A stretch of DNA of 64,000 nucleotides from Basidiobolus meristosporus CBS 931.73. Taxonomy: Eukaryota; Fungi; Basidiobolomycota. The notes under the pieces were generated by a model. The model searched no databases. It worked only from the letters and a program-made list of their open reading frames with translations, and was not told the DNA's origin. Location of the stretch: the NCBI GenBank assembly GCA_002104905.1, contig MCFE01000001.1, positions 124,001 to 188,000 of the forward strand, given 5' to 3'. This document shows, piece by piece, positions 1 through 64,000 of this stretch. Position 1 is the stretch's first letter. Each line of letters starts with the position of its first letter. The position numbers and the translations under genes were made by a program.

Positions 1-771
1 CTTTGGTTAGGTTGTGGATGCAGCGATTAATCTCATGATCAGGATACTCGGTGGCTCCTCTGGTGCGCGCAAGCAGGGTGAATGAGGGAAACATGGGGGA
101 TACATCCTTGCCCAAATATCGCCTAACCTCCTCCCCTACCGTGGATGTGGAGTGAGACAGATCAGCGATCTTCCCATTGATGGCGACATATTTCGACCCA
201 CTCAACTCCTCAGGCGAGTACAGCTGCTTGGGAGTGCAATAGGAGTATGGAACGATCTCCACCCAAACAACAAACAATGAGGACACACCCAGCATGAGCA
301 GGAACAGAGTTATTTTCTCTCGTAAAGATTGTCTAGAGGCTGTATCTGGGTTAGTTGGCTGTGGAGATGGCAGGCGGACCACAACCTACCGGCATCTTTT
401 CCCCCCAGCCATGTGAGTATAAGATCTGGAATAAGAAGAGTGAAGACCCGTGAAATCAGCTCCCAGCCTCTCCGAGTTTTGGATGGATTTGGGTAGCCGT
501 GCGACAATGCGAGCGAATTTTGGGAACCTCTTCGAAACGATCCTGCCTCTGACTGTGACGCGTAAAATTTCTCGGCCTCAAACGATGGAAGCTTCTTGTG
601 GTCATCCCATGGATTGAAGTTGAACTGTGTAGTGTATTCGCCATCTTTACATGGTAATATCAGCGTTTGACTGAGTGACAGCGCAAGAATGTGCGTACCT
701 TGTGACCCTCTGTGACCGCGAAGTTGCCGATATAACGAAGGTTTGCTGTATTTCTTGTTTGACGATGTCAT
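1..771 (-). CDS. Chitin synthase with cytochrome-b5-like domain (class IV/V/VII type), 5' exons; runs off the left edge
   Basis: Manual splicing gives ...WELISRVFTLLIPDLILTWLGGKDA/ASRQSLREKITLFLLMLG...YVAINGKIADLS.../RYLGKDVSPMFP. This matches the 'W..F...T..IP...L...G......RQAWREK' and b5-like motifs of fungal chitin synthases. Introns are GT-AG. The start at MTSSNKK (771) is inferred. Confidence 0.75.
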
Positions 772-1277
772 ATTTCCAATAGCCAGCAGCAAGGGTTGTA
801 TTAGCGATCAATCAATATGGCATATTCGAGTGGCTTGATAGAGAAAATCCGCCAGCATTATGAGGCCTCCATATATATATATAGGCGGTTGTCACAAGGA
901 GGTGCATCCAGTCCCTACTCTGCATCCAATGCTTACTGCCATCCATGTAATTTTCCGATATATGAGACCTGTGCAGCGTTGGACCAAGACGTTGAGTGTT
1001 CAGCCAGATGTATGCGTACACATGCCATTGTTGACAGGAGATATCACTAACACATATCACACGTGATTTAGATTAACCGAGATTTATTCAACTTACGCAG
1101 CATTTCAATTCAACATCTCAATTTTTTCGAGAATGAGGATTACGTATTCGGTGAAGTGATCCTGCTTAGGTTATCATCTAGGGGAGTAGAATAGAGACTT
1201 CAGCTAGTGGAAAGTCTCTTATTTATCCCATACCAGTGTGAAGCTCCCAGCCAAAGAGTGACTTGGTAAAATACATC

Positions 1278-2370
1278 ATGGTATGTGCTTGCGCACTAGC
1301 GGTTTGGTAGAAGAACTGGAAAGTAATCGTTCTTTGTTGGACTTTATTTAGTTTAGAAACCAATACGATAACGACATTTCTACTTGGAGTCCACAAGGAC
1401 GTATCCATCAAGTGGAATACGCCTTGGAGGCTGTCAAACAAGGTTCAGCCGCAGTGGGTCTGCGCTCAAATACCCACGCCGTGTTGGTTGGTTTGAAAGT
1501 AAGTACAACGCCGATCTTGTGATAGCACAATGCGGACGAACCCGGATTAATGGGACGTTGCCAAACAGAGAACCCCTGGTGAGCTCGCCTCCTACCAAAA
1601 GAAATTGTACCGTGTCGATGACCACATGGGGATTGCTATCGCTGGATTGACTTCGGATGCCCGTGTCCTAAGGTATATGACATATGCAGCAACAGATCTA
1701 AGCACCACTCTCTTGTCCACAAAATTGACCTCGTTTGTAGTAACTTCATGAGAGCTGAAGCCATGAAGTCAAAGATGCTCTACAACCGCCCCCTTCCTAT
1801 TCTTCGCATCGTTTCAGCCATCGCTGACAGTAAGTGGATTTGCGTGGTATATAATGGACACTGGCTAATCGTATCTGATAATACCAGAGGCCCAAGTCAA
1901 TACTCAAAACTACGGAAACAGACCTTATGGTGTCGGATTGCTCGTGATTGGATACGATGTTCGTACTTTGCTCGTTTGTTGATTGGTTTCATGTAGCGTT
2001 TATTCATAGCAATGTCATATAGGAAACTGGTCCACATCTCTTCGAATGCACCCCAGCCGGCACAAACTTCGAGTACTTCGCCATGTCCATCGGTTCCCGA
2101 TCCCAATCGGCGAAAACCTATTTGGAGAGACAGTACGAGGCCTTCCCCGAGTGCTCATTGGGCGACTTGATCCGCCACGGTATCCGCGCATTAAACGAGA
2201 CTCTACAGCAAGACAAGGAGCTTACCATCGAGAACTGCACCCTGGCCTATGTCGGCAAGGATACCCCCTTCCAGATCCTCGAAGGCCCAGAGTTGGAGCA
2301 GTACTTTGATGTTTTGAACAGATCCACTGACACCGAAGCTGCAACCACCGCACCCATGGAAACCGAATAA
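1278..2370 (+). CDS. PRE5: 20S proteasome subunit alpha-6 (PSMA1 ortholog), multi-exon
   Basis: ATG/gtatgt at 1278; exon [36 protein letters not shown]; later exons [22 protein letters not shown] and [17 protein letters not shown]; stop at 2370. Confidence 0.95.
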
Positions 2371-2729
2371 GCCCACCCACCATTTCTTTGTAATTAACCA
2401 AGCAACCTTTCCTCTAATTAAAATGTCAGCTCACTTGGTCCATATTATCAATACAACATCGATGGGGTTTGTTGGCTCAACACTTGGGCAGAGTTTATTA
2501 GCTCAGCTAAGAAACGGAAAGTACAAGATTATTTCAAAAGGGTTTTTTAAAGTATGGTACACATCGTGGGTAAAGTAGGCATTAATAAATGTAAGTTAAG
2601 CTTGACAAATCATAGAGTACATTGAAGCTACCAAAACAGTGGGGGAAAGTGAGGGTGAAGGTGAAGGTGAAGGTGAAAGTGGCGTGAAGGGTGAAAGGCG
2701 AAGGGCAAAGAAGGGGCTTGCATGACCCC

Positions 2730-3622
2730 TTAGTTCTCCTCCTGAATCGCTCCGGGGAATTGGAATTCCGTGTTCGTGGTTGGGTGAAGCGGGGGTGTTT
2801 CCGAGCTGGACTCAAGCTCTGCTATCGTAGGTATAGGTGGCTGTCTATGCGCAAACAAACTCATCCGTCTGGCCAGCGCGGCTCGTTCTCGCTCTCTCCC
2901 ATGCTCAACGTCAATGGGGATGGATCTACGCCGGACCGAGAAATTAGGAAATGGATGTGGTCCATGTGCTGATAATACTGAAGGCACCGGTGCGCCAGGA
3001 CTTCTGGTGGAATGGGCTCGCGGGGGGTGGTTGTGGTTTAGTCTAGCCATCGCTGCCTGCCTCTGTAGCAAAGCGGTGAGATGTCGCGTGTTGTCTCGCG
3101 AGAGTCGTCGTTCCAGGTGGGGCCGTGCATGGGAGCTACTACCAAAATGCTCGGTAATTGCCGGCGAGTGAGAACTCGATAGAGGACCACCGACTTCATG
3201 TCGCGGAGGTGGTAGTACTTGGAGTATGGAACTTAGACTATGTTGATGGCGATGGGTCTCTGAATGATTGTGTTGTAGACGCTTTTTGCGATGTCGCTGG
3301 GTAGTATCCTGCAGAATACAATTGTTAACTACACCCTCTGGTAGAAAAGCGCCTGCTCGGGACTTGCACAAACCTTAACCAGAAACTCAAACAAGCGGCG
3401 AATGAAGTGGTCATTCTCGTCAAAGGACTCCACAAAACTTTGATAACTTATCGACGGTTCAGCCTACAACGTCAAGGTCAGTTCAGACATTCACAACACA
3501 CAAAGCACTCTGCTCAACCAACATACGTTGTCCTTCTCGCTCTTCTCCGAGACTTCATTGAACAGCTTTTTCATCTTGCGAAGTAGCTCGTCATCATACG
3601 ACTTTTCTGCCCATTTCCCCAT
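2730..3622 (-). CDS. Conserved fungal hypothetical protein, multi-exon; 3' end uncertain
   Basis: MGKWAEKSYDDELLRKMKKLF, then a spliced exon AEPSISYQSFVESFDENDHFIRRLFEFLVK with GT-AG borders, then a His/Ser/Pro-rich tail. An alternative frame (SPSPSPSP) continues to about 2600. Confidence 0.55.
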
Positions 3623-4017
3623 TTGCACTGGAGTAGTAGTTGTATTTAGGTAGTGTGGGGGGGGTAAACAGTACCAAGGAGTGGTGATAGTGGACGCCGG
3701 CGAAACGAGAATTCTGGTCACAATGGTAATAAAGGTGGGAACAGATCACAGACAATATTCTTCTAGAGAAAAAAAAGTCATTTGATTCCATGCAAAAAAA
3801 GACCACTTTTTCCTTAGTTTGATCAAGCTAACCACCCGCCATTTGCATGGAAACCAGTTATTGATACAACGTGACTGCACCAATCCACCCATAGGCATCA
3901 TGTGATTGGAGTTCATCATTTTATTCGATTATAGGTGAGCGATGGGTGTGCGCAGTAGTAATAAATATGCTGGACATGTACAATGCGGATGATGGCGGAT
4001 GATGGCGGGTGATTGGA

Positions 4018-6660
4018 TCAACTGACATAGATATCTACGACCATTGCCAGCTCATTTTGTCTAGCCTCCATGTTATTGCGATTTTCAAACGCCATTTGCA
4101 CATCTTCGTCAGTGTTGATCAATATCAGATCGTTCTCCTCGTCCTTGTACTTGATTCGTAGCCTGCCTTCTATTCTGGTTCCTGAGCACAGATGGATCTT
4201 CTTTTCTACTTTCTTCAGGAGTTCCTCGAATGTCACATCCGACGGCACCACGAGCATGAAGGAGTCTTCATGATAGTTGATACGCACCTTGACGTTGGTG
4301 GAATGGTTGTGGATGTTGGGCGACGATGCGCTTCGTCTCTGTCGGTACGCTTGATCCGCTAACAAATAGGTTTTCTCCGGCCCCTGACGTTCATTCGCGA
4401 GCTGCAGCTTGCGGAACTGCTCCCCAAGAAACGCCTGGCTTTGCTCGTAAGACGAGTGCGAGGGTGGCGCCGGTGCGCTAAGGTGGCCAGGGTGCTGGCT
4501 TCCATATGAATTCTCCACCCTGGGTAAGGGAGGCATGGACATGGGCGGATATCCCGCTCCCATGGAGTGGACGTGTGCGGGATTCGACTGGCTTCGGCTT
4601 CTGTTCAGTATACCTTTGGAGGAGGAGCGTCTAAGCGAAAGTGGGACTTCATCGTCATCATGATCGTCTTGCTGATCGATAAACGAGACCGCATCATCAT
4701 CCGAGTTCCAATTGGCCTCGTGCCCCTCTAGCTCTGATAGGTTCGAGTGGGCGCGAGTGAGCCCTGGGTGTCTCGGGCCTGTCTGTTTGCTCAACCTCGA
4801 AGCCTTGTACGCATCGCGGACCTTTTCGATGGTGGATGTCCATAATTTGAATTGCTCTTCATTTACCGGGCTTAGGATCGTTTCGGAGTTGAGCCAATCA
4901 ATTTTGACCGAGTAGGTACCTGCTCGAAATACGTTATTGAGTGCATGGTTTGTGGATGCGCTTACGGGCTTGACATACCATTCCGGGCGGTTGGTACCAC
5001 TGCTCGTATCTCTCGAATGAGCAGAGTGGCTTTGTTGTGCAGGGCGAGGGGCTTCTTGGAGTTCCCATTCTTGTTCGCTTTCCTGCTGGCTGCCGTTTCT
5101 TTGCAAACCAAGAGCGCCTTGTCGAAGAGGTAGAGCCAGCACTCACGCTCCACATCGTTGACAGTGGCAGAGAGTTTGTCAAACATGTGCAATTCTCCAA
5201 AATAGGACAGCGAAGGGCCATTCCAGTTCTCGATGATCTTCTCCAACTTCTTCAATTCTATAAAGTTTTCCTCCTTGCGCTGTGTCTCGTTGACTCGATC
5301 AGCCACTCGCTTGATGGCCACCAGACCGTCGAGGAGCTCTTGGTAGTACGGCTCATCTGGAGACATCAGCTTCGCCAATTGCTAGGTTCCAAAATTGGTT
5401 TAATGATGGTTCCATTGCACGTGATGGGCCGTAGCATCCCCGACTTACCGAAAGCAAGAGCGGATATTTGCACACTCGCTGCACTGGCTTGATGAGCAGT
5501 GATGGCAGGCCATATGTCGGCTCGACGATATGTGCCAATCTCTAGAAAATTGATGGCTTAGGGAAAGTCCCGATACATCGCCCACTCTGGTTATACTGAC
5601 CATCAAGTTCGGGGCTTCGGCCAAGGCGATTTCTGAAGCATGGGTGTAGTTGGCACAGAAGGGCTCATATGCAGTAAAGCTGTTTTCCTGTTGAGGTTTT
5701 AGCAACCTGGGAGATCCATGTGGTTGACTAAGGCTGTTACCATTTGAATAAACAAAGCCCCAAATCTTTGCTCAGTCGGTGGGAGCTCCGCGTTCGCCTC
5801 CACTCCGATTAGAAAGCGTCTTTGAAAGTCAACAAGTCCATTGAGGTTGGCAAATAGATTTCGCAGGATGTCGTTGGAAACCACCTTTTGTGCCTGAAGT
5901 TCATGCATATACCCCTGTGAGAAGATTAACAAGGTTTCTTTGCCGAGTGCGAAGTGTTGGGTACCTGAAGCTTCTCCAAATCTTTGACGTACTTTCGCTC
6001 GGTGATAAGCAATTCTTTGACTGTTTGTTTACGAAGCCTCTCTTGCGCGGTACTGGAGAGGGGATCTGTTGACTGTGACTCGTTGGCACCCGTTGGAGGC
6101 ATCTCACCCTCCTCCTCTGCTGTATCATCCTCCAATAAACCCTTCTCCACCATTCTTTGTAGGAGCAATTCCACAGTATGAGAAACCTGCCTATCGGTTA
6201 GAGCCAGGTCAGATACGTGCGCTTCACTCTATCTTACCTTCAAAAACTTGTTGGTATCGTCCTGATAGAGCTCCGTAATTGTAAACATATTTTCATCCGT
6301 CATTCCAAGTTGGTTTTTGCAGGCCAGTAAAAAGTGATATACGCCGTGTTTGCAGGCTTTGAGGTTTTCTAAGGTGGCCTCCTCATCTACTTCTAATAAG
6401 GTCTCTGGCTCTGTGGCGTTAAATAGTGCGCACAAGCTTGAGCCCAAGCGAAAGGTGTTCCACAACGTGGTCACCGGATTCGTTCCAGAAGGGAAAGGAC
6501 AATAGGAACTGCCGGTGGTGCACATTTCTTGCTGCGAATCCAGAAATGTGGTAAGCGAAGGGACCTTCCGCAGGCGGCGTAGAAGTCTTTGGCAGTCACC
6601 GTAAAAGGTGGACCCGTCGTCAGGTTTGGTTAAAGCAGCAGTGGACATGGGGTAATGCAA
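4018..6660 (-). CDS. CDC24: Cdc24/Scd1-type Rho (Cdc42) guanine nucleotide exchange factor (CH-DH-PH-PB1), multi-exon
   Basis: CH-like NPVTTLWNTFRLGSSLCALFN; DH RKQTVKELLITERKYVKDLE and LIKPVQRVCKYPLLL; PH CWLYLFDKALLVCKE; PB1 RIKYKDEENDLILINTDEDVQMAF. Confidence 0.93.
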
Positions 6661-7152
6661 TAGTGGGAATGTTCGTCAAAGTGGGGTAAAAAAGAAACAA
6701 TAATACAGGAGATGTAACAACACTTTCTTTGTCGGAAGTGGAAAGAAATTTACTTATTGGAACAAGAGTAGGGTCAGTCACCTACGACAAAACAGGGTGG
6801 AAGCCTAACTGTCTAGTTATTACTTTACAAAGAAAAGTTACAAGCAAGGAATCGAGGCTCACTATGGCAGCAAGGTATATGTTAGATACAGCAGTTGGTC
6901 CATTCAAAGCTCCACTATCGCTTTGCAGAATTCCAGCTTGCTTTGTAATAATCAACATCTTAAAATCCCTATGCTAAGGGTAACTTGATTGGATCAAAGC
7001 CCCTTGCCCGTAAATTATTGATATCGAACATCAATAACCAAAATCGTTACCTATAATTAATACCTATTGCTCATCTATCTGCTTATTCAATGTATATGAC
7101 GCTCTGACCTACACTCCTGAATCCATGCATCTGCTTGGGCTTTCCATAATGT

Positions 7153-7494
7153 TTAAAATTCCTGGAAATATCTGCCTCGGGTAACCATAACGTTAGCTGG
7201 TGATTTCCGATAGTTTTGAGATGGCATTTGTGGGATATACATAATGTTATCCCCCTCTTGTAGTAGACCAGCCAACCTAGCATTAACTTGACTGAGTGTA
7301 TTCGCTCCACCCGAACGTCGCTTTGCAGCATTTCTGTACATCCTAGGCGGCCGCCAGTATTCACCATAGGAGTAACGTCTCCATGGACCATAGTAGGGAT
7401 TCATGTACCTTGGATATGGTCGCGCGCAGAGCACGTGTTCAAGAATAGCAAGGATAAGGAAAACGGAGATCGTAAGTTGGGCCATGTCTGCCAC
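7153..7494 (-). CDS. Small putative secreted Tyr/Arg/Pro-rich peptide precursor
   Basis: Hydrophobic N-terminus MAQLTISVFLILAILEHVLCA. Probable intron from 7240 (GTATAT...GCTAAC...CAG) with acceptor at 7172 or 7162; the latter extends the CDS to 7083. Confidence 0.55.
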   Translation of the reverse strand: MADMAQLTISVFLILAILEHVLCARPYPRYMNPYYGPWRRYSYGEYWRPPRMYRNAAKRRSGGANTLSQVNARLAGLLQEGDNIMYIPQMPSQNYRKSPANVMVTRGRYFQEF

Positions 7495-8173
7495 AGTAGT
7501 GATGCTCGATGATGATGATAATGATGATAATACATAAATATATATAGCTCACACAGCATGAAACTATTAAGCGTGTGATTAAAGTTTCATTCATTGAAAC
7601 ATATTGGCCATCAATTGTCACATTAGCTAAATATCCGGTCTCGCTGCTGATTGGCCATGGACAATAGACAACAAATGACCAGAAGATTTTTTTCAGCTGG
7701 TGCATCTAATCAGACAACCATTATTTAATCAGTAAATAAGCCGAAAACAGGCTGAGAATTAAGCGAACTTGATGCCCTAGTTAAAAAAAGAAACATGAAA
7801 TCATAAGCAACAAAAATTTCCCCGTAAACTTCCCTCGGGGGGCCAATATTTCTAATTGAACTTGCTGAGACCCTCTATCCCACCACGTTGGCTAGTAAGC
7901 GTTTTTGCACTCATCATTAGCCTTACACTCGCTTCATCTTTGCTCTAAACCGTTAGTTCCTCTTGTGCATTCTTGTACCCTTGTACTTTAGTGGTGTAAA
8001 TCTGTACAAATAGTTCTGTCCATAGATCCTGCATACTTGTAGACTCTACTTGGTAACGTAAAAACCTGGTCTTTCTGGTACTTTGATAACCCGAAAGGTA
8101 GCATACTCTCTGTGGAAACTTTGGAGAGTAGACGAAAACCCCTAATTTTGATATTTGAGACACGGAAAACTGC

Positions 8174-11100
8174 GTGATGTCTCGTTACAATCCTGATGAT
8201 ATGCCAGCTTCTAGCAAGGCTGGCATCTTTCAACCAAAGGCAAAAAACCAACCCCAAGGACAGGTAAGGTCAACATTTGCCGACTTAGTGACGAAGACTC
8301 TTATTCATGAGCTTTCCCCCAGCTTGCTGCTTTGCTTCGTGGGAAATTCGACCTTGAGTATGATCCTTTCACTGGCCAAGCCAATGACATAAATCGTTCC
8401 AGCAGTGCTCCTCCAACTCAGCTGCTTGATCGACTTGGAAGATTCAACGTAAGTGTTTCGTCTGTTGCGGCTTGCCTCGACTGCATTCTAACCGATGATT
8501 TAGCCAAACCAAGATGGAGACTATTCTGCTGGAAATACTCGTCTGGAATCTGAACAAGCTTCCCAGTACTATAATCAGCCTCGCGCCGAAGCTAGATTAC
8601 CACCTGGTTATGGCTCCAACAACCAATCTTGGCAGATGTGGGCGGGTGCTGGTCTCGATACCCTAGGAAACAGTTCGAATGGGCCTTCACAAAAGGAGAA
8701 GGAGCTGGAGCGGTTCAAGGGCTTTGGTAAGTCATACAATGTTGGTATTGAAGGATCTTAGTTAGCGAGAACTGACATTTCTTGGTATAGGAGGCGAGGA
8801 CTTCTCCAACTCCCATCCCCTCGACCAGGTCAGTATTTCTACTTGGCCACATTCAATAAGCGTGTAGCTCTAACCTGATGGTTGTTATCTGGAAATATAG
8901 AGCCTTGAACCTGAGCAAGGTAGAAACCTGAGAATGGCTGAAGCCAAAAATGACCCTTGGGGATCGAATGAGATTCAGCAGATTTATGGCGGTGGAAACA
9001 ACGCAGATGCTGCTTCCCGCCGTAGAAATTTGGTCGATTTGATCCAAGATGTAAATGTTCTTTCATTCGTACACCCACACCCACACCCACACCACCAATC
9101 GTCCACTGTGTATTTACTCTCTGCTGATATTTAGGATTTTCCTCGTACTCCCTCTCCGGTGATTGCCCTTCAGCAACGACAAGCTGGAGGCTCATTCGAT
9201 GGTGGTCGTGGTGGGGTTGATGAAGGTGACTCAAGCGCTGGATATCTGCAGGATAATGACTACGATCGACTTCGTCTTAGATCCGTTGTAAATGTTGCAT
9301 TGGATGGATTGGATGAGCATTCGGCCGCACCACCCATGCGTGGGGCCAGAGGGCCTATGCCACCAAGAGCCAATTCCACCCCACCTACTCAACAATTCCA
9401 ACGCGGCCAGAAGTTAGGTTCGAATAATGATCTCAACGAGGCTAGTTTGCTGATGGATATGCGAGGCATGAGCCTTACCGATAGCGACTATGAGGCCATT
9501 CAACATGCCCGTCTCTTGCAGCAGGCCAAGTTGCAGTCCCAAGGATACAACTCCTATGTCAATGAGCTTGGCGCTACTTCTGCCTCGATGTACTCTGGGT
9601 ATGGCGGAGATGCTTATGGCTGGGATCGAGAAGAGCGTTTGGTAGGAAACGACATCTACAGTCGTGCAGATGCTCTGGGTATTTCTCCGTTGGAATATCG
9701 CCAGGCTATCCAACAGCTCCAACAACAAGGATACTCATTTAATCGCGCTGAGCAAGTTCTCGCTGCCGAGCTTGGCGCCCTGAAGCGAAACCAGTTGTAT
9801 GGCACTGGTGGAAGCGGAATCAACAGCAACACCTACTTGGGTAACTCCACCGGCGGCGCGTCCAACTTTGGTGGCCCAACGCTGCACAGATCGCATTCGT
9901 CCTACTCTCTCAACGAAAGGAAGCTTCGTAACCAGTTGCTCTTGCAGCAACAGCAGCTCAACCAGCAGCAAATGCTTCTCCGTGAGCAGCTTTTGCGCCA
10001 GCACCACGGTCACGATCTTGGTGGTAATATTGCCCCCTATGGTGCCCCTGCTAGCCAAGGAAGGCGCTCGATGACCCCTGACTTGAACATGTCCACCCTT
10101 GGGGCGGATCCCAACCATGGAATGAGAAGCGCACTCTTGGAGGAGTTCCGCAACAACAAGAACAAGAAGTATGAATTGCGAGATATTGTGGGCAGCATGG
10201 TGGAATTCAGTGGAGATCAGCATGGTTCTCGCTTCATTCAGCAGAAGCTTGAAACGGCCAACAGTGAGGAGAAGCAGCTTGTTTTCGACGAAATCCTTCC
10301 CAATGCGCTCCAACTCATGACGGATGTTTTCGGAAACTACGTGATTCAGAAGTTCTTTGAGCACGGCAACCAGGTCCAGAAGACCATCCTCGCCAAGCAG
10401 ATGGAGACCCATGTTCTGTCGCTGTCGCTGCAAATGTACGGATGCCGTGTAGTTCAAAAGGCACTTGAGCATGTGTTGACTGAGCAACAGGCGGTTTTGG
10501 TCAAGGAGCTGGACGGAAACGTTTTGAAATGCGTGAAAGATCAAAACGGGAATCATGTGATCCAGAAGGCTATCGAACGTGTGCCAGCTGAACATATCCA
10601 GTTTATCATCAACGCATTCCACGGACAGGTCTACAATCTTGCCACTCACCCCTACGGCTGCCGCGTGATCCAGCGGATGTTTGAGCACTGTACTGATGAT
10701 CAAACCAAGCCTCTGCTTGACGAGCTTCACCGCTACACCCAAAACCTTGTTCAAGACCAATACGGTAACTATGTCATCCAGCATGTACTCGAGAGAGGCA
10801 AGCCGGCCGACAGGTCGTTGGTGGTGAACAAGGTGCGCGGACAAGTGCTGCAGATGAGCAAGCACAAGTTTGCTAGTAACGTTGTTGAGAAATGTATCGC
10901 CCATGGCAGCAAACGGGACCGACAGACGCTTATCGACGAAGTCATCCAAACCAAGCCCGACGGTACCTCGGCGTTGATTGTTATGATGAAGGATCAATAT
11001 GCCAATTATGTGGTACAGAAGATGCTCGACGTGGTTGATGGTGATCAAAGGGAGATCCTTATCGCCAAGATCAAACCTCACTTGCAATCTCTCAAGAAGT

Positions 11101-11308
11101 ACACATACGGCAAGCATTTAATTTCAAGTAAGCCAATCCGAGTTTTATGTGACATTACTGAGGATTAATCTCGAGTCAACTCTCCATTTTTGTATATCTA
11201 GCCATCACCGAGGTAGAGAAGCTTGTAGCCACTTCTTCCGCGGATGCCAGTCCTCGCCCCGCTGAGGAGCGTAATGCTGAAGAGACCGCCAATCAGGAAG
11301 AGCACTAG
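8174..11308 (+). CDS. PUF3: Pumilio-family (PUF) RNA-binding protein, Puf3-like, multi-exon
   Basis: [43 protein letters not shown] followed by eight Pum repeats ending [11 protein letters not shown]; intron gtaagc after about 11127; last exon ends TAG at 11308. The start is inferred. Confidence 0.88.
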
Positions 11309-11829
11309 TCGAAATAATCGTCTCTTCCAAACAATCCTTCCTCGTACATAATTTCAAATCTTCCAATGTAGCCATTCCATACGAATCCACACTTTTTGAA
11401 TGTAGGCTCTATAGGGTTTAAATTTAGGTTTAAACTTAGGTTTAAATTTAATCAATAGTTTATTGAATCCATACTTCCCCATACTTCTCCATATCTCCCC
11501 TCTATTTTACCCATCCTGTCTGAATTCATGCTTTTATAGTTCGAATTCTTGTATGTAAAAGCCTCAAAATAAAGTAGCATTTCATGTTGTTAGGTAATAC
11601 AATGAGGTTGAACTTTGTCCCGAGCAAGTGGGCTGAGGGATTGAGTGGGTGGTGCAGAAGAAGGGTTGCTATCACCGAACCATGCTCAAGGGACAAGTGC
11701 GACGACCATAATGAGTCCATATAGAGCAGGCGTTTCTATTAGCATTGTCAAGGGGATTAATATGGTTGTCTGATTGTTGTTTCTTTGATTGTTTTGAAGA
11801 GAAGAATAGTGCTAGTGAAGCCCCAAAAG

Positions 11830-12018
11830 GGCTCGGCGTCACCTAGAGGTAGTGCAATACTAGGGACACCTGTGGGCAGACAAGTGTGCAAGCAGGGACT
11901 TATCACCCGATGTTCAAAAATAAGTTTAATATCGAACTGGACTATGTCCAGTGTTTCAGATATTAAGCTGAAAAGAACAGATACTACACTTGATCTTAGC
12001 CAAAAGGCCTGAGAGGAT
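11830..12018 (-). ncRNA. U2: U2 spliceosomal snRNA, copy 1
   Basis: Minus strand reads ATCCTCTCAGGCCTTTTGGCTAAGATCAAGTGTAGTATCTGTTCTTTTCAG (branch-site pairing GTAGTA), Sm site ATTTTTG, and a stem-loop IV CCTAGTATTGCACTACCTCTAGG. Confidence 0.95.
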
Positions 12019-12048
12019 TGTAAGGATCTCCGGTGACATGGCGACTTT

Positions 12049-12055
12049 ATTTATA
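12049..12055 (-). promoter_or_regulatory. TATA box upstream of U2 (also present in copy 2)
   Basis: TATAAAT lies 31-37 nt upstream of the U2 5' end. Confidence 0.55.
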
Positions 12056-12179
12056 CTTACCAATGTTGCATGGGAAGCGGTTTAAATTATCAACGCTTTT
12101 TGAATTTCTATTCATAGTTACGTATGTAGAACTGTGGTGTGGACCACATGTGTGTAGTTTTGCATTGGATCAAATATTG

Positions 12180-13400
12180 ATCCTAACAAAGAACTTGGGC
12201 CAGACACTCCAAGGTTCTTGGGCTATAGTTCCGGTGACCAAATTAGTGGAGTACTTAGGTCAGCTTACAAAAGCTACAATAGAATCTTCCAAGTCCAACA
12301 TTGGTGCTTCTTCATTTAATTATCTTGCTCCAATTCCATCCGGACTGCCAGTGGGCTTGAGATCAGATTTTTAGCATTATCTGGTGCCATTTTCATAAAA
12401 CCTTTAAATATTATTCAGGCAAGATAACCCAGCTTATCAATTGCTTTACTTTGACAATATGCAAAGTACAGGTCTTAGATTTACTGCAATAGCCTAACTA
12501 CTGGCAAATGCACTCTTTAGGTTTCATAATGACCAAAGCTTCCCTAGAAATATATCTGCCAAATCTGGGCCCATTAAAGTAACAAGTAAATATAGTTGTA
12601 AGAGTTTTGGAGATATTAGAAGTCATTGTGCAAGCAAATGGAGTAGGTAGACTTTACTTCATTATATGTTGAATGTAATGAATTGTCTAAACTATCCCTT
12701 AGAGAAAAAACCAAGATAAGGCTGGCAGAACACTATAATAATACCAGCTGAATTCCAAGTTGCTCAGAGCTGAAAACTCTCAATATCTTAGGTACTAGCT
12801 ATTTGGCAGACAAGCAGACATATTTTTCAGTATGAGACTAGGCCAACCAGTGCTCATACTAAGCTTGGTAATTATCCAGTGACTACTTCTGCCAAAAATT
12901 GTAACTAAGGATTCAAAGAAAAAACAACAGCTGAATGCCAGCAAAATACTGTTAGAATACCAGTAGAATACTAGCAGATTATCAGATGAATATCAAGTTT
13001 GCAACTTTTCAAAGGGTTTACATAGTCTTGACAAAACAAACATGTAGAGTAAGTCTTGAAAGGTCCCAAGAGCATGTGAGGAGTGCTTTGACATCACTAG
13101 ACTGCTCTGAGATTCTCTATGTCCAGGTTACCTGATACTTTATTGAAATACTTAAAGTATATCCAAACAAGAAATTTGGACAGAATTTCTGAGACATACT
13201 GTTGTAAGAGTCTTGGAGATATTGACAGTGATTGGGAGAACAAGTAGATTGTGGTTTTTGTTGTAAAATTTTTAATTCCACCTAAATATTCACCTAACTT
13301 AGTAACTTAGATCATTACCTACAAATCTTAGAGAAACTGACCAAATTCCTTGCTGGAATTTACTTGGAATATTTTCAGCAAAATATTAGGTACACAGAAC
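12180..13400. repeat. Cluster of degenerate copia-LTR-related fragments in both orientations
   Basis: Recurrent TGTAAGAGTyTTGGAGATATT and GGTCCCAAGAGCATGTG motifs shared with the LTRs at 13409 and 17736; AT-rich and almost CpG-free. Confidence 0.6.
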
Positions 13401-13408
13401 ATGAAAAT

Positions 13409-16400
13409 TGTTGCAGGGGTTCTGGAGATATTGGAAGTGATTTGGAGAACAAGTAGATTATGTGGTTTTCACTTAATGATTTTTTGAATGTATAAGCAAC
13501 ACTTATATTTTACATGGTCTTGACAAAGTAAACACATAGAATAGGCTTAGGAAGGTCCCAAGAACATGTGTGTGAAAGTTTGGGGCTGTTTAGACAACCT
13601 ATCTAATTTTCATGTTCTGGGTGTCTGATATTTTGGTGAAATATTCTAAGTAAATGCCAACAAGGAATTTGGCCGTATTCTCTAGGATTTGAAGGTAATG
13701 ATCTCAGTGACTAAGTCAAGTGAATATTTAGGTGGATTACAAATCTTTACAACATTCCCACTCCACTAAATATTCATACTGACCAGTCCTAATTTTGACC
13801 TAAGATATTCAAACTTGTCACTAGCAAATGGTTTGGTAAATATACCTGTAATCATTTAATCTGTAAGTCAGTGAACTAAATTAACAAGGTTATTTTCTAT
13901 AGCTTCACATATGAAATGATGTCTGATATCTACTGTGCTTAGTTCTAGCATGAAAAGTTGGATATCTACCTAATTCTATGCATCCTTGATTATCTGGAAA
14001 TAAAGAAATAGGCATTTTTTAACATAGGCCTAAATCTATCAAAAGCTTTCTTAACCACATTGCTTCTTTTGTAGCTTCACAGGATGCCATATACTCTGCC
14101 TCTGTGGAAGAAAGTGCTACAGTTGGTTGCTTTCTTGCATTCCATGAAATTGCTCCTTTACAGTAAAGAAAGGTGCATCCTGTGGTGGATCTTCTGTCTT
14201 CCAAATTTTGTCCCCAATCAGCATCAGAGTATCCCACAAGATCCTGTTCTGAATCCTTACAAGTGTATCTTAAGCAGATATCAGCAGCTCCTTTTAGGTA
14301 TCTAAAAATCTGCTTAACAGTTACAATATGATCAGATCCATAGTTCTGATTATGCTGGCTGACAACTCCCACTGAATATGAGATATCTGGACGTGTTCCT
14401 AAGCATGATATGCATCAGACTGCCAACCATAGATTGATAAGGAAAGTCAGGACTTTCAGATGGCACCAAGCTCTCTTGATTTGGTTGACGTTTTGACCAA
14501 GTTAAGGTTTGTCCCCATTAGGGTAGCTGCTGGTTTACAGTCTTTCATATGGTACATCTTTAGTATATCTTGATTATACTTGGACTGGCTTAGGGTGATA
14601 GTCTGTGTGCTTCTGTCTATGGAAAACTCAATCCCTAAGTAGTAACTGAGTTCTCCTAGATCAGACATCTTGAACTCCTTAGATAGGCTGGATTTAGTCT
14701 CTTCTAATGTTGCTAGGTTATTGGCAGCTATAATTAGGTCATCCATATATAGAGCTAATAGAACTGGATTTGCTCTATCTGGCTTATAGTATATACTATA
14801 GTCAGCATTACTCCTTTTGCAACTCCAAGATTACAAATAAGAATCTATTGTGCAATTCCAGGCTCTTGGTGATTGTTTGAGACCATATGGAGACTTTTTA
14901 AGCTTGCAGACCAAATGGGGGTTATCTTGGTCAGGAAACCCATCAAGCTGGTCCATATACATGTCCTCATCAAGTGCTCCATTCAAAAATGCAGTTTTTA
15001 CATCCATTTGTTGTATAAAACTATATTTGGCTGCAATAGCCAATATTAATATGATGGAATAAAACTTGGCTACCAGTGCAAAGATCTCAGTATAGTCACG
15101 TCCTTTTGTCTGAGAGTATCCTTTGGCCACAAGTCTTGTCTTGAATCTTTCAACTGTACCATCAGCCTTGTATTTTGTCTTGAAGACCCATCTGCATCCA
15201 ATTGATTTTGGGTTGATTGGCAATCTGACCAAGACCCAAGTTTGCTTTTCCATCAGGGCCTGATATTCCTCAGTCATTGCAGATCTCCTAAACCTTGTCT
15301 GAGGGCTATTTAGGGCCTCTTTTACAGTCTGGGGCTCATGAATATGGACTGAATAGACACAGGCTAAGTTTGTATCCTCATTGATACAGTAATTTGCGCT
15401 CTTACTTGTCCAGTTGGATCTCCAGGCATTTGATACTGGAATGATCTCTTCTAGGATATTCCTAGGCACTGATCCAGGCTGAACCATGGTTGTGGAGCTC
15501 TCTGGAGTGAAAAAATTCTCACTGTTTGGCACTGATTCAATTCTGACAAGTGGTGGACTTGAGATCAGATTTTGGTCATCATCTGATGTCATTTTTTGCA
15601 AAAATTTTGAATTTTCATCAAGCAATGCATCCCTGGACATGATTAGCTTCTTTGCTTTTGTTTTGTAGAGTCTGTATGCTTTACTCTCCTTGCAGTAGCC
15701 CAAAAATATGCATTTTACACTTTTTGGCTCAAATTTGACTGATTTCCAATCAGTATCTTGGCATATGCTGTACACCCAAATATTCTTAGATGCTCTGCAC
15801 TTGGTCTGTATCCATGCCATGCTTCAAATGGAGTAGAAGCACAAAGTATTCTGTTATAACGCCTATTTTTAAGGTATACAGCTGTGGCAACTGATTCTAC
15901 CCAAAAATCATCAGATAATTTTTTGATCATGAATCATAGATCTTGCAATATCAATTATTGATCTGTTTGCATGTTCTGCTACTCCATTTTGCTGTGGGAA
16001 GTATGGTACAGCAGTCTCTTGCTTTATCCCATGAATTTTGCAGAAGTGGATGAAGAGTTTTGAGGTATATTCTCCACTATTATCAGAGCATATTTTCTTG
16101 ATTTTTTCACCAGTTTCTCTCTCCACCATGGCTTTAAACTCCCTGAGCTTAGACAGAGCTTCTTCCTTTCTCTCCATGAAGTAGACCCATGTGTATCTTG
16201 TATAATCATCAATAAAAGTGACTAAATACTTCATCCTGCCTAAATTTTGCATAGGTCCACACAGATCTGAGTGAATTAGATCTAATTTTTTCTTAGTTTT
16301 GATTAACCCAGAGCTCTTGAACAATTGCCTGGCTTGTTTCCCATATATACAGGCTTTGCTGTGCTTCAAATTAGCTGGGGGATCAGTTTTTACTCCGGAA

Positions 16401-18084
16401 ATTAGCTGATCTTTGAAAATTTTGCGCAAATAATCAAAATTGATGTGCCCATATCTCCTGTGCCAAAGCATTGGTGCTTCTTCATTTAAGTTACTTATAT
16501 TGGCTTTTAGATATGATGGAATATAAGTCAACTTATATATATTCTGATCTCTGATACCCAAAGCAATATGGGCACCATTTTGATCAGTGATCTTGCATCC
16601 AGAATTGTCAAAGCTGAAACTGAGTCCTTCTGCTGTGGCCTTGCTTAGAGATAGTAGGTTCTTGGCTATTTCTGGTATATAGAGTACTTCTTTGAAGGTC
16701 AGTGTATGGCTTCCTTCACTGCTTCTAAGGTTTACTTGGATAGTTCCTTCTCCCACTGCATCAAGTGTTCTATTGTCACCCATGAAAACCTTCTTAATTG
16801 GAATTTCTTGATGTTGAGTAAAAAGTTCTTTTTGGTGTGTAAAGTGTTGAGATGCTCCAGGGTCAATGTACTGTGTCTGAGAATCCTCTTATGTGGTCAT
16901 CCTCAGTTCAGTTATGAATAGTCTATCTTCAGTTATTGCAGCATTTCCATAAGCAGGCTTCTTTTGCTGATTATCTCTCTTTGTGAGACACCGGTCTGAT
17001 GTGTGTCCTTTACATTTGCAGTAGTTGCAAAACAGGTTGCTGTTGCCTTTGTAAGGTCTTAGGTACCTTCTTTGTTGGTTATCATTGCTTATTAAAGCAT
17101 TTTCTTCTTCCTTCTTGTTGGCACTTGATTTCCTTAATTCTTCATCCAGGAGCCTTCCATTTACATGATTTAAGATCAAATCTTCAGTTCTGGACTCTAG
17201 GGCTGATACAAGGCCCTAAAGCTTGTCTGTCAGGCTATTCAGGATGATTACTATCATATCCTCATCAGTAGTTGGTATGCCCACAGATTCCATCTCATCT
17301 ACCAGCAGGGTAACTCTGTTAATTGGATTTTCCATTTCTTCTCTTGGCTGCATCTTTGTAGTAAAGAGTTTTTGTCTCAGATACATTTTCTTAGCGGCTG
17401 AACATGACTGGTAGGTGTCTTCTGATGCCTTCCAGGCATTCTTTGCTGTTTTTGCTCTTGAGCATTGAATTAGCAATTTGTCTTTAACATTAAGGCAAAT
17501 GCAGTTGAAGGCACTTTGTTCTTTCTTCTAGTACTTTAAGGCTTCCTCTCCCATGTCTTAATGATGGCATTCTTCTCCCATGACAAAATCCCAAAGGCCT
17601 CTTTCTTGTAGCAGAATCTTCATCTTCACCTTCCACACTTAGTAGTTAGATCCATCCAACTTTTCAGCAGAGAAAAAGGTTCCAGTAATAGCAGTAGTAG
17701 ACATTGCAAAAAGTGGCAGCTTGGGGCTCATGACCTGTTGTAAGAGTCTTGGAGATACTGGAAGTGATTGGAAGAACAAGTAGATTATGTGGTTTTCACT
17801 AAATGATATATTCAATGTAAAAGTAGTATTTATACTTTTACAAGGTCTTGGCATACCAAACACATAAAATAGGCTTAGGAAGGTCCCAAGAGCATGTGTG
17901 CAAAGCTTGGGGCTGTTAGGACAACTTTGAGAATTTTCATGTTCTGGGTATCTAGTATGTTGGTGAAAATATTCTAATTAAATCCCAACAAGGAATTTGG
18001 TCAGTATTCTCTAGGACTTGAAGGTAATGATCTAGGTGACCAAGTTAGGTGAATATTTAGGTGGAATTACAAACTTTTACAACA
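13409..18084 (-). mobile_element. Degenerate Ty1/copia LTR retrotransposon
   Basis: LTRs at about 13409-13754 and 17736-18084 (TG...ACAACA); PBS GGTCATGAGCCCC; PPT AGTGGAGTGGGAA. Broken ORFs give gag (KLDGSNY, CNYCKCKGHTSDRC), GAG-pre-integrase LWHRRYGH, integrase IHSDLCGP, RT QMDVKTAFLNG and MDDLII, and RNase H GYSDADW. Confidence 0.92.
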
Positions 18085-18718
18085 ATTTATACATTTACAT
18101 GATTTTGGTAAGAAAACATGTAGAATATGATTAGGAAAGTCCCAAAGCATCTATGCAATATGAGGGGCTGTTTGAGCACCTGAGCATTTTTTCATGTTCT
18201 GGGTGTCTAAAATCTTAGTCATAACTATGCAAGTAAATCCCAAAAGGAAATTTGATAAGAATTCTCTAATATATGTTGACTGTGTTCCATGTGACTAAGC
18301 TAAGGAAATACCTAGGTGCAACTACAAATTTTCAACACTCAAGAGAGCTCCAGAGGGCTGTGGGAAAAGCCAGGAACTATTTTGATGTGCTTTAACATTG
18401 GGAGCCTCATTTCAATAAGAGTTGAAGTTTACAGTAAGAAAGTAAGTCAAGGTTGATGAAAGTCAATATAACAGTTACAAAGAGCTATTACCAAGTATGT
18501 ATTTAATTAGACATTAGGCAGCATATTTGCAACTGATGAGCTGTCTCCAACCTCCAAAAGAAAACTGCATTGCCTACATTTTTTATGCATATTATTATTG
18601 TCCACTATAGAATTCTCAGTTAAGTAAAAGCCTGGTTGAGGTTGGTGTTTTAAGACAGATTCAGTGCTTATCAGCTATAGCAATACACAAGTTGTAGTTA
18701 CACAATCCAACAATACAG

Positions 18719-19333
18719 CTACTCAGTAACACACCTAGGGTTTTCAAGAGCTGTCCTAAATCTAGTCTGAGACATCCCAACACCCATGTATTCATCAGTT
18801 GCCAAGCCCTTCAAAGCCCACGGGTGCGTAGCCAACACTGCTGGTAGCCCATCTAAATGAACTGTAAGCTGTTGTTTTGCCTCATGTAGTCTGATGAGCC
18901 CAAGTGCTATTTGCCTTCCAGTATCTGGCCACCAGAGCCAATATTGCCCACAAGATTGCTCAAACGTATAACACCCAAATAATGGGTAAGAACCTTCATA
19001 GGAATTAGTCCAATATGCTTGCGTGGTCAATCCATCAGTGTCCATCAGATAGGACACAGAAGGCTCTTGCATGGTAAGGCCCTGCTTTATGACTTGCCCT
19101 CCAGCAAGGTGATAAGCACATACTTTCACAATGGGGGTATGATAGGGTACATACTCAGCTATATATGCAGGAACTGATTCTAACTGACCCAGAGGCCAAT
19201 AATCAAAATAGCCTTCAAGTGTTTGTCCATGTTCAATGGCAACATACCTAGCCAAGGGTGTGCGAGGAGGTGTTATTTCTTCCCAACCTTGCTCTATATG
19301 ATCATATACTGGCCACCACGGCTCCGAGAGCAA
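18719..19333 (-). CDS. Hypothetical 204-aa ORF, no recognised domain
   Basis: Open 615-nt frame with protein-like composition in a CpG-poor region. Confidence 0.3.
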   Translation of the reverse strand: MLSEPWWPVYDHIEQGWEEITPPRTPLARYVAIEHGQTLEGYFDYWPLGQLESVPAYIAEYVPYHTPIVKVCAYHLAGGQVIKQGLTMQEPSVSYLMDTDGLTTQAYWTNSYEGSYPLFGCYTFEQSCGQYWLWWPDTGRQIALGLIRLHEAKQQLTVHLDGLPAVLATHPWALKGLATDEYMGVGMSQTRFRTALENPRCVTE

Positions 19334-19669
19334 AGAAGAGTTAGGTAGACAGCCTCACTGCTGACTATACGTATAAATCTGCCTTAGCCGTAAATACCAT
19401 AAACGCTGAGCTGTAAATTACTCCGAAATGTATTTGAAGTCCATGGTATTTGGTCACATTTTATATTCCTTCTGTATCTGCATTGATATACATTCAGTAT
19501 CAAGTAAACATAACGGCTATATTTTTCCTGGGACGCCAAAGTGCATACCCCTTTCTTCCAGCCCCTTGTAACTCAATCATAATGGATATTGCCAATATTC
19601 CCCAACAGAACGGTAAAACAAGAATTATTGTTGAATCATATACCATTAATGCTAACCCTATCCAACAAT

Positions 19670-19743
19670 GTCTTCGTGGTGTAGTTGGTTATCACGTCTG
19701 TCTAACACACAGACGGTCCTCGGTTCGAATCCGAGCGAAGACA
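19670..19743 (+). tRNA. tRNA-Val(AAC)
   Basis: Cloverleaf GTCTTCG...TCTGT CT AAC AC ACAGA...TTCGAAT...CGAAGAC A; T-run downstream. Confidence 0.95.
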
Positions 19744-19952
19744 TAACTTTTTTCACCAGCAAGCGTGCTACCCCAGTGACTATACTCAAAGTAGCATTAT
19801 TATTATTATTACCGCTGTATAGTATCGTAGTACCGGTGGTGATGGTTGGCAACAGCGAACCACTCCTCCAGAGTGGCACCTGGAGTGATCTCACGGTACA
19901 CATCCTACATTGATTCGACCTGAATTTACACCCATAGTAAACAGACAGAGAT

Positions 19953-20484
19953 ATTGAGTGGGTGGTGCAGAAGAAGGGTTGCTATCACCGAACCATGCTC
20001 AAGGGACAAGTGCGACGACCATAATGAGTCCATATAGAGCAGGCGTTTCTATTAGCATTGTCAAGGGGATTAATATGGTTGTCTGATTGTTGTTTCTTTG
20101 ATTGTTTTGAAGAGAAGAATAGTGCTAGTGAAGCCCCAAAAGGGCTCGGCGTCACCTAGAGGTAGTGCAATACTAGGGACACCTGTGGGCAGACAAGTGT
20201 GCAAGCAGGGACTTATCACCCGATGTTCAAAAATAAGTTTAATATCGAACTGGACTATGTCCAGTGTTTCAGATATTAAGCTGAAAAGAACAGATACTAC
20301 ACTTGATCTTAGCCAAAAGGCCTGAGAGGATTGTAAGGATCTCCGGTGACATGGCGACTTTATTTATACTTACCAATGTTGCATGGGAAGCGGTTTAAAT
20401 TATCAACGCTTTTTGAATTTTTATTCATAGTTTCGTATGTAGAACTGTGGTGTGGACCACATGTGTGTAGTTTTGCATTGGATC
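19953..20484. repeat. 532-bp direct repeat, copy 2 (U2 cassette)
   Basis: Matches 11640-12171. Confidence 0.95.
20143..20331 (-). ncRNA. U2: U2 spliceosomal snRNA, copy 2
   Basis: Same sequence as copy 1. Confidence 0.95.
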
Positions 20485-20736
20485 GAAGATTGACCTTAGA
20501 AAGCGTGAAATCATGGAATTATTAGCACATATGTATATTGGATAGCCCTTGAATCGGATTAAATTGGCAGATGGCCTATGGTAGAGTAGTGAGATGGGAT
20601 GGGATTGTTTGGAATATCCTTAATGTGAAGATGGTAACGAACCAAGGCCAGAGCCATATAGGAGGGTGGATGTTTCGACACACACTCCAGAGTGCAGGCT
20701 ATCATAAACAATTGATGGCTGCGAAGCAAAAGAAAG

Positions 20737-20808
20737 GGGCTCAACCGGGAATTGAACCCGGGACCTCTCCCACCCTAAGGGAGAATTATACCACTAAACC
20801 ATTGAGCC
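20737..20808 (-). tRNA. tRNA-Pro(AGG)
   Basis: GGCTCAA...CTCCC TT AGG GT GGGAG...TTCAATT...TTGAGCC C. Confidence 0.95.
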
Positions 20809-21183
20809 AAGGATACATATGTTGAGTAAATATTTCATTATTTTGGCTAGCCCAGACCAAGGGCTTGGCTAGTTCAGAGTGTTCAACCTGTAAGTCAAGA
20901 ATTGATGCATAATCGACATGGCCAGTGACGTGTTGGTGGAGAGGCTAAATTATTCTCCCTTTGAACGAGTAGGATTGGAGACGGACTCAACTAATGTATC
21001 CGTTGCAGCACAGTCCATGATATACAAGCGTCGGGTGATAGGGTGGTTGAACCAAATAGAGGCACAGGGTACATCCATAGCTGATGAAGGCATATTTTGC
21101 ACGAATACTTACTACAATTAGACGATGGCATTTGGAAGGTATAAAAAATGTTATAAATACAAAATTCCGGAGACTCACATAAT

Positions 21184-21256
21184 GGGGGTCTAGCTCAGAT
21201 GGTAGAGCGCTCGCTTAGCATGCGAGAGGCACTGGGATCGATACCCAGGTCCTCCA
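21184..21256 (+). tRNA. tRNA-Ala(AGC)
   Basis: GGGGGTC...CTCGC TT AGC AT GCGAG...ATCGATA...GTCCTCC A. Confidence 0.93.
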
Positions 21257-21399
21257 TTTTGATTTGACTGGATGGTCAATATTCAAGGGTCTTTTTATGC
21301 CACTCATTAAGCACAGTAGCAAGCTGGCCTGACTGGTAGAGGGGGACACACCCATTCGATACCTGATCTTTTTACTTGCCCAACCAACCATCTGGAAAA

Positions 21400-21471
21400 A
21401 GATTGCACACGGATTTGAACCACCAACCTATCGATCTGCAGCGAATTGCTCTACCACTGAGCTATACCTCT
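21400..21471 (-). pseudogene. tRNA-Cys(GCA)-like, probable pseudogene
   Basis: D arm and anticodon region (GCTCAGTGGTAGAGC...CT GCA GA) are intact, but the T stem (GGTGG/CCGTG) and acceptor stem mispair. Confidence 0.7.
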
Positions 21472-21597
21472 AGAAGAGTGTTGCGCATGCAAATATGCGA
21501 CCCTGCTCAGTAGCGAGAGTACACCATATATACCAACCAGCCAATGTCATGCATGGCTTCTGATTATTGCTCTAGTGTGAAAAAGATGAAAAGTTAT

Positions 21598-21670
21598 CAC
21601 CCAACGTGGGGGTCGAACCCACAACCTTGAGATTAAGAGTCTCACGCTCTACCGATTGAGCTAGCCGGGC
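21598..21670 (-). tRNA. tRNA-Lys(CTT)
   Basis: GCCCGGC...TGAGA CT CTT AA TCTCA...GTTGGGT G. Confidence 0.95.
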
Positions 21671-21878
21671 TTACATATTTCAGAGACAGTAAACTAGACT
21701 ATAGTTCTAAAGTAAATAGAAATACTTCTTGTCCTATATATTTATTTGTGAGCCAGCTCAATATAAGCACAAGACCACTGATCTGAAGCTAACCATCATG
21801 ACATAATAGGAGTCTTCTACATAGATATCCATTTAGTTTGACATAAGCTGTGTGTTTAATCCAGAGCGATTGTTAGAA

Positions 21879-21952
21879 GCTCTTGTGGCGCAATTGGCTA
21901 GCGCGTCTGACTGTTAATCAGGAGGTTGGTGGTTCAAGCCCACCCAGGAGCG
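21879..21952 (+). tRNA. tRNA-Asn(GTT)
   Basis: GCTCTTG...TCTGA CT GTT AA TCAGG...CAGGAGC G. Confidence 0.95.
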
Positions 21953-22194
21953 TTCTTTTTGCTGAATCTTAGTTAGGGGGCAACATTTTCCCAGAGATTT
22001 CATTGAATCGATTATTTCAATGTCCGAAATTGCCAGGGAAATAATACCCCACCACAGCCTTGGACCGAAGGGCTATCATTATTGTCTGCGATCCACCAGA
22101 GAAGATGGTGAACTTCCAAGATGTAGGGAAAAAGAAAAGCATTGTTAAACTCCCTTGCCCTTTAGTACGATCAGCATTGACGACAGAAAAAAAT

Positions 22195-22279
22195 TCCGAA
22201 CACCCGGATTTGAACCAGGGACCTAAAGATTGCTATGTAACACTACAGTCTTCCGCTCTACCAACTGAGCTATGTTCGG
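22195..22279 (-). tRNA. tRNA-Tyr(GTA) with 12-nt intron
   Basis: CCGAACA...GAAGA CT GTA G[tgttacatagca]A TCTTT...TGTTCGG A; C1:G72. Confidence 0.93.
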
Positions 22280-22558
22280 TAACTAGTGTGCCAGAATAGA
22301 AATACTTTCATCAACATATCCACTTATTGAAAAACAAGCTTACTAGTTAGTTCAGCCCTGACGTAGCAAGAAGCACACCGGTGCCCCACAATGCAGGGCA
22401 AAATTCGCTTCATTCTCCCAAGTCGAATACATCTAAATCTGATACGGTATAGTAAAGGAATGATGCTTCTTGAATGATATACCGAAAACGAGATAGATGA
22501 TGTGGCTAGGGCATTCAACAAGAATCTAGTATACAAATCAACCAAGAATTGTGTAAAT

Positions 22559-22641
22559 GGAGAGATGGCCGAGTTGGTCTAAGGCGTCACGTTAAGGCCG
22601 TGATCTCTTCGGAGGCGTGGGTTCGAATCCCACTCTCTTCA
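22559..22641 (+). tRNA. tRNA-Leu(AAG)
   Basis: GGAGAGA...TCACG TT AAG GC CGTGA, long variable arm, TCTCTTC A. Confidence 0.95.
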
Positions 22642-22885
22642 TTCCTTTTCAACCAGTCTTGGTTGAAATTTTCTTTTAATAAGAGTGATAGAGAAAGGGG
22701 GATGGAGTAATAAGCCTGAGGGTAGAAGTATTCGGCACAAGAAGTTTCTACTGCATTTTTCTGAAGCAAAGTAATGAAATTTAACATAGGGGAAAGCCTT
22801 GCCACCTACAAACACAAACCCGGCGGCCATCATCATTGTAAACCCAGGAATAAAAAACTTTGGGATTTGCTCCAAAAAAAATATT

Positions 22886-22958
22886 TGCCTTCTGCCGGAA
22901 TCGAACCAGCGACCTTCTGCTTACTAGGCAGACGCTCTGCCAACTGAGCCAAGGAGGC
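22886..22958 (-). tRNA. tRNA-Thr(AGT)
   Basis: GCCTCCT...TCTGC CT AGT AA GCAGA...AGAAGGC A. Confidence 0.95.
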
Positions 22959-22969
22959 AACGCTTACGT

Positions 22970-23279
22970 TGTTATGAATCGAGGGCAAGCGGAGGAGGAC
23001 CGGAGGATGTCCAATACGAATCAGAGAGGTTATCTGAATAGTTGATGAACCGGTAAAAGGTTGATGCTTTATTGATAGTGTTCAAAGGAGTTTATATAGA
23101 GATAGCCTCGGAGGGAGAGCTTCCGATAACGTAGGGCAAGCTTCCAAAAGGAGGGTTCAAGATGTATTAAATAACGTGTGTATCACTGAGTGCGATTGAT
23201 CGTCTGTGTGGAATTCCAGGTGTTCGATCAGTAGTGTTCAAGTGATCGGTAGTGACTAGTTAGGATTTAAATCATAACA
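22970..23279 (-). repeat. 3' LTR of the intact gypsy element
   Basis: TG...CA termini, adjacent PPT; sequence matches the LTRs at 33443 and 39438. Confidence 0.95.
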
Positions 23280-23290
23280 TACTCCCACAC

Positions 23291-26200
23291 TTAAAGAGGT
23301 TCTTCTCCTGAAGAGTCCTGTCTATCGGACTTGTAATACCAGTATTTGGTTGGTGGTGTCATTGGGTTTTTTAGCTGTGCTTCCTTTAGTCGGTCTCTAT
23401 GCACTAGGTCCTCCTTTACTTTACCTGACATGTCTGCGAGTTGAAATGTATTGAAGGGCATTTCTCTTGTGATAATAAAGGGTCCAACCCAATGTGGTTC
23501 TAGTTTTAGCCTACTTTCATTTCGGACTAATACAAGTTTTCCCAAAGTTAAGGGTTTTGTTACCACTGTTTTGTTGTACTGTTCTTTCATCTTCTCTGCT
23601 TGTCGTTTTAAATTCTTGATGGCATCATGTCTTGCATGTCCTAATTCTTCCAGTTCCCTTGTTCTGAATTCTGCCAAGTCTTTTTGGTTCTTTAAGTCCC
23701 AGATGTATGGTGGTAAGGTATCACCTGGGATTCTTGGATGTGTACCATACACTAGGTAGAAGGGGGACTTTTGTGTTGCTGAATGGACTCTAATACGACA
23801 GGCAAAGAGTGCTTGATGTACAAATTCATCCCACTTATGTTTGGCTCCTTTGACATAAGTAGTCAGCATCTTCCCAAAGAGTCCATTGAACCTCTCTGTG
23901 ACCCCATTTGTTCTAGGGTGGTATGCTGATGTCTTCAAATGTCTAACCCCCATTATCTGAAGGTATTCTTTCAAGGTTTGTTCCAAAAAGTTTGCTCCTC
24001 TGTCAGACAGAATTTCACCTGGGCATCCAAACTGCATAAAGATTTCCAGGTAAAGGAATTTTGCAACATTTTTTGCAGTAGCTGCTGGCATGGCTTTTGC
24101 TATACACCACTTAGTGGTATGGTCAATTGCAGTTATGATCCACTTGTTCCCTCTTGAAGTTTCAGGCAATATTCCAATGAAGTCAATTCCCCATCTGTAG
24201 AATGCTGGAACTGGAGTCAGTGGTTCTAATGGGGCATGTTCCTTGTTGTATGGTCTAGCCAGCTGGCACTCAGGGCAGGTCTTGAGGGTCTCAGCTATAA
24301 ATTGTTTGAGTTTAGGCCACCAGGCTCTCCTTTTAGTTATTTCATAAGTTCCTTGGATGCCCAGATGTCCAAAGGCTTTATGATTCTTGATTATCATGTC
24401 ACCTCTGTATACAAATGGAATATATGGTACAGGCCCTATTTCTTCCATGTGTCTGTAAAGTACCTCGTCTTCACCATATGAGAAATTCTCTGCTTCTTTC
24501 TTAATCTTGACCCTTACTTCCTGTGATAAATCTTCTGGCATTGTCTGACTTGCCAAGTACTCTGGCATGTATTCTGGCCAGTCCAACTCATGATCTACCA
24601 TTGATATATGTTGCCTTGAGAGTGCATCAGCAACTGTATTCTTTGGCCCAGGGAGGTAGTGGATTTTAAAATCAAATTGTTGTAGTTCTTCAATCCATCT
24701 AGTTATTCTTCTGGATAATAGCTTCTGGGTGTGAATGTATCTTAGGGATGCATGATCTGTATATACCACAAAGTGTTTGCCCTCCAAGTAGCATCTCCAC
24801 ACTCTCAGACAATGTAGTATGGCATAGAGTTCTTTTTCATGGACTGGGTAGTTTTGTTCAGTTACTGATAGCTTTTTGGACTCATAAGCAACCGGGTGTT
24901 CTTTTTGAGTCAGTACCCCTCCAACAGCTAGATCTGAAGCATCAGTGTATACACAGAAAGGTTCTGAGAAATCAGGCAACTGAAGCACAGGGGTTTGGCA
25001 TAGCTTTTCTTTCAGAGTTAGGAAAGCTGTCTCACAGTTTGGGGTCCATATATAGTCTTTCTCTTTTTTGGTCAAGTCTGTAAGGGGGGCTGCAATAGTT
25101 GCAAAGTCCCTGATGAATCTTCTGTAATATGATGCAAGTCCCAGGAAGGATCTCATTTCAGTGAGTGACTTTGGGGCTTCCCATTTCTGGATAGCATCTA
25201 TCTTGGCTGGATCCATGTGTAGTCCTTTATCTGAGATTATGTGACCAAGGTATTCAACTGATCTGGTGAGGAATTCACACTTAGGAAGTTGTGCATATAG
25301 CTTGTGCTTTTTTAGTATAGCCAGTACTGTCTTCAAGTGCTTCATGTGGTCATCCATGCTGGTACTATAGATCAGAATGTCATCTAAGTAGACCAGGACA
25401 AATTTCTCTAAATATGGTTCCAGGATGCTATTCATGAGTGTCTGAAATGTTGCTGGGGCATTAGTCAGGCCAAAGCTCATCACAACAAACTCATAATGAC
25501 CATATCTTGTGTTGAATGCTGTCTTAGAGGTGTCTTCAGGCTTAATTCTGATTTGGTGATATCCAGATGCCAGGTCTATTTTAGAGAATATCTTTGCCTT
25601 CCCCAGTTGGTCAAAGAGGGCATCAATTCTTGGTAATGGGTAGGAATTTCTGACAGTGATTGCATTTAGGGCCCTGTAGTCCACACAGAACCGTAGCTTC
25701 CCATCCTTCTTTGGAGCAAAGAGTACTGGAGCTCCCCATGGTGATTTACTGGGTTTTATCCAGCCTTTAGCCAGGTAGTCCTTCAATGTTTCCTTCAAAG
25801 TCTCCATTTCCTTTGGGGAGAACTTATATGGGGCTCTGTTTCTTGGTTTATCATCTGTTACTTCTATGGCATGGTCAATCTCTCTGCTTGGGGGTAGTGC
25901 AGGGATTTCCTTGGGAAAAACCTCTTGAAACTCTGCTAACAAGGTCTTGAGCCTGTCATTTGTCACTTCTGTGGTCTCTTGGATTTTGGCAAAGGCTATC
26001 ATGTGCAACAGTTTGGGATTCTGTCTGATAGAGTGGGCAAACTGTTTCTTTGATATGGTGTGTTCTGGTGCATTGCCTTTGTCCAGGGTTGGTTTGGGTG
26101 ACAGATGATATTTTGCATCATCCTTGTTGATTACAACTTCCTGAGTCTGCCAGTTTATGTCAGGATTGTGCTTTCTTAGCCAAGTTTGTCCCACATTGAT

Positions 26201-27640
26201 TTCAAAGTTGGCTTGGGGTATGATAATTGGGGAAATGGTGTCTTGGAAGTCCCTGATTTGTAAAGTCAAGGGTTCAGTCCTGCTGTTCACTATAATTGAT
26301 TCCTTGGTGGCACAGAGGATGTGAATTGGGGGGCAAGGGATTGTTTGTAGCTTCATCTGATCAGCTACATCTTTTGAAATGTAGACATCAGTTGCTCCAC
26401 TGTCAATGAGTACAGAGACACATTGGTTGTTGTTGAGAATCCCTGGGAGTTTCAGCATCTTTGGGGTAGTATATAAGCTCTGAGTCCTCTGATACTCCTT
26501 AACAAGGCTGATTGTGTGCTCCTCCTCCTTAGTGGAGAGTTGGAATACTCTTTGTAATGGCCTCTTTGGGCATTCATTGACTTTATGACCCTGTTCCTTG
26601 CAGTAAAAGCATAGTCCAAGCTTGAAGCATTCCTCTTTAGAAGGTCTTGGTGTGCTCTGCATAACATCTAGGTCCATAGGCTCCAGTGTGTGGGGGTAGT
26701 GTGCACCTTGTTCAGTGATTGGTTGACTACCAATAGGTATGTGGTTATTGGCTTTGAGGCCTGTAGTAGTTCTTGAGTGACCAATTCTGTGGTTGACAGC
26801 CCTTCTGAAGTGTATGGCATCATATCTTTCTGCCAGTTCCATAGCCTCTACTAGGGTTTTGGGGTCTTTGTATTCAATTTCCCATCTAGTGTTGGATTTC
26901 AGGCCTCTTAGGTATTGCTCAAGTAGTTCAGTATCAGGCATGTTTTGAATTTCCATACTAAGCAAGTTAAACTGCTCATTGTACTCTTGAACAGACTTGG
27001 CTTGAAAGAGTTTGGACAGTTTTTCTCTTGCCATTCTATCAGCATTGATAGGTGTAAACCTCTTTCTCAATGCTTTAACAAAGTCAGCCCAGGAGGCTAT
27101 GGGTGGAAAGATGCCCCTATTCATTCCTTGAATGTGAAGTTTCCACCACATGGTTGCTTCCTTTCTGAAAAGTGAACAGGCATAATGTACTTTGACTTCT
27201 TCAGAGTCATCTGAGAAGTATAGGTACTGCTCTACTTCAAATATCCAAGTCTCTAGAGTGGCAGTGTGTCTTTTGCCTTCAAAGATGTTGGGTTTCTGAA
27301 GTTTCAGATTTGTTGCTCTATATTGTTTTGTGAAGTCCAGAGAGCCTTGCCCATCTTCTCCAAGATTCAAGGAATTGGGAGGCACCGCAGGTCTTACAGA
27401 TGAGGCTTCACCCTCTCTCTGTATACCTTGACCAGTAAACCATGATCTCTGGGTGTTCACAAAATGTAAAGAGTCCAAGTCTGTCTGCCTACCCATTCTT
27501 GGGTCCAGACTAGGGAGGGCCGCAGGCTCAGTTGTGTGGGACTGTCCTTGACCGGCTAACTCAGCAACTTGTTGTTCAAGACTCTCAATATAGGCCAACA
27601 TTTCTTCTGAAGAGCTAAATTTTGGCCTTTCTTCACTCAT
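23291..27640 (-). CDS. Gag-Pol polyprotein (1449 aa): gag, CCHC knuckle, aspartic protease, RT, RNase H, integrase; no chromodomain
   Basis: [14 protein letters not shown]; LIDSGA; LVYLDDILI; YTDASD; HKAFGH...CPEC; WGIDF, ILSDRG and NGVTERFN. Confidence 0.97.
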
Positions 27641-28024
27641 TTTGTTTTTGGGTATTGTTTGATTTGCGGTAGGCGGGTGTGTTTACCAAGGGGGCTGGTT
27701 CTCTGGCAGAATTGACTGGGTACTGTTTTTTTTTTTTTTTTGAGTGAAACGGAGGGTTTCTCTGGGAGTGGAGGTCTCGGCAGGTACGAGGTATCTCTGG
27801 ACAATTGGAAGATATCTGGGAGATCGAGTTTCTGGGAGATCGGAGAGTTTCTGGAGATCGGAAGAGTTTCTGAGAGATTGGAAAAGTTTCTGGGAGATCG
27901 GAAGAGTTTCTGAGAGATGGAAAGTTTCTGGGAGATCGGAAGAGTTTCTGAGAGATTGGAAAAGTTTCTGGGAGGTACGGAGGTTTTTGTTTTTTTTTGG
28001 AGATCGGAGGTTCGCTGCTACCAA

Positions 28025-28334
28025 TGTTATGAATCGAGGGCAAGCGGAGGAGGACCGGAGGATGTCCAATACGGATCAGAGAGGTTATCTGAATAGTTGA
28101 TGAACCGGTAAAAGGTTGATGCTTTATTGATAGTGTTCAAAGGCGTTTATATAGAGATAGCCTCGGAGGGAGAGCTTCCGATAACGTAGGGCAAGCTTCC
28201 AAAAGGAGGGTTCAAGATGTATTAAATAACGTGTGTATCACTGAGTGCGATTGATTGTCTGTGTGCAATTCCAGGTGTTCGATCAGTAGTGTTCAAGTGA
28301 TCGGTAGTGACTAGTTAGGATTTAAATCATAACA
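28025..28334 (-). repeat. 5' LTR of the intact gypsy element
   Basis: Adjacent to the PBS; four substitutions relative to the 3' LTR. Confidence 0.95.
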
Positions 28335-28630
28335 TTACATCCATCTCATATTTTTCTTACGACTAGAAAGGTTCGCAAACCTAGAGTGTTCATGTCACTC
28401 GATACTAATTTTTTTGTGATTAAAAGAACTTCCAAATTCGTCAATTTTCAGTGGTCGTTAATTATTGCCAAATAGCTTGTAACAAAAGGAAACACAAAGC
28501 TACCAACGATGCCAGATTGTGCTTGTATGAGAACACACGCTATCTAGTAATGCACTTTCAAAATGTGGTTCATTTGCACCTTGAATGCAAGTCTGTGGGC
28601 TGTACTGATCTGACAACCACTAAAATAAAA

Positions 28631-28701
28631 TGCCATTGCTCGGAATCGAACCGAGGTCGACGCGGCCACAACGCGATGTACTGCCACTATACTACAATGG
28701 C
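28631..28701 (-). tRNA. tRNA-His(GTG)
   Basis: GCCATTG...CGCG TT GTG GC CGCG...CAATGGC A. Confidence 0.92.
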
Positions 28702-28881
28702 GAATTCAGTATTTGACCCATTACCTGACTTCATGTTATGTTCACTGATTATACCTTGCGACTAGCTACCCATCTGCATTGGTAGGTTCAATGTGAAGAT
28801 GGGTACATGATACAGTGAGCATTCTGAATGGAGTAAAGTCTTGTGGGAATATAGAGTTTTGCTTGCTTTCTAACAATAACT

Positions 28882-28953
28882 TCCTCATTGGTCCAGTGGT
28901 TAGGATTTCTCGCTTTCACCGAGACGGCCGGGGTTCGATTCCCCGATGGGGAA
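28882..28953 (+). tRNA. tRNA-Glu(TTC)
   Basis: TCCTCAT...TCTCG CT TTC AC CGAGA...ATGGGGA A. Confidence 0.95.
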
Positions 28954-29153
28954 ATACTTTTGTCCTATGTTTTTATTAGTGGTTGGGATGATATGCAGGA
29001 AAGCCGCAAGCTCAAGGGCCCCGTGTAGAGAATACCAAAATGATCAAGGCCATCCTTACGTGAAGCATACACACAAAAAGTGATCGATCTTTTTTCATAT
29101 ATGGGGACTGGCCAAGGTCCTACTGATACAACACCCACCAAAACAAAAATCAG

Positions 29154-29225
29154 TGAGGAGTGCGTGATTTGAACACGCAACCTTTCGCTCTGGAGGCGAA
29201 CGCGCTACCGTTGCGCCAACCCCCC
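29154..29225 (-). tRNA. tRNA-Trp(CCA)
   Basis: GGGGGGT...TTCGC CT CCA GA GCGAA...ACTCCTC A. Confidence 0.95.
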
Positions 29226-29369
29226 ACTTACATTTGTTACGTAGTTAACTACCTACATAAAACCCCATTTTACAACATGTACTCTCCCTCATAAGACTTG
29301 GTACTTCGTTGCAAATTTTAAAATTTTCTTGATGACCATATATAGCAAGTTGAGTTATCCATCAACGAA

Positions 29370-29443
29370 GTCTTCGTGGTGTAGTTGGTTATCACGTCTG
29401 TCTAACACACAGACGGTCCTCGGTTCGAATCCGAGCGAAGACA
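29370..29443 (+). tRNA. tRNA-Val(AAC), copy 2
   Basis: Identical to 19670-19743; flanks differ. Confidence 0.95.
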
Positions 29444-29660
29444 TCATTTTTCCCTCTGCTGCATAATCTTTTGCAAATACTTGCTCTTTGTGCCCTCCAT
29501 AACACATCGCATTTACTCTATATCACTACCTATGGAAGATACTATACTCACCCGCCCCGAATCTGTTCTTCCACCTGAACAAAGCAAAGGCCCCTCCTCT
29601 TCGCCGAAGCTCAAAGGTTTAGATGTCCAGCAGAGAGCAATAATACGGTATTCCCACACA

Positions 29661-29733
29661 GGGGGTCTAGCTCAGATGGTAGAGCGCTCGCTTAGCATGC
29701 GAGAGGCACTGGGATCGATACCCAGGTCCTCCA
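29661..29733 (+). tRNA. tRNA-Ala(AGC), copy 2
   Basis: Identical to 21184-21256. Confidence 0.93.
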
Positions 29734-29954
29734 GTATCGATTATACGGTATTCGTTTTGCTTGGAATCTGTACTGCCAATACACCTTTGAAGAAGCAGCA
29801 TGGAAGCGTACTGCAAACAGGTGTGATATCTATTTTAGATATTTCGCGTAAGAGCATCACTAGGACAAAGGCCTAAATGCTGCTTTCCTCTATTGTTCGG
29901 TGTGCATATTTCAATTCCAAAAGGTATATGGCTAAGAGGTGCAAAAAGCAAAAA

Positions 29955-30027
29955 CACCCAACGTGGGGGTCGAACCCACAACCTTGAGATTAAGAGTCTC
30001 ACGCTCTACCGATTGAGCTAGCCGGGC
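29955..30027 (-). tRNA. tRNA-Lys(CTT), copy 2
   Basis: Identical to 21598-21670. Confidence 0.95.
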
Positions 30028-30213
30028 ATGTTACACTTCAGTTACCGTGTGTTATGTTATAACATCGCAGATCCTGAGAAAGACAAAGTAGATGATCGAA
30101 TACATCTCTAAAAAATGCAAGAGCCAGTATACTGCTATCACTACTGTCACTTGATAACTCGATGGGTTGCCTGTCTAATCCTATGATAACACGGATCAAA
30201 ACTATCCTAAAAA

Positions 30214-30286
30214 TGCCGTCTCTGCGGATTGAACGCAGGACCTTCAGAACTTCAGTCTGACGCTCTCCCAACTGAGCTAAGACGGC
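30214..30286 (-). tRNA. tRNA-Phe(GAA)
   Basis: GCCGTCT...TCAGA CT GAA GT TCTGA...AGACGGC A. Confidence 0.95.
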
Positions 30287-30708
30287 TAGTTGCTCTTACT
30301 ATAGGGTAAAGACTTATCTGTCTCAAGCCCAAAATACATTTGAAACACGGGACGCGTGTGTAATCGACAGACCATAATGTATACATTGCAATATCAACAC
30401 CTTGCTAGCACCATTATATCCAAGGCGCAAATCCTGTAACCTGAGGTTTACTCAAGCCGGTAGATCTGTCGAGTCACATTTGAGCAGATGAGCTTTCTAG
30501 CCGAAGCACAATAGAGTAGCAAAAACGGATTGCATTTAATATCTAGCAGATAGGATACATGACAACGCCAGCGCACTAGTTGATCTCAAACCCGTAGCCC
30601 GGATTTTTGATAAAGATGCTGGGAAAATTACCGAGCCCGGCTGCTTCCATTGTGTGAATAAACGAGCCAAATGGATAATAGAGTATTGGCCTACTTCCGA
30701 ACAGAAAT

Positions 30709-30791
30709 GGAGAGATGGCCGAGTTGGTCTAAGGCGTCACGTTAAGGCCGTGATCTCTTCGGAGGCGTGGGTTCGAATCCCACTCTCTTCA
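30709..30791 (+). tRNA. tRNA-Leu(AAG), copy 2
   Basis: Identical to 22559-22641. Confidence 0.95.
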
Positions 30792-30964
30792 TTACTTTTT
30801 GCTCTCAACCAAATGGATACCATTTTATAAACTTGCTTGTTGTATGTATGAGGCCACTGGGAATTCACATAATCTCTCTAAAAAATCTTTTCATCGTAGT
30901 AACCAGCAATGAACCATGCCCAGAAAAGAATGTTACGCATAAACGATGCAATCGCAAAAAGATA

Positions 30965-31037
30965 TGCCTTCTGCCGGAATCGAACCAGCGACCTTCTGCT
31001 TACTAGGCAGACGCTCTGCCAACTGAGCCAAGGAGGC
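30965..31037 (-). tRNA. tRNA-Thr(AGT), copy 2
   Basis: Identical to 22886-22958. Confidence 0.95.
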
Positions 31038-31742
31038 AATACATTTGGCAGTGATGTCCTTTCCAAGATCACTCTTTGTCTTTTGAGCAAGAGACAATCT
31101 TCAACTCTGAATATAACTGCTTTTCTTTGTAGTGGTCTTTCAGCTAGTAAATATGCTATTTCAATCTTCTACGCATTATGTTACCCATCTTCATATTGTA
31201 CGTAGATGGACACAAAGTTCTATGTGTGCATACTGCTACGATACCATTTCTATTCTAGATAGCAGTGCATCGATGGTTAGGAAATCACTCTTGTTAATGC
31301 GTCTAGCTGTGACAACTAACCCATGGGTTCGAAGCTGGCATAAGCACTTTGTCAGCATAAGCAATGTGGCACATACCTGGGCCGTTATGAAAAAATTATC
31401 TATACTCAGTTTTGCAAAAGTTTGCGCGTGACCGAGTAAAAATGTTTATTCACTTTTATTAACCCTAAACTTGTTTGCCCAGGATGTGCTCAACGTTACC
31501 AAGAATTAAGTATTCATGAAGGATTGAGATGCACACCCTACAATCCAGAGGCTAAAGGCATTCATCCCTGTGTCTAGATTTAGTGTTTACACATCTTCGA
31601 GGAGAAACACACTCCCTAGGGTTAGGGAGAAGATTGTGTACGGTGCAAAAGTGACCCTTGTCACAGTTGAGAGGAGAAGCAGAAAACAGAGATGCGGTTT
31701 TTTGAGTGAAAGCAGCCATAATTAGACAAAATGCGAGCAAAA

Positions 31743-31813
31743 TGCATACTCGGGGAATCGAACCCCGGTCTACCGCGTGGCAGGCGGTAATTATACCACT
31801 AAACCAAGTATGC
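31743..31813 (-). tRNA. tRNA-Gly(GCC)
   Basis: GCATACT...ACCGC CT GCC AC GCGGT...AGTATGC A. Confidence 0.95.
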
Positions 31814-32166
31814 ACTTGATAAAGGGAGCAACGCAATAATCAGAGATGTAACGTAATAGATTTATTCCCAAGCCCCTTCTCCCCTTGAGATTGATCATCC
31901 CAGATGACCGGATCACTCTAATAACGAAATAAGTATAGGCATTACCTTACCACGTAATGTAATGTACCATTGGCAATTGAGCAAGACAGAAAAGAGTACA
32001 GGCAGTAGCGTATCACATGTGACTCTATTGTGTAGCTACGGTGAGCTTTGCATGACTGCCGCAAATACACCTCCAAAGTATAACAACTATACTTGGCCGA
32101 ATGAAATACAACAGTTCAGTTACATGTCCATCCATGGACGCATAAATCTTCCCTGGTTCAAGAATA

Positions 32167-32238
32167 TCCGCATTGGTCCAGTGGTCAGGATCTCTCGCTC
32201 TCACCGAGAAGGCCGGGGTTCGATTCCCCGATGCGGAA
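32167..32238 (+). tRNA. tRNA-Glu(CTC)
   Basis: TCCGCAT...TCTCG CT CTC AC CGAGA...ATGCGGA A. Confidence 0.95.
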
Positions 32239-32410
32239 GTTCACATTCAGTAACTTTTTGTAAGTTGGTGTAGTACGAGTGACTCGAGATGAAATTATTT
32301 TGTGATCACAAGAGAGGATCAGCGACAAACTATAGATCTTTCTTGTTGCTAGCACATGTTTAGATGTATGTACAATTGTTAATGATCCGACCTCCAATAT
32401 GACTGTACAT

Positions 32411-32483
32411 GGGCGTATGGCCAAATGGATAAGGCGCCTGACTACGGATCAGGAGATTCCAGGTTCGATCCCTGGTATGCTCG
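32411..32483 (+). tRNA. tRNA-Arg(ACG)
   Basis: GGGCGTA...CCTGA CT ACG GA TCAGG...TATGCTC G. Confidence 0.95.
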
Positions 32484-32751
32484 TACAACAATTTTTTATG
32501 TTCCATGTTACTCGGAATACTAATACTCAAACTTACTTTTGTAAGTTTCATGGCATGATAAGCTCTAGACATGATGGCTGCAATCAGTGCATATCCTCTG
32601 CAATACAATAGTTTATTTGATTATTCACTCGATAGCATTGTGATGTCTACTAGCTGTTATGTTCTTTCATAAAAAGGCCATTGCCCACACCATCACGTAT
32701 CATCAAACCCAACCTTCAATTAATCCCATCATCCAAATAGCCAAAAGAAAA

Positions 32752-32823
32752 CTCTCAGACCGGGAATTGAACCCGGGTCTCCCGCGTGACAGGCGGGGAT
32801 ACTTACCACTATACTATCTGAGA
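32752..32823 (-). tRNA. tRNA-Asp(GTC)
   Basis: TCTCAGA...CCCGC CT GTC AC GCGGG...TCTGAGA G. Confidence 0.95.
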
Positions 32824-33270
32824 AGATATCTATCAAGTGAAATATTTAATTTATAACGCACACTATTTAATACTTGGTAAAGCATATTAGGGAGGCTATC
32901 GGGCTGGCAAAAACAATTTGAACAATTAGCCTACGTATGAAAATACATTTTCCCCTCTCCCACCCATCTATGATGTGTGTCAATTTCCCCCAGCTGCACA
33001 GTGTATATCTTCTGACTCAGTAAAAACATACACACGATATTTACTACACAATAAAATGGGTATATTGCTGCAACGTTGTTGGCCTTTGATTGTACATTGA
33101 TTAGATTGAATTCAATAAAAATCACAATTTCTACTTTGAGCACTGATTGACAAATAAGCGCTAAAATGGATTTACTCATGAATAAAGTACCATACAAGTG
33201 ACCATCCGACTTCCATTCAACACCCTGCCCCCTACTCCAACTAAATACTGCACACAGAAAAAGGTAAAAA

Positions 33271-33344
33271 TGCTCACAGCAGGGGTCGAACCTGCGACCT
33301 TGGCGTTATTAGCACCACGCTCTAACCAACTGAGCTATGCGAGC
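33271..33344 (-). tRNA. tRNA-Ile(AAT)
   Basis: GCTCGCA...TGGTG CT AAT AA CGCCA...TGTGAGC A, followed by TTTTT. Confidence 0.95.
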
Positions 33345-33349
33345 ATATA

Positions 33350-33431
33350 CGACAACAGCAGGATTTGAACCTGCGCGGGCAGAGCCCATATGATTTCTAG
33401 TCATACGCCTTAACCACTCGGCCATATTGTC
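33350..33431 (-). tRNA. tRNA-Ser(AGA)
   Basis: GACAATA...TATGA CT AGA AA TCATA, long variable arm, TGTTGTC G. Confidence 0.95.
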
Positions 33432-33442
33432 TGATATATCAA

Positions 33443-36400
33443 TGTTATGATTTAAATCCTAACTAGTCACTACCGATCACTTGAACACTACTGATCGAAC
33501 ACCTGGAATTCCACACAGACGATCAATCGCACTCAGTGATACACACGTTATTTAATACATCTTGAACCCTCCTTTTGGAAGCTTGCCCTACGTTATCGGA
33601 AGCTCTCCCTCCGAGGCTATCTCTATATAAACTCCTTTGAACACTATCAATAAAGCATCAACCTTTTACCGGTTCATCAACTATTCAGATAACCTCTCTG
33701 ATTCGTATTGGACATCCTCCGGTCCTCCTCCGCTTGCCCTCGATTCATAACATTGGTAGCAGCGAACCTCCGATCTCCAAAAAACAAAAACCTCCGTACC
33801 TCCCAGAAACTTTTCCAATCTCTCAGAAACTCTTCCGATCTCCCAGAAACTTTTCCAATCTCTCAGAAACTCTTCCGATCTCCCAGAAACTTTTCCAATC
33901 TCTCAGAAACTCTTCCGATCTCCCAGAAACTCTTCCGATCTCCCAGAAACTCTTCCGATCTCCCAGATATTCTTCCAATTGTCCAGAGATACCCTCCGTA
34001 CCTGCCCGAGACCCTCCCAACCTCCCAGAGAAACCCTCCGTTTCACTCAAAAAAAGAAAAAAAACAGTACCCAGTCAATTCTGCCAGAGAACCAGCCCCC
34101 TTGGTAAACACACCCGCCTACCGCAAATCAAACAATACCCAAAAACAAAATGAGTGAAGAAAAGCCAAAATTTAGCTCTTCAGAAGAAATGTTGGCCTAT
34201 ATTGAGAGTCTTGAACAACAAGTTGCTGAGTTAGCCGGTCAAGGACAGTCCCACACAACTGAGCCTGCGGCCCTCCCTAGTCTGGACCCAAGAATGGGTA
34301 GGCAGACAGACTTGGACTCTTTACATTTTGTGAACACCCAGAGATCATGGTTTACTGGTCAAGGTATACAGAGAGAGGGTGAAGCCTCATCTGTAAGACC
34401 TGCGGTGCCTCCCAATTCCTTGAATCTTGGAGAAGATGGGCAAGGCTCTCTGGACTTCACAAAACAATATAGAGCAACAAATCTGAAACTTCAGAAACCC
34501 AACATCTTTGAAGGCAAAAGACACACTGCCACTCTAGAGACTTGGATATTTGAAGTAGAGCAGTACCTATACTTCTCAGATGACTCTGAAGAAGTCAAAG
34601 TACATTATGCCTGTTCACTTTTCAGAAAGGAAGCAACCATGTGGTGGAAACTTCACATTCAAGGAATGAATAGGGGCATCTTTCCACCCATAGCCTCCTG
34701 GGCTGACTTTGTTAAAGCATTGAGAAAGAGGTTTACACCTATCAATGCTGATAGAATGGCAAGAGAAAAACTGTCCAAACTCTTTCAAGCCAAGTCTGTT
34801 CAAGAGTACAATGAGCAGTTTAACTTGCTTAGTATGGAAATTCAAAACATGCCTGATACTGAACTACTTGAGCAATACCTAAGAGGCCTGAAATCCAACA
34901 CTAGATGGGAAATTGAATACAAAGACCCCAAAACCCTAGTAGAGGCTATGGAACTGGCAGAAAGATATGATGCCATACACTTCAGAAGGGCTGTCAACCA
35001 CAGAATTGGTCACTCAAGAACTACTACAGGCCTCAAAGCCAATAACCACATACCTATTGGTAGTCAACCAATCACTGAACAAGGTGCACACTACCCCCAC
35101 ACACTGGAGCCTATGGACCTAGATGTTATGCAGAGCACACCAAGACCTTCTAAAGAGGAATGCTTCAAGCTTGGACTATGCTTTTACTGCAAGGAACAGG
35201 GTCATAAAGTCAATGAATGCCCAAAGAGGCCATTACAAAGAGTATTCCAACTCTCCACTAAGGAGGAGGAGCACACAATCAGCCTTGTTAAGGAGTATCA
35301 GAGGACTCAGAGCTTATATACTACCCCAAAGATGCTGAAACTCCCAGGGATTCTCAACAACAACCAATGTGTCTCTGTACTCATTGACAGTGGAGCAACT
35401 GATGTCTACATTTCAAAAGATGTAGCTGATCAGATGAAGCTACAAACAATCCCTTGCCCCCCAATTCACATCCTCTGTGCCACCAAGGAATCAATTATAG
35501 TGAACAGCAGGACTGAACCCTTGACTTTACAAATCAGGGACTTCCAAGACACCATTTCCCCAATTATCATACCCCAAGCCAACTTTGAAATCAATGTGGG
35601 ACAAACTTGGCTAAGAAAGCACAATCCTGACATAAACTGGCAGACTCAGGAAGTTGTAATCAACAAGGATGATGCAAAATATCATCTGTCACCCAAACCA
35701 ACCCTGGACAAAGGCAATGCACCAGAACACACCATATCAAAGAAACAGTTTGCCCACTCTATCAGACAGAATCCCAAACTGTTGCACATGATAGCCTTTG
35801 CCAAAATCCAAGAGACCACAGAAGTGACAAATGACAGGCTCAAGACCTTGTTAGCAGAGTTTCAAGAGGTTTTTCCCAAGGAAATCCCTGCACTACCCCC
35901 AAGCAGAGAGATTGACCATGCCATAGAAGTAACAGATGATAAACCAAGAAACAGAGCCCCATATAAGTTCTCCCCAAAGGAAATGGAGACTTTGAAGGAA
36001 ACATTGAAGGACTACCTGGCTAAAGGCTGGATAAAACCCAGTAAATCACCATGGGGAGCTCCAGTACTCTTTGCTCCAAAGAAGGATGGGAAGCTACGGT
36101 TCTGTGTGGACTACAGGGCCCTAAATGCAATCACTGTCAGAAATTCCTACCCATTACCAAGAATTGATGCCCTCTTTGACCAACTGGGGAAGGCAAAGAT
36201 ATTCTCTAAAATAGACCTGGCATCTGGATATCACCAAATCAGAATTAAGCCTGAAGACACCTCTAAGACAGCATTCAACACAAGATATGGTCATTATGAG
36301 TTTGTTGTGATGAGCTTTGGCCTGACTAATGCCCCAGCAACATTTCAGACACTCATGAATAGCATCCTGGAACCATATTTAGAGAAATTTGTCCTGGTCT

Positions 36401-36551
36401 ACTTAGATGACATTCTGATCTATAGTACCAGCATGGATGACCACATGAAGCACTTGAAGACAGTACTGGCTATACTAAAAAAGCACAAGCTATATGCACA
36501 ACTTCCTAAGTGTGATTCCTCACCAGATCAGTTGAATACCTTGGTCACATA
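33443..36551 (+). mobile_element. 5' half of Ty3/gypsy element (LTR 33443-33752, PBS 33754-33764, gag-PR-partial RT from 34150); left arm of palindrome
   Basis: Same family as 22970-28334; truncated just after the YLDD region of RT. Confidence 0.93.
33801..33980 (+). repeat. 20-bp tandem repeat (TCyCAGAAACTyTTCCrATC, 8 units plus 1 degenerate) in the gypsy leader; mirrored near 39210-39390, related array near 27810-27975
   Basis: Read directly from the sequence. Confidence 0.9.
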
Positions 36552-36561
36552 TTGATCTCAT

Positions 36562-39500
36562 AAGATCTCATTTCAGTGAGTGACTTTGGGCTTCCCATTT
36601 CTGGATACTCTATCATGTGTAGTCCTTTATCTGAGATTATGTGACCAAGGTATTCAACTGATCTGGTGAGGAATTCACACTTAGGAAGTTGTGCATATAG
36701 CTTGTGCTTTTTTAGTATAGCCAGTACTGTCTTCAAGTGCTTCATGTGGTCATCCATGCTGGTACTATAGATCAGAATGTCATCTAAGTAGACCAGGACA
36801 AATTTCTCTAAATATGGTTCCAGGATGCTATTCATGAGTGTCTGAAATGTTGCTGGGGCATTAGTCAGGCCAAAGCTCATCACAACAAACTCATAATGAC
36901 CATATCTTGTGTTGAATGCTGTCTTAGAGGTGTCTTCAGGCTTAATTCTGATTTGGTGATATCCAGATGCCAGGTCTATTTTAGAGAATATCTTTGCCTT
37001 CCCCAGTTGGTCAAAGAGGGCATCAATTCTTGGTAATGGGTAGGAATTTCTGACAGTGATTGCATTTAGGGCCCTGTAGTCCACACAGAACCGTAGCTTC
37101 CCATCCTTCTTTGGAGCAAAGAGTACTGGAGCTCCCCATGGTGATTTACTGGGTTTTATCCAGCCTTTAGCCAGGTAGTCCTTCAATGTTTCCTTCAAAG
37201 TCTCCATTTCCTTTGGGGAGAACTTATATGGGGCTCTGTTTCTTGGTTTATCATCTGTTACTTCTATGGCATGGTCAATCTCTCTGCTTGGGGGTAGTGC
37301 AGGGATTTCCTTGGGAAAAACCTCTTGAAACTCTGCTAACAAGGTCTTGAGCCTGTCATTTGTCACTTCTGTGGTCTCTTGGATTTTGGCAAAGGCTATC
37401 ATGTGCAACAGTTTGGGATTCTGTCTGATAGAGTGGGCAAACTGTTTCTTTGATATGGTGTGTTCTGGTGCATTGCCTTTGTCCAGGGTTGGTTTGGGTG
37501 ACAGATGATATTTTGCATCATCCTTGTTGATTACAACTTCCTGAGTCTGCCAGTTTATGTCAGGATTGTGCTTTCTTAGCCAAGTTTGTCCCACATTGAT
37601 TTCAAAGTTGGCTTGGGGTATGATAATTGGGGAAATGGTGTCTTGGAAGTCCCTGATTTGTAAAGTCAAGGGTTCAGTCCTGCTGTTCACTATAATTGAT
37701 TCCTTGGTGGCACAGAGGATGTGAATTGGGGGGCAAGGGATTGTTTGTAGCTTCATCTGATCAGCTACATCTTTTGAAATGTAGACATCAGTTGCTCCAC
37801 TGTCAATGAGTACAGAGACACATTGGTTGTTGTTGAGAATCCCTGGGAGTTTCAGCATCTTTGGGGTAGTATATAAGCTCTGAGTCCTCTGATACTCCTT
37901 AACAAGGCTGATTGTGTGCTCCTCCTCCTTAGTGGAGAGTTGGAATACTCTTTGTAATGGCCTCTTTGGGCATTCATTGACTTTATGACCCTGTTCCTTG
38001 CAGTAAAAGCATAGTCCAAGCTTGAAGCATTCCTCTTTAGAAGGTCTTGGTGTGCTCTGCATAACATCTAGGTCCATAGGCTCCAGTGTGTGGGGGTAGT
38101 GTGCACCTTGTTCAGTGATTGGTTGACTACCAATAGGTATGTGGTTATTGGCTTTGAGGCCTGTAGTAGTTCTTGAGTGACCAATTCTGTGGTTGACAGC
38201 CCTTCTGAAGTGTATGGCATCATATCTTTCTGCCAGTTCCATAGCCTCTACTAGGGTTTTGGGGTCTTTGTATTCAATTTCCCATCTAGTGTTGGATTTC
38301 AGGCCTCTTAGGTATTGCTCAAGTAGTTCAGTATCAGGCATGTTTTGAATTTCCATACTAAGCAAGTTAAACTGCTCATTGTACTCTTGAACAGACTTGG
38401 CTTGAAAGAGTTTGGACAGTTTTTCTCTTGCCATTCTATCAGCATTGATAGGTGTAAACCTCTTTCTCAATGCTTTAACAAAGTCAGCCCAGGAGGCTAT
38501 GGGTGGAAAGATGCCCCTATTCATTCCTTGAATGTGAAGTTTCCACCACATGGTTGCTTCCTTTCTGAAAAGTGAACAGGCATAATGTACTTTGACTTCT
38601 TCAGAGTCATCTGAGAAGTATAGGTACTGCTCTACTTCAAATATCCAAGTCTCTAGAGTGGCAGTGTGTCTTTTGCCTTCAAAGATGTTGGGTTTCTGAA
38701 GTTTCAGATTTGTTGCTCTATATTGTTTTGTGAAGTCCAGAGAGCCTTGCCCATCTTCTCCAAGATTCAAGGAATTGGGAGGCACCGCAGGTCTTACAGA
38801 TGAGGCTTCACCCTCTCTCTGTATACCTTGACCAGTAAACCATGATCTCTGGGTGTTCACAAAATGTAAAGAGTCCAAGTCTGTCTGCCTACCCATTCTT
38901 GGGTCCAGACTAGGGAGGGCCGCAGGCTCAGTTGTGTGGGACTGTCCTTGACCGGCTAACTCAGCAACTTGTTGTTCAAGACTCTCAATATAGGCCAACA
39001 TTTCTTCTGAAGAGCTAAATTTTGGCTTTTCTTCACTCATTTTGTTTTTGGGTATTGTTTGATTTGCGGTAGGCGGGTGTGTTTACCAAGGGGGCTGGTT
39101 CTCTGGCAGAATTGACTGGGTACTGTTTTTTTTCTTTTTTTGAGTGAAACGGAGGGTTTCTCTGGGAGGTTGGGAGGGTCTCGGGCAGGTACGGAGGGTA
39201 TCTCTGGACAATTGGAAGAATATCTGGGAGATCGGAAGAGTTTCTGGGAGATCGGAAGAGTTTCTGGGAGATCGGAAGAGTTTCTGAGAGATTGGAAAAG
39301 TTTCTGGGAGATCGGAAGAGTTTCTGAGAGATTGGAAAAGTTTCTGGGAGATCGGAAGAGTTTCTGAGAGATTGGAAAAGTTTCTGGGAGGTACGGAGGT
39401 TTTTGTTTTTTGGAGATCGGAGGTTCGCTGCTACCAATGTTATGAATCGAGGGCAAGCGGAGGAGGACCGGAGGATGTCCAATACGAATCAGAGAGGTTA

Positions 39501-39747
39501 TCTGAATAGTTGATGAACCGGTAAAAGGTTGATGCTTTATTGATAGTGTTCAAAGGAGTTTATATAGAGATAGCCTCGGAGGGAGAGCTTCCGATAACGT
39601 AGGGCAAGCTTCCAAAAGGAGGGTTCAAGATGTATTAAATAACGTGTGTATCACTGAGTGCGATTGATCGTCTGTGTGGAATTCCAGGTGTTCGATCAGT
39701 AGTGTTCAAGTGATCGGTAGTGACTAGTTAGGATTTAAATCATAACA
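36562..39747 (-). mobile_element. 5' half of Ty3/gypsy element (LTR 39438-39747, gag-PR-partial RT to 39040); right arm of palindrome
   Basis: Reverse complement of the left arm over 36638-39747. Confidence 0.93.
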
Positions 39748-39971
39748 ATAAGGTTCGGTTAATCCAAGTTCCTATTGCATTTTTTACTGCAACAACATTC
39801 ACTGAGTCTATGGTGGGTTCTGCTACGTTGGTTTTATATTCTTTGACCTCAGGGTATCCAGATTCCCGATGCTGTTGCTTGCTAGGCCAGTAATACTTGG
39901 GGAATGTCAGTCTCACTCTAGATCAAAGTGGAGCGATGTACCATAGCATTTCGTATACCTGCTCGTGTATA

Positions 39972-40055
39972 GCTGATTTGGCCGAGTGGTCTAAGGCGGG
40001 TGACTTAAGATCCCCTCCCGGAAACGGGGCGTGAGTTCGAACCTCACAGTCAGCA
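39972..40055 (+). tRNA. tRNA-Leu(TAA)
   Basis: GCTGATT...GGTGA CT TAA GA TCCCC (one mismatch), long variable arm, AGTCAGC A, T-run. Confidence 0.88.
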
Positions 40056-40579
40056 TCTTTTTCTTACTTGCCTGGATTCTATTCTATTTTGAGTCCCGGG
40101 TTATTTGTATGATCATTTCCCAATTAATTAATTGGATTCAATGCATCCAATTCAATTGAGTATACGGCCACTGGTGGTGCTCTTCATTTGGGTACACTGG
40201 CGGAGGAGCCTTTTCCCTTTCCCATCACCCGTCGACATGTTCCTTCCATTCACCACCCAGTTAGGTGGGATGCGGTGGCGATATAGACATTGCCAAGGCC
40301 AAGGAGTATGTGGAAACTCTGAATATGTAAGTAGGCCAACTTCCTGTATCTTTACCTTTGGGGAGTGGGCAATTGCTGCGCACAAAGTAATCCTAAATTT
40401 TAATTCTACCTCTTGATACAGCCTGGCCCAACCAGCCTAATCCTTATATCTCCCTTGATTTTCATACTCTGCTTCATCTGGCTGACCATCAATCAATTTC
40501 CGTCATTCCCATAGCTTGTCAGACTGAACCAAACCCCCGGGTAATTCAATCCTTGGGTATGACGAAGAGCAAAAAACTT

Positions 40580-40652
40580 TGGAGCTGCAGGGTATCGATC
40601 CCTGTGCCTCTCGCATGCAAAGCGAGCGCTCTACCATCTGAGCTACAACCCC
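40580..40652 (-). tRNA. tRNA-Ala(TGC)
   Basis: GGGGTTG...CTCGC TT TGC AT GCGAG...CAGCTCC A. Confidence 0.95.
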
Positions 40653-41225
40653 ATTCGATATACTCCTTCATGTAGCCGTGGAGTTTAATAATGAATTATA
40701 TTGCCTTTGAATTGACGTTTTGCCGAGTTTCCCTCGGTATTGGTTGCCAATATACGCCTGTGGAAGATCACTTGGCTCTGTCAGTATGTGTGTGCGTTCA
40801 CTCTCACTCTCACTCTCACACACCTCCATGTTCCCGAACTCTTTCTTTCTTTCATCTCTATCCCAGCCCGGCTACCTAACCCAAGCCAGTCCAGAGCAAA
40901 TACGCCCTCCAAACTCTTCTTGGGCAATACATAAATACATACTCCAGTAGAAATAATTCCATATCATCCCTTTGAATTCTTTACCCCAACTCAAAGATAC
41001 TCTTCACCCACACCCACCTAGCCATCAGTACGCATCCATTGGTGTGCGTGGGTGGATACTGGTGGCTAGTTGATTTGCTAGTAGGCCTATTGCTAAGGAG
41101 TTTGGCGACTTCCTTCCATGTATCGCGTTCCTCGCCGTTGCCACCCCTAACCCTATACACATTGCTCCGCTGCACTTACACTGAACAACTAATCTATCTA
41201 CCCTCCCAAAAGGTTTTCTAAAAAG

Positions 41226-41298
41226 TGGAGATTCCGGGTATCGATCCCGGTGCCTATCGCATGCGAAGCGATCGCTCTACCATTTGAGCTAAACCCCC
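41226..41298 (-). tRNA. tRNA-Ala(CGC)
   Basis: GGGGGTT...ATCGC TT CGC AT GCGAT...AATCTCC A. Confidence 0.95.
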
Positions 41299-41802
41299 AA
41301 AGCCTGAGTACCTTAATGTCGCCAATTACGAATACAAATATTAATAAAGAAAAAGCTCAACACAAAGATTCGAACCAGGGACCTTCTCTAAAGCTCGCGC
41401 AACTCGCTCACTTGAGTCCTCATTTGTGTTTTAAAATTGGCCTGGCTTGGCTGGCTGGCTGGCTGATTCGTTTTTCTTCTCCCTCACTGTTGCCTAATTA
41501 TCACATCTAGTGTTTGAGTGACCTCGTCTTTTGTAACAGATGCCTAGTATGCAAATATCCCCGCTACGTTTCTTAACAGGGTCTCATGTAGGCTGCTCTT
41601 CTTCCAGCATCCACTATGGCCGATTGCTATGCAGGAATGGAATGGTCTGGAGCTGGATCCACATTTATATACACCTCAGTATTATAGGAGATATTTGCTC
41701 TTTCTATTCGAATGGGGAATCCACACACTCTTGTTAGTTGTTGCTTGGCTACGCACCTAGTATGCCATCAATTAAAAGACACTACTCACCTAAGTCTGTA
41801 TA

Positions 41803-41886
41803 GCTGATTTGGCCGAGTGGTCTAAGGCGGGTGACTTAAGATCCCCTCCCGGAAACGGGGCGTGAGTTCGAACCTCACAGTCAGCA
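41803..41886 (+). tRNA. tRNA-Leu(TAA), copy 2
   Basis: Identical to 39972-40055. Confidence 0.88.
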
Positions 41887-42653
41887 TCTTTTGCTCTAAT
41901 TAGCTTTGGCTTTCAAATGCTAACTAATGCTGTTATTATTATCCCATATATCCGTTCTTTTGGCTGATGCCACCCATACATAGACACAATGACCTCAATT
42001 GTGCCTCCAATCTAATCCCCAGCTGTCACTACCTAGCTCCCCTCAGCTTTGCCATTGATAACACTCGTTTGTGCACCATTTGCTGTCTTACCTCAATTTA
42101 ATTGCCTTTTGGCACAATAAGGTACATGCTGCTTGCTTGGTTGCACCATGATCTGACCTCTGGTTAATGCTCTTTGTTCGGATTAGGGTTTGTGAAGAGA
42201 TTTTTCTCTGATATATTTCTCTGGAAGGGAGCAAAATGTGGGCAAAAATTTTACCAATAATTTCAGCATCCCTTCCCTTATGCAGTCAAGGGAATGTGCG
42301 GTTGGCCATCTGGTGGCACGTCCATATGTGTGTGGTGGGGGCAGTGTTCCTGTGAATCGAACCATGTACCCTTCAGTGTATCTAGATTATTCTTAGGCAA
42401 TATTCACCCAACCTACTAACTAGGCTAACATTCGCATTTTTAATTGTCTATGAAGCGCCACAGATTTCTCCTTAACACTGACGGGGACTAGACCCCTTAA
42501 TTAAGATCTCTAACTTATATGAGCTCCCTCGCCAGGTATTGATGCGGCTCTTGTATCACCTAAAAGAGGGGCGATAGCCAACGCAAACATAGTATATGCC
42601 TGACAGTAACGCAAGGAAGCAAAATACCAAAAATTGCACAAATTAAGTGTCAT

Positions 42654-42726
42654 TGGAGATTCCGGGTATCGATCCTGGTGCCTATCGCATGCGAAGCGAT
42701 CGCTCTACCATTTGAGCTAAACCCCC
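42654..42726 (-). tRNA. tRNA-Ala(CGC), copy 2 (one T-stem mismatch)
   Basis: Part of a duplication of 41226-41545 at 42654-42965; a CpG>TpG change gives an A-C pair in the T stem. Confidence 0.75.
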
Positions 42727-42960
42727 AAAGCCTGAGTACCTTAATGTCGCCAATTACGAATACAAATATTAATAAAGAAAAAGCTCAACACAAAGATTCG
42801 AACCAGGGACCTTCTCTAAAGCTTGTGCAACTCGCTCACTTGAGTCCTCATTTGTGTTTTAAAATTGGCCTGGCTTGGCTGGCTGATTCGTTTTTCTTCT
42901 CCCTCACTGTTGCCTAATTATCACATCTAGTGTTTGAGTGGCCTCGTCTTTTGTAACAGA

Positions 42961-44561
42961 TGCCTCTATGGACTTCATTACTGACCTCCCTGAGTCTTGT
43001 GGCTTCAATGCAATACTTGTAGTGGCTGACTGGCTGACCAAGATGGCCCACTTTATCCCTTGCAGTAAGAACACTGATGCAAAAGAAACTGCTGCATTAG
43101 TCCTGAAGAATATTTTCCACCTTCATGGTATCCCCAGTAATATTGTGTCAGATAGAGGCCCACAGTTTGTGTCCGAGTTTTGGAGACACTTCATGCAATA
43201 CCTTGGTGTTCAAGTCAGGCTCCCTACTGCCTTCCATCCACAGTCTGATGGCCAGACTGAAAGAATCAACCAGATTCTAGAGCAATACCTCCGGTGCTAT
43301 ATCAATTACCAGCAAGACAATTGGGTTGATTTACTCCCTGTTGCTGAGTTTGCCTACAACAACTCAAGCCATGGTGCAACCAGTTTTACACCATTCTATG
43401 CAAACTATGGATTGCACCCTCAGTTTGATATCCAGATTCCAACAAACCCAATGAGCCCACACATGGCTGAATATGTCCAAGCAATCCAGGACATCCAGAA
43501 TACCCTCAAGGAAGAGCTATCCTCAACTCAGGAAAGCTACAAGATATTTGCCAATCTAAAATGGCATCCCAGCCCTGATCTTAATGAAGGAGATTCAGTA
43601 TGGTTGCTCAGAAGAAACTTCAGCACCAACCACCCTTGTGACAAATTGGATTTCAAGAAACTTGGTCCCTTCAAGATTAAAAAGAAGCTTAGCCCTATAG
43701 TATACCAGCTACAGTTACCAGCAAGTATGAAAGTCCATGATACTTTCTATGTGCCCCTCCTGGAGCTGTATTGTAAGAACACCTTGCCAAACCGGCAAGA
43801 AGCAAAGCCCCAAGCCATCCAGGTTGACCAACATCAAGAATTTGAAGTTAAACAGATTCTAGACTCCTAGTATATCTGGTCAAAGCTGTACTACTTAGTA
43901 GACTGGATTGGTTATGGTCCAAGTGACCAAACATGGGAACCAGCTACCCATCTCACTAATTGTCAAGAACTAGTTACCCAGTTCCACCAGCAATATCCTA
44001 CAAAACCTGCCTCAAAGGGAAACAGAGCTTTACCTGGAAGAGGAGAATAGTGTCATGATCACACAACAACCATGAACACCCATGCCAAGTTTCAGCTTCC
44101 TAGCTCAATTTCTAAGAGATTCCTTCTGGAACCTTGTACCACCTTCCAGAAAGTTCCTGACCATTCCAAACCATTGTTACACAATGGAACATTCCATGGA
44201 AGCTTCCCATTGTATTTTTCATAGTCCAGTACCATATATGGAAATACCAGGTTATATGACTTAGTTACATGATCAGGCAACCCAATCCATTTCCCCATCA
44301 TGCCTCAGTGCCTTGCCTTCTATATTATTATCCCCAGCACTGCTGCTGTGCCTCACCCCACAACCCCATGAGTATTAGCTAATATCTCTCAGCTTCAGTA
44401 TAGCCAAAAAGTATATATAGTCCTATCCCCCCTTATGTATTCCTCAGTCTGATAAACACAGGTCTTGAATAAAAAGCCTTGCCTTGTTGATCCACACCTA
44501 AGTCCTTTCCTGGTCCTGCCTTGCCTAGCTCTACTCTCCAGCCTTGTGTCTATTCATAACA
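42961..44561 (+). mobile_element. 3' fragment of a chromodomain-bearing Ty3/gypsy element (chromovirus): integrase, chromodomain, PPT, LTR about 44051-44561
   Basis: MDFITDLP, NIVSDRGPQF and QSDGQTERINQ; after a premature stop, YLVDWIGYGPSDQTWEP (chromodomain); PPT AAGAGGAGAATAG then TGTCATGA...TCATAACA. Confidence 0.9.
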
Positions 44562-47500
44562 GTAAGGGGGTTGGAGTAGTTGTCTTTGATCTTGCTAGTT
44601 GACATTCTTGGCATGACTGGATGGTTTGTGCTATGTCCCTTTTCATCTTTGGCCACCACACATTTTGTTTCATTATGTCATATGTACCTTGTGTTCCCAA
44701 GTGACCAAATCCCTTATGGAGCTTTTGTAGGGTATCTGCTTGGCATGCATGTGAGACAAAGGGTACAGGTCCCAAGTTGGGTATGCGTCAATAAAGTACT
44801 TCATCTTCTCCAAAGGTAAAGTGGTTTGCTGCTTGTTGTATTTTTTCCCTGATTTCTGTAGAGGCCTCTAGGGGAATGTTGCCTATGGATAAGTACTCTG
44901 GTAAGTACTTAGGCCAGTCTTTATCAAGTTCAATCAAAAACAGATCTTGGAGTCCAGGGTTTTGTGAAATTGCATCCGCAGCCAGGTTGTTTTTCCTGGT
45001 ATATAATGGATCTGGAAGTCATATATCTGTAACAGTGCAGTCCAGTGTGCCATTTGTTGTGATAGCTGTTTCTGTGTGGTAAGGTACTTTAGCAAGTTGT
45101 GGTCTGTAAATATCTTGAACTGTTGTCCCTCTAAGTAGGGTTGCCACTTCTTGACACAATGTATGATTGCCAGTAGTTCCCGCTCATGTACAGGAAAGTT
45201 ACTTCCTGCTTGCAAGAGTTTCTTTGATTTGTATGCAATGGGGTGTTTGTTTGGCTTGGTGTCTTCTTGTACTAGTATTCCTCCAACCGCAAAGTCAGAT
45301 GCATTAGTGTACACCTTGAATGGCTTTGCAAAGTTGGGGTACATCAGGATAGGTGTCTTGAATAGTGCATCTTTCAACTGTTGGAAAGCCGTATTACACA
45401 ATGATGTCCATTCAAACAGTTGTCCTTTCTGCGTGAGGTTAGTCAGGGGTAAGGCTTTCTCTGCAAAGTCTTTGACAAACCATTGGTAGTAGGATGCTAG
45501 TCCAAGAAAGGATTGCACCTTGGTGATGGATCCAGGTTGTTTCCATTCATGGATTGCTTGCATTTTCTGTGGGTCCACTTCAATCCCCTTTGCTGACACT
45601 ATATGTACAAGGTACTCAATGGATGGCATCAGGAACATGCATTTTGCTCTTGATGCAAATAGTTGATGTTTTTGTAGTATGGTGAACACTATGCATAGGT
45701 GGTTGAGATGTTTATCTGTTTTCTTACTGAATACTAATATGTTGTCTAGGTACACAACAACAAACTTGCCCAAGGTGTTCTACAAATATAGAGTTCATCA
45801 ACAATTGGAAGGTTGCCAGAGCATTGGTTAGACCAATACTCATAACAACAAATTTGTAATGGCCAAAAGGTGTGTTGAATGTGGTTTTTGGTATATCACC
45901 CCTTTTGACTTGTATTTGGTGGTAACCTAACTGTAGGTCTATTATTGAGAATACTTGTGCTCCATACAAGAGGTCAAGCACCACATTAATATGGGTAACG
46001 GATATGCATTTTGCACTGTTGTGGCATTCAAAGTGTGATAACCAATACAGAGTTGAAGTGTTGTGGTAGGGTAAACATACCTCCCACAGACAAGTTTATT
46101 CATATAGCCATTATGATGTAATTATCCATATTTTATCTTATCAGTATTATCCCATTCTTCTTTTGCCCATATTATCAGTATTATCCCCATATGATGTTTA
46201 CCCTGATTAGTTATTAGCATTAGTTATCCCAGATGTTATTCAGCCTTGTGATCAGTGTATGTATCTACATAAGGCAAGTACCCACGTCAGTACCCATGAC
46301 ACATGACTTAGGTCTGTGTTACTATCCCTACCATTTCAATACCATATATGGTATTTCTATGTGGCACAGGTTTCAGACTACTGATTCCTGATTGGTTGGA
46401 TGTGCTGTGCCTTTTAGAACCTTCCAGGACATTCTTAGCATATTTTTGGCTCATAGTGATGTCATCAAGAATTCCACTGATACCTAGAATCTTCTAGAAC
46501 CTTGTCATTAGTAATCACTTGGCAATCAGGAAAAGTATTTAAGGGAAAGCAATCCCTCATTAATAAATCATCCCTTCTATCAGTAACACTTCTACCTTAT
46601 TGATTAGCAGTTGATCACTGCACCTGCCTTCAACAGTACATCTCAGACCTGCCATCAAGGAGCTTTTTGGGGTAGCACACAAGACACACAGAGGCCTTTG
46701 GAGACACTTGGAGCACCCAGGAAGCTAGAGAAGCAGGAGCTTTTACCATAGTGATATATTCACAAAGACACAAGCAGTTTAGACACAGAGGTTATTGCAC
46801 CCATCAGACACCTCACACACCTTGAGTTGTGTAGCTTCTCCCAGGAGTACCTCTACATCACCACAGTGTGGCAATTTTCTTCATTGTAAATAAGACAGGT
46901 GCACCCCTTGGTACTTGCTAGGGTGGATCCACCCTTTACGCAAGTATACTTCTAAATACTCATGTAACACCTCCATTTCTTTAGGGTTCAACCAATATGG
47001 GGCCCAACTGACAGGTCTACTCTGTATTAACTCAATCTCATGGTATACCTCACGTTCTGGTGGTAAGTGTGGGATTTCCTCAGGGAACACATTGGAAAAT
47101 TCTTCAACCAGGCATTGTACTTGGGGATTAATGGGTTGTTCACTCTTCCCATGAGTAACATACACCAGGAAAGATGTTCTCTCATTATCCTCCTTATTAA
47201 CCTTGGTAAATTGCTACTTTGATAGTGGCTTCTTCTCATTGGCTAGTTGCCTTTGAAGGTTAGCTTGTGGTCTCAAGGTAACCCAGCTGTTGCCTTCCTG
47301 GATTGTAACCTCTTGTGTTCTCCAATCTGTTGGGGGGTTAAACCTCACATGCCAACTTTGCCCTAGAATTATATCAAAGTTTGCATTTGGTATTACTGCA
47401 GGGGTTATGGTACTGGCATGAGTGCCTAGTGTTGACATGCTTGGTTTGGTTCTGTGGTTCACTTGTTTGGGGTGTTGTGCTGCAAAGCAAATCAATGTGG

Positions 47501-48935
47501 GGTTGCAGTGTTGCTTTGGGGGTTGTAGTTGGTTAACTAACTCCTTGGATATATATGTGTCCACTGCTCCACTATCCAAGAGTATGTCAACAGATATGTC
47601 ATTCACAGTTCCTTCCAATACTAATAACTTTGGATGGATCTGTAGGCTAGTAGCATCAACCACATTAATTAGCTGGTATACCTTATGATTGACTGTCTGA
47701 ATGGACTGCAATGTGTTCCTTGTTTGTGGTTGTACAGGATAATCTTGTAATAGGTGACCATGTTTCTTACAGTAAAAACATAGTCCCATTTTCATACATT
47801 CTTTGTTAGATATTGTGCCCTGTTTGTGACAATATCATGTCAAGGTCCATAGGGTCTAGGTTGGGTGTGCAGAATTGTGTTGCATTGGTGGGTTTCTTTA
47901 TCCCTGCTCCGGTGTTTCTATTGGTAGTCCAATGTACTGGAGTGTAATGCCAACCAAATGGATAGAGTCATATTGTTTGGCTATGGCCATGGCTTTGGAC
48001 AAAGAGGTAGGGTCACCGTATTTAATTTCCAAGCATGTCTGGTAACATAGGCCTTGGAGGTAGTGTTCCATCTGTTCAGTGTCAGGCATATTGGGGATTT
48101 CAAGCATCAATGTATTGAATTGTTGGTTGTAGTCCTGAACAGTCTTTGTCTGGTTCAACTTATACAGCTTATCTCTTGCATTTTGTACTGCATTGACTGG
48201 GATAAACTGCTTTTGGAGGGCTGCCACAAAAATATCCCAGGTGTTTATACTGGGGAATAAGTTCTGTGCTATACCCTGTTTATAAAGTTTCCACCAGAGT
48301 GTAGCTTCTTTTTGGAAAAAGGTGGCAGCAAACTTGAACTTTATAATGTCTGGGTCAGCAGAAAATGTCAGGTATTGTTCCATCTCAAAGATCCAGGTTT
48401 CTAAAGTCATGGCATGTTTCTTCTCTTCAAAGATATTAGGCTTTGCTAGCTTCAAGGTATTTCCAAGGGTATTTTGTGTTGTTGTCTGTTGAGGGCTCAT
48501 AGTCAACTGTGTTAACTGTCTTTCAATCTGTGCAATATAGTCATCCATATCTTCTACACTATCAAATTTTGGGCAAGACATTTTGCTTTTTAGTACTTCT
48601 GCATCAAGGGATCAAGGGTCACAGGTCAGGATTTGTGGGTGTCTTTCAAGAAGTACATTTTTTGCTGCTACCAATGTTGTAATCTTGGTACAAATAGAGA
48701 TAGGATCTTGGGAATAGGTACTAAGAGTAGGTTTATTCAAAGGGATCTTAGGAGCTTGGGCTGGGATGGGTCAAGGATGGATTAAGGCTAATAACTATAA
48801 CTAACTATGTGTTCCTTTTCTTGCCTGTCCTTTTAAGTATTCCTTAACCTTGGTCCAGGCTTGGTAAGGTGGTACCATATTAGGTACTAGGCTTGTAGGT
48901 AATGTTAACTGGATTTCTGGGCCCTAACTGTAGCA
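44562..48935 (-). mobile_element. Degenerate Ty3/gypsy element related to the intact family; 5' LTR about 48675-48935
   Basis: Gag [29 protein letters not shown]; CFYCKKHGH; LLDSGA; VYLDNIL; RNase H; HKGFGH...CQEC; PBS TGGTAGCAGCA; many stops and almost no CpG. Confidence 0.9.
46067..46820. repeat. Probable solo LTR nested in the RT of the degenerate gypsy element; related in inverted orientation to about 52820-53040
   Basis: Interrupts RT homology; shares CCAACCAATCAGGAA...CTGAAACCTGTG...AAATGGTAGGGATAGT with 52.9 kb. Boundaries are approximate. Confidence 0.55.
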
Positions 48936-49493
48936 ATTCCTTCATGTAGTTGTGGAGTTTAATGATAAATTATATTGCCTTTGAATTGATGTTTTGCCAA
49001 GTTTCCCTTGGTATTGGTTGTCAACATATGCCTGTAGAAGATCACTTGGCTCTGTCAGTATGTGTGTGCATTCACTCTCACTCTCACACACCTCCATGTT
49101 CCCAAACTCTTTCTTTCTTTCATCTCTATCCCAGCCTGGCTACCTAACCCAAGCCAGTCCAGAGCAAATATGCCCTCCAAACTCTTCTTGGGCAATATAT
49201 AAATACATACTCCAGTAAAAATAATTCCATATCATCCCTTTGAATTCTTTACCTCAACTCAAAGATACTCTTCACCCACCCCCACCTAGCCATCAGTATA
49301 CATCCATTTGTGTGCATGGGTGTATACTGGTGGCTAATTGATTTGCCAGTAGGCCTATTGCTAAGGAGTTTGGCAACTTCCTTCCATGTATTGCGTTCCT
49401 TGCCATTGCCACCCCTAACCCTATACACATTGCTCTGCTGCACTTACACTGAACAACTAATCTATCTACCCTCCCAGAAGGTTTTCCAAAGAG

Positions 49494-49566
49494 TTGCAAT
49501 TCTGGGTATTGATCCTAGTGCCTATTGCATGCAAAGCAATTGCTCTACCATTTGAGCTAAACCTGC
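49494..49566 (-). pseudogene. tRNA-Ala pseudogene (from Ala-CGC; anticodon now TGC)
   Basis: All 7 CpGs of the intact copy are lost; B box and acceptor stem are disrupted. Confidence 0.85.
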
Positions 49567-50071
49567 AAAGCCTGAGTGCCTTCATGTTGCCAATTACAAA
49601 TACAAATATTAATCAAGAAAAAGCTCAACACAAAGATTCAAGCCAGGGACCTTCTCTAAAGCTTGCACAACTTGCTCACTTGCACCCTCATTTGTGTTTT
49701 AAAATTGGCCTGGCCTGGCTTGGCTGACTGGCTGATTTGTTTTTCTTATCCCTCACTGTTGCCCAATTATTGCATTTAGTGCTTGAGTGACCTTGTCTTT
49801 TGTGACAGATACCTAGTATGCAAATATCCCCGCTACGTTTCTTAACAGGGTCTCATGTAGGCTGCTCTTCTTCCAGCATCTACTATGGCTGATTGCTATG
49901 CAGGAATGGAATGGTCTGGAGCTGGATCCACATTTATATACACCTCAGTATTATAGGAGATACTTGCTCTTTCTATTTGAATGGGGAATCCACACACTCT
50001 TGTTAGTTATTGCTTGGCTACGCACCTAGTATGCCATCAATTAGAAGACACTACTCACCTAAGTCTGTATA

Positions 50072-50155
50072 GCTGATTTGGCCAAGTGGTCTAAGGCAGG
50101 TGACTTAAGATCCCCTCCCTGAAACAGGGCGTAAGTTCAAACCTCACAGTCAGCA
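50072..50155 (+). pseudogene. tRNA-Leu(TAA), mutated copy, probable pseudogene
   Basis: Transitions in the D arm (GCCG>GCCA), variable arm and T arm (GTGAG>GTAAG, TTCG>TTCA). Confidence 0.75.
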
Positions 50156-50473
50156 TCTTTTGCTCTAATTAGCTTTGGCTCTCAAATGCTACCTAATGCT
50201 GTTACTATTATCCCATATATCTGTTCTTTTGGCTGATGCCACCCACTTATAGACACAGTGACCTCAATTGGGCCTCCAATCTAATCCCCAGCTGTCACTA
50301 CCTAGCTCCCCTCAGCTTTGCCATTGACAACACTTGTTTGTGCACCATTTGCTGTCTTACCTCAATTTAATTGCCTTTTGGCACAATAAGGTACATGCTG
50401 CTTGCTTGGTTGCACCATGATCTGACCCCTGGTTAATGCTCTTTGTTTTGATTAAGGTTTGTGAAGAGATTTT

Positions 50474-53400
50474 ACTGTTCGTGGAATCATCTGGGGATAG
50501 CATTTCCTTGTTGTCTCTGAGTTTGTTGCAGCTTTCTCTCTTCTGAACACAGGGTTGCCATTTGCCAAACCTGTGGTAAGGTCTGCTCCATTATTTCCAG
50601 GTGTTGTTTTATGGATATTTGCAACAAATCAATACTGTGCAGTTGCCAAGTGCTTGGTATTTTCATCTTGTAGCCATACAGGAGATAGGAAGATGTGTAG
50701 CCTGTTTCCTCATTTTGTGATGTCCACCAGATCAACCAGGCCATTAGAAGTTTCTTGTCCCAGTTTGTGTAATCTTAGCTTAGCTTCCCAATGGTTTGTT
50801 TCAACTTTTGGTTTAGACATTTTACCCTCCCATTTCCTTGTGGTTGGTACGCACTGCTATAGTGTGCGCATATGTTCAGATGTTCAAAAAGTGTTTTTAG
50901 GACTTTGTTTGTAATAGTGGATGCTTGGTTGCTGACAATGTGTGCTGGGCATCCATATATAGGGATGAACTCTGCTAATAGAAATCTGACTACAGCTTCT
51001 GTATTGCATTTTGCTCATGCTACTGCCATAGGCCATTGGGTAAGGAAGTCAATACTAATAGATATGTATCTATTTCCTTGCTATGTAGGAGGTATGGGGC
51101 CTATGAATTCTGGACTGATCACCTTGAATAGATACATAGCTTTGAGGTGCATTTGTTGGGGCATTGCATGTGGTAGTTGTTTTGCATAATTGTTGCATAT
51201 CCTGCATGCCTTAACCACTTGTACTGTTGCATATAGCTGTGGGGCACTATACTATTGTTTTACTTGGTCCCAAGTTCCTTGGATACCTAAGTGTATAGTG
51301 TTGTAAATTTGCTCCACCTCCTTGTATCCTTGTCATTCAGGTAGTACTTCCCAAGATGGTTGTTGCTTCAAGAAAAATCTGTTTTCTTTATGTAAAATTT
51401 TTTGACTTAGTTCTAGTATACTTTGTTTTATCTCCCAGGTAGCTCCCTCCACTAATGTTTCCATTTGTAGAAATTTCAGCGCTGCAAAATAATATGAAAG
51501 GGCCAACCCCTGAATGCTCCTGATTTGCTTGATCTGTGGAATTTTTAGTGGAATTTTGGTGACTTCTACCAGTCATGACAAGGCATGTGCAGGGTTCCTT
51601 TTTCTTTTTTGGTGATGTATTGAGAACATATACTCCATAAGAATTATACTACATCTGGCAATGTATCATACCAGGTTTGGCATGTTGAATAAATTTAATA
51701 ATGCTTGGTGGTCTGTATATAATCTAAAAGATTGCCCCACTAGGTAGTGTCAGAATTGTTTTATTGCCCAATAACCACTATGCCTTCCAGGTGTGAGCTA
51801 AAATAGATTCTTTCAGAGCCTTGTGTAGTACAACTGGCACATTGTAATAAACACTCTCTCCCATTTTGTTTGTTTGGCTGGGATAGGGTTGCACCTAACC
51901 TTTCTTTGGAAGCATCAGTTGTTAACCAAAATTCTTGGTCATAATCTGAGTATTGTAGTATAGGTGCTTTGGTAAATTGTTGTTTTAGTTCTTGGCAGGC
52001 ATTGTTCTGCGCTTGTTCCCATAAAAATCTATTGCCTGTCTTAGTCAAGTTGGTTAGAGGGTAAGCAATTTTAGCACAATCCTTATTAAAGCTCTGGAAG
52101 TGGCCCACTGACTGTAGAAAGAAAACTACTTCTTTACTGTCCTGTGGAGGTTGCATATTTATGTACTTGTCCACCCTGGCTGGGCCCATTGTGGTGGTGT
52201 ATAAGTCCAAGGGAGAGATATGTCCAACACTCCTCAAGTGTTTTGTGTGTGGGGTGCTCACCAGGTGCAATAACCACTGGCAAAAGCTTGCTAGGTATAC
52301 TTGGGTTTTGTCTCTACTCTATAGTGAAGGGGAATTAAGCCCCAAGCTTGTCAAGGGAAAACTATTGAGCTTCAATCCCCAACTTAGTTGGTATCTTAAC
52401 AAAAGTATGTGCTGGGTTCAGCATTCTTTGAGATAACAACTTACTAAAACTTACAAAGTCAAAGCAACTGCAAACTCCACCAGCAGGGACTTGATAAGAA
52501 TGCAGCTGTGGTCAATAGTTACAAAGCCAGAAAAGTATCTTTGCCTGTACAAGAACAAACTTGGGAAAGAGTCAAACATAATAAAAGATACATACTCAGA
52601 GTATTCCTCACAAGTAGTGCCTCCAAGGCCAGTTGGCTGTCAGCACAGTCTTCTGGGAGTGTCATGTGGTCAAAGGTTGGAGTTCAGGTAGTAGCAGATA
52701 GCAGTGATCACACTAATCAACAAGTTGGTATATTGATAAAAGGGATGATGATTTATTGCTGAGGGATTGCCTCCCTTATATACTTTTCTCACTGGCAAAG
52801 TGACTACTAATCATGGTGCTCCAGAAGGTTCTGGTGGATCAAATAGAAATCTTAATGGCATCAGAATGAGCTAAGAATGCTCTAAGTAGGTGCCAGAAGG
52901 TTCTAAGAGGCGCAGCACACCCAACCAATCAGGAATTGATATTCTGAAACCTGTGTAGCATAATGATACCATAAACAGTATGGAAATGGTAGGGATAGTG
53001 ACACAGTTTGGTCAGGTGTCATGGGTACTGGCACGGGTACCTGTCTAATGAAGAAGCACTTACGTCAAGTAACCTTACATAAAGTGAGGGATAACTTATG
53101 CAATAAGGTAAGCAGGGGTGATAGTCAGCCAGCTAATGAAATAATACTGATCAAGTAAGACAAATGTGATTAAACTGAAATAAGGGTAGTAGAGAAATAG
53201 GGAAGTAGAAAATATGGGAATGAGCACATCTGTCAGTGGGTGTGACTTTCACCCCACTACACTGTTTCCAATCCTTTATTGGATATCTTATGTCCAAGAT
53301 ATCAAAGTTTTTCTTCCATTTGAATGCATTTGGTTTGTTTGCGTTTCATGTTTGCATGTTGTAGGATCTTGAATACTTGTTGCAGATGGAATTGGTGTTC

Positions 53401-53900
53401 CTCCAGCCTTTTTGAGTAGATTATGATATTATCTATAGAGATGAGCACATAATTCCACAATTGCTCTCAAAAAAGGTGGTTCATTGCTTATTGAAATGTT
53501 GCTGAGGCATTTGTGGGACCAAAGGGCAAAATGTCAAACTCATATAGTCCCCATTTGGTGACAAAAGCTGTCTTTTCTTGACTGCTTGGTTCTATCATTA
53601 TCTGCCAGTAGCCAGAGGCAGCATCCAGGGTAGTATAGTAAGTAGCTTGGGCTAGTGCATCTAACAGTGCTTCAGTTTTTGGTAGAGGATAGGCATCCTT
53701 TTGATTGCATTAATTTTGATAGTCTTTATAGACGCATTTTATATCATTGTTTCTCTATAAACATGACTAAGGAAGCTCAAGGGGATGTAGATAGGGTTAC
53801 CACTTCTTGTTGTATCACCTCCTGTAGTTCTTGTTGAATTCAGTCATTTTCTTTTTTTGAGACTCTATAGTAAGATTGGGTTTGGGATTGAGAAGAGATT
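50474..53900 (-). mobile_element. Heavily degenerate Ty3/gypsy remnants (integrase, RNase H, RT fragments) with LTR-like segment
   Basis: FWLTTDASKERLGATLSQ (51761-52270); RT-like TLDAASGYWQI...KTAFVTKWGLYEF near 53.5-53.7 kb. Confidence 0.75.
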
Positions 53901-54074
53901 TTTGCTGAAAGGGAGCAATATGAGCCCAATCTGTAAACATGCCATTGGATTAATAATTGATATGGCAAGACTTATAATTCATTCTCAAGTATTATTCCAT
54001 AGCTTTTGGGTGGAATCAATTGCTACAGCTGATCATCCTTAAATAAGAGTTGTGGCAGAGTACTTTGCATTGCA

Positions 54075-54780
54075 ATATTCTGAGGAATATTGGAAGTGAT
54101 GTGGAGAACTAGAGGATTTACATGTTATTCACTTGTAGATTTATTGATTAAAAGTATGGGATTTATACTTTTAATAAGGTAGAGCAAAAAAACATGTAGA
54201 TTTTGTTAAGGAAGGTCCCAAGAATATGTGTGCAAAGTTTGGGGGCTTTTGGACAACTTTGAGAAAGATCATAATCTGGGTACCTGATAATTTGGTGAAA
54301 ATATTTTAAGTAAATCCCAACAAGAAATTTGGTCAGGACAGAATGCTAATCAAAGAATAAGATCTATGTGACTAATTTAGCATGAATATTTTGGTGACAA
54401 CTTAATAATTACAACACTTTGTACTTCTACTCCATTTGAGGCCTAGTATGGATACAGACCAAGTGCAGAGCACTCAATAATATTTGTTTGCACAGCAAAT
54501 GTTAACAAAATGCCCAAATTTCTTGATGGGATTTACTTAGAATACTTTCACCAAATTATCAGGTATCCAGATTGTGATCTCTCTCAGAGTTATCCAAAGG
54601 CCCCCAAACTTTGCACACATATTCTTGGGACCTTCCTTAACAAACTCTACATGTTTATTTGTGCTACTTCATCAAAAGTATAAATAACATGCTTCTGATC
54701 AATAAATCTACAAGTAAATACAATGTAAATCTTCTAGTTCTCCACATAACTTCCAATACTCCTCAGAATATTGCACAAAG
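54075..54780. repeat. Inverted pair of copia-LTR-related sequences (about 54075-54335 and 54510-54780)
   Basis: GGAAGGTCCCAAGAATATGTGTGCAAAGTTTGGGGGC and its reverse complement, with flanking similarity. Confidence 0.8.
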
Positions 54781-55304
54781 TCAGTCAAAATTTGAGCCAA
54801 AGAGTTATTCCCAAGTGCTTATAGTACCTGAAACTTCCCAAATGTGGTTTCTTTGCAACTAATAAAGAGCTATATAGCTATTGCCATGATAGGTCAATGC
54901 TGCTATATTGGCTTCCATAGCTGCTGTCCAGTTTTGACTTGAAGGGCCCGGAGAGTTTCCAGCACATCGTGGATAGACCAGACTGAAAAAGCAAACAATT
55001 TCTGAAGCCTCACTGACTCGAAGGATCCCGGATTGACTAGCAAACCAATCCGTCAATGAGTAATCTCCAATCTGGCTGTCAGTCAAGTGGAAACTCAAGA
55101 TGCGGTATTGGCTCGGAGGGGCATGGGGAAACTGCCAAAATATGGACCGCAGCGTTGGGGTTTTAAGCGCATCAAGTGATTTATTTCGGATCTTACGGCG
55201 GGGATCGGGGTATAAACATTAGTGGACGGGTGTATGAGTTGGGTAAATGGTAGGGGGGGGGGGCGGTGAGGGGAGAGGAGTGACTACTGAGGCGGCGATG
55301 GTGT

Positions 55305-58300
55305 TCACGCGCTCACCTTTCCCATTCGGAGGAGGGAGCGGACCAAGGGGCCGAGATACTGCTCCGCAAACGACGACAGGTAGAACTCGTGCTGAGCGTT
55401 GTGATCGGAGACGAAGTTGTGGGCGAGCTCGTGGCAGGCGACCATGAACCAGTAGAAGTGAACGTCGGCCGCCTCCGTCGGGGACACCGCCATCCGGGGG
55501 TGATGAAGGAGCAGGAAGTACCGTAGGTTGAAGAAGAGCGAGCGGCCCCGATTGAATGCTACGGTGGGCCCCTCCCGGTCGTAGTAGAGGTGCACCGAAG
55601 CGGGGTTCAGCTGGAACACCTGGACTAGAGTGGTCAACGTGTGGCCCATCAGGTGCAGCGAGTGCAGATTGCTTCCTGGCGCCATGGTGCTACCGTCGGG
55701 GGCGGTGAGCGAGCCGGTCAGCCGATCGAACTGCACCAAGGGGACGCTTTGCCCGGCCAGATCGCACGCGAACAACTCGCTGGAGGCCATCCCGGTCTCA
55801 AGGTAGAGATCGAACTGACCGATTCGCGCGCAATGAGCGAGTTTCTGCGGTGGGATCACGCTGCAGTAATGGTGGTGGGCCTCCCCGGTGTAGTCCTTCG
55901 GCGGGGGTGGGGTGGCCGCCTTCTCCGGCTCGCGACCGTCGAAGGCGTTGACGTTACGAACACACGAATCCACCGAGGATTTCAGCGATCGTTGCAGCAG
56001 CTCCGTGTGGTCGGGTCCGACCGTGTTCACCGGCTCCCCGCCGGGCTGGCTCGGGTTCGGGCTCGAGCTCGAGCTCTGGCTCTGGCTCTTGGGAGGTCGG
56101 GGAAGGCTGGGGAACCCACCAGGGATCGGCTGATGCTTGCTCTCGGAATCGTCGATCGTCGTGGTGGACGGGCCGGATGGCTTGTCGTAGCTCTTGTACC
56201 AATCGTTGATCCCGCTCTGGAAGCGACGGCTAAGCCTGTCCATCAGATTTGACGAGGTGGGGACGGGGGTGGGCGGTGTGGTGGCCGGTGGCTGGGGAGC
56301 GGGCTGCTTGCCACCCACGGCTGTTCGTTCCTTCTGCGTGGTGTGGTTGGGGAGGCGAGGGTACGTGTCGTCCAGCAGCCGGTTGCTCACTCGGGCAACG
56401 TGATCCCGTTTCTCCTCCAACAGGCAGGACTTCAGGTAATTCGGATCGCAATCCGGGAACATGGCTTGAAGCTGGCTGAAGTAGGGATTCAGGTGGGCGG
56501 GTAGCGGTGCGGGTTGCGTCGGGCCCTTGGGCTCGTAAGGTGGTGGCTGGTCACTGGCCGGTGATCCCTTCGGCGGGGTGGAGGACCGGGGTGGAGCGGG
56601 CTCAACGGGTTTCGGCGTTGCCGCCGGGGTCACCGCCTTCTGGTGGTTGAGGATTCGATCGACAGGGAAACCTTTGCGCTTCAGGTGCTGCAAGCTGGTG
56701 GAGAGTAGGGTCTCGAGTAGCAGCGCGTCGTTCAGCCGGGATTTGGAGAAAAGGATCTTGCATAGACAGGTGGCAATGTCGAACTCGTTGTAGTCCTGAC
56801 GGGAGATCAGGAGGAACACGGCGTCCCTCGGCGCGTCCACCCCGCGTAGCCCCCGCTCCAAGCAGGCGGTAGTGGCTTCGGTGTGGACCTGGTGGGTGGG
56901 GAGGAACTTGCGGTGGATGTGGATCTGATCCACCTCAAGCACCCGCAGTTTCGTGGCCAACCACTCGCTGGAGCGGAGCACTTTCGTGGACTGTTCTCGT
57001 TGGTAGTCGTAGATCAGCAGCGGGGCACGCTCTCGGATCAGATTCTGCAAAGCTTGGGATCGGCCACTCTGGGTGATCGCCCCCGTTGGCCGGGAAGACT
57101 CGGTCACTTGCTTCGATATCCAGGTGCTGCCCAGCTGCTCGTAGAACGTCTCCAGTAACGTCTCCATCGGCGCGTACCACGGGTTGAATGTCTTCTGGAG
57201 GACCGTGTCGTCCACCAGACAGATGTTGCCCGGGGATTCTAGGCGATACTCCAGCACCGAGGCTTCCGATACGTCCATCGGGTGTTGGTCGCTCTTCTTC
57301 TCCGCCATCGACTGGCCGCCTTTCTCCCGGACCGCGATCAGGAAGGGTCGACTCCTCATGGCCCTCATGATGTCAGAGTGCCGGGACAACGTCGGCATCT
57401 GGATGGCCAACTGTCGCAGCACTTGCAGGTAATGCTCGTATCCGTGGTCACGAGAGGCTTGGCCCGAGGTGTTGGCCGGGTTTCGCTGACAGGCCTCGAG
57501 GAACTTCGGAGGGTCTTTCGTGATGATGCGGGCCAGGTCGACTGGGGATGGCTCCTCTTGGACGCCGCACGCTTTCAGGAACAGGTTGGCGATCGGGCCG
57601 AAGTGGATGTAGGTGAAGAAGTCGTACTTGAAGTCGACCGTGTCGTTGATGAAATAGCATTCGCCCGGGGCCATCCAGTAAACCGGGGTCTCGTTGCTGC
57701 TCTGGACAGGGATGAACTTTAGGAACCGAAGCTTCTCCCAATCGGCCGAGGTAAAGTCCGCCTGTCGGCTGGCCAGGTACTCGAACACCCATCTGCCGTA
57801 GGTCGGATGTCCGGGCGGGCTTGCCTGCAGGAAGGTGATGAGCGTGGCCACCGGTGGCTGCTCCAGGATCCCGAATTTCTCCGCGTCCCGTCGCAGCTCC
57901 GGATGCACTATCTTGAATCCCATCACCTCGGAGGCGGGGTTGGCGTAGCATTCCGTAGGTTTCGCCATCGCCTCCGTCTTCGTAAACTGATCGCCCAGGG
58001 TGGCCCCCTTCGCCATCGAGTCCCCAGTCCCCGGCCGGGGGCTAAGGCGGGTGCAGGGAATCAAGGGGATCTGGATCTCCTCCCGACGGTACACCCGCTG
58101 GTAGTGGGAGGCAAAGTGCTCGATGAAGAATCTCAACGCATTCATCCGGGTTTCCGGGGATTCCGCGGTTGCCGCGATCAGCATGAGCCTGTCCAGCGGC
58201 GGGTTGGTTCTCAGACCCAACCTCTGAAGGAACTTCGCCTCCTCCGACGAGTCGCGCCACTTGTCGGGCCACGCGATCACCGGTAGCCCAAGGTTGGACA

Positions 58301-60974
58301 GGGGTTCGACCGGGGCGTACAGCTCGCTGGCCTTGAATCGAGCCGGCGGCGGGCTGGGCTCCTGGCTCTTGGCGCTCGGTGCTTTGGTGGGGCTTTGGCC
58401 GATGAGGCTCCGGGCGGGGAAGAGCGGGGTCTGGCTCAGCTTCTCCATCTCCGCCTCCGAGAGCTGGGATTTCACGGAGGCGAGGTATTTGAGAAGCTTC
58501 ATGAAGTCCCAGTTGAGATGCTCCAGACGGTCGAAGACCAGCTGCAGGTCCACGTGGGTGCGCACGCCTAGGTCCCCGAGGAATCGCTCCATGCCGCTCG
58601 GGAACTTGGCCAGCTGGACGATGGGCAGGTCGGAGAAGAGTTTCACGTTCTTGAAGTAGGTCTCCTTGGGGAGGCGCTGGCCTAGCTGGGTGGGGATGCA
58701 CGCCACCCCCTCCAGCAGGCTAAGCATCAGGGCCCGGTCGTTCGGCGATTGCTGGTAGAACCCACGGTAGAGCACATGGTGGATCTTCTCGGAGAAGACC
58801 GGGGAGGTGGTGAGCTCCGAGCGGTGTTGCTGCACGACGTGCTCCGTCCAGATGGCGAGCGTCAGCTCCTTCCACGTGCCGAACGCCTCTCGCAGCTCCC
58901 GCTGGTTGAAATGCCGGGTGAGTTCGAACGGGAGGGTCTCCTGGGGGACCGGCAGACCCTGGTGGACCACCTTGGGGTTCAGGAAGTAGCGGAACTCCGC
59001 CAACGCGACCGGCATGGTGGGCCCGACCGCGTCCTTGGCCCCGATCTCCGGGCTGCCCAGCGAGAAGCTGGGCAACGGGTTCAGAAGGGTGATGGCCCGC
59101 AACAACTGCTGCCCATGCTCCGGGGGAAGGTGGCCGCGACCTTGGGATTCCTTGAACCCGAGCCACCAGCGTAGGAGAGCTACCGCCTGATCTACCGTGA
59201 TCGCATATCCACTCACGTCCCGGATCAGATCGGGGAGGCCAACCTTGACCAGGTGGTAGCGCTCCTGCAGGCTGCTCAGCATCTCGCCAGCCTCTTTCTG
59301 AATCTTGGACGGAAGGTAGGGGGTCGTGCGAAGGAAGGGGACGAGCTCCGGGTCCGGGAGCCGCACCTGGTCACACGGCTTCACGCCGCACGAGGAGAGG
59401 AGTCCCGGGGGGACCTTCCCGCTGGCGAAGAAACACTTCTCCATCAGCTTCCCCACCGTCTTGATCGGCGTGGCCGGGTGGAAGCAGAAGGAGGTCATGG
59501 CGTGGATGCAGCGTCGCTCGAGCCACGTCATCGCCGGATCCGGCTCCCCGCTGGGGCTGCCCTCTTTGGGCTTGGGGCCGTCCACGAGGCGGAGGTACCG
59601 CTGGGAGATGTCGGCGATCTCCTCGTCGTAGAGGACCCGGGCCAGCAGCGCGCACATGCTGAGCATCTCCTGGTTCCAGCGGGCGAGGTGGGGGTCCACG
59701 AAGTCGATCGACTCCCGCTCCACGGTGGGGATCAGGTGGGCGGCGAGATGGACGGAGCACCCGGTGGTCTGGTGGGTGGGGAACCCGATGAACACCTTCC
59801 CCTGGTGGGGGTACGGGAGCAGGTCCCGGAAGATGGGGAAGTCCTGGTGCACGCTGATCGACGCCTCGTACTCCTCGAGCCCGGTGTAGATCATCTGGAC
59901 GAGGGTGGTCTTGGGCGGGGACTTCTTCGTCGTCCTCTCCATCTGGTCCGCGAACGCGGGCGTGACGTGGGTGGTCAGGTGGGCCTGGGCGATCTTGAGG
60001 AAGAGGGTGGAGCTGATGCGGCTGAATTTCGGCCCCGAACTCCAGAACATCCCGCTGGTCTTGGTGCACTTGAGGTACTCGGCGTCGATTTGCACCTGGA
60101 GCCCGTACACCGCGCTCAGCTGGAACACCCCGTGGGGCGACCGGGTGTGCAGCGACTGGCAAGCCTCGTTCGTGAGGCGCTGTCCGGTGGGGTGGGTGCA
60201 GGAGAGCGGGTTCGGCTCCGACACCTTCTTGCTCACCTTCACCAGCAGCTGGTCGTCCAGGTACAGCGACACCGAGCGCAGGTTCTGGGTGAACGCGATC
60301 GAGCACGCCAGGAACCGGCCGAACTCCTCGACCTCCGGCACGGTCACCGGCTCCCGGAGGTCCAACGAGAACGTGGTCCACCCACCGAGCTGCCTCATGG
60401 GCTCCGGGACCGCCAGCCGCTTCGTGTACAACTGGTCTCCCTTCCAGAAGAACGCCATGCACTCCTGGTCCGACACCACGAACGGCTCCTCGCAGATGGA
60501 GAACAGACTGTAGAAGCCCACCCCGAAGAACCCGATCTTCTGCTCGTCCGGGTTCCCCTCCGCGATCTTCTTCAGTCGGTTCCAGTCCTCCGGCTGGAAG
60601 GGGCGACCGTTGTTCTGGAAGAGCACGGTGTGGCAGGAGGCGTTCGGGTCGAAGGAGGTGGGGTTGCTCTCCTTCGGCTCGGTGGAGTTCGTTCGGAAGA
60701 ACTCCTTGGTGAAGGGTTTTGGTTTGGGGTTAGGGTTAGGGTTAGGGTTGGGGGTCGACTGGGCGTCGTCGGGGGTTTTGGTCCGGAAGTGGATCTTCGC
60801 CTCCGTCGCCCCGGCATCATTGGCGTTCTGAAGTAACTCCCGATAGATGGTGAACGGGGCCGAGTATCTGGCCAGGATCTTGTCGATCAGATGGCGTTGG
60901 TTCACCTGGACCCGCTCTTCCGCAGCGGAGTCGTGGATGACCAAGGACTTGAACGCCGATAGGTCTAGGTCCAT
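55305..60974 (-). CDS. Large intronless GHKL/HSP90-like ATPase protein (sacsin-N-like; fungal DUF3684-type) with CUE-like domain and C-terminal HExxH motif
   Basis: IYRELLQNANDAGA (Bergerat N box), FQNNGRPF, KIGFFGVGFYSLFS (G boxes); FSQLQAMFPDCDPNYLKSCL (CUE-like); VACHELAHN. 1889 aa open frame. Confidence 0.85.
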   Translation of the reverse strand: MDLDLSAFKSLVIHDSAAEERVQVNQRHLIDKILARYSAPFTIYRELLQNANDAGATEAKIHFRTKTPDDAQSTPNPNPNPNPKPKPFTKEFFRTNSTEPKESNPTSFDPNASCHTVLFQNNGRPFQPEDWNRLKKIAEGNPDEQKIGFFGVGFYSLFSICEEPFVVSDQECMAFFWKGDQLYTKRLAVPEPMRQLGGWTTFSLDLREPVTVPEVEEFGRFLACSIAFTQNLRSVSLYLDDQLLVKVSKKVSEPNPLSCTHPTGQRLTNEACQSLHTRSPHGVFQLSAVYGLQVQIDAEYLKCTKTSGMFWSSGPKFSRISSTLFLKIAQAHLTTHVTPAFADQMERTTKKSPPKTTLVQMIYTGLEEYEASISVHQDFPIFRDLLPYPHQGKVFIGFPTHQTTGCSVHLAAHLIPTVERESIDFVDPHLARWNQEMLSMCALLARVLYDEEIADISQRYLRLVDGPKPKEGSPSGEPDPAMTWLERRCIHAMTSFCFHPATPIKTVGKLMEKCFFASGKVPPGLLSSCGVKPCDQVRLPDPELVPFLRTTPYLPSKIQKEAGEMLSSLQERYHLVKVGLPDLIRDVSGYAITVDQAVALLRWWLGFKESQGRGHLPPEHGQQLLRAITLLNPLPSFSLGSPEIGAKDAVGPTMPVALAEFRYFLNPKVVHQGLPVPQETLPFELTRHFNQRELREAFGTWKELTLAIWTEHVVQQHRSELTTSPVFSEKIHHVLYRGFYQQSPNDRALMLSLLEGVACIPTQLGQRLPKETYFKNVKLFSDLPIVQLAKFPSGMERFLGDLGVRTHVDLQLVFDRLEHLNWDFMKLLKYLASVKSQLSEAEMEKLSQTPLFPARSLIGQSPTKAPSAKSQEPSPPPARFKASELYAPVEPLSNLGLPVIAWPDKWRDSSEEAKFLQRLGLRTNPPLDRLMLIAATAESPETRMNALRFFIEHFASHYQRVYRREEIQIPLIPCTRLSPRPGTGDSMAKGATLGDQFTKTEAMAKPTECYANPASEVMGFKIVHPELRRDAEKFGILEQPPVATLITFLQASPPGHPTYGRWVFEYLASRQADFTSADWEKLRFLKFIPVQSSNETPVYWMAPGECYFINDTVDFKYDFFTYIHFGPIANLFLKACGVQEEPSPVDLARIITKDPPKFLEACQRNPANTSGQASRDHGYEHYLQVLRQLAIQMPTLSRHSDIMRAMRSRPFLIAVREKGGQSMAEKKSDQHPMDVSEASVLEYRLESPGNICLVDDTVLQKTFNPWYAPMETLLETFYEQLGSTWISKQVTESSRPTGAITQSGRSQALQNLIRERAPLLIYDYQREQSTKVLRSSEWLATKLRVLEVDQIHIHRKFLPTHQVHTEATTACLERGLRGVDAPRDAVFLLISRQDYNEFDIATCLCKILFSKSRLNDALLLETLLSTSLQHLKRKGFPVDRILNHQKAVTPAATPKPVEPAPPRSSTPPKGSPASDQPPPYEPKGPTQPAPLPAHLNPYFSQLQAMFPDCDPNYLKSCLLEEKRDHVARVSNRLLDDTYPRLPNHTTQKERTAVGGKQPAPQPPATTPPTPVPTSSNLMDRLSRRFQSGINDWYKSYDKPSGPSTTTIDDSESKHQPIPGGFPSLPRPPKSQSQSSSSSPNPSQPGGEPVNTVGPDHTELLQRSLKSSVDSCVRNVNAFDGREPEKAATPPPPKDYTGEAHHHYCSVIPPQKLAHCARIGQFDLYLETGMASSELFACDLAGQSVPLVQFDRLTGSLTAPDGSTMAPGSNLHSLHLMGHTLTTLVQVFQLNPASVHLYYDREGPTVAFNRGRSLFFNLRYFLLLHHPRMAVSPTEAADVHFYWFMVACHELAHNFVSDHNAQHEFYLSSFAEQYLGPLVRSLLRMGKVSA

Positions 60975-61014
60975 CGCAAGGGAATATGGTTAGGCGGGGG
61001 TAGAAGGGGTTTGT

Positions 61015-61062
61015 GTGTTTGTGTTTGTGTGTGTGTGTATGTGTATGTGTAAGTGTATGTGT
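61015..61062. repeat. (TG)n-rich microsatellite upstream of the ATPase gene
   Basis: gtgtgtttgtgtttgtgtgtgtgtgtatgtgtatgtgt. Confidence 0.8.
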
Positions 61063-61728
61063 GAGGTGGTGGAGAACTGACAAGCTACGTTAAGACCAAG
61101 ATGGAAGAGGTAGGGGGAATCGTCACCGCTTGGCGTGGATTAGGTAATGTACAAACTAAGCGTGTAGGGCGAAAAGAGAAGGCGGTGGGGAACCCTCTTG
61201 GAGCCTGGTTGATTAGGGAGGGAATTGGTGGGAGAGGGATGTGGCCGATGAGTGGCCCACGAACCTCACTCCTGACAACTCAAATCCCTGACTAATCCGT
61301 AGCCTACGGTTCACCTTAGAATGGTCAAGATCAAGGTCGCGATCGTGATCACGATCTCGGCCCTTCCGCAATCCGGCCTCCATCTGGATAGACCCCCGAT
61401 TTGGGTTGCCGGCCAGGGTCTGCGGTTAGCTCCACTCTTGCACGCTCCCCAGCCCTGTCATCCCCAGACCCGCCCACATGCATTAGTTGGCTTGGTCTAC
61501 CCACCTCCTGTTAGAGCACGCAGGGCACTTCGATGTCACACCCCTCCCCCATGGATTCCAAATGTATTGCTATGGCATCCCCGCCGGTGACATGGTCTGT
61601 AAGTGACTAAGCCACATATCCTCACTATCCTCCATGGTAACATTTTAGACTACATCTTGTTTGTTCCTATGATGGGTGATTTTACTCTGATGTGTGCTTG
61701 ATAATGACCAGCGTCCCATGCTTCCACA

Positions 61729-62082
61729 ATGACACTGCAATTTTTGGTGGAAGTGGAAATGCCTTATGGATCTAACTACCATGTGGGGAAGACAAAGATA
61801 AAGTCAATGCTGCAAGAAAATGACCTTGCTGATGTTGTCATTGGATATGAGTGCCCTCTCAAAGTATATCTGAAGCAGGAACTCCTCACTACTAAGTACT
61901 GGCAGGCAAAGTGATGCAAAATCTGGTTAGCAGAGTTACTATCCTGTTTAACAAGATTAAATCAGCTGGAGTGCAAGGAGATGATATAAAAATCATGGAT
62001 GCCCTGCAAAATTGCCTGAAAGATGAGTCTCAGGGCCTTGTAGCAGCTGTAGAGCACAGAACTGTAAATGAGACTTCAAATT
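61729..62082 (+). mobile_element. Copia gag N-terminal remnant
   Basis: GSNYHVGKTKIKSMLQENDLADVVIG resembles a copia gag start; interrupted by the LTR at 62083. Confidence 0.5.
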
Positions 62083-64000
62083 TGCTGTAAGAGACTTGGA
62101 GAAATTGGAGGTGATTAGGAAGACAATCAGACTATGTGGTTTTCATTTAATGATTTAATGAGTGTAAAAGTAGTATTTATACTTTTACATGGTCTTGGCA
62201 TAACAAACATGTAGAATTGGTTTAGGAAGGTCCCAAGTATATGCTTGCAAAGCTTGGGGCTGATTGAACAACTTAGTGAATTCTCATGCTCTGGGTACCT
62301 GATATTTTGGTGAATATATTCTGAATGAATCCCAACCAGGGATTTGGTCAGTATTCTCTAGGATCTGAAGGTAATGATCTAAGTGACTAGGCTAGCTGAA
62401 TATTTAGGTGAAATTGCAAGCTCTTACAACACAGCCACTCAACTAAATGTTCATACTGACTAGTCCTAATTTTGACCTATGATATTCAAACTTGTCTCTA
62501 GCTAACAGTTTGCTGAGTACACCTGCAATCATATCATCTGTGGGACAGTAAGCTAAGTCAAACAGGTTATCCTCTATAGCTTCACATATGAAATGGTGTA
62601 TAATATATATGTGCTTAGTTCTAGCATGAAAAGTTGGATTTCTACCTAATTATATACATCCTTGTTCATCTTGAAATAAAGTAATAAGTGTTTTTTAACA
62701 TAAGCCTAATTCTCTAAAAAGCTTCCTTAACCACATTGCTTCTTTTGTAGCTTCACAGGCTGTTATATTACTCTGTCTCTGTGGTAGAAAGTGCTACAGT
62801 TGGTTGCTCTCTTGAATTCCATGAAATTGCTCTTTCAGGGTAAAGAAAGGTGTATCCAGTGGTGGATCTTCCATCTTCTAAATTTTGTCCCCAATCAGCA
62901 TCAGAGTATCCTGCAAGATCTTGTTCTGACTCCTTATAGGTGTACCCTAAGCAGATATCAGCAGTTTCTCTTAGGTATTTAAAAATACACTTAACTGCTA
63001 CAATAAGATCAAATCCATAGTTCTGATTTTGCTGGCTGACAACTCCCTCTGAATATGAGATATCTGGACATGTTCCAAGCATGATATACATCAGTCTGCT
63101 GACCATAGACTTATTAGAAAACTCAGGGCTTTCAGACAAGACCAAGCCCACTTGATTTGGTTGAGCTTTGACCAAGTTAAGGTTTGTCTCCATTGGGGTA
63201 GCTGCTGGTTTACAGTCTGCCATTTGGTGCTTCTTTAGTATATCTTAAATATACATGGATTGGCTTAGGGTGATAGTTTGGGTACTACTATCTATGGAGA
63301 ACTTTATCCCTAAGTAGCAGCCAACTTCTCCTAGATTGGCCATCTCAAACTCTTTAGATTGGCTGGATTTAGTCTTTTTGAGTGTTTCTAGGTTATTGGT
63401 GGCTATAATAGGATCATTCACATCAAGAGCTAATAGAACTGGACTTGCTCTATCTAGCTTATAGTAAATACTATAGTCAGCATTACTCCTTTGAGACTCA
63501 AAGATTTCAAATAAGAATCTATTTTGCAATTCCAGGCTAGTGGTCATTGTTTGAGTCCACATAGAGACTTTTCAAGCTTGCAGACAATGGGGGTAATCTT
63601 GGTTAGCATATCCATCAGGCTGGTGCATTTACACGTCCTCATCAAGTTTTCCATTCAAAAATGTAGTTTTTACATCCATTTGATGAATAAAAAATTATAT
63701 TTGGCTGCAATAGCCAATATTAATCTGAAGGAATTACGCTTGGCTACCAGTACAAAGGTCTCAGTGTAGGCAAGTCCTTCTGCCTGAGAGAATCCTTTGG
63801 CCAGAAGTCTTACTTTGTATCTTTCAGTTGAACCATCAGCCATGTTTTTATCTTGAAGTCCTATCTACATCCAATTGTTTTTTGGTTGATTGGTAATATG
63901 ATTAAGTCCCATGTTTGATTTTTCAATGGGCCTGATATTACTCTGTTCTTGCAGATCTCCAAAGTTTTGTCTGAGGGCTATTTAGGGCCTCTTTTACATT
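62083..64000 (-). mobile_element. Degenerate Ty1/copia 3' portion (RT, RNase H, PPT, 3' LTR about 62083-62431); runs off the right edge; same family as 13409-18084
   Basis: GYSDADWGQNLEDGRSTTGYTF and VALSTTETE; LTR resembles 13409-13754. Confidence 0.88.

Follow-up and report, generated by a model that had tools for sequence, protein, structure and literature searches.

The 64-kb stretch of Basidiobolus DNA analysed here (the window) raises the question of whether the tRNA genes crowded into part of it form a genuine nuclear cluster and, if so, how such a cluster came about. ARAGORN called 30 tRNA genes across the window, of which exactly 28 fall within positions 19669-42727, and Rfam model RF00005 (gathering score 29) independently recovered the same 30 genes with 43.8-65.8 bits, each of the 28 in-range genes scoring at least 49.5 bits. 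No tRNA genes were called in 20 dinucleotide shuffles of positions 19601-42800, against 28 in the real sequence, and the remaining 33 kb of the window contained no tRNA genes. The 28 genes represent 17 amino acids and 21 anticodons (Val x2, Pro, Ala x5, Lys x2, Asn, Tyr, Leu x4, Thr x2, His, Glu x2, Trp, Phe, Gly, Arg, Asp, Ile and Ser), reproducing the positions and the tally of intact genes given in a sequence-only reading of this DNA; eight of the anticodons start with A34, a eukaryotic nuclear feature. For the gene at 22195-22279, the intron mode of ARAGORN offered Asp as an alternative, which was discarded in favour of the Tyr-GTA obtained with the canonical 37/38 intron position, the identity also given in the sequence-only reading; the intron of this gene is a further eukaryotic nuclear feature. 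Overall, we consider it very likely that these genes form a true heterogeneous cluster in the nuclear genome of Basidiobolus, grown by duplications and later split by two Ty3/gypsy insertions.

The array comprises 3301 + 5104 + 2980 = 11,385 bp of non-transposon DNA, in agreement with a previous estimate of about 11 kb, and becomes a single continuous array of ~11.4 kb when the two Ty3/gypsy insertions are taken out (Table 1). Neighbouring genes are then ~150-1000 bp apart (median ~270 bp), with sub-array 2 reaching ~3 genes per kb (15 genes), and 19 of the 27 adjacent pairs are antiparallel. No ORF of the array contains a Pfam domain and no protein gene is recognisable inside it, which upholds its description as a very dense, strand-mixed locus devoid of host protein genes. 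The sequence-only reading had also reported a Cys pseudogene, which is present, and the absence of only Met and Gln; neither of these two has a gene in the array, but an intact Cys gene is missing as well. The frame of Dikarya in which the locus had been placed does not hold: proteins of Basidiobolus ranarum match the flanking PUF3 at 90% and 86% identity, and the NCBI taxonomy assigns Basidiobolus to Basidiobolomycota.

Table 1. Features of the tRNA gene array and its surroundings, with coordinates in the window.
Feature	Position	Strand	Evidence and remarks
U2 snRNA, copy 1	11827-12020	-	Rfam 151.2 bits; outside array, adjoining PUF3
Old Ty1/copia element	13259-18084	-	Pfam RVT_2, rve, gag_pre-integrs; LTRs ~86% identical; CpG observed/expected 0.09
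tRNA-Val(AAC)	19669-19744	+	ARAGORN; Rfam 64.7 bits; T6 terminator at +5; opens sub-array 1
U2 snRNA, copy 2	20140-20333	-	Rfam RF00004, 151.2 bits, full length; within array
tRNA-Pro(AGG)	20736-20808	-	ARAGORN; Rfam 57.4 bits
tRNA-Ala(AGC)	21184-21255	+	ARAGORN; Rfam 53.4 bits
tRNA-Cys(GCA)-like pseudogene	21405-21467	-	Rfam 24.5 bits, below gathering score; no ARAGORN call
tRNA-Lys(CTT)	21598-21670	-	ARAGORN; Rfam 64 bits
tRNA-Asn(GTT)	21879-21952	+	ARAGORN; Rfam 65.7 bits
tRNA-Tyr(GTA)	22195-22279	-	ARAGORN; Rfam 59.9 bits; 12-nt intron after position 37
tRNA-Leu(AAG)	22558-22642	+	ARAGORN; Rfam 56.1 bits
tRNA-Thr(AGT)	22885-22959	-	ARAGORN; Rfam 65.1 bits; closes sub-array 1; LTR begins 11 nt upstream of 5' end
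Full-length Ty3/gypsy LTR retrotransposon	22970-28336	-	Pfam; self-blast; junctions; LTR comparison
tRNA-His(GTG)	28631-28701	-	ARAGORN; Rfam 61.9 bits; opens sub-array 2
tRNA-Glu(TTC)	28881-28954	+	ARAGORN; Rfam 61.1 bits
tRNA-Trp(CCA)	29153-29225	-	ARAGORN; Rfam 65.1 bits
tRNA-Val(AAC)	29370-29443	+	ARAGORN; Rfam; identical to sub-array 1 copy at ~19670
tRNA-Ala(AGC)	29661-29732	+	ARAGORN; Rfam; identical to 21184 copy
tRNA-Lys(CTT)	29954-30028	-	ARAGORN; Rfam; 100% identical to 21598 copy
tRNA-Phe(GAA)	30214-30286	-	ARAGORN; Rfam 65.7 bits
tRNA-Leu(AAG)	30708-30792	+	ARAGORN; Rfam; identical to 22558 copy
tRNA-Thr(AGT)	30964-31038	-	ARAGORN; Rfam; identical to sub-array 1 copy at ~22886
tRNA-Gly(GCC)	31742-31814	-	ARAGORN; Rfam 65.6 bits
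tRNA-Glu(CTC)	32167-32238	+	ARAGORN; Rfam 62.8 bits
tRNA-Arg(ACG)	32410-32484	+	ARAGORN; Rfam 60.8 bits
tRNA-Asp(GTC)	32751-32824	-	ARAGORN; Rfam 63.6 bits
Probable dicistron, tRNA-Ser(AGA) (33350-33431) then tRNA-Ile(AAT) (33270-33345)	33270-33431	-	ARAGORN; Rfam 63.0 and 65.8 bits
Palindrome (6.3 kb), two 5' halves (LTR-gag-PR-RT) of the 22970-28336 Ty3/gypsy family	33441-39747		Pfam; self-blast; junctions
tRNA-Leu(TAA)	39972-40055	+	ARAGORN; Rfam 49.5 bits; opens sub-array 3
tRNA-Ala(TGC)	40579-40653	-	ARAGORN; Rfam 60.7 bits
tRNA-Ala(CGC)	41225-41298	-	ARAGORN; Rfam 58.1 bits
tRNA-Leu(TAA), identical second copy	41803-41886	+	ARAGORN; Rfam
tRNA-Ala(CGC)	42653-42727	-	ARAGORN; Rfam 52.6 bits; in younger duplicate of 41226-41545 (96%); one T-stem mismatch; terminator not before +21
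Decayed Ty3/gypsy remnants	42938-48600		Pfam; IN on +, RT-RNaseH, PR and gag on -; CpG observed/expected 0.06
Displaced CpG-eroded duplicate of 40664-42204	48938-50473	+	Self-blast; 93% identity
Dead Ala-CGC copy, anticodon now TGC	49493-49567	-	ARAGORN; Rfam 43.8-44.1 bits (pair with Leu-TAA copy)
Dead Leu-TAA copy	50072-50155	+	ARAGORN; Rfam 43.8-44.1 bits (pair with Ala-CGC copy)

Sub-arrays 1 and 2 have five tRNA species in common, Val(+), Ala(+), Lys(-), Leu(+) and Thr(-), which are colinear and on matching strands (permutation p = 5.5e-4, for five genes at one locus), with a direct duplication period of ~4.3 kb after removal of the Ty3 element, and the sequences of these five tRNA species are identical between both sub-arrays. 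Alignments of their spacers were no better than those of shuffles, except for the Lys-to-Leu spacers, which hold other tRNA genes, and all spacers of the array appeared as unique sequence in self-blast comparisons. Younger duplications relate 40664-42204 to 48938-50473 (93%) and 41226-41545 to 42654-42965 (96%), and the second U2 copy sits in a 552-bp duplicate of 11640-12191 (98.7% identity). Neither of the two U2 snRNA genes, between which lies the Ty1/copia element, was mentioned in the earlier reading. The array has expanded by local duplication at several different times. An old event in direct orientation left the Val-Ala-Lys-Leu-Thr backbone in two sub-arrays, whose spacers are now saturated, and younger ones gave rise to the second U2 copy and the Leu-TAA/Ala-CGC units; the tRNA bodies are probably held constant by purifying selection, perhaps along with gene conversion. 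The idea of a repeated tRNA-array unit is partly borne out by these old and younger duplications. As a refinement compatible with this explanation, the shared backbone in direct orientation and its period could represent the old, diverged two-unit remnant of a head-to-tail cassette of multiple tRNA genes, since altered by gene gain and loss; this is plausible while falling a little short of probable, because there are two units only, their spacer similarity is gone, and unshared genes outnumber the shared ones (10 of 15 in sub-array 2).

To judge from their structure, the array genes are separate Pol III units. A run of four or more T occurs at most 22 nt downstream of 27 of the 28 genes, suggesting that each would be transcribed from the internal promoter implied by its intact tRNA body up to its own oligo-T terminator; the regions upstream of the array tRNA genes showed no positional TATA-like signal. 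The sole exception is tRNA-Ser, separated by 4-5 nt from tRNA-Ile with no T-run between them and one 3' of Ile, so that the pair is probably co-transcribed as a dicistron. Dimeric tRNA genes include tRNA-Arg/tRNA-Asp of S. cerevisiae, and the Ser-Ile pair likewise has both genes on the same strand, separated by a few nucleotides, and a terminator that follows only the downstream gene. The dimeric gene tRNA-Ser/tRNA-Met of S. pombe (PMC4234475) also has tRNA-Ser upstream, although the downstream partner in Basidiobolus is tRNA-Ile(AAT) instead of initiator Met, and co-transcription here is putative.

The array also behaves as gene space with respect to its CpG dinucleotides, which it has kept, while transposon DNA and the displaced array copy have lost theirs. 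The CpG observed/expected ratio is 0.57 in array spacers and 0.92 in tRNAs, with 0.68-0.92 in host-gene regions, versus 0.06-0.21 in transposons and 0.07 in the displaced copy. The contrast between transposons and array is partly inherited composition, because even young members of the Ty3/gypsy family contain few CpGs; decay in place is seen only in the displaced copy, which is separated from the array by the decayed Ty3/gypsy remnants and has, in a one-sided decay, lost 41 of 46 CpGs, a third copy showing that loss is the derived state, with C>T or G>A in 62 of 99 substitutions. Decay of methylated cytosines is the likely cause, and the array would be hypomethylated, to judge from base composition. 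The two decayed tRNA copies in this duplicate had also gone unmentioned.

Could the co-location of isoacceptors itself be kept by selection, as a translation kit or a Pol III domain under joint regulation with, for example, shared chromatin or coordinated output? The 21 different anticodons are mostly major I34/G34 decoders of the C-ending codons preferred by neighbouring host ORFs, CpG is retained across the whole array, and the excess of antiparallel pairs (one-sided p = 0.026) is unlike the mostly parallel arrangement of tandem-grown clusters (PMC2888827). However, the set is both redundant (Ala x5, Leu x4) and incomplete: it decodes 43 of 61 codons, amounting to 68% of the codons in two neighbouring host ORFs, and lacks Met, Gln, Cys and most C34 tRNAs, including those for common G-ending codons, so that its earlier designation as a near-complete decoding set was overstated. 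Moreover, this content is the outcome expected from duplicating high-copy families, and tDNA clusters were fast-evolving and without clade-wide regularities in a survey of 74 eukaryotes (PMC2888827). Selection for co-location is for these reasons unlikely, and the proposal of a selected Pol III domain is unsupported, the content being explained by duplication plus purifying selection on each gene. More doubtful still is a centromere-linked or pericentromeric cluster that would serve as a chromatin boundary in the way known from fission yeasts: PUF3, an ordinary host gene, lies within ~8 kb on the left, a DUF3684/sacsin-like host gene lies ~5 kb to the right of the last, decayed tRNA copy, and the gene-free tract spans just ~44 kb.

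Both Ty3/gypsy insertions begin 11 nt before the 5' end of a tRNA gene, tRNA-Thr in one case and tRNA-Ser in the other. The full-length element has 311-bp LTRs (98.7% identical), a single 1449-aa gag-PR-RT-RNaseH-IN ORF and flanks TACGT/TACAT; the palindrome, whose left end is the one next to tRNA-Ser, has arms of 3110 nt with 0 substitutions and no shared target-site duplication at its ends, and may be an assembly artefact. That a collapsed or chimeric join created the apparent super-array is highly improbable, since, although long-read assemblers can produce such a perfect 6.3-kb palindrome without target-site duplication, none of the array spacers is repeated, the element bridging sub-arrays 1 and 2 is full-length and normal and has matching flanks, and the problem would concern at most the join between sub-arrays 2 and 3. 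By analogy with Ty3 of S. cerevisiae and Tj1 of S. japonicus, the latter integrating upstream of tRNA genes at a distance of at most 12 bp (PMC4600332), the element would target the observed position, about the Pol III start, making the array a landing pad. It shares with them the Ty3/gypsy domain order and insertion ~11 nt upstream, at two independent sites; its host, however, is an early-diverging fungus, an interaction of its integrase with TFIIIB is hypothetical, and one copy of the two has been rearranged into a palindrome. The insertions indirectly suggest that the Pol III machinery occupied tRNA-Thr and tRNA-Ser and, together with CpG retention, are indirect signs of active Pol III units. 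In this reading they later split a continuous ~11.4-kb array, with its 28 intact tRNA genes and one U2 snRNA gene, into three pieces.

Among known systems, the tandem arrays of Entamoeba (PMC2652664) likewise concentrate tRNA genes in dedicated gene-free stretches; their small units (up to five tRNA genes), many head-to-tail repeats and microsatellite-like repeats between genes are all absent from the Basidiobolus locus. The array is closer to the heterogeneous tDNA clusters defined by Bermudez-Santana et al. 2010 (PMC2888827), given its several isoacceptor families, adjacent tDNAs <1000 nt apart within each sub-array, pseudogenes and signs of rapid local duplication and turnover, although it is large (28 genes) and its pairs are mostly antiparallel (19/27), those of the survey being mostly parallel. 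Clustered tRNA genes of fission yeasts keep order and orientation while their spacers diverge (PMC6538654), in units of 9-18 tRNA genes in about 5-6 kb (bioRxiv 10.1101/2023.09.04.556195). The Basidiobolus array resembles them in its many tRNA species, spacing of a few hundred bp, use of both strands and conservation of order but not of spacers (PMC6538654), as well as in the interleaved LTR retrotransposons inserting just upstream of tRNA genes (PMC4600332). Conversely, its host belongs to Basidiobolomycota instead of Taphrinomycotina, its units do not form a tandem array of near-identical copies, it includes a U2 snRNA gene but no 5S rRNA gene, and the likeness is one of gene layout, a centromeric position being conjectural here. 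The Basidiobolus array is, then, a good example of an architecture already known from fission yeasts rather than a new kind of locus.

ARAGORN called 30 tRNA genes in the window, 28 of which lie within the array and together represent 17 amino acids and 21 anticodons. The same 30 genes were recovered independently with the Rfam tRNA model, at 43.8–65.8 bits (gathering score, 29), with every one of the 28 array genes scoring at least 49.5 bits; additionally, 20 dinucleotide shuffles of the array region yielded no tRNA calls, and the window holds its 30 tRNA genes within 31 kb, with none in the other 33 kb. The 28 genes folded by hand in the sequence-only reading, and their tally by amino acid, are identical to those found with ARAGORN, and the genes were also called by Rfam; the Cys pseudogene that it described is likewise present, with a broken anticodon and T arm and a sub-threshold Rfam score of 24.5 bits. 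Intron-mode ARAGORN offered Asp as an alternative identity for the gene assigned here to tRNA-Tyr, which we discarded because the canonical intron position yields the anticodon GTA. Eight of the array anticodons carry A34, the eukaryotic substrate for inosine. Within all three sub-arrays, neighbouring tRNA genes are separated by 4–992 nt, within the limit of less than 1000 nt used for tDNA clusters, and the presence of multiple isoacceptor families makes the array a heterogeneous tDNA cluster (PMC2888827).

The three sub-arrays have nothing but transposons between them. Once the Ty3 insertions are excised, the joins measure only ~300 and 235 bp and the original structure was, therefore, a single array of 11,385 bp, in agreement with the initial estimate of about 11 kb of non-TE DNA. 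The absence of host protein-coding genes between the tRNA genes was also borne out: the array contains no ORF longer than 131 aa, most of its ORFs overlap with tRNA genes, and Pfam gave no match for any of them. Rfam searches with E values up to 1 retrieved only tRNA and U2 from the array region, and a simple motif-and-stem heuristic found no C/D-box snoRNA candidates in the larger spacers. The window contains two full-length U2 snRNA genes (151 bits each, Rfam), one of them within the array, that were missed in the sequence-only reading. They sit in a duplication of which one copy adjoins PUF3 and the other is within the tRNA array, separated by an old copia element and tRNA-Val; this copia element and the U2 copy next to PUF3 are located to the left of the array, and host genes lie 5–8 kb from the cluster. 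Two proteins of Basidiobolus ranarum match the PUF3 ORF at 90 and 86% identity, followed by glomeromycotan proteins (~62%), and the genus is placed in the Basidiobolomycota in the NCBI taxonomy, outside the Dikarya. The DUF3684/sacsin-like ORF shows a striking compositional contrast with its surroundings, with 63% GC (vs. ~40% around it), a CpG observed/expected ratio of 0.92 and a strongly C/G-ending codon use.

Coordinates of the tRNA gene array and of features in and around it.
Feature	Coordinates	Strand	Remarks
PUF3, host gene	9159–11168		Left border of the 44-kb gene-free tract
U2-containing duplication	11640–12191 and 19953–20503		552 bp; 98.7% identity; 8.3 kb apart; younger duplication
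tRNA gene array	19669–42727		28 tRNA genes in three sub-arrays
Cys pseudogene	21405–21467	−	
tRNA-Tyr(GTA)	22195–22279		85 nt; 12-nt intron at canonical position
Full-length Ty3/gypsy element	22970–28336		Single 1449-aa ORF; 311-bp LTRs 98.7% identical
Ty3-like primer-binding site	28005–28024	−	
tRNA-Ser(AGA) and tRNA-Ile(AAT)	33270–33431	−	Probable dicistronic unit
Palindrome of two 5′ halves (LTR-gag-PR-RT)	33441–39747		6.3 kb; same Ty3/gypsy family
Short younger duplication	41226–41545 and 42654–42965		96% identity
tRNA-like relic	41340–41420	−	Copy near 42770–42850 (−)
Orphan B-box-like site	42353–42363	−	
Decayed gypsy remnants	42938 to ~48600		Right of the array
Displaced copy (1.5 kb) of a segment of sub-array 3	48938–50473		93% identity to 40664–42204 (younger duplication); beyond the gypsy remnants
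DUF3684/sacsin-like ORF	55305–60974	−	Single 1889-aa ORF; right border of the 44-kb gene-free tract

Five genes (Val-AAC, Ala-AGC, Lys-CTT, Leu-AAG and Thr-AGT) occur in identical order and on identical strands in sub-arrays 1 and 2 (permutation, p ~5e-4), which contain 8 and 15 genes that otherwise differ. In sub-array 2, gene density reaches about 3 per kb. The five shared tRNA sequences are identical between both sub-arrays; the spacers show no similarity by self-blast and align no better than shuffled sequence, except for one spacer pair that holds other tRNA genes. This organization points to an old direct duplication as the putative origin of sub-arrays 1 and 2, with a period of ~4.3 kb without Ty3, after which genes would have been gained and lost and the tRNA bodies kept constant. 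Near-identical head-to-tail units, such as those of tandem arrays of the Entamoeba, S. japonicus or Xenopus type, are not found here. The earlier idea of a repeated tRNA-array unit survives in part, in the colinear five-gene backbone, but not as near-identical tandem units, nor is there the corresponding similarity in the spacers. Sub-array 3 contains only partial duplications, of 0.3–1.5 kb. Each Ala-CGC gene has a tRNA-like relic ~60 nt upstream (two copies in all), which combines a B-box-like GGTTCGAATCT with part of a T arm and, after that, a T5 run, and was called by neither ARAGORN nor Rfam; another B-box-like site is an orphan. The relics upstream of the Ala-CGC copies are consistent with tRNA gene turnover.

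The array had also been considered to hold a near-complete decoding set, a claim that overstates its content. Allowing for I34, G34 and U34 wobble, its 21 anticodons decode 43 of the 61 sense codons, and 68% of the codons in two neighbouring host ORFs; there are no tRNAs for Met, Gln or Cys, and none for the frequent codons CTG, CCG, GTG, ACG and TCG, while Ala (five genes) and Leu (four genes) are redundant. This content is accounted for by the duplication of families with high copy numbers, and selection for co-location is not needed. Genes do lie on both strands, as first described, with antiparallel orientation in 19 of the 27 adjacent pairs overall (one-sided p = 0.026) and in all seven of sub-array 1. 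The tDNA clusters surveyed in eukaryotes contain mostly parallel pairs (PMC2888827), whereas opposite-strand neighbours predominate here; we regard this excess of antiparallel pairs as a weak signal.

A run of at least four Ts was found no more than 22 nt downstream of 27 of the 28 array tRNA genes, the exception being tRNA-Ser(AGA). This gene is followed, after a spacer of 4–5 nt, by tRNA-Ile(AAT); tRNA-Ser lacks a T-run within a distance of 30 nt, and TTTT occurs directly after tRNA-Ile. From this layout, with both genes on the same strand, a gap of a few nucleotides and a terminator after the second gene only, as in dimeric tRNA genes, Ser and Ile probably form a dicistronic Pol III unit. 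One of the dimers known from yeasts joins tRNA-Arg and tRNA-Asp. The arrangement found here matches these yeast dimeric genes, which also include a pair of tRNA-Ser and initiator Met (PMC4234475), and the pairing of Ser and Ile would be a new combination among them. Two exact-pattern scans of metagenomes, one with the junction between Ser and Ile and the other with a segment of tRNA-Ser specific to the lineage, produced no matches. Upstream of the array genes, a search for a positional TATA-like signal as in S. pombe revealed neither a clear AT peak nor a clear A peak.

The single ORF of the full-length element contains, by Pfam, the domains gag-PR-RT-RNaseH-IN, in the order that characterizes Ty3/gypsy, and the element is flanked by TACGT/TACAT. 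The distance from the LTR end to the mature tRNA 5′ end is 11 nt both at tRNA-Thr (22958) and, for the palindrome, at tRNA-Ser (33431). We compared these positions with those published for LTR elements that target Pol III genes (PMC5911963, PMC4600332); among these, Tj1 of S. japonicus inserts at most 12 bp upstream of genes encoding tRNAs and, because of this preference, has built up in the tRNA-rich centromeres of this yeast (PMC4600332). By analogy, both −11 insertions would fit a targeting mechanism of the Ty3/Tj1 type, and indicate that tRNA-Thr and tRNA-Ser would have been occupied by the Pol III machinery at the time of insertion. No solo LTRs, sought as TG..CA inverted ends with 4–6 bp duplications, were found in the array spacers.

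The palindrome has arms of 3110 nt with no substitutions and a unique centre of 86 nt, and no target-site duplication is common to its outer flanks. Either a fold-back rearrangement took place very recently, or the structure is an artefact of long-read assembly; in the latter case, nothing but the join of sub-array 2 with sub-array 3 would be affected. The Ty3-like primer-binding site starts with TGGTAGCAGCG, the complement of ...CGCTGCTACCA at the 3′ end of a tRNA. This 3′ end resembles that of initiator Met, and Met tRNA is absent from the array. The 5′ untranslated region contains, just past the primer-binding site, a variable 20-bp tandem repeat (27834–27995, 33760–34007 and 39208–39411).

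The CpG content separates the array from the surrounding repeats. The tRNA genes have an observed/expected ratio of 0.92 and the host-gene regions ratios of 0.68–0.92, and in the array spacers the ratio is 0.57, whatever the distance to the nearest gene; conversely, the ratios drop to 0.06–0.21 in the transposons and to 0.07 in the displaced array copy. In the comparison of this copy with its counterpart in sub-array 3, 41 of 46 CpGs are gone, the loss being one-sided, non-CpG divergence is 3.6%, and 62 of the 99 substitutions in the copy are C>T or G>A; a third copy identifies CpG loss as the derived state. In the displaced Ala-CGC (49493–49567) and Leu-TAA (50072–50155) genes every CpG is now TpG or CpA and, judging from their sequences, both genes are dead. 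The Ala-CGC anticodon has eroded to TGC, so that tRNA finders now see a different isoacceptor in this decayed gene. The loss of CpGs likely reflects methylation-driven decay. Because young Ty3 copies are already CpG-poor, the low values of the transposons are largely inherited. The array retains CpGs that were lost from the displaced copy and, therefore, behaves as gene space and not as repeat space.

Heterogeneous tDNA clusters have a patchy distribution throughout eukaryotes and evolve fast (PMC2888827). No account of tRNA gene organization in Basidiobolus or other zygomycete fungi was found in the literature searched, and the closest fungal match for the array is in the fission yeasts. In S. 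octosporus and S. cryophilus, centromeric clusters of tRNA genes maintain gene order and orientation but not the intervening sequence (PMC6538654), and the paralogous blocks of the array show the same pattern of conserved order and unconserved spacers, here in a within-locus comparison. The telomere-to-telomere assembly of S. japonicus contains 3885 tRNA genes, including those in 5.6-kb units, which combine 18 tRNA genes with 5S rRNA genes and are present in 34 and 46 repeats, and those in a subtelomeric array of 15 tRNA genes (bioRxiv 10.1101/2023.09.04.556195); unlike those arrays, the Basidiobolus locus has no near-identical tandem repeats and no 5S gene, and contains a U2 gene. It is conceivable, although we think it unlikely, that most tRNA genes of Basidiobolus are in multi-isoacceptor cassettes, of which this locus would be an old, single-copy and diverged member, with Pol III occupancy warding off the kind of cytosine methylation by which the transposons around it decay, and with a role as chromatin boundary or pericentromeric element. 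If true, a chromosome architecture of tRNA genes and LTR retrotransposons like that of fission yeasts would have arisen independently in an early-diverging fungus, or would be far older in fungi than thought.

By itself, the locus is a well-documented example rather than a discovery. Nevertheless, it extends far outside the Dikarya the pattern of fission yeasts, with dense clusters of multiple tRNA species in which order but not spacers are conserved, and which serve as landing pads for retrotransposons that target Pol III start sites. Likewise, it constitutes a one-locus natural experiment, in which intact genes and spacers keep their CpGs whereas a copy lying in transposon DNA lost nearly all of them, and allows a direct test, in Basidiobolus, of how Pol III genes are linked to protection against decay driven by methylation.
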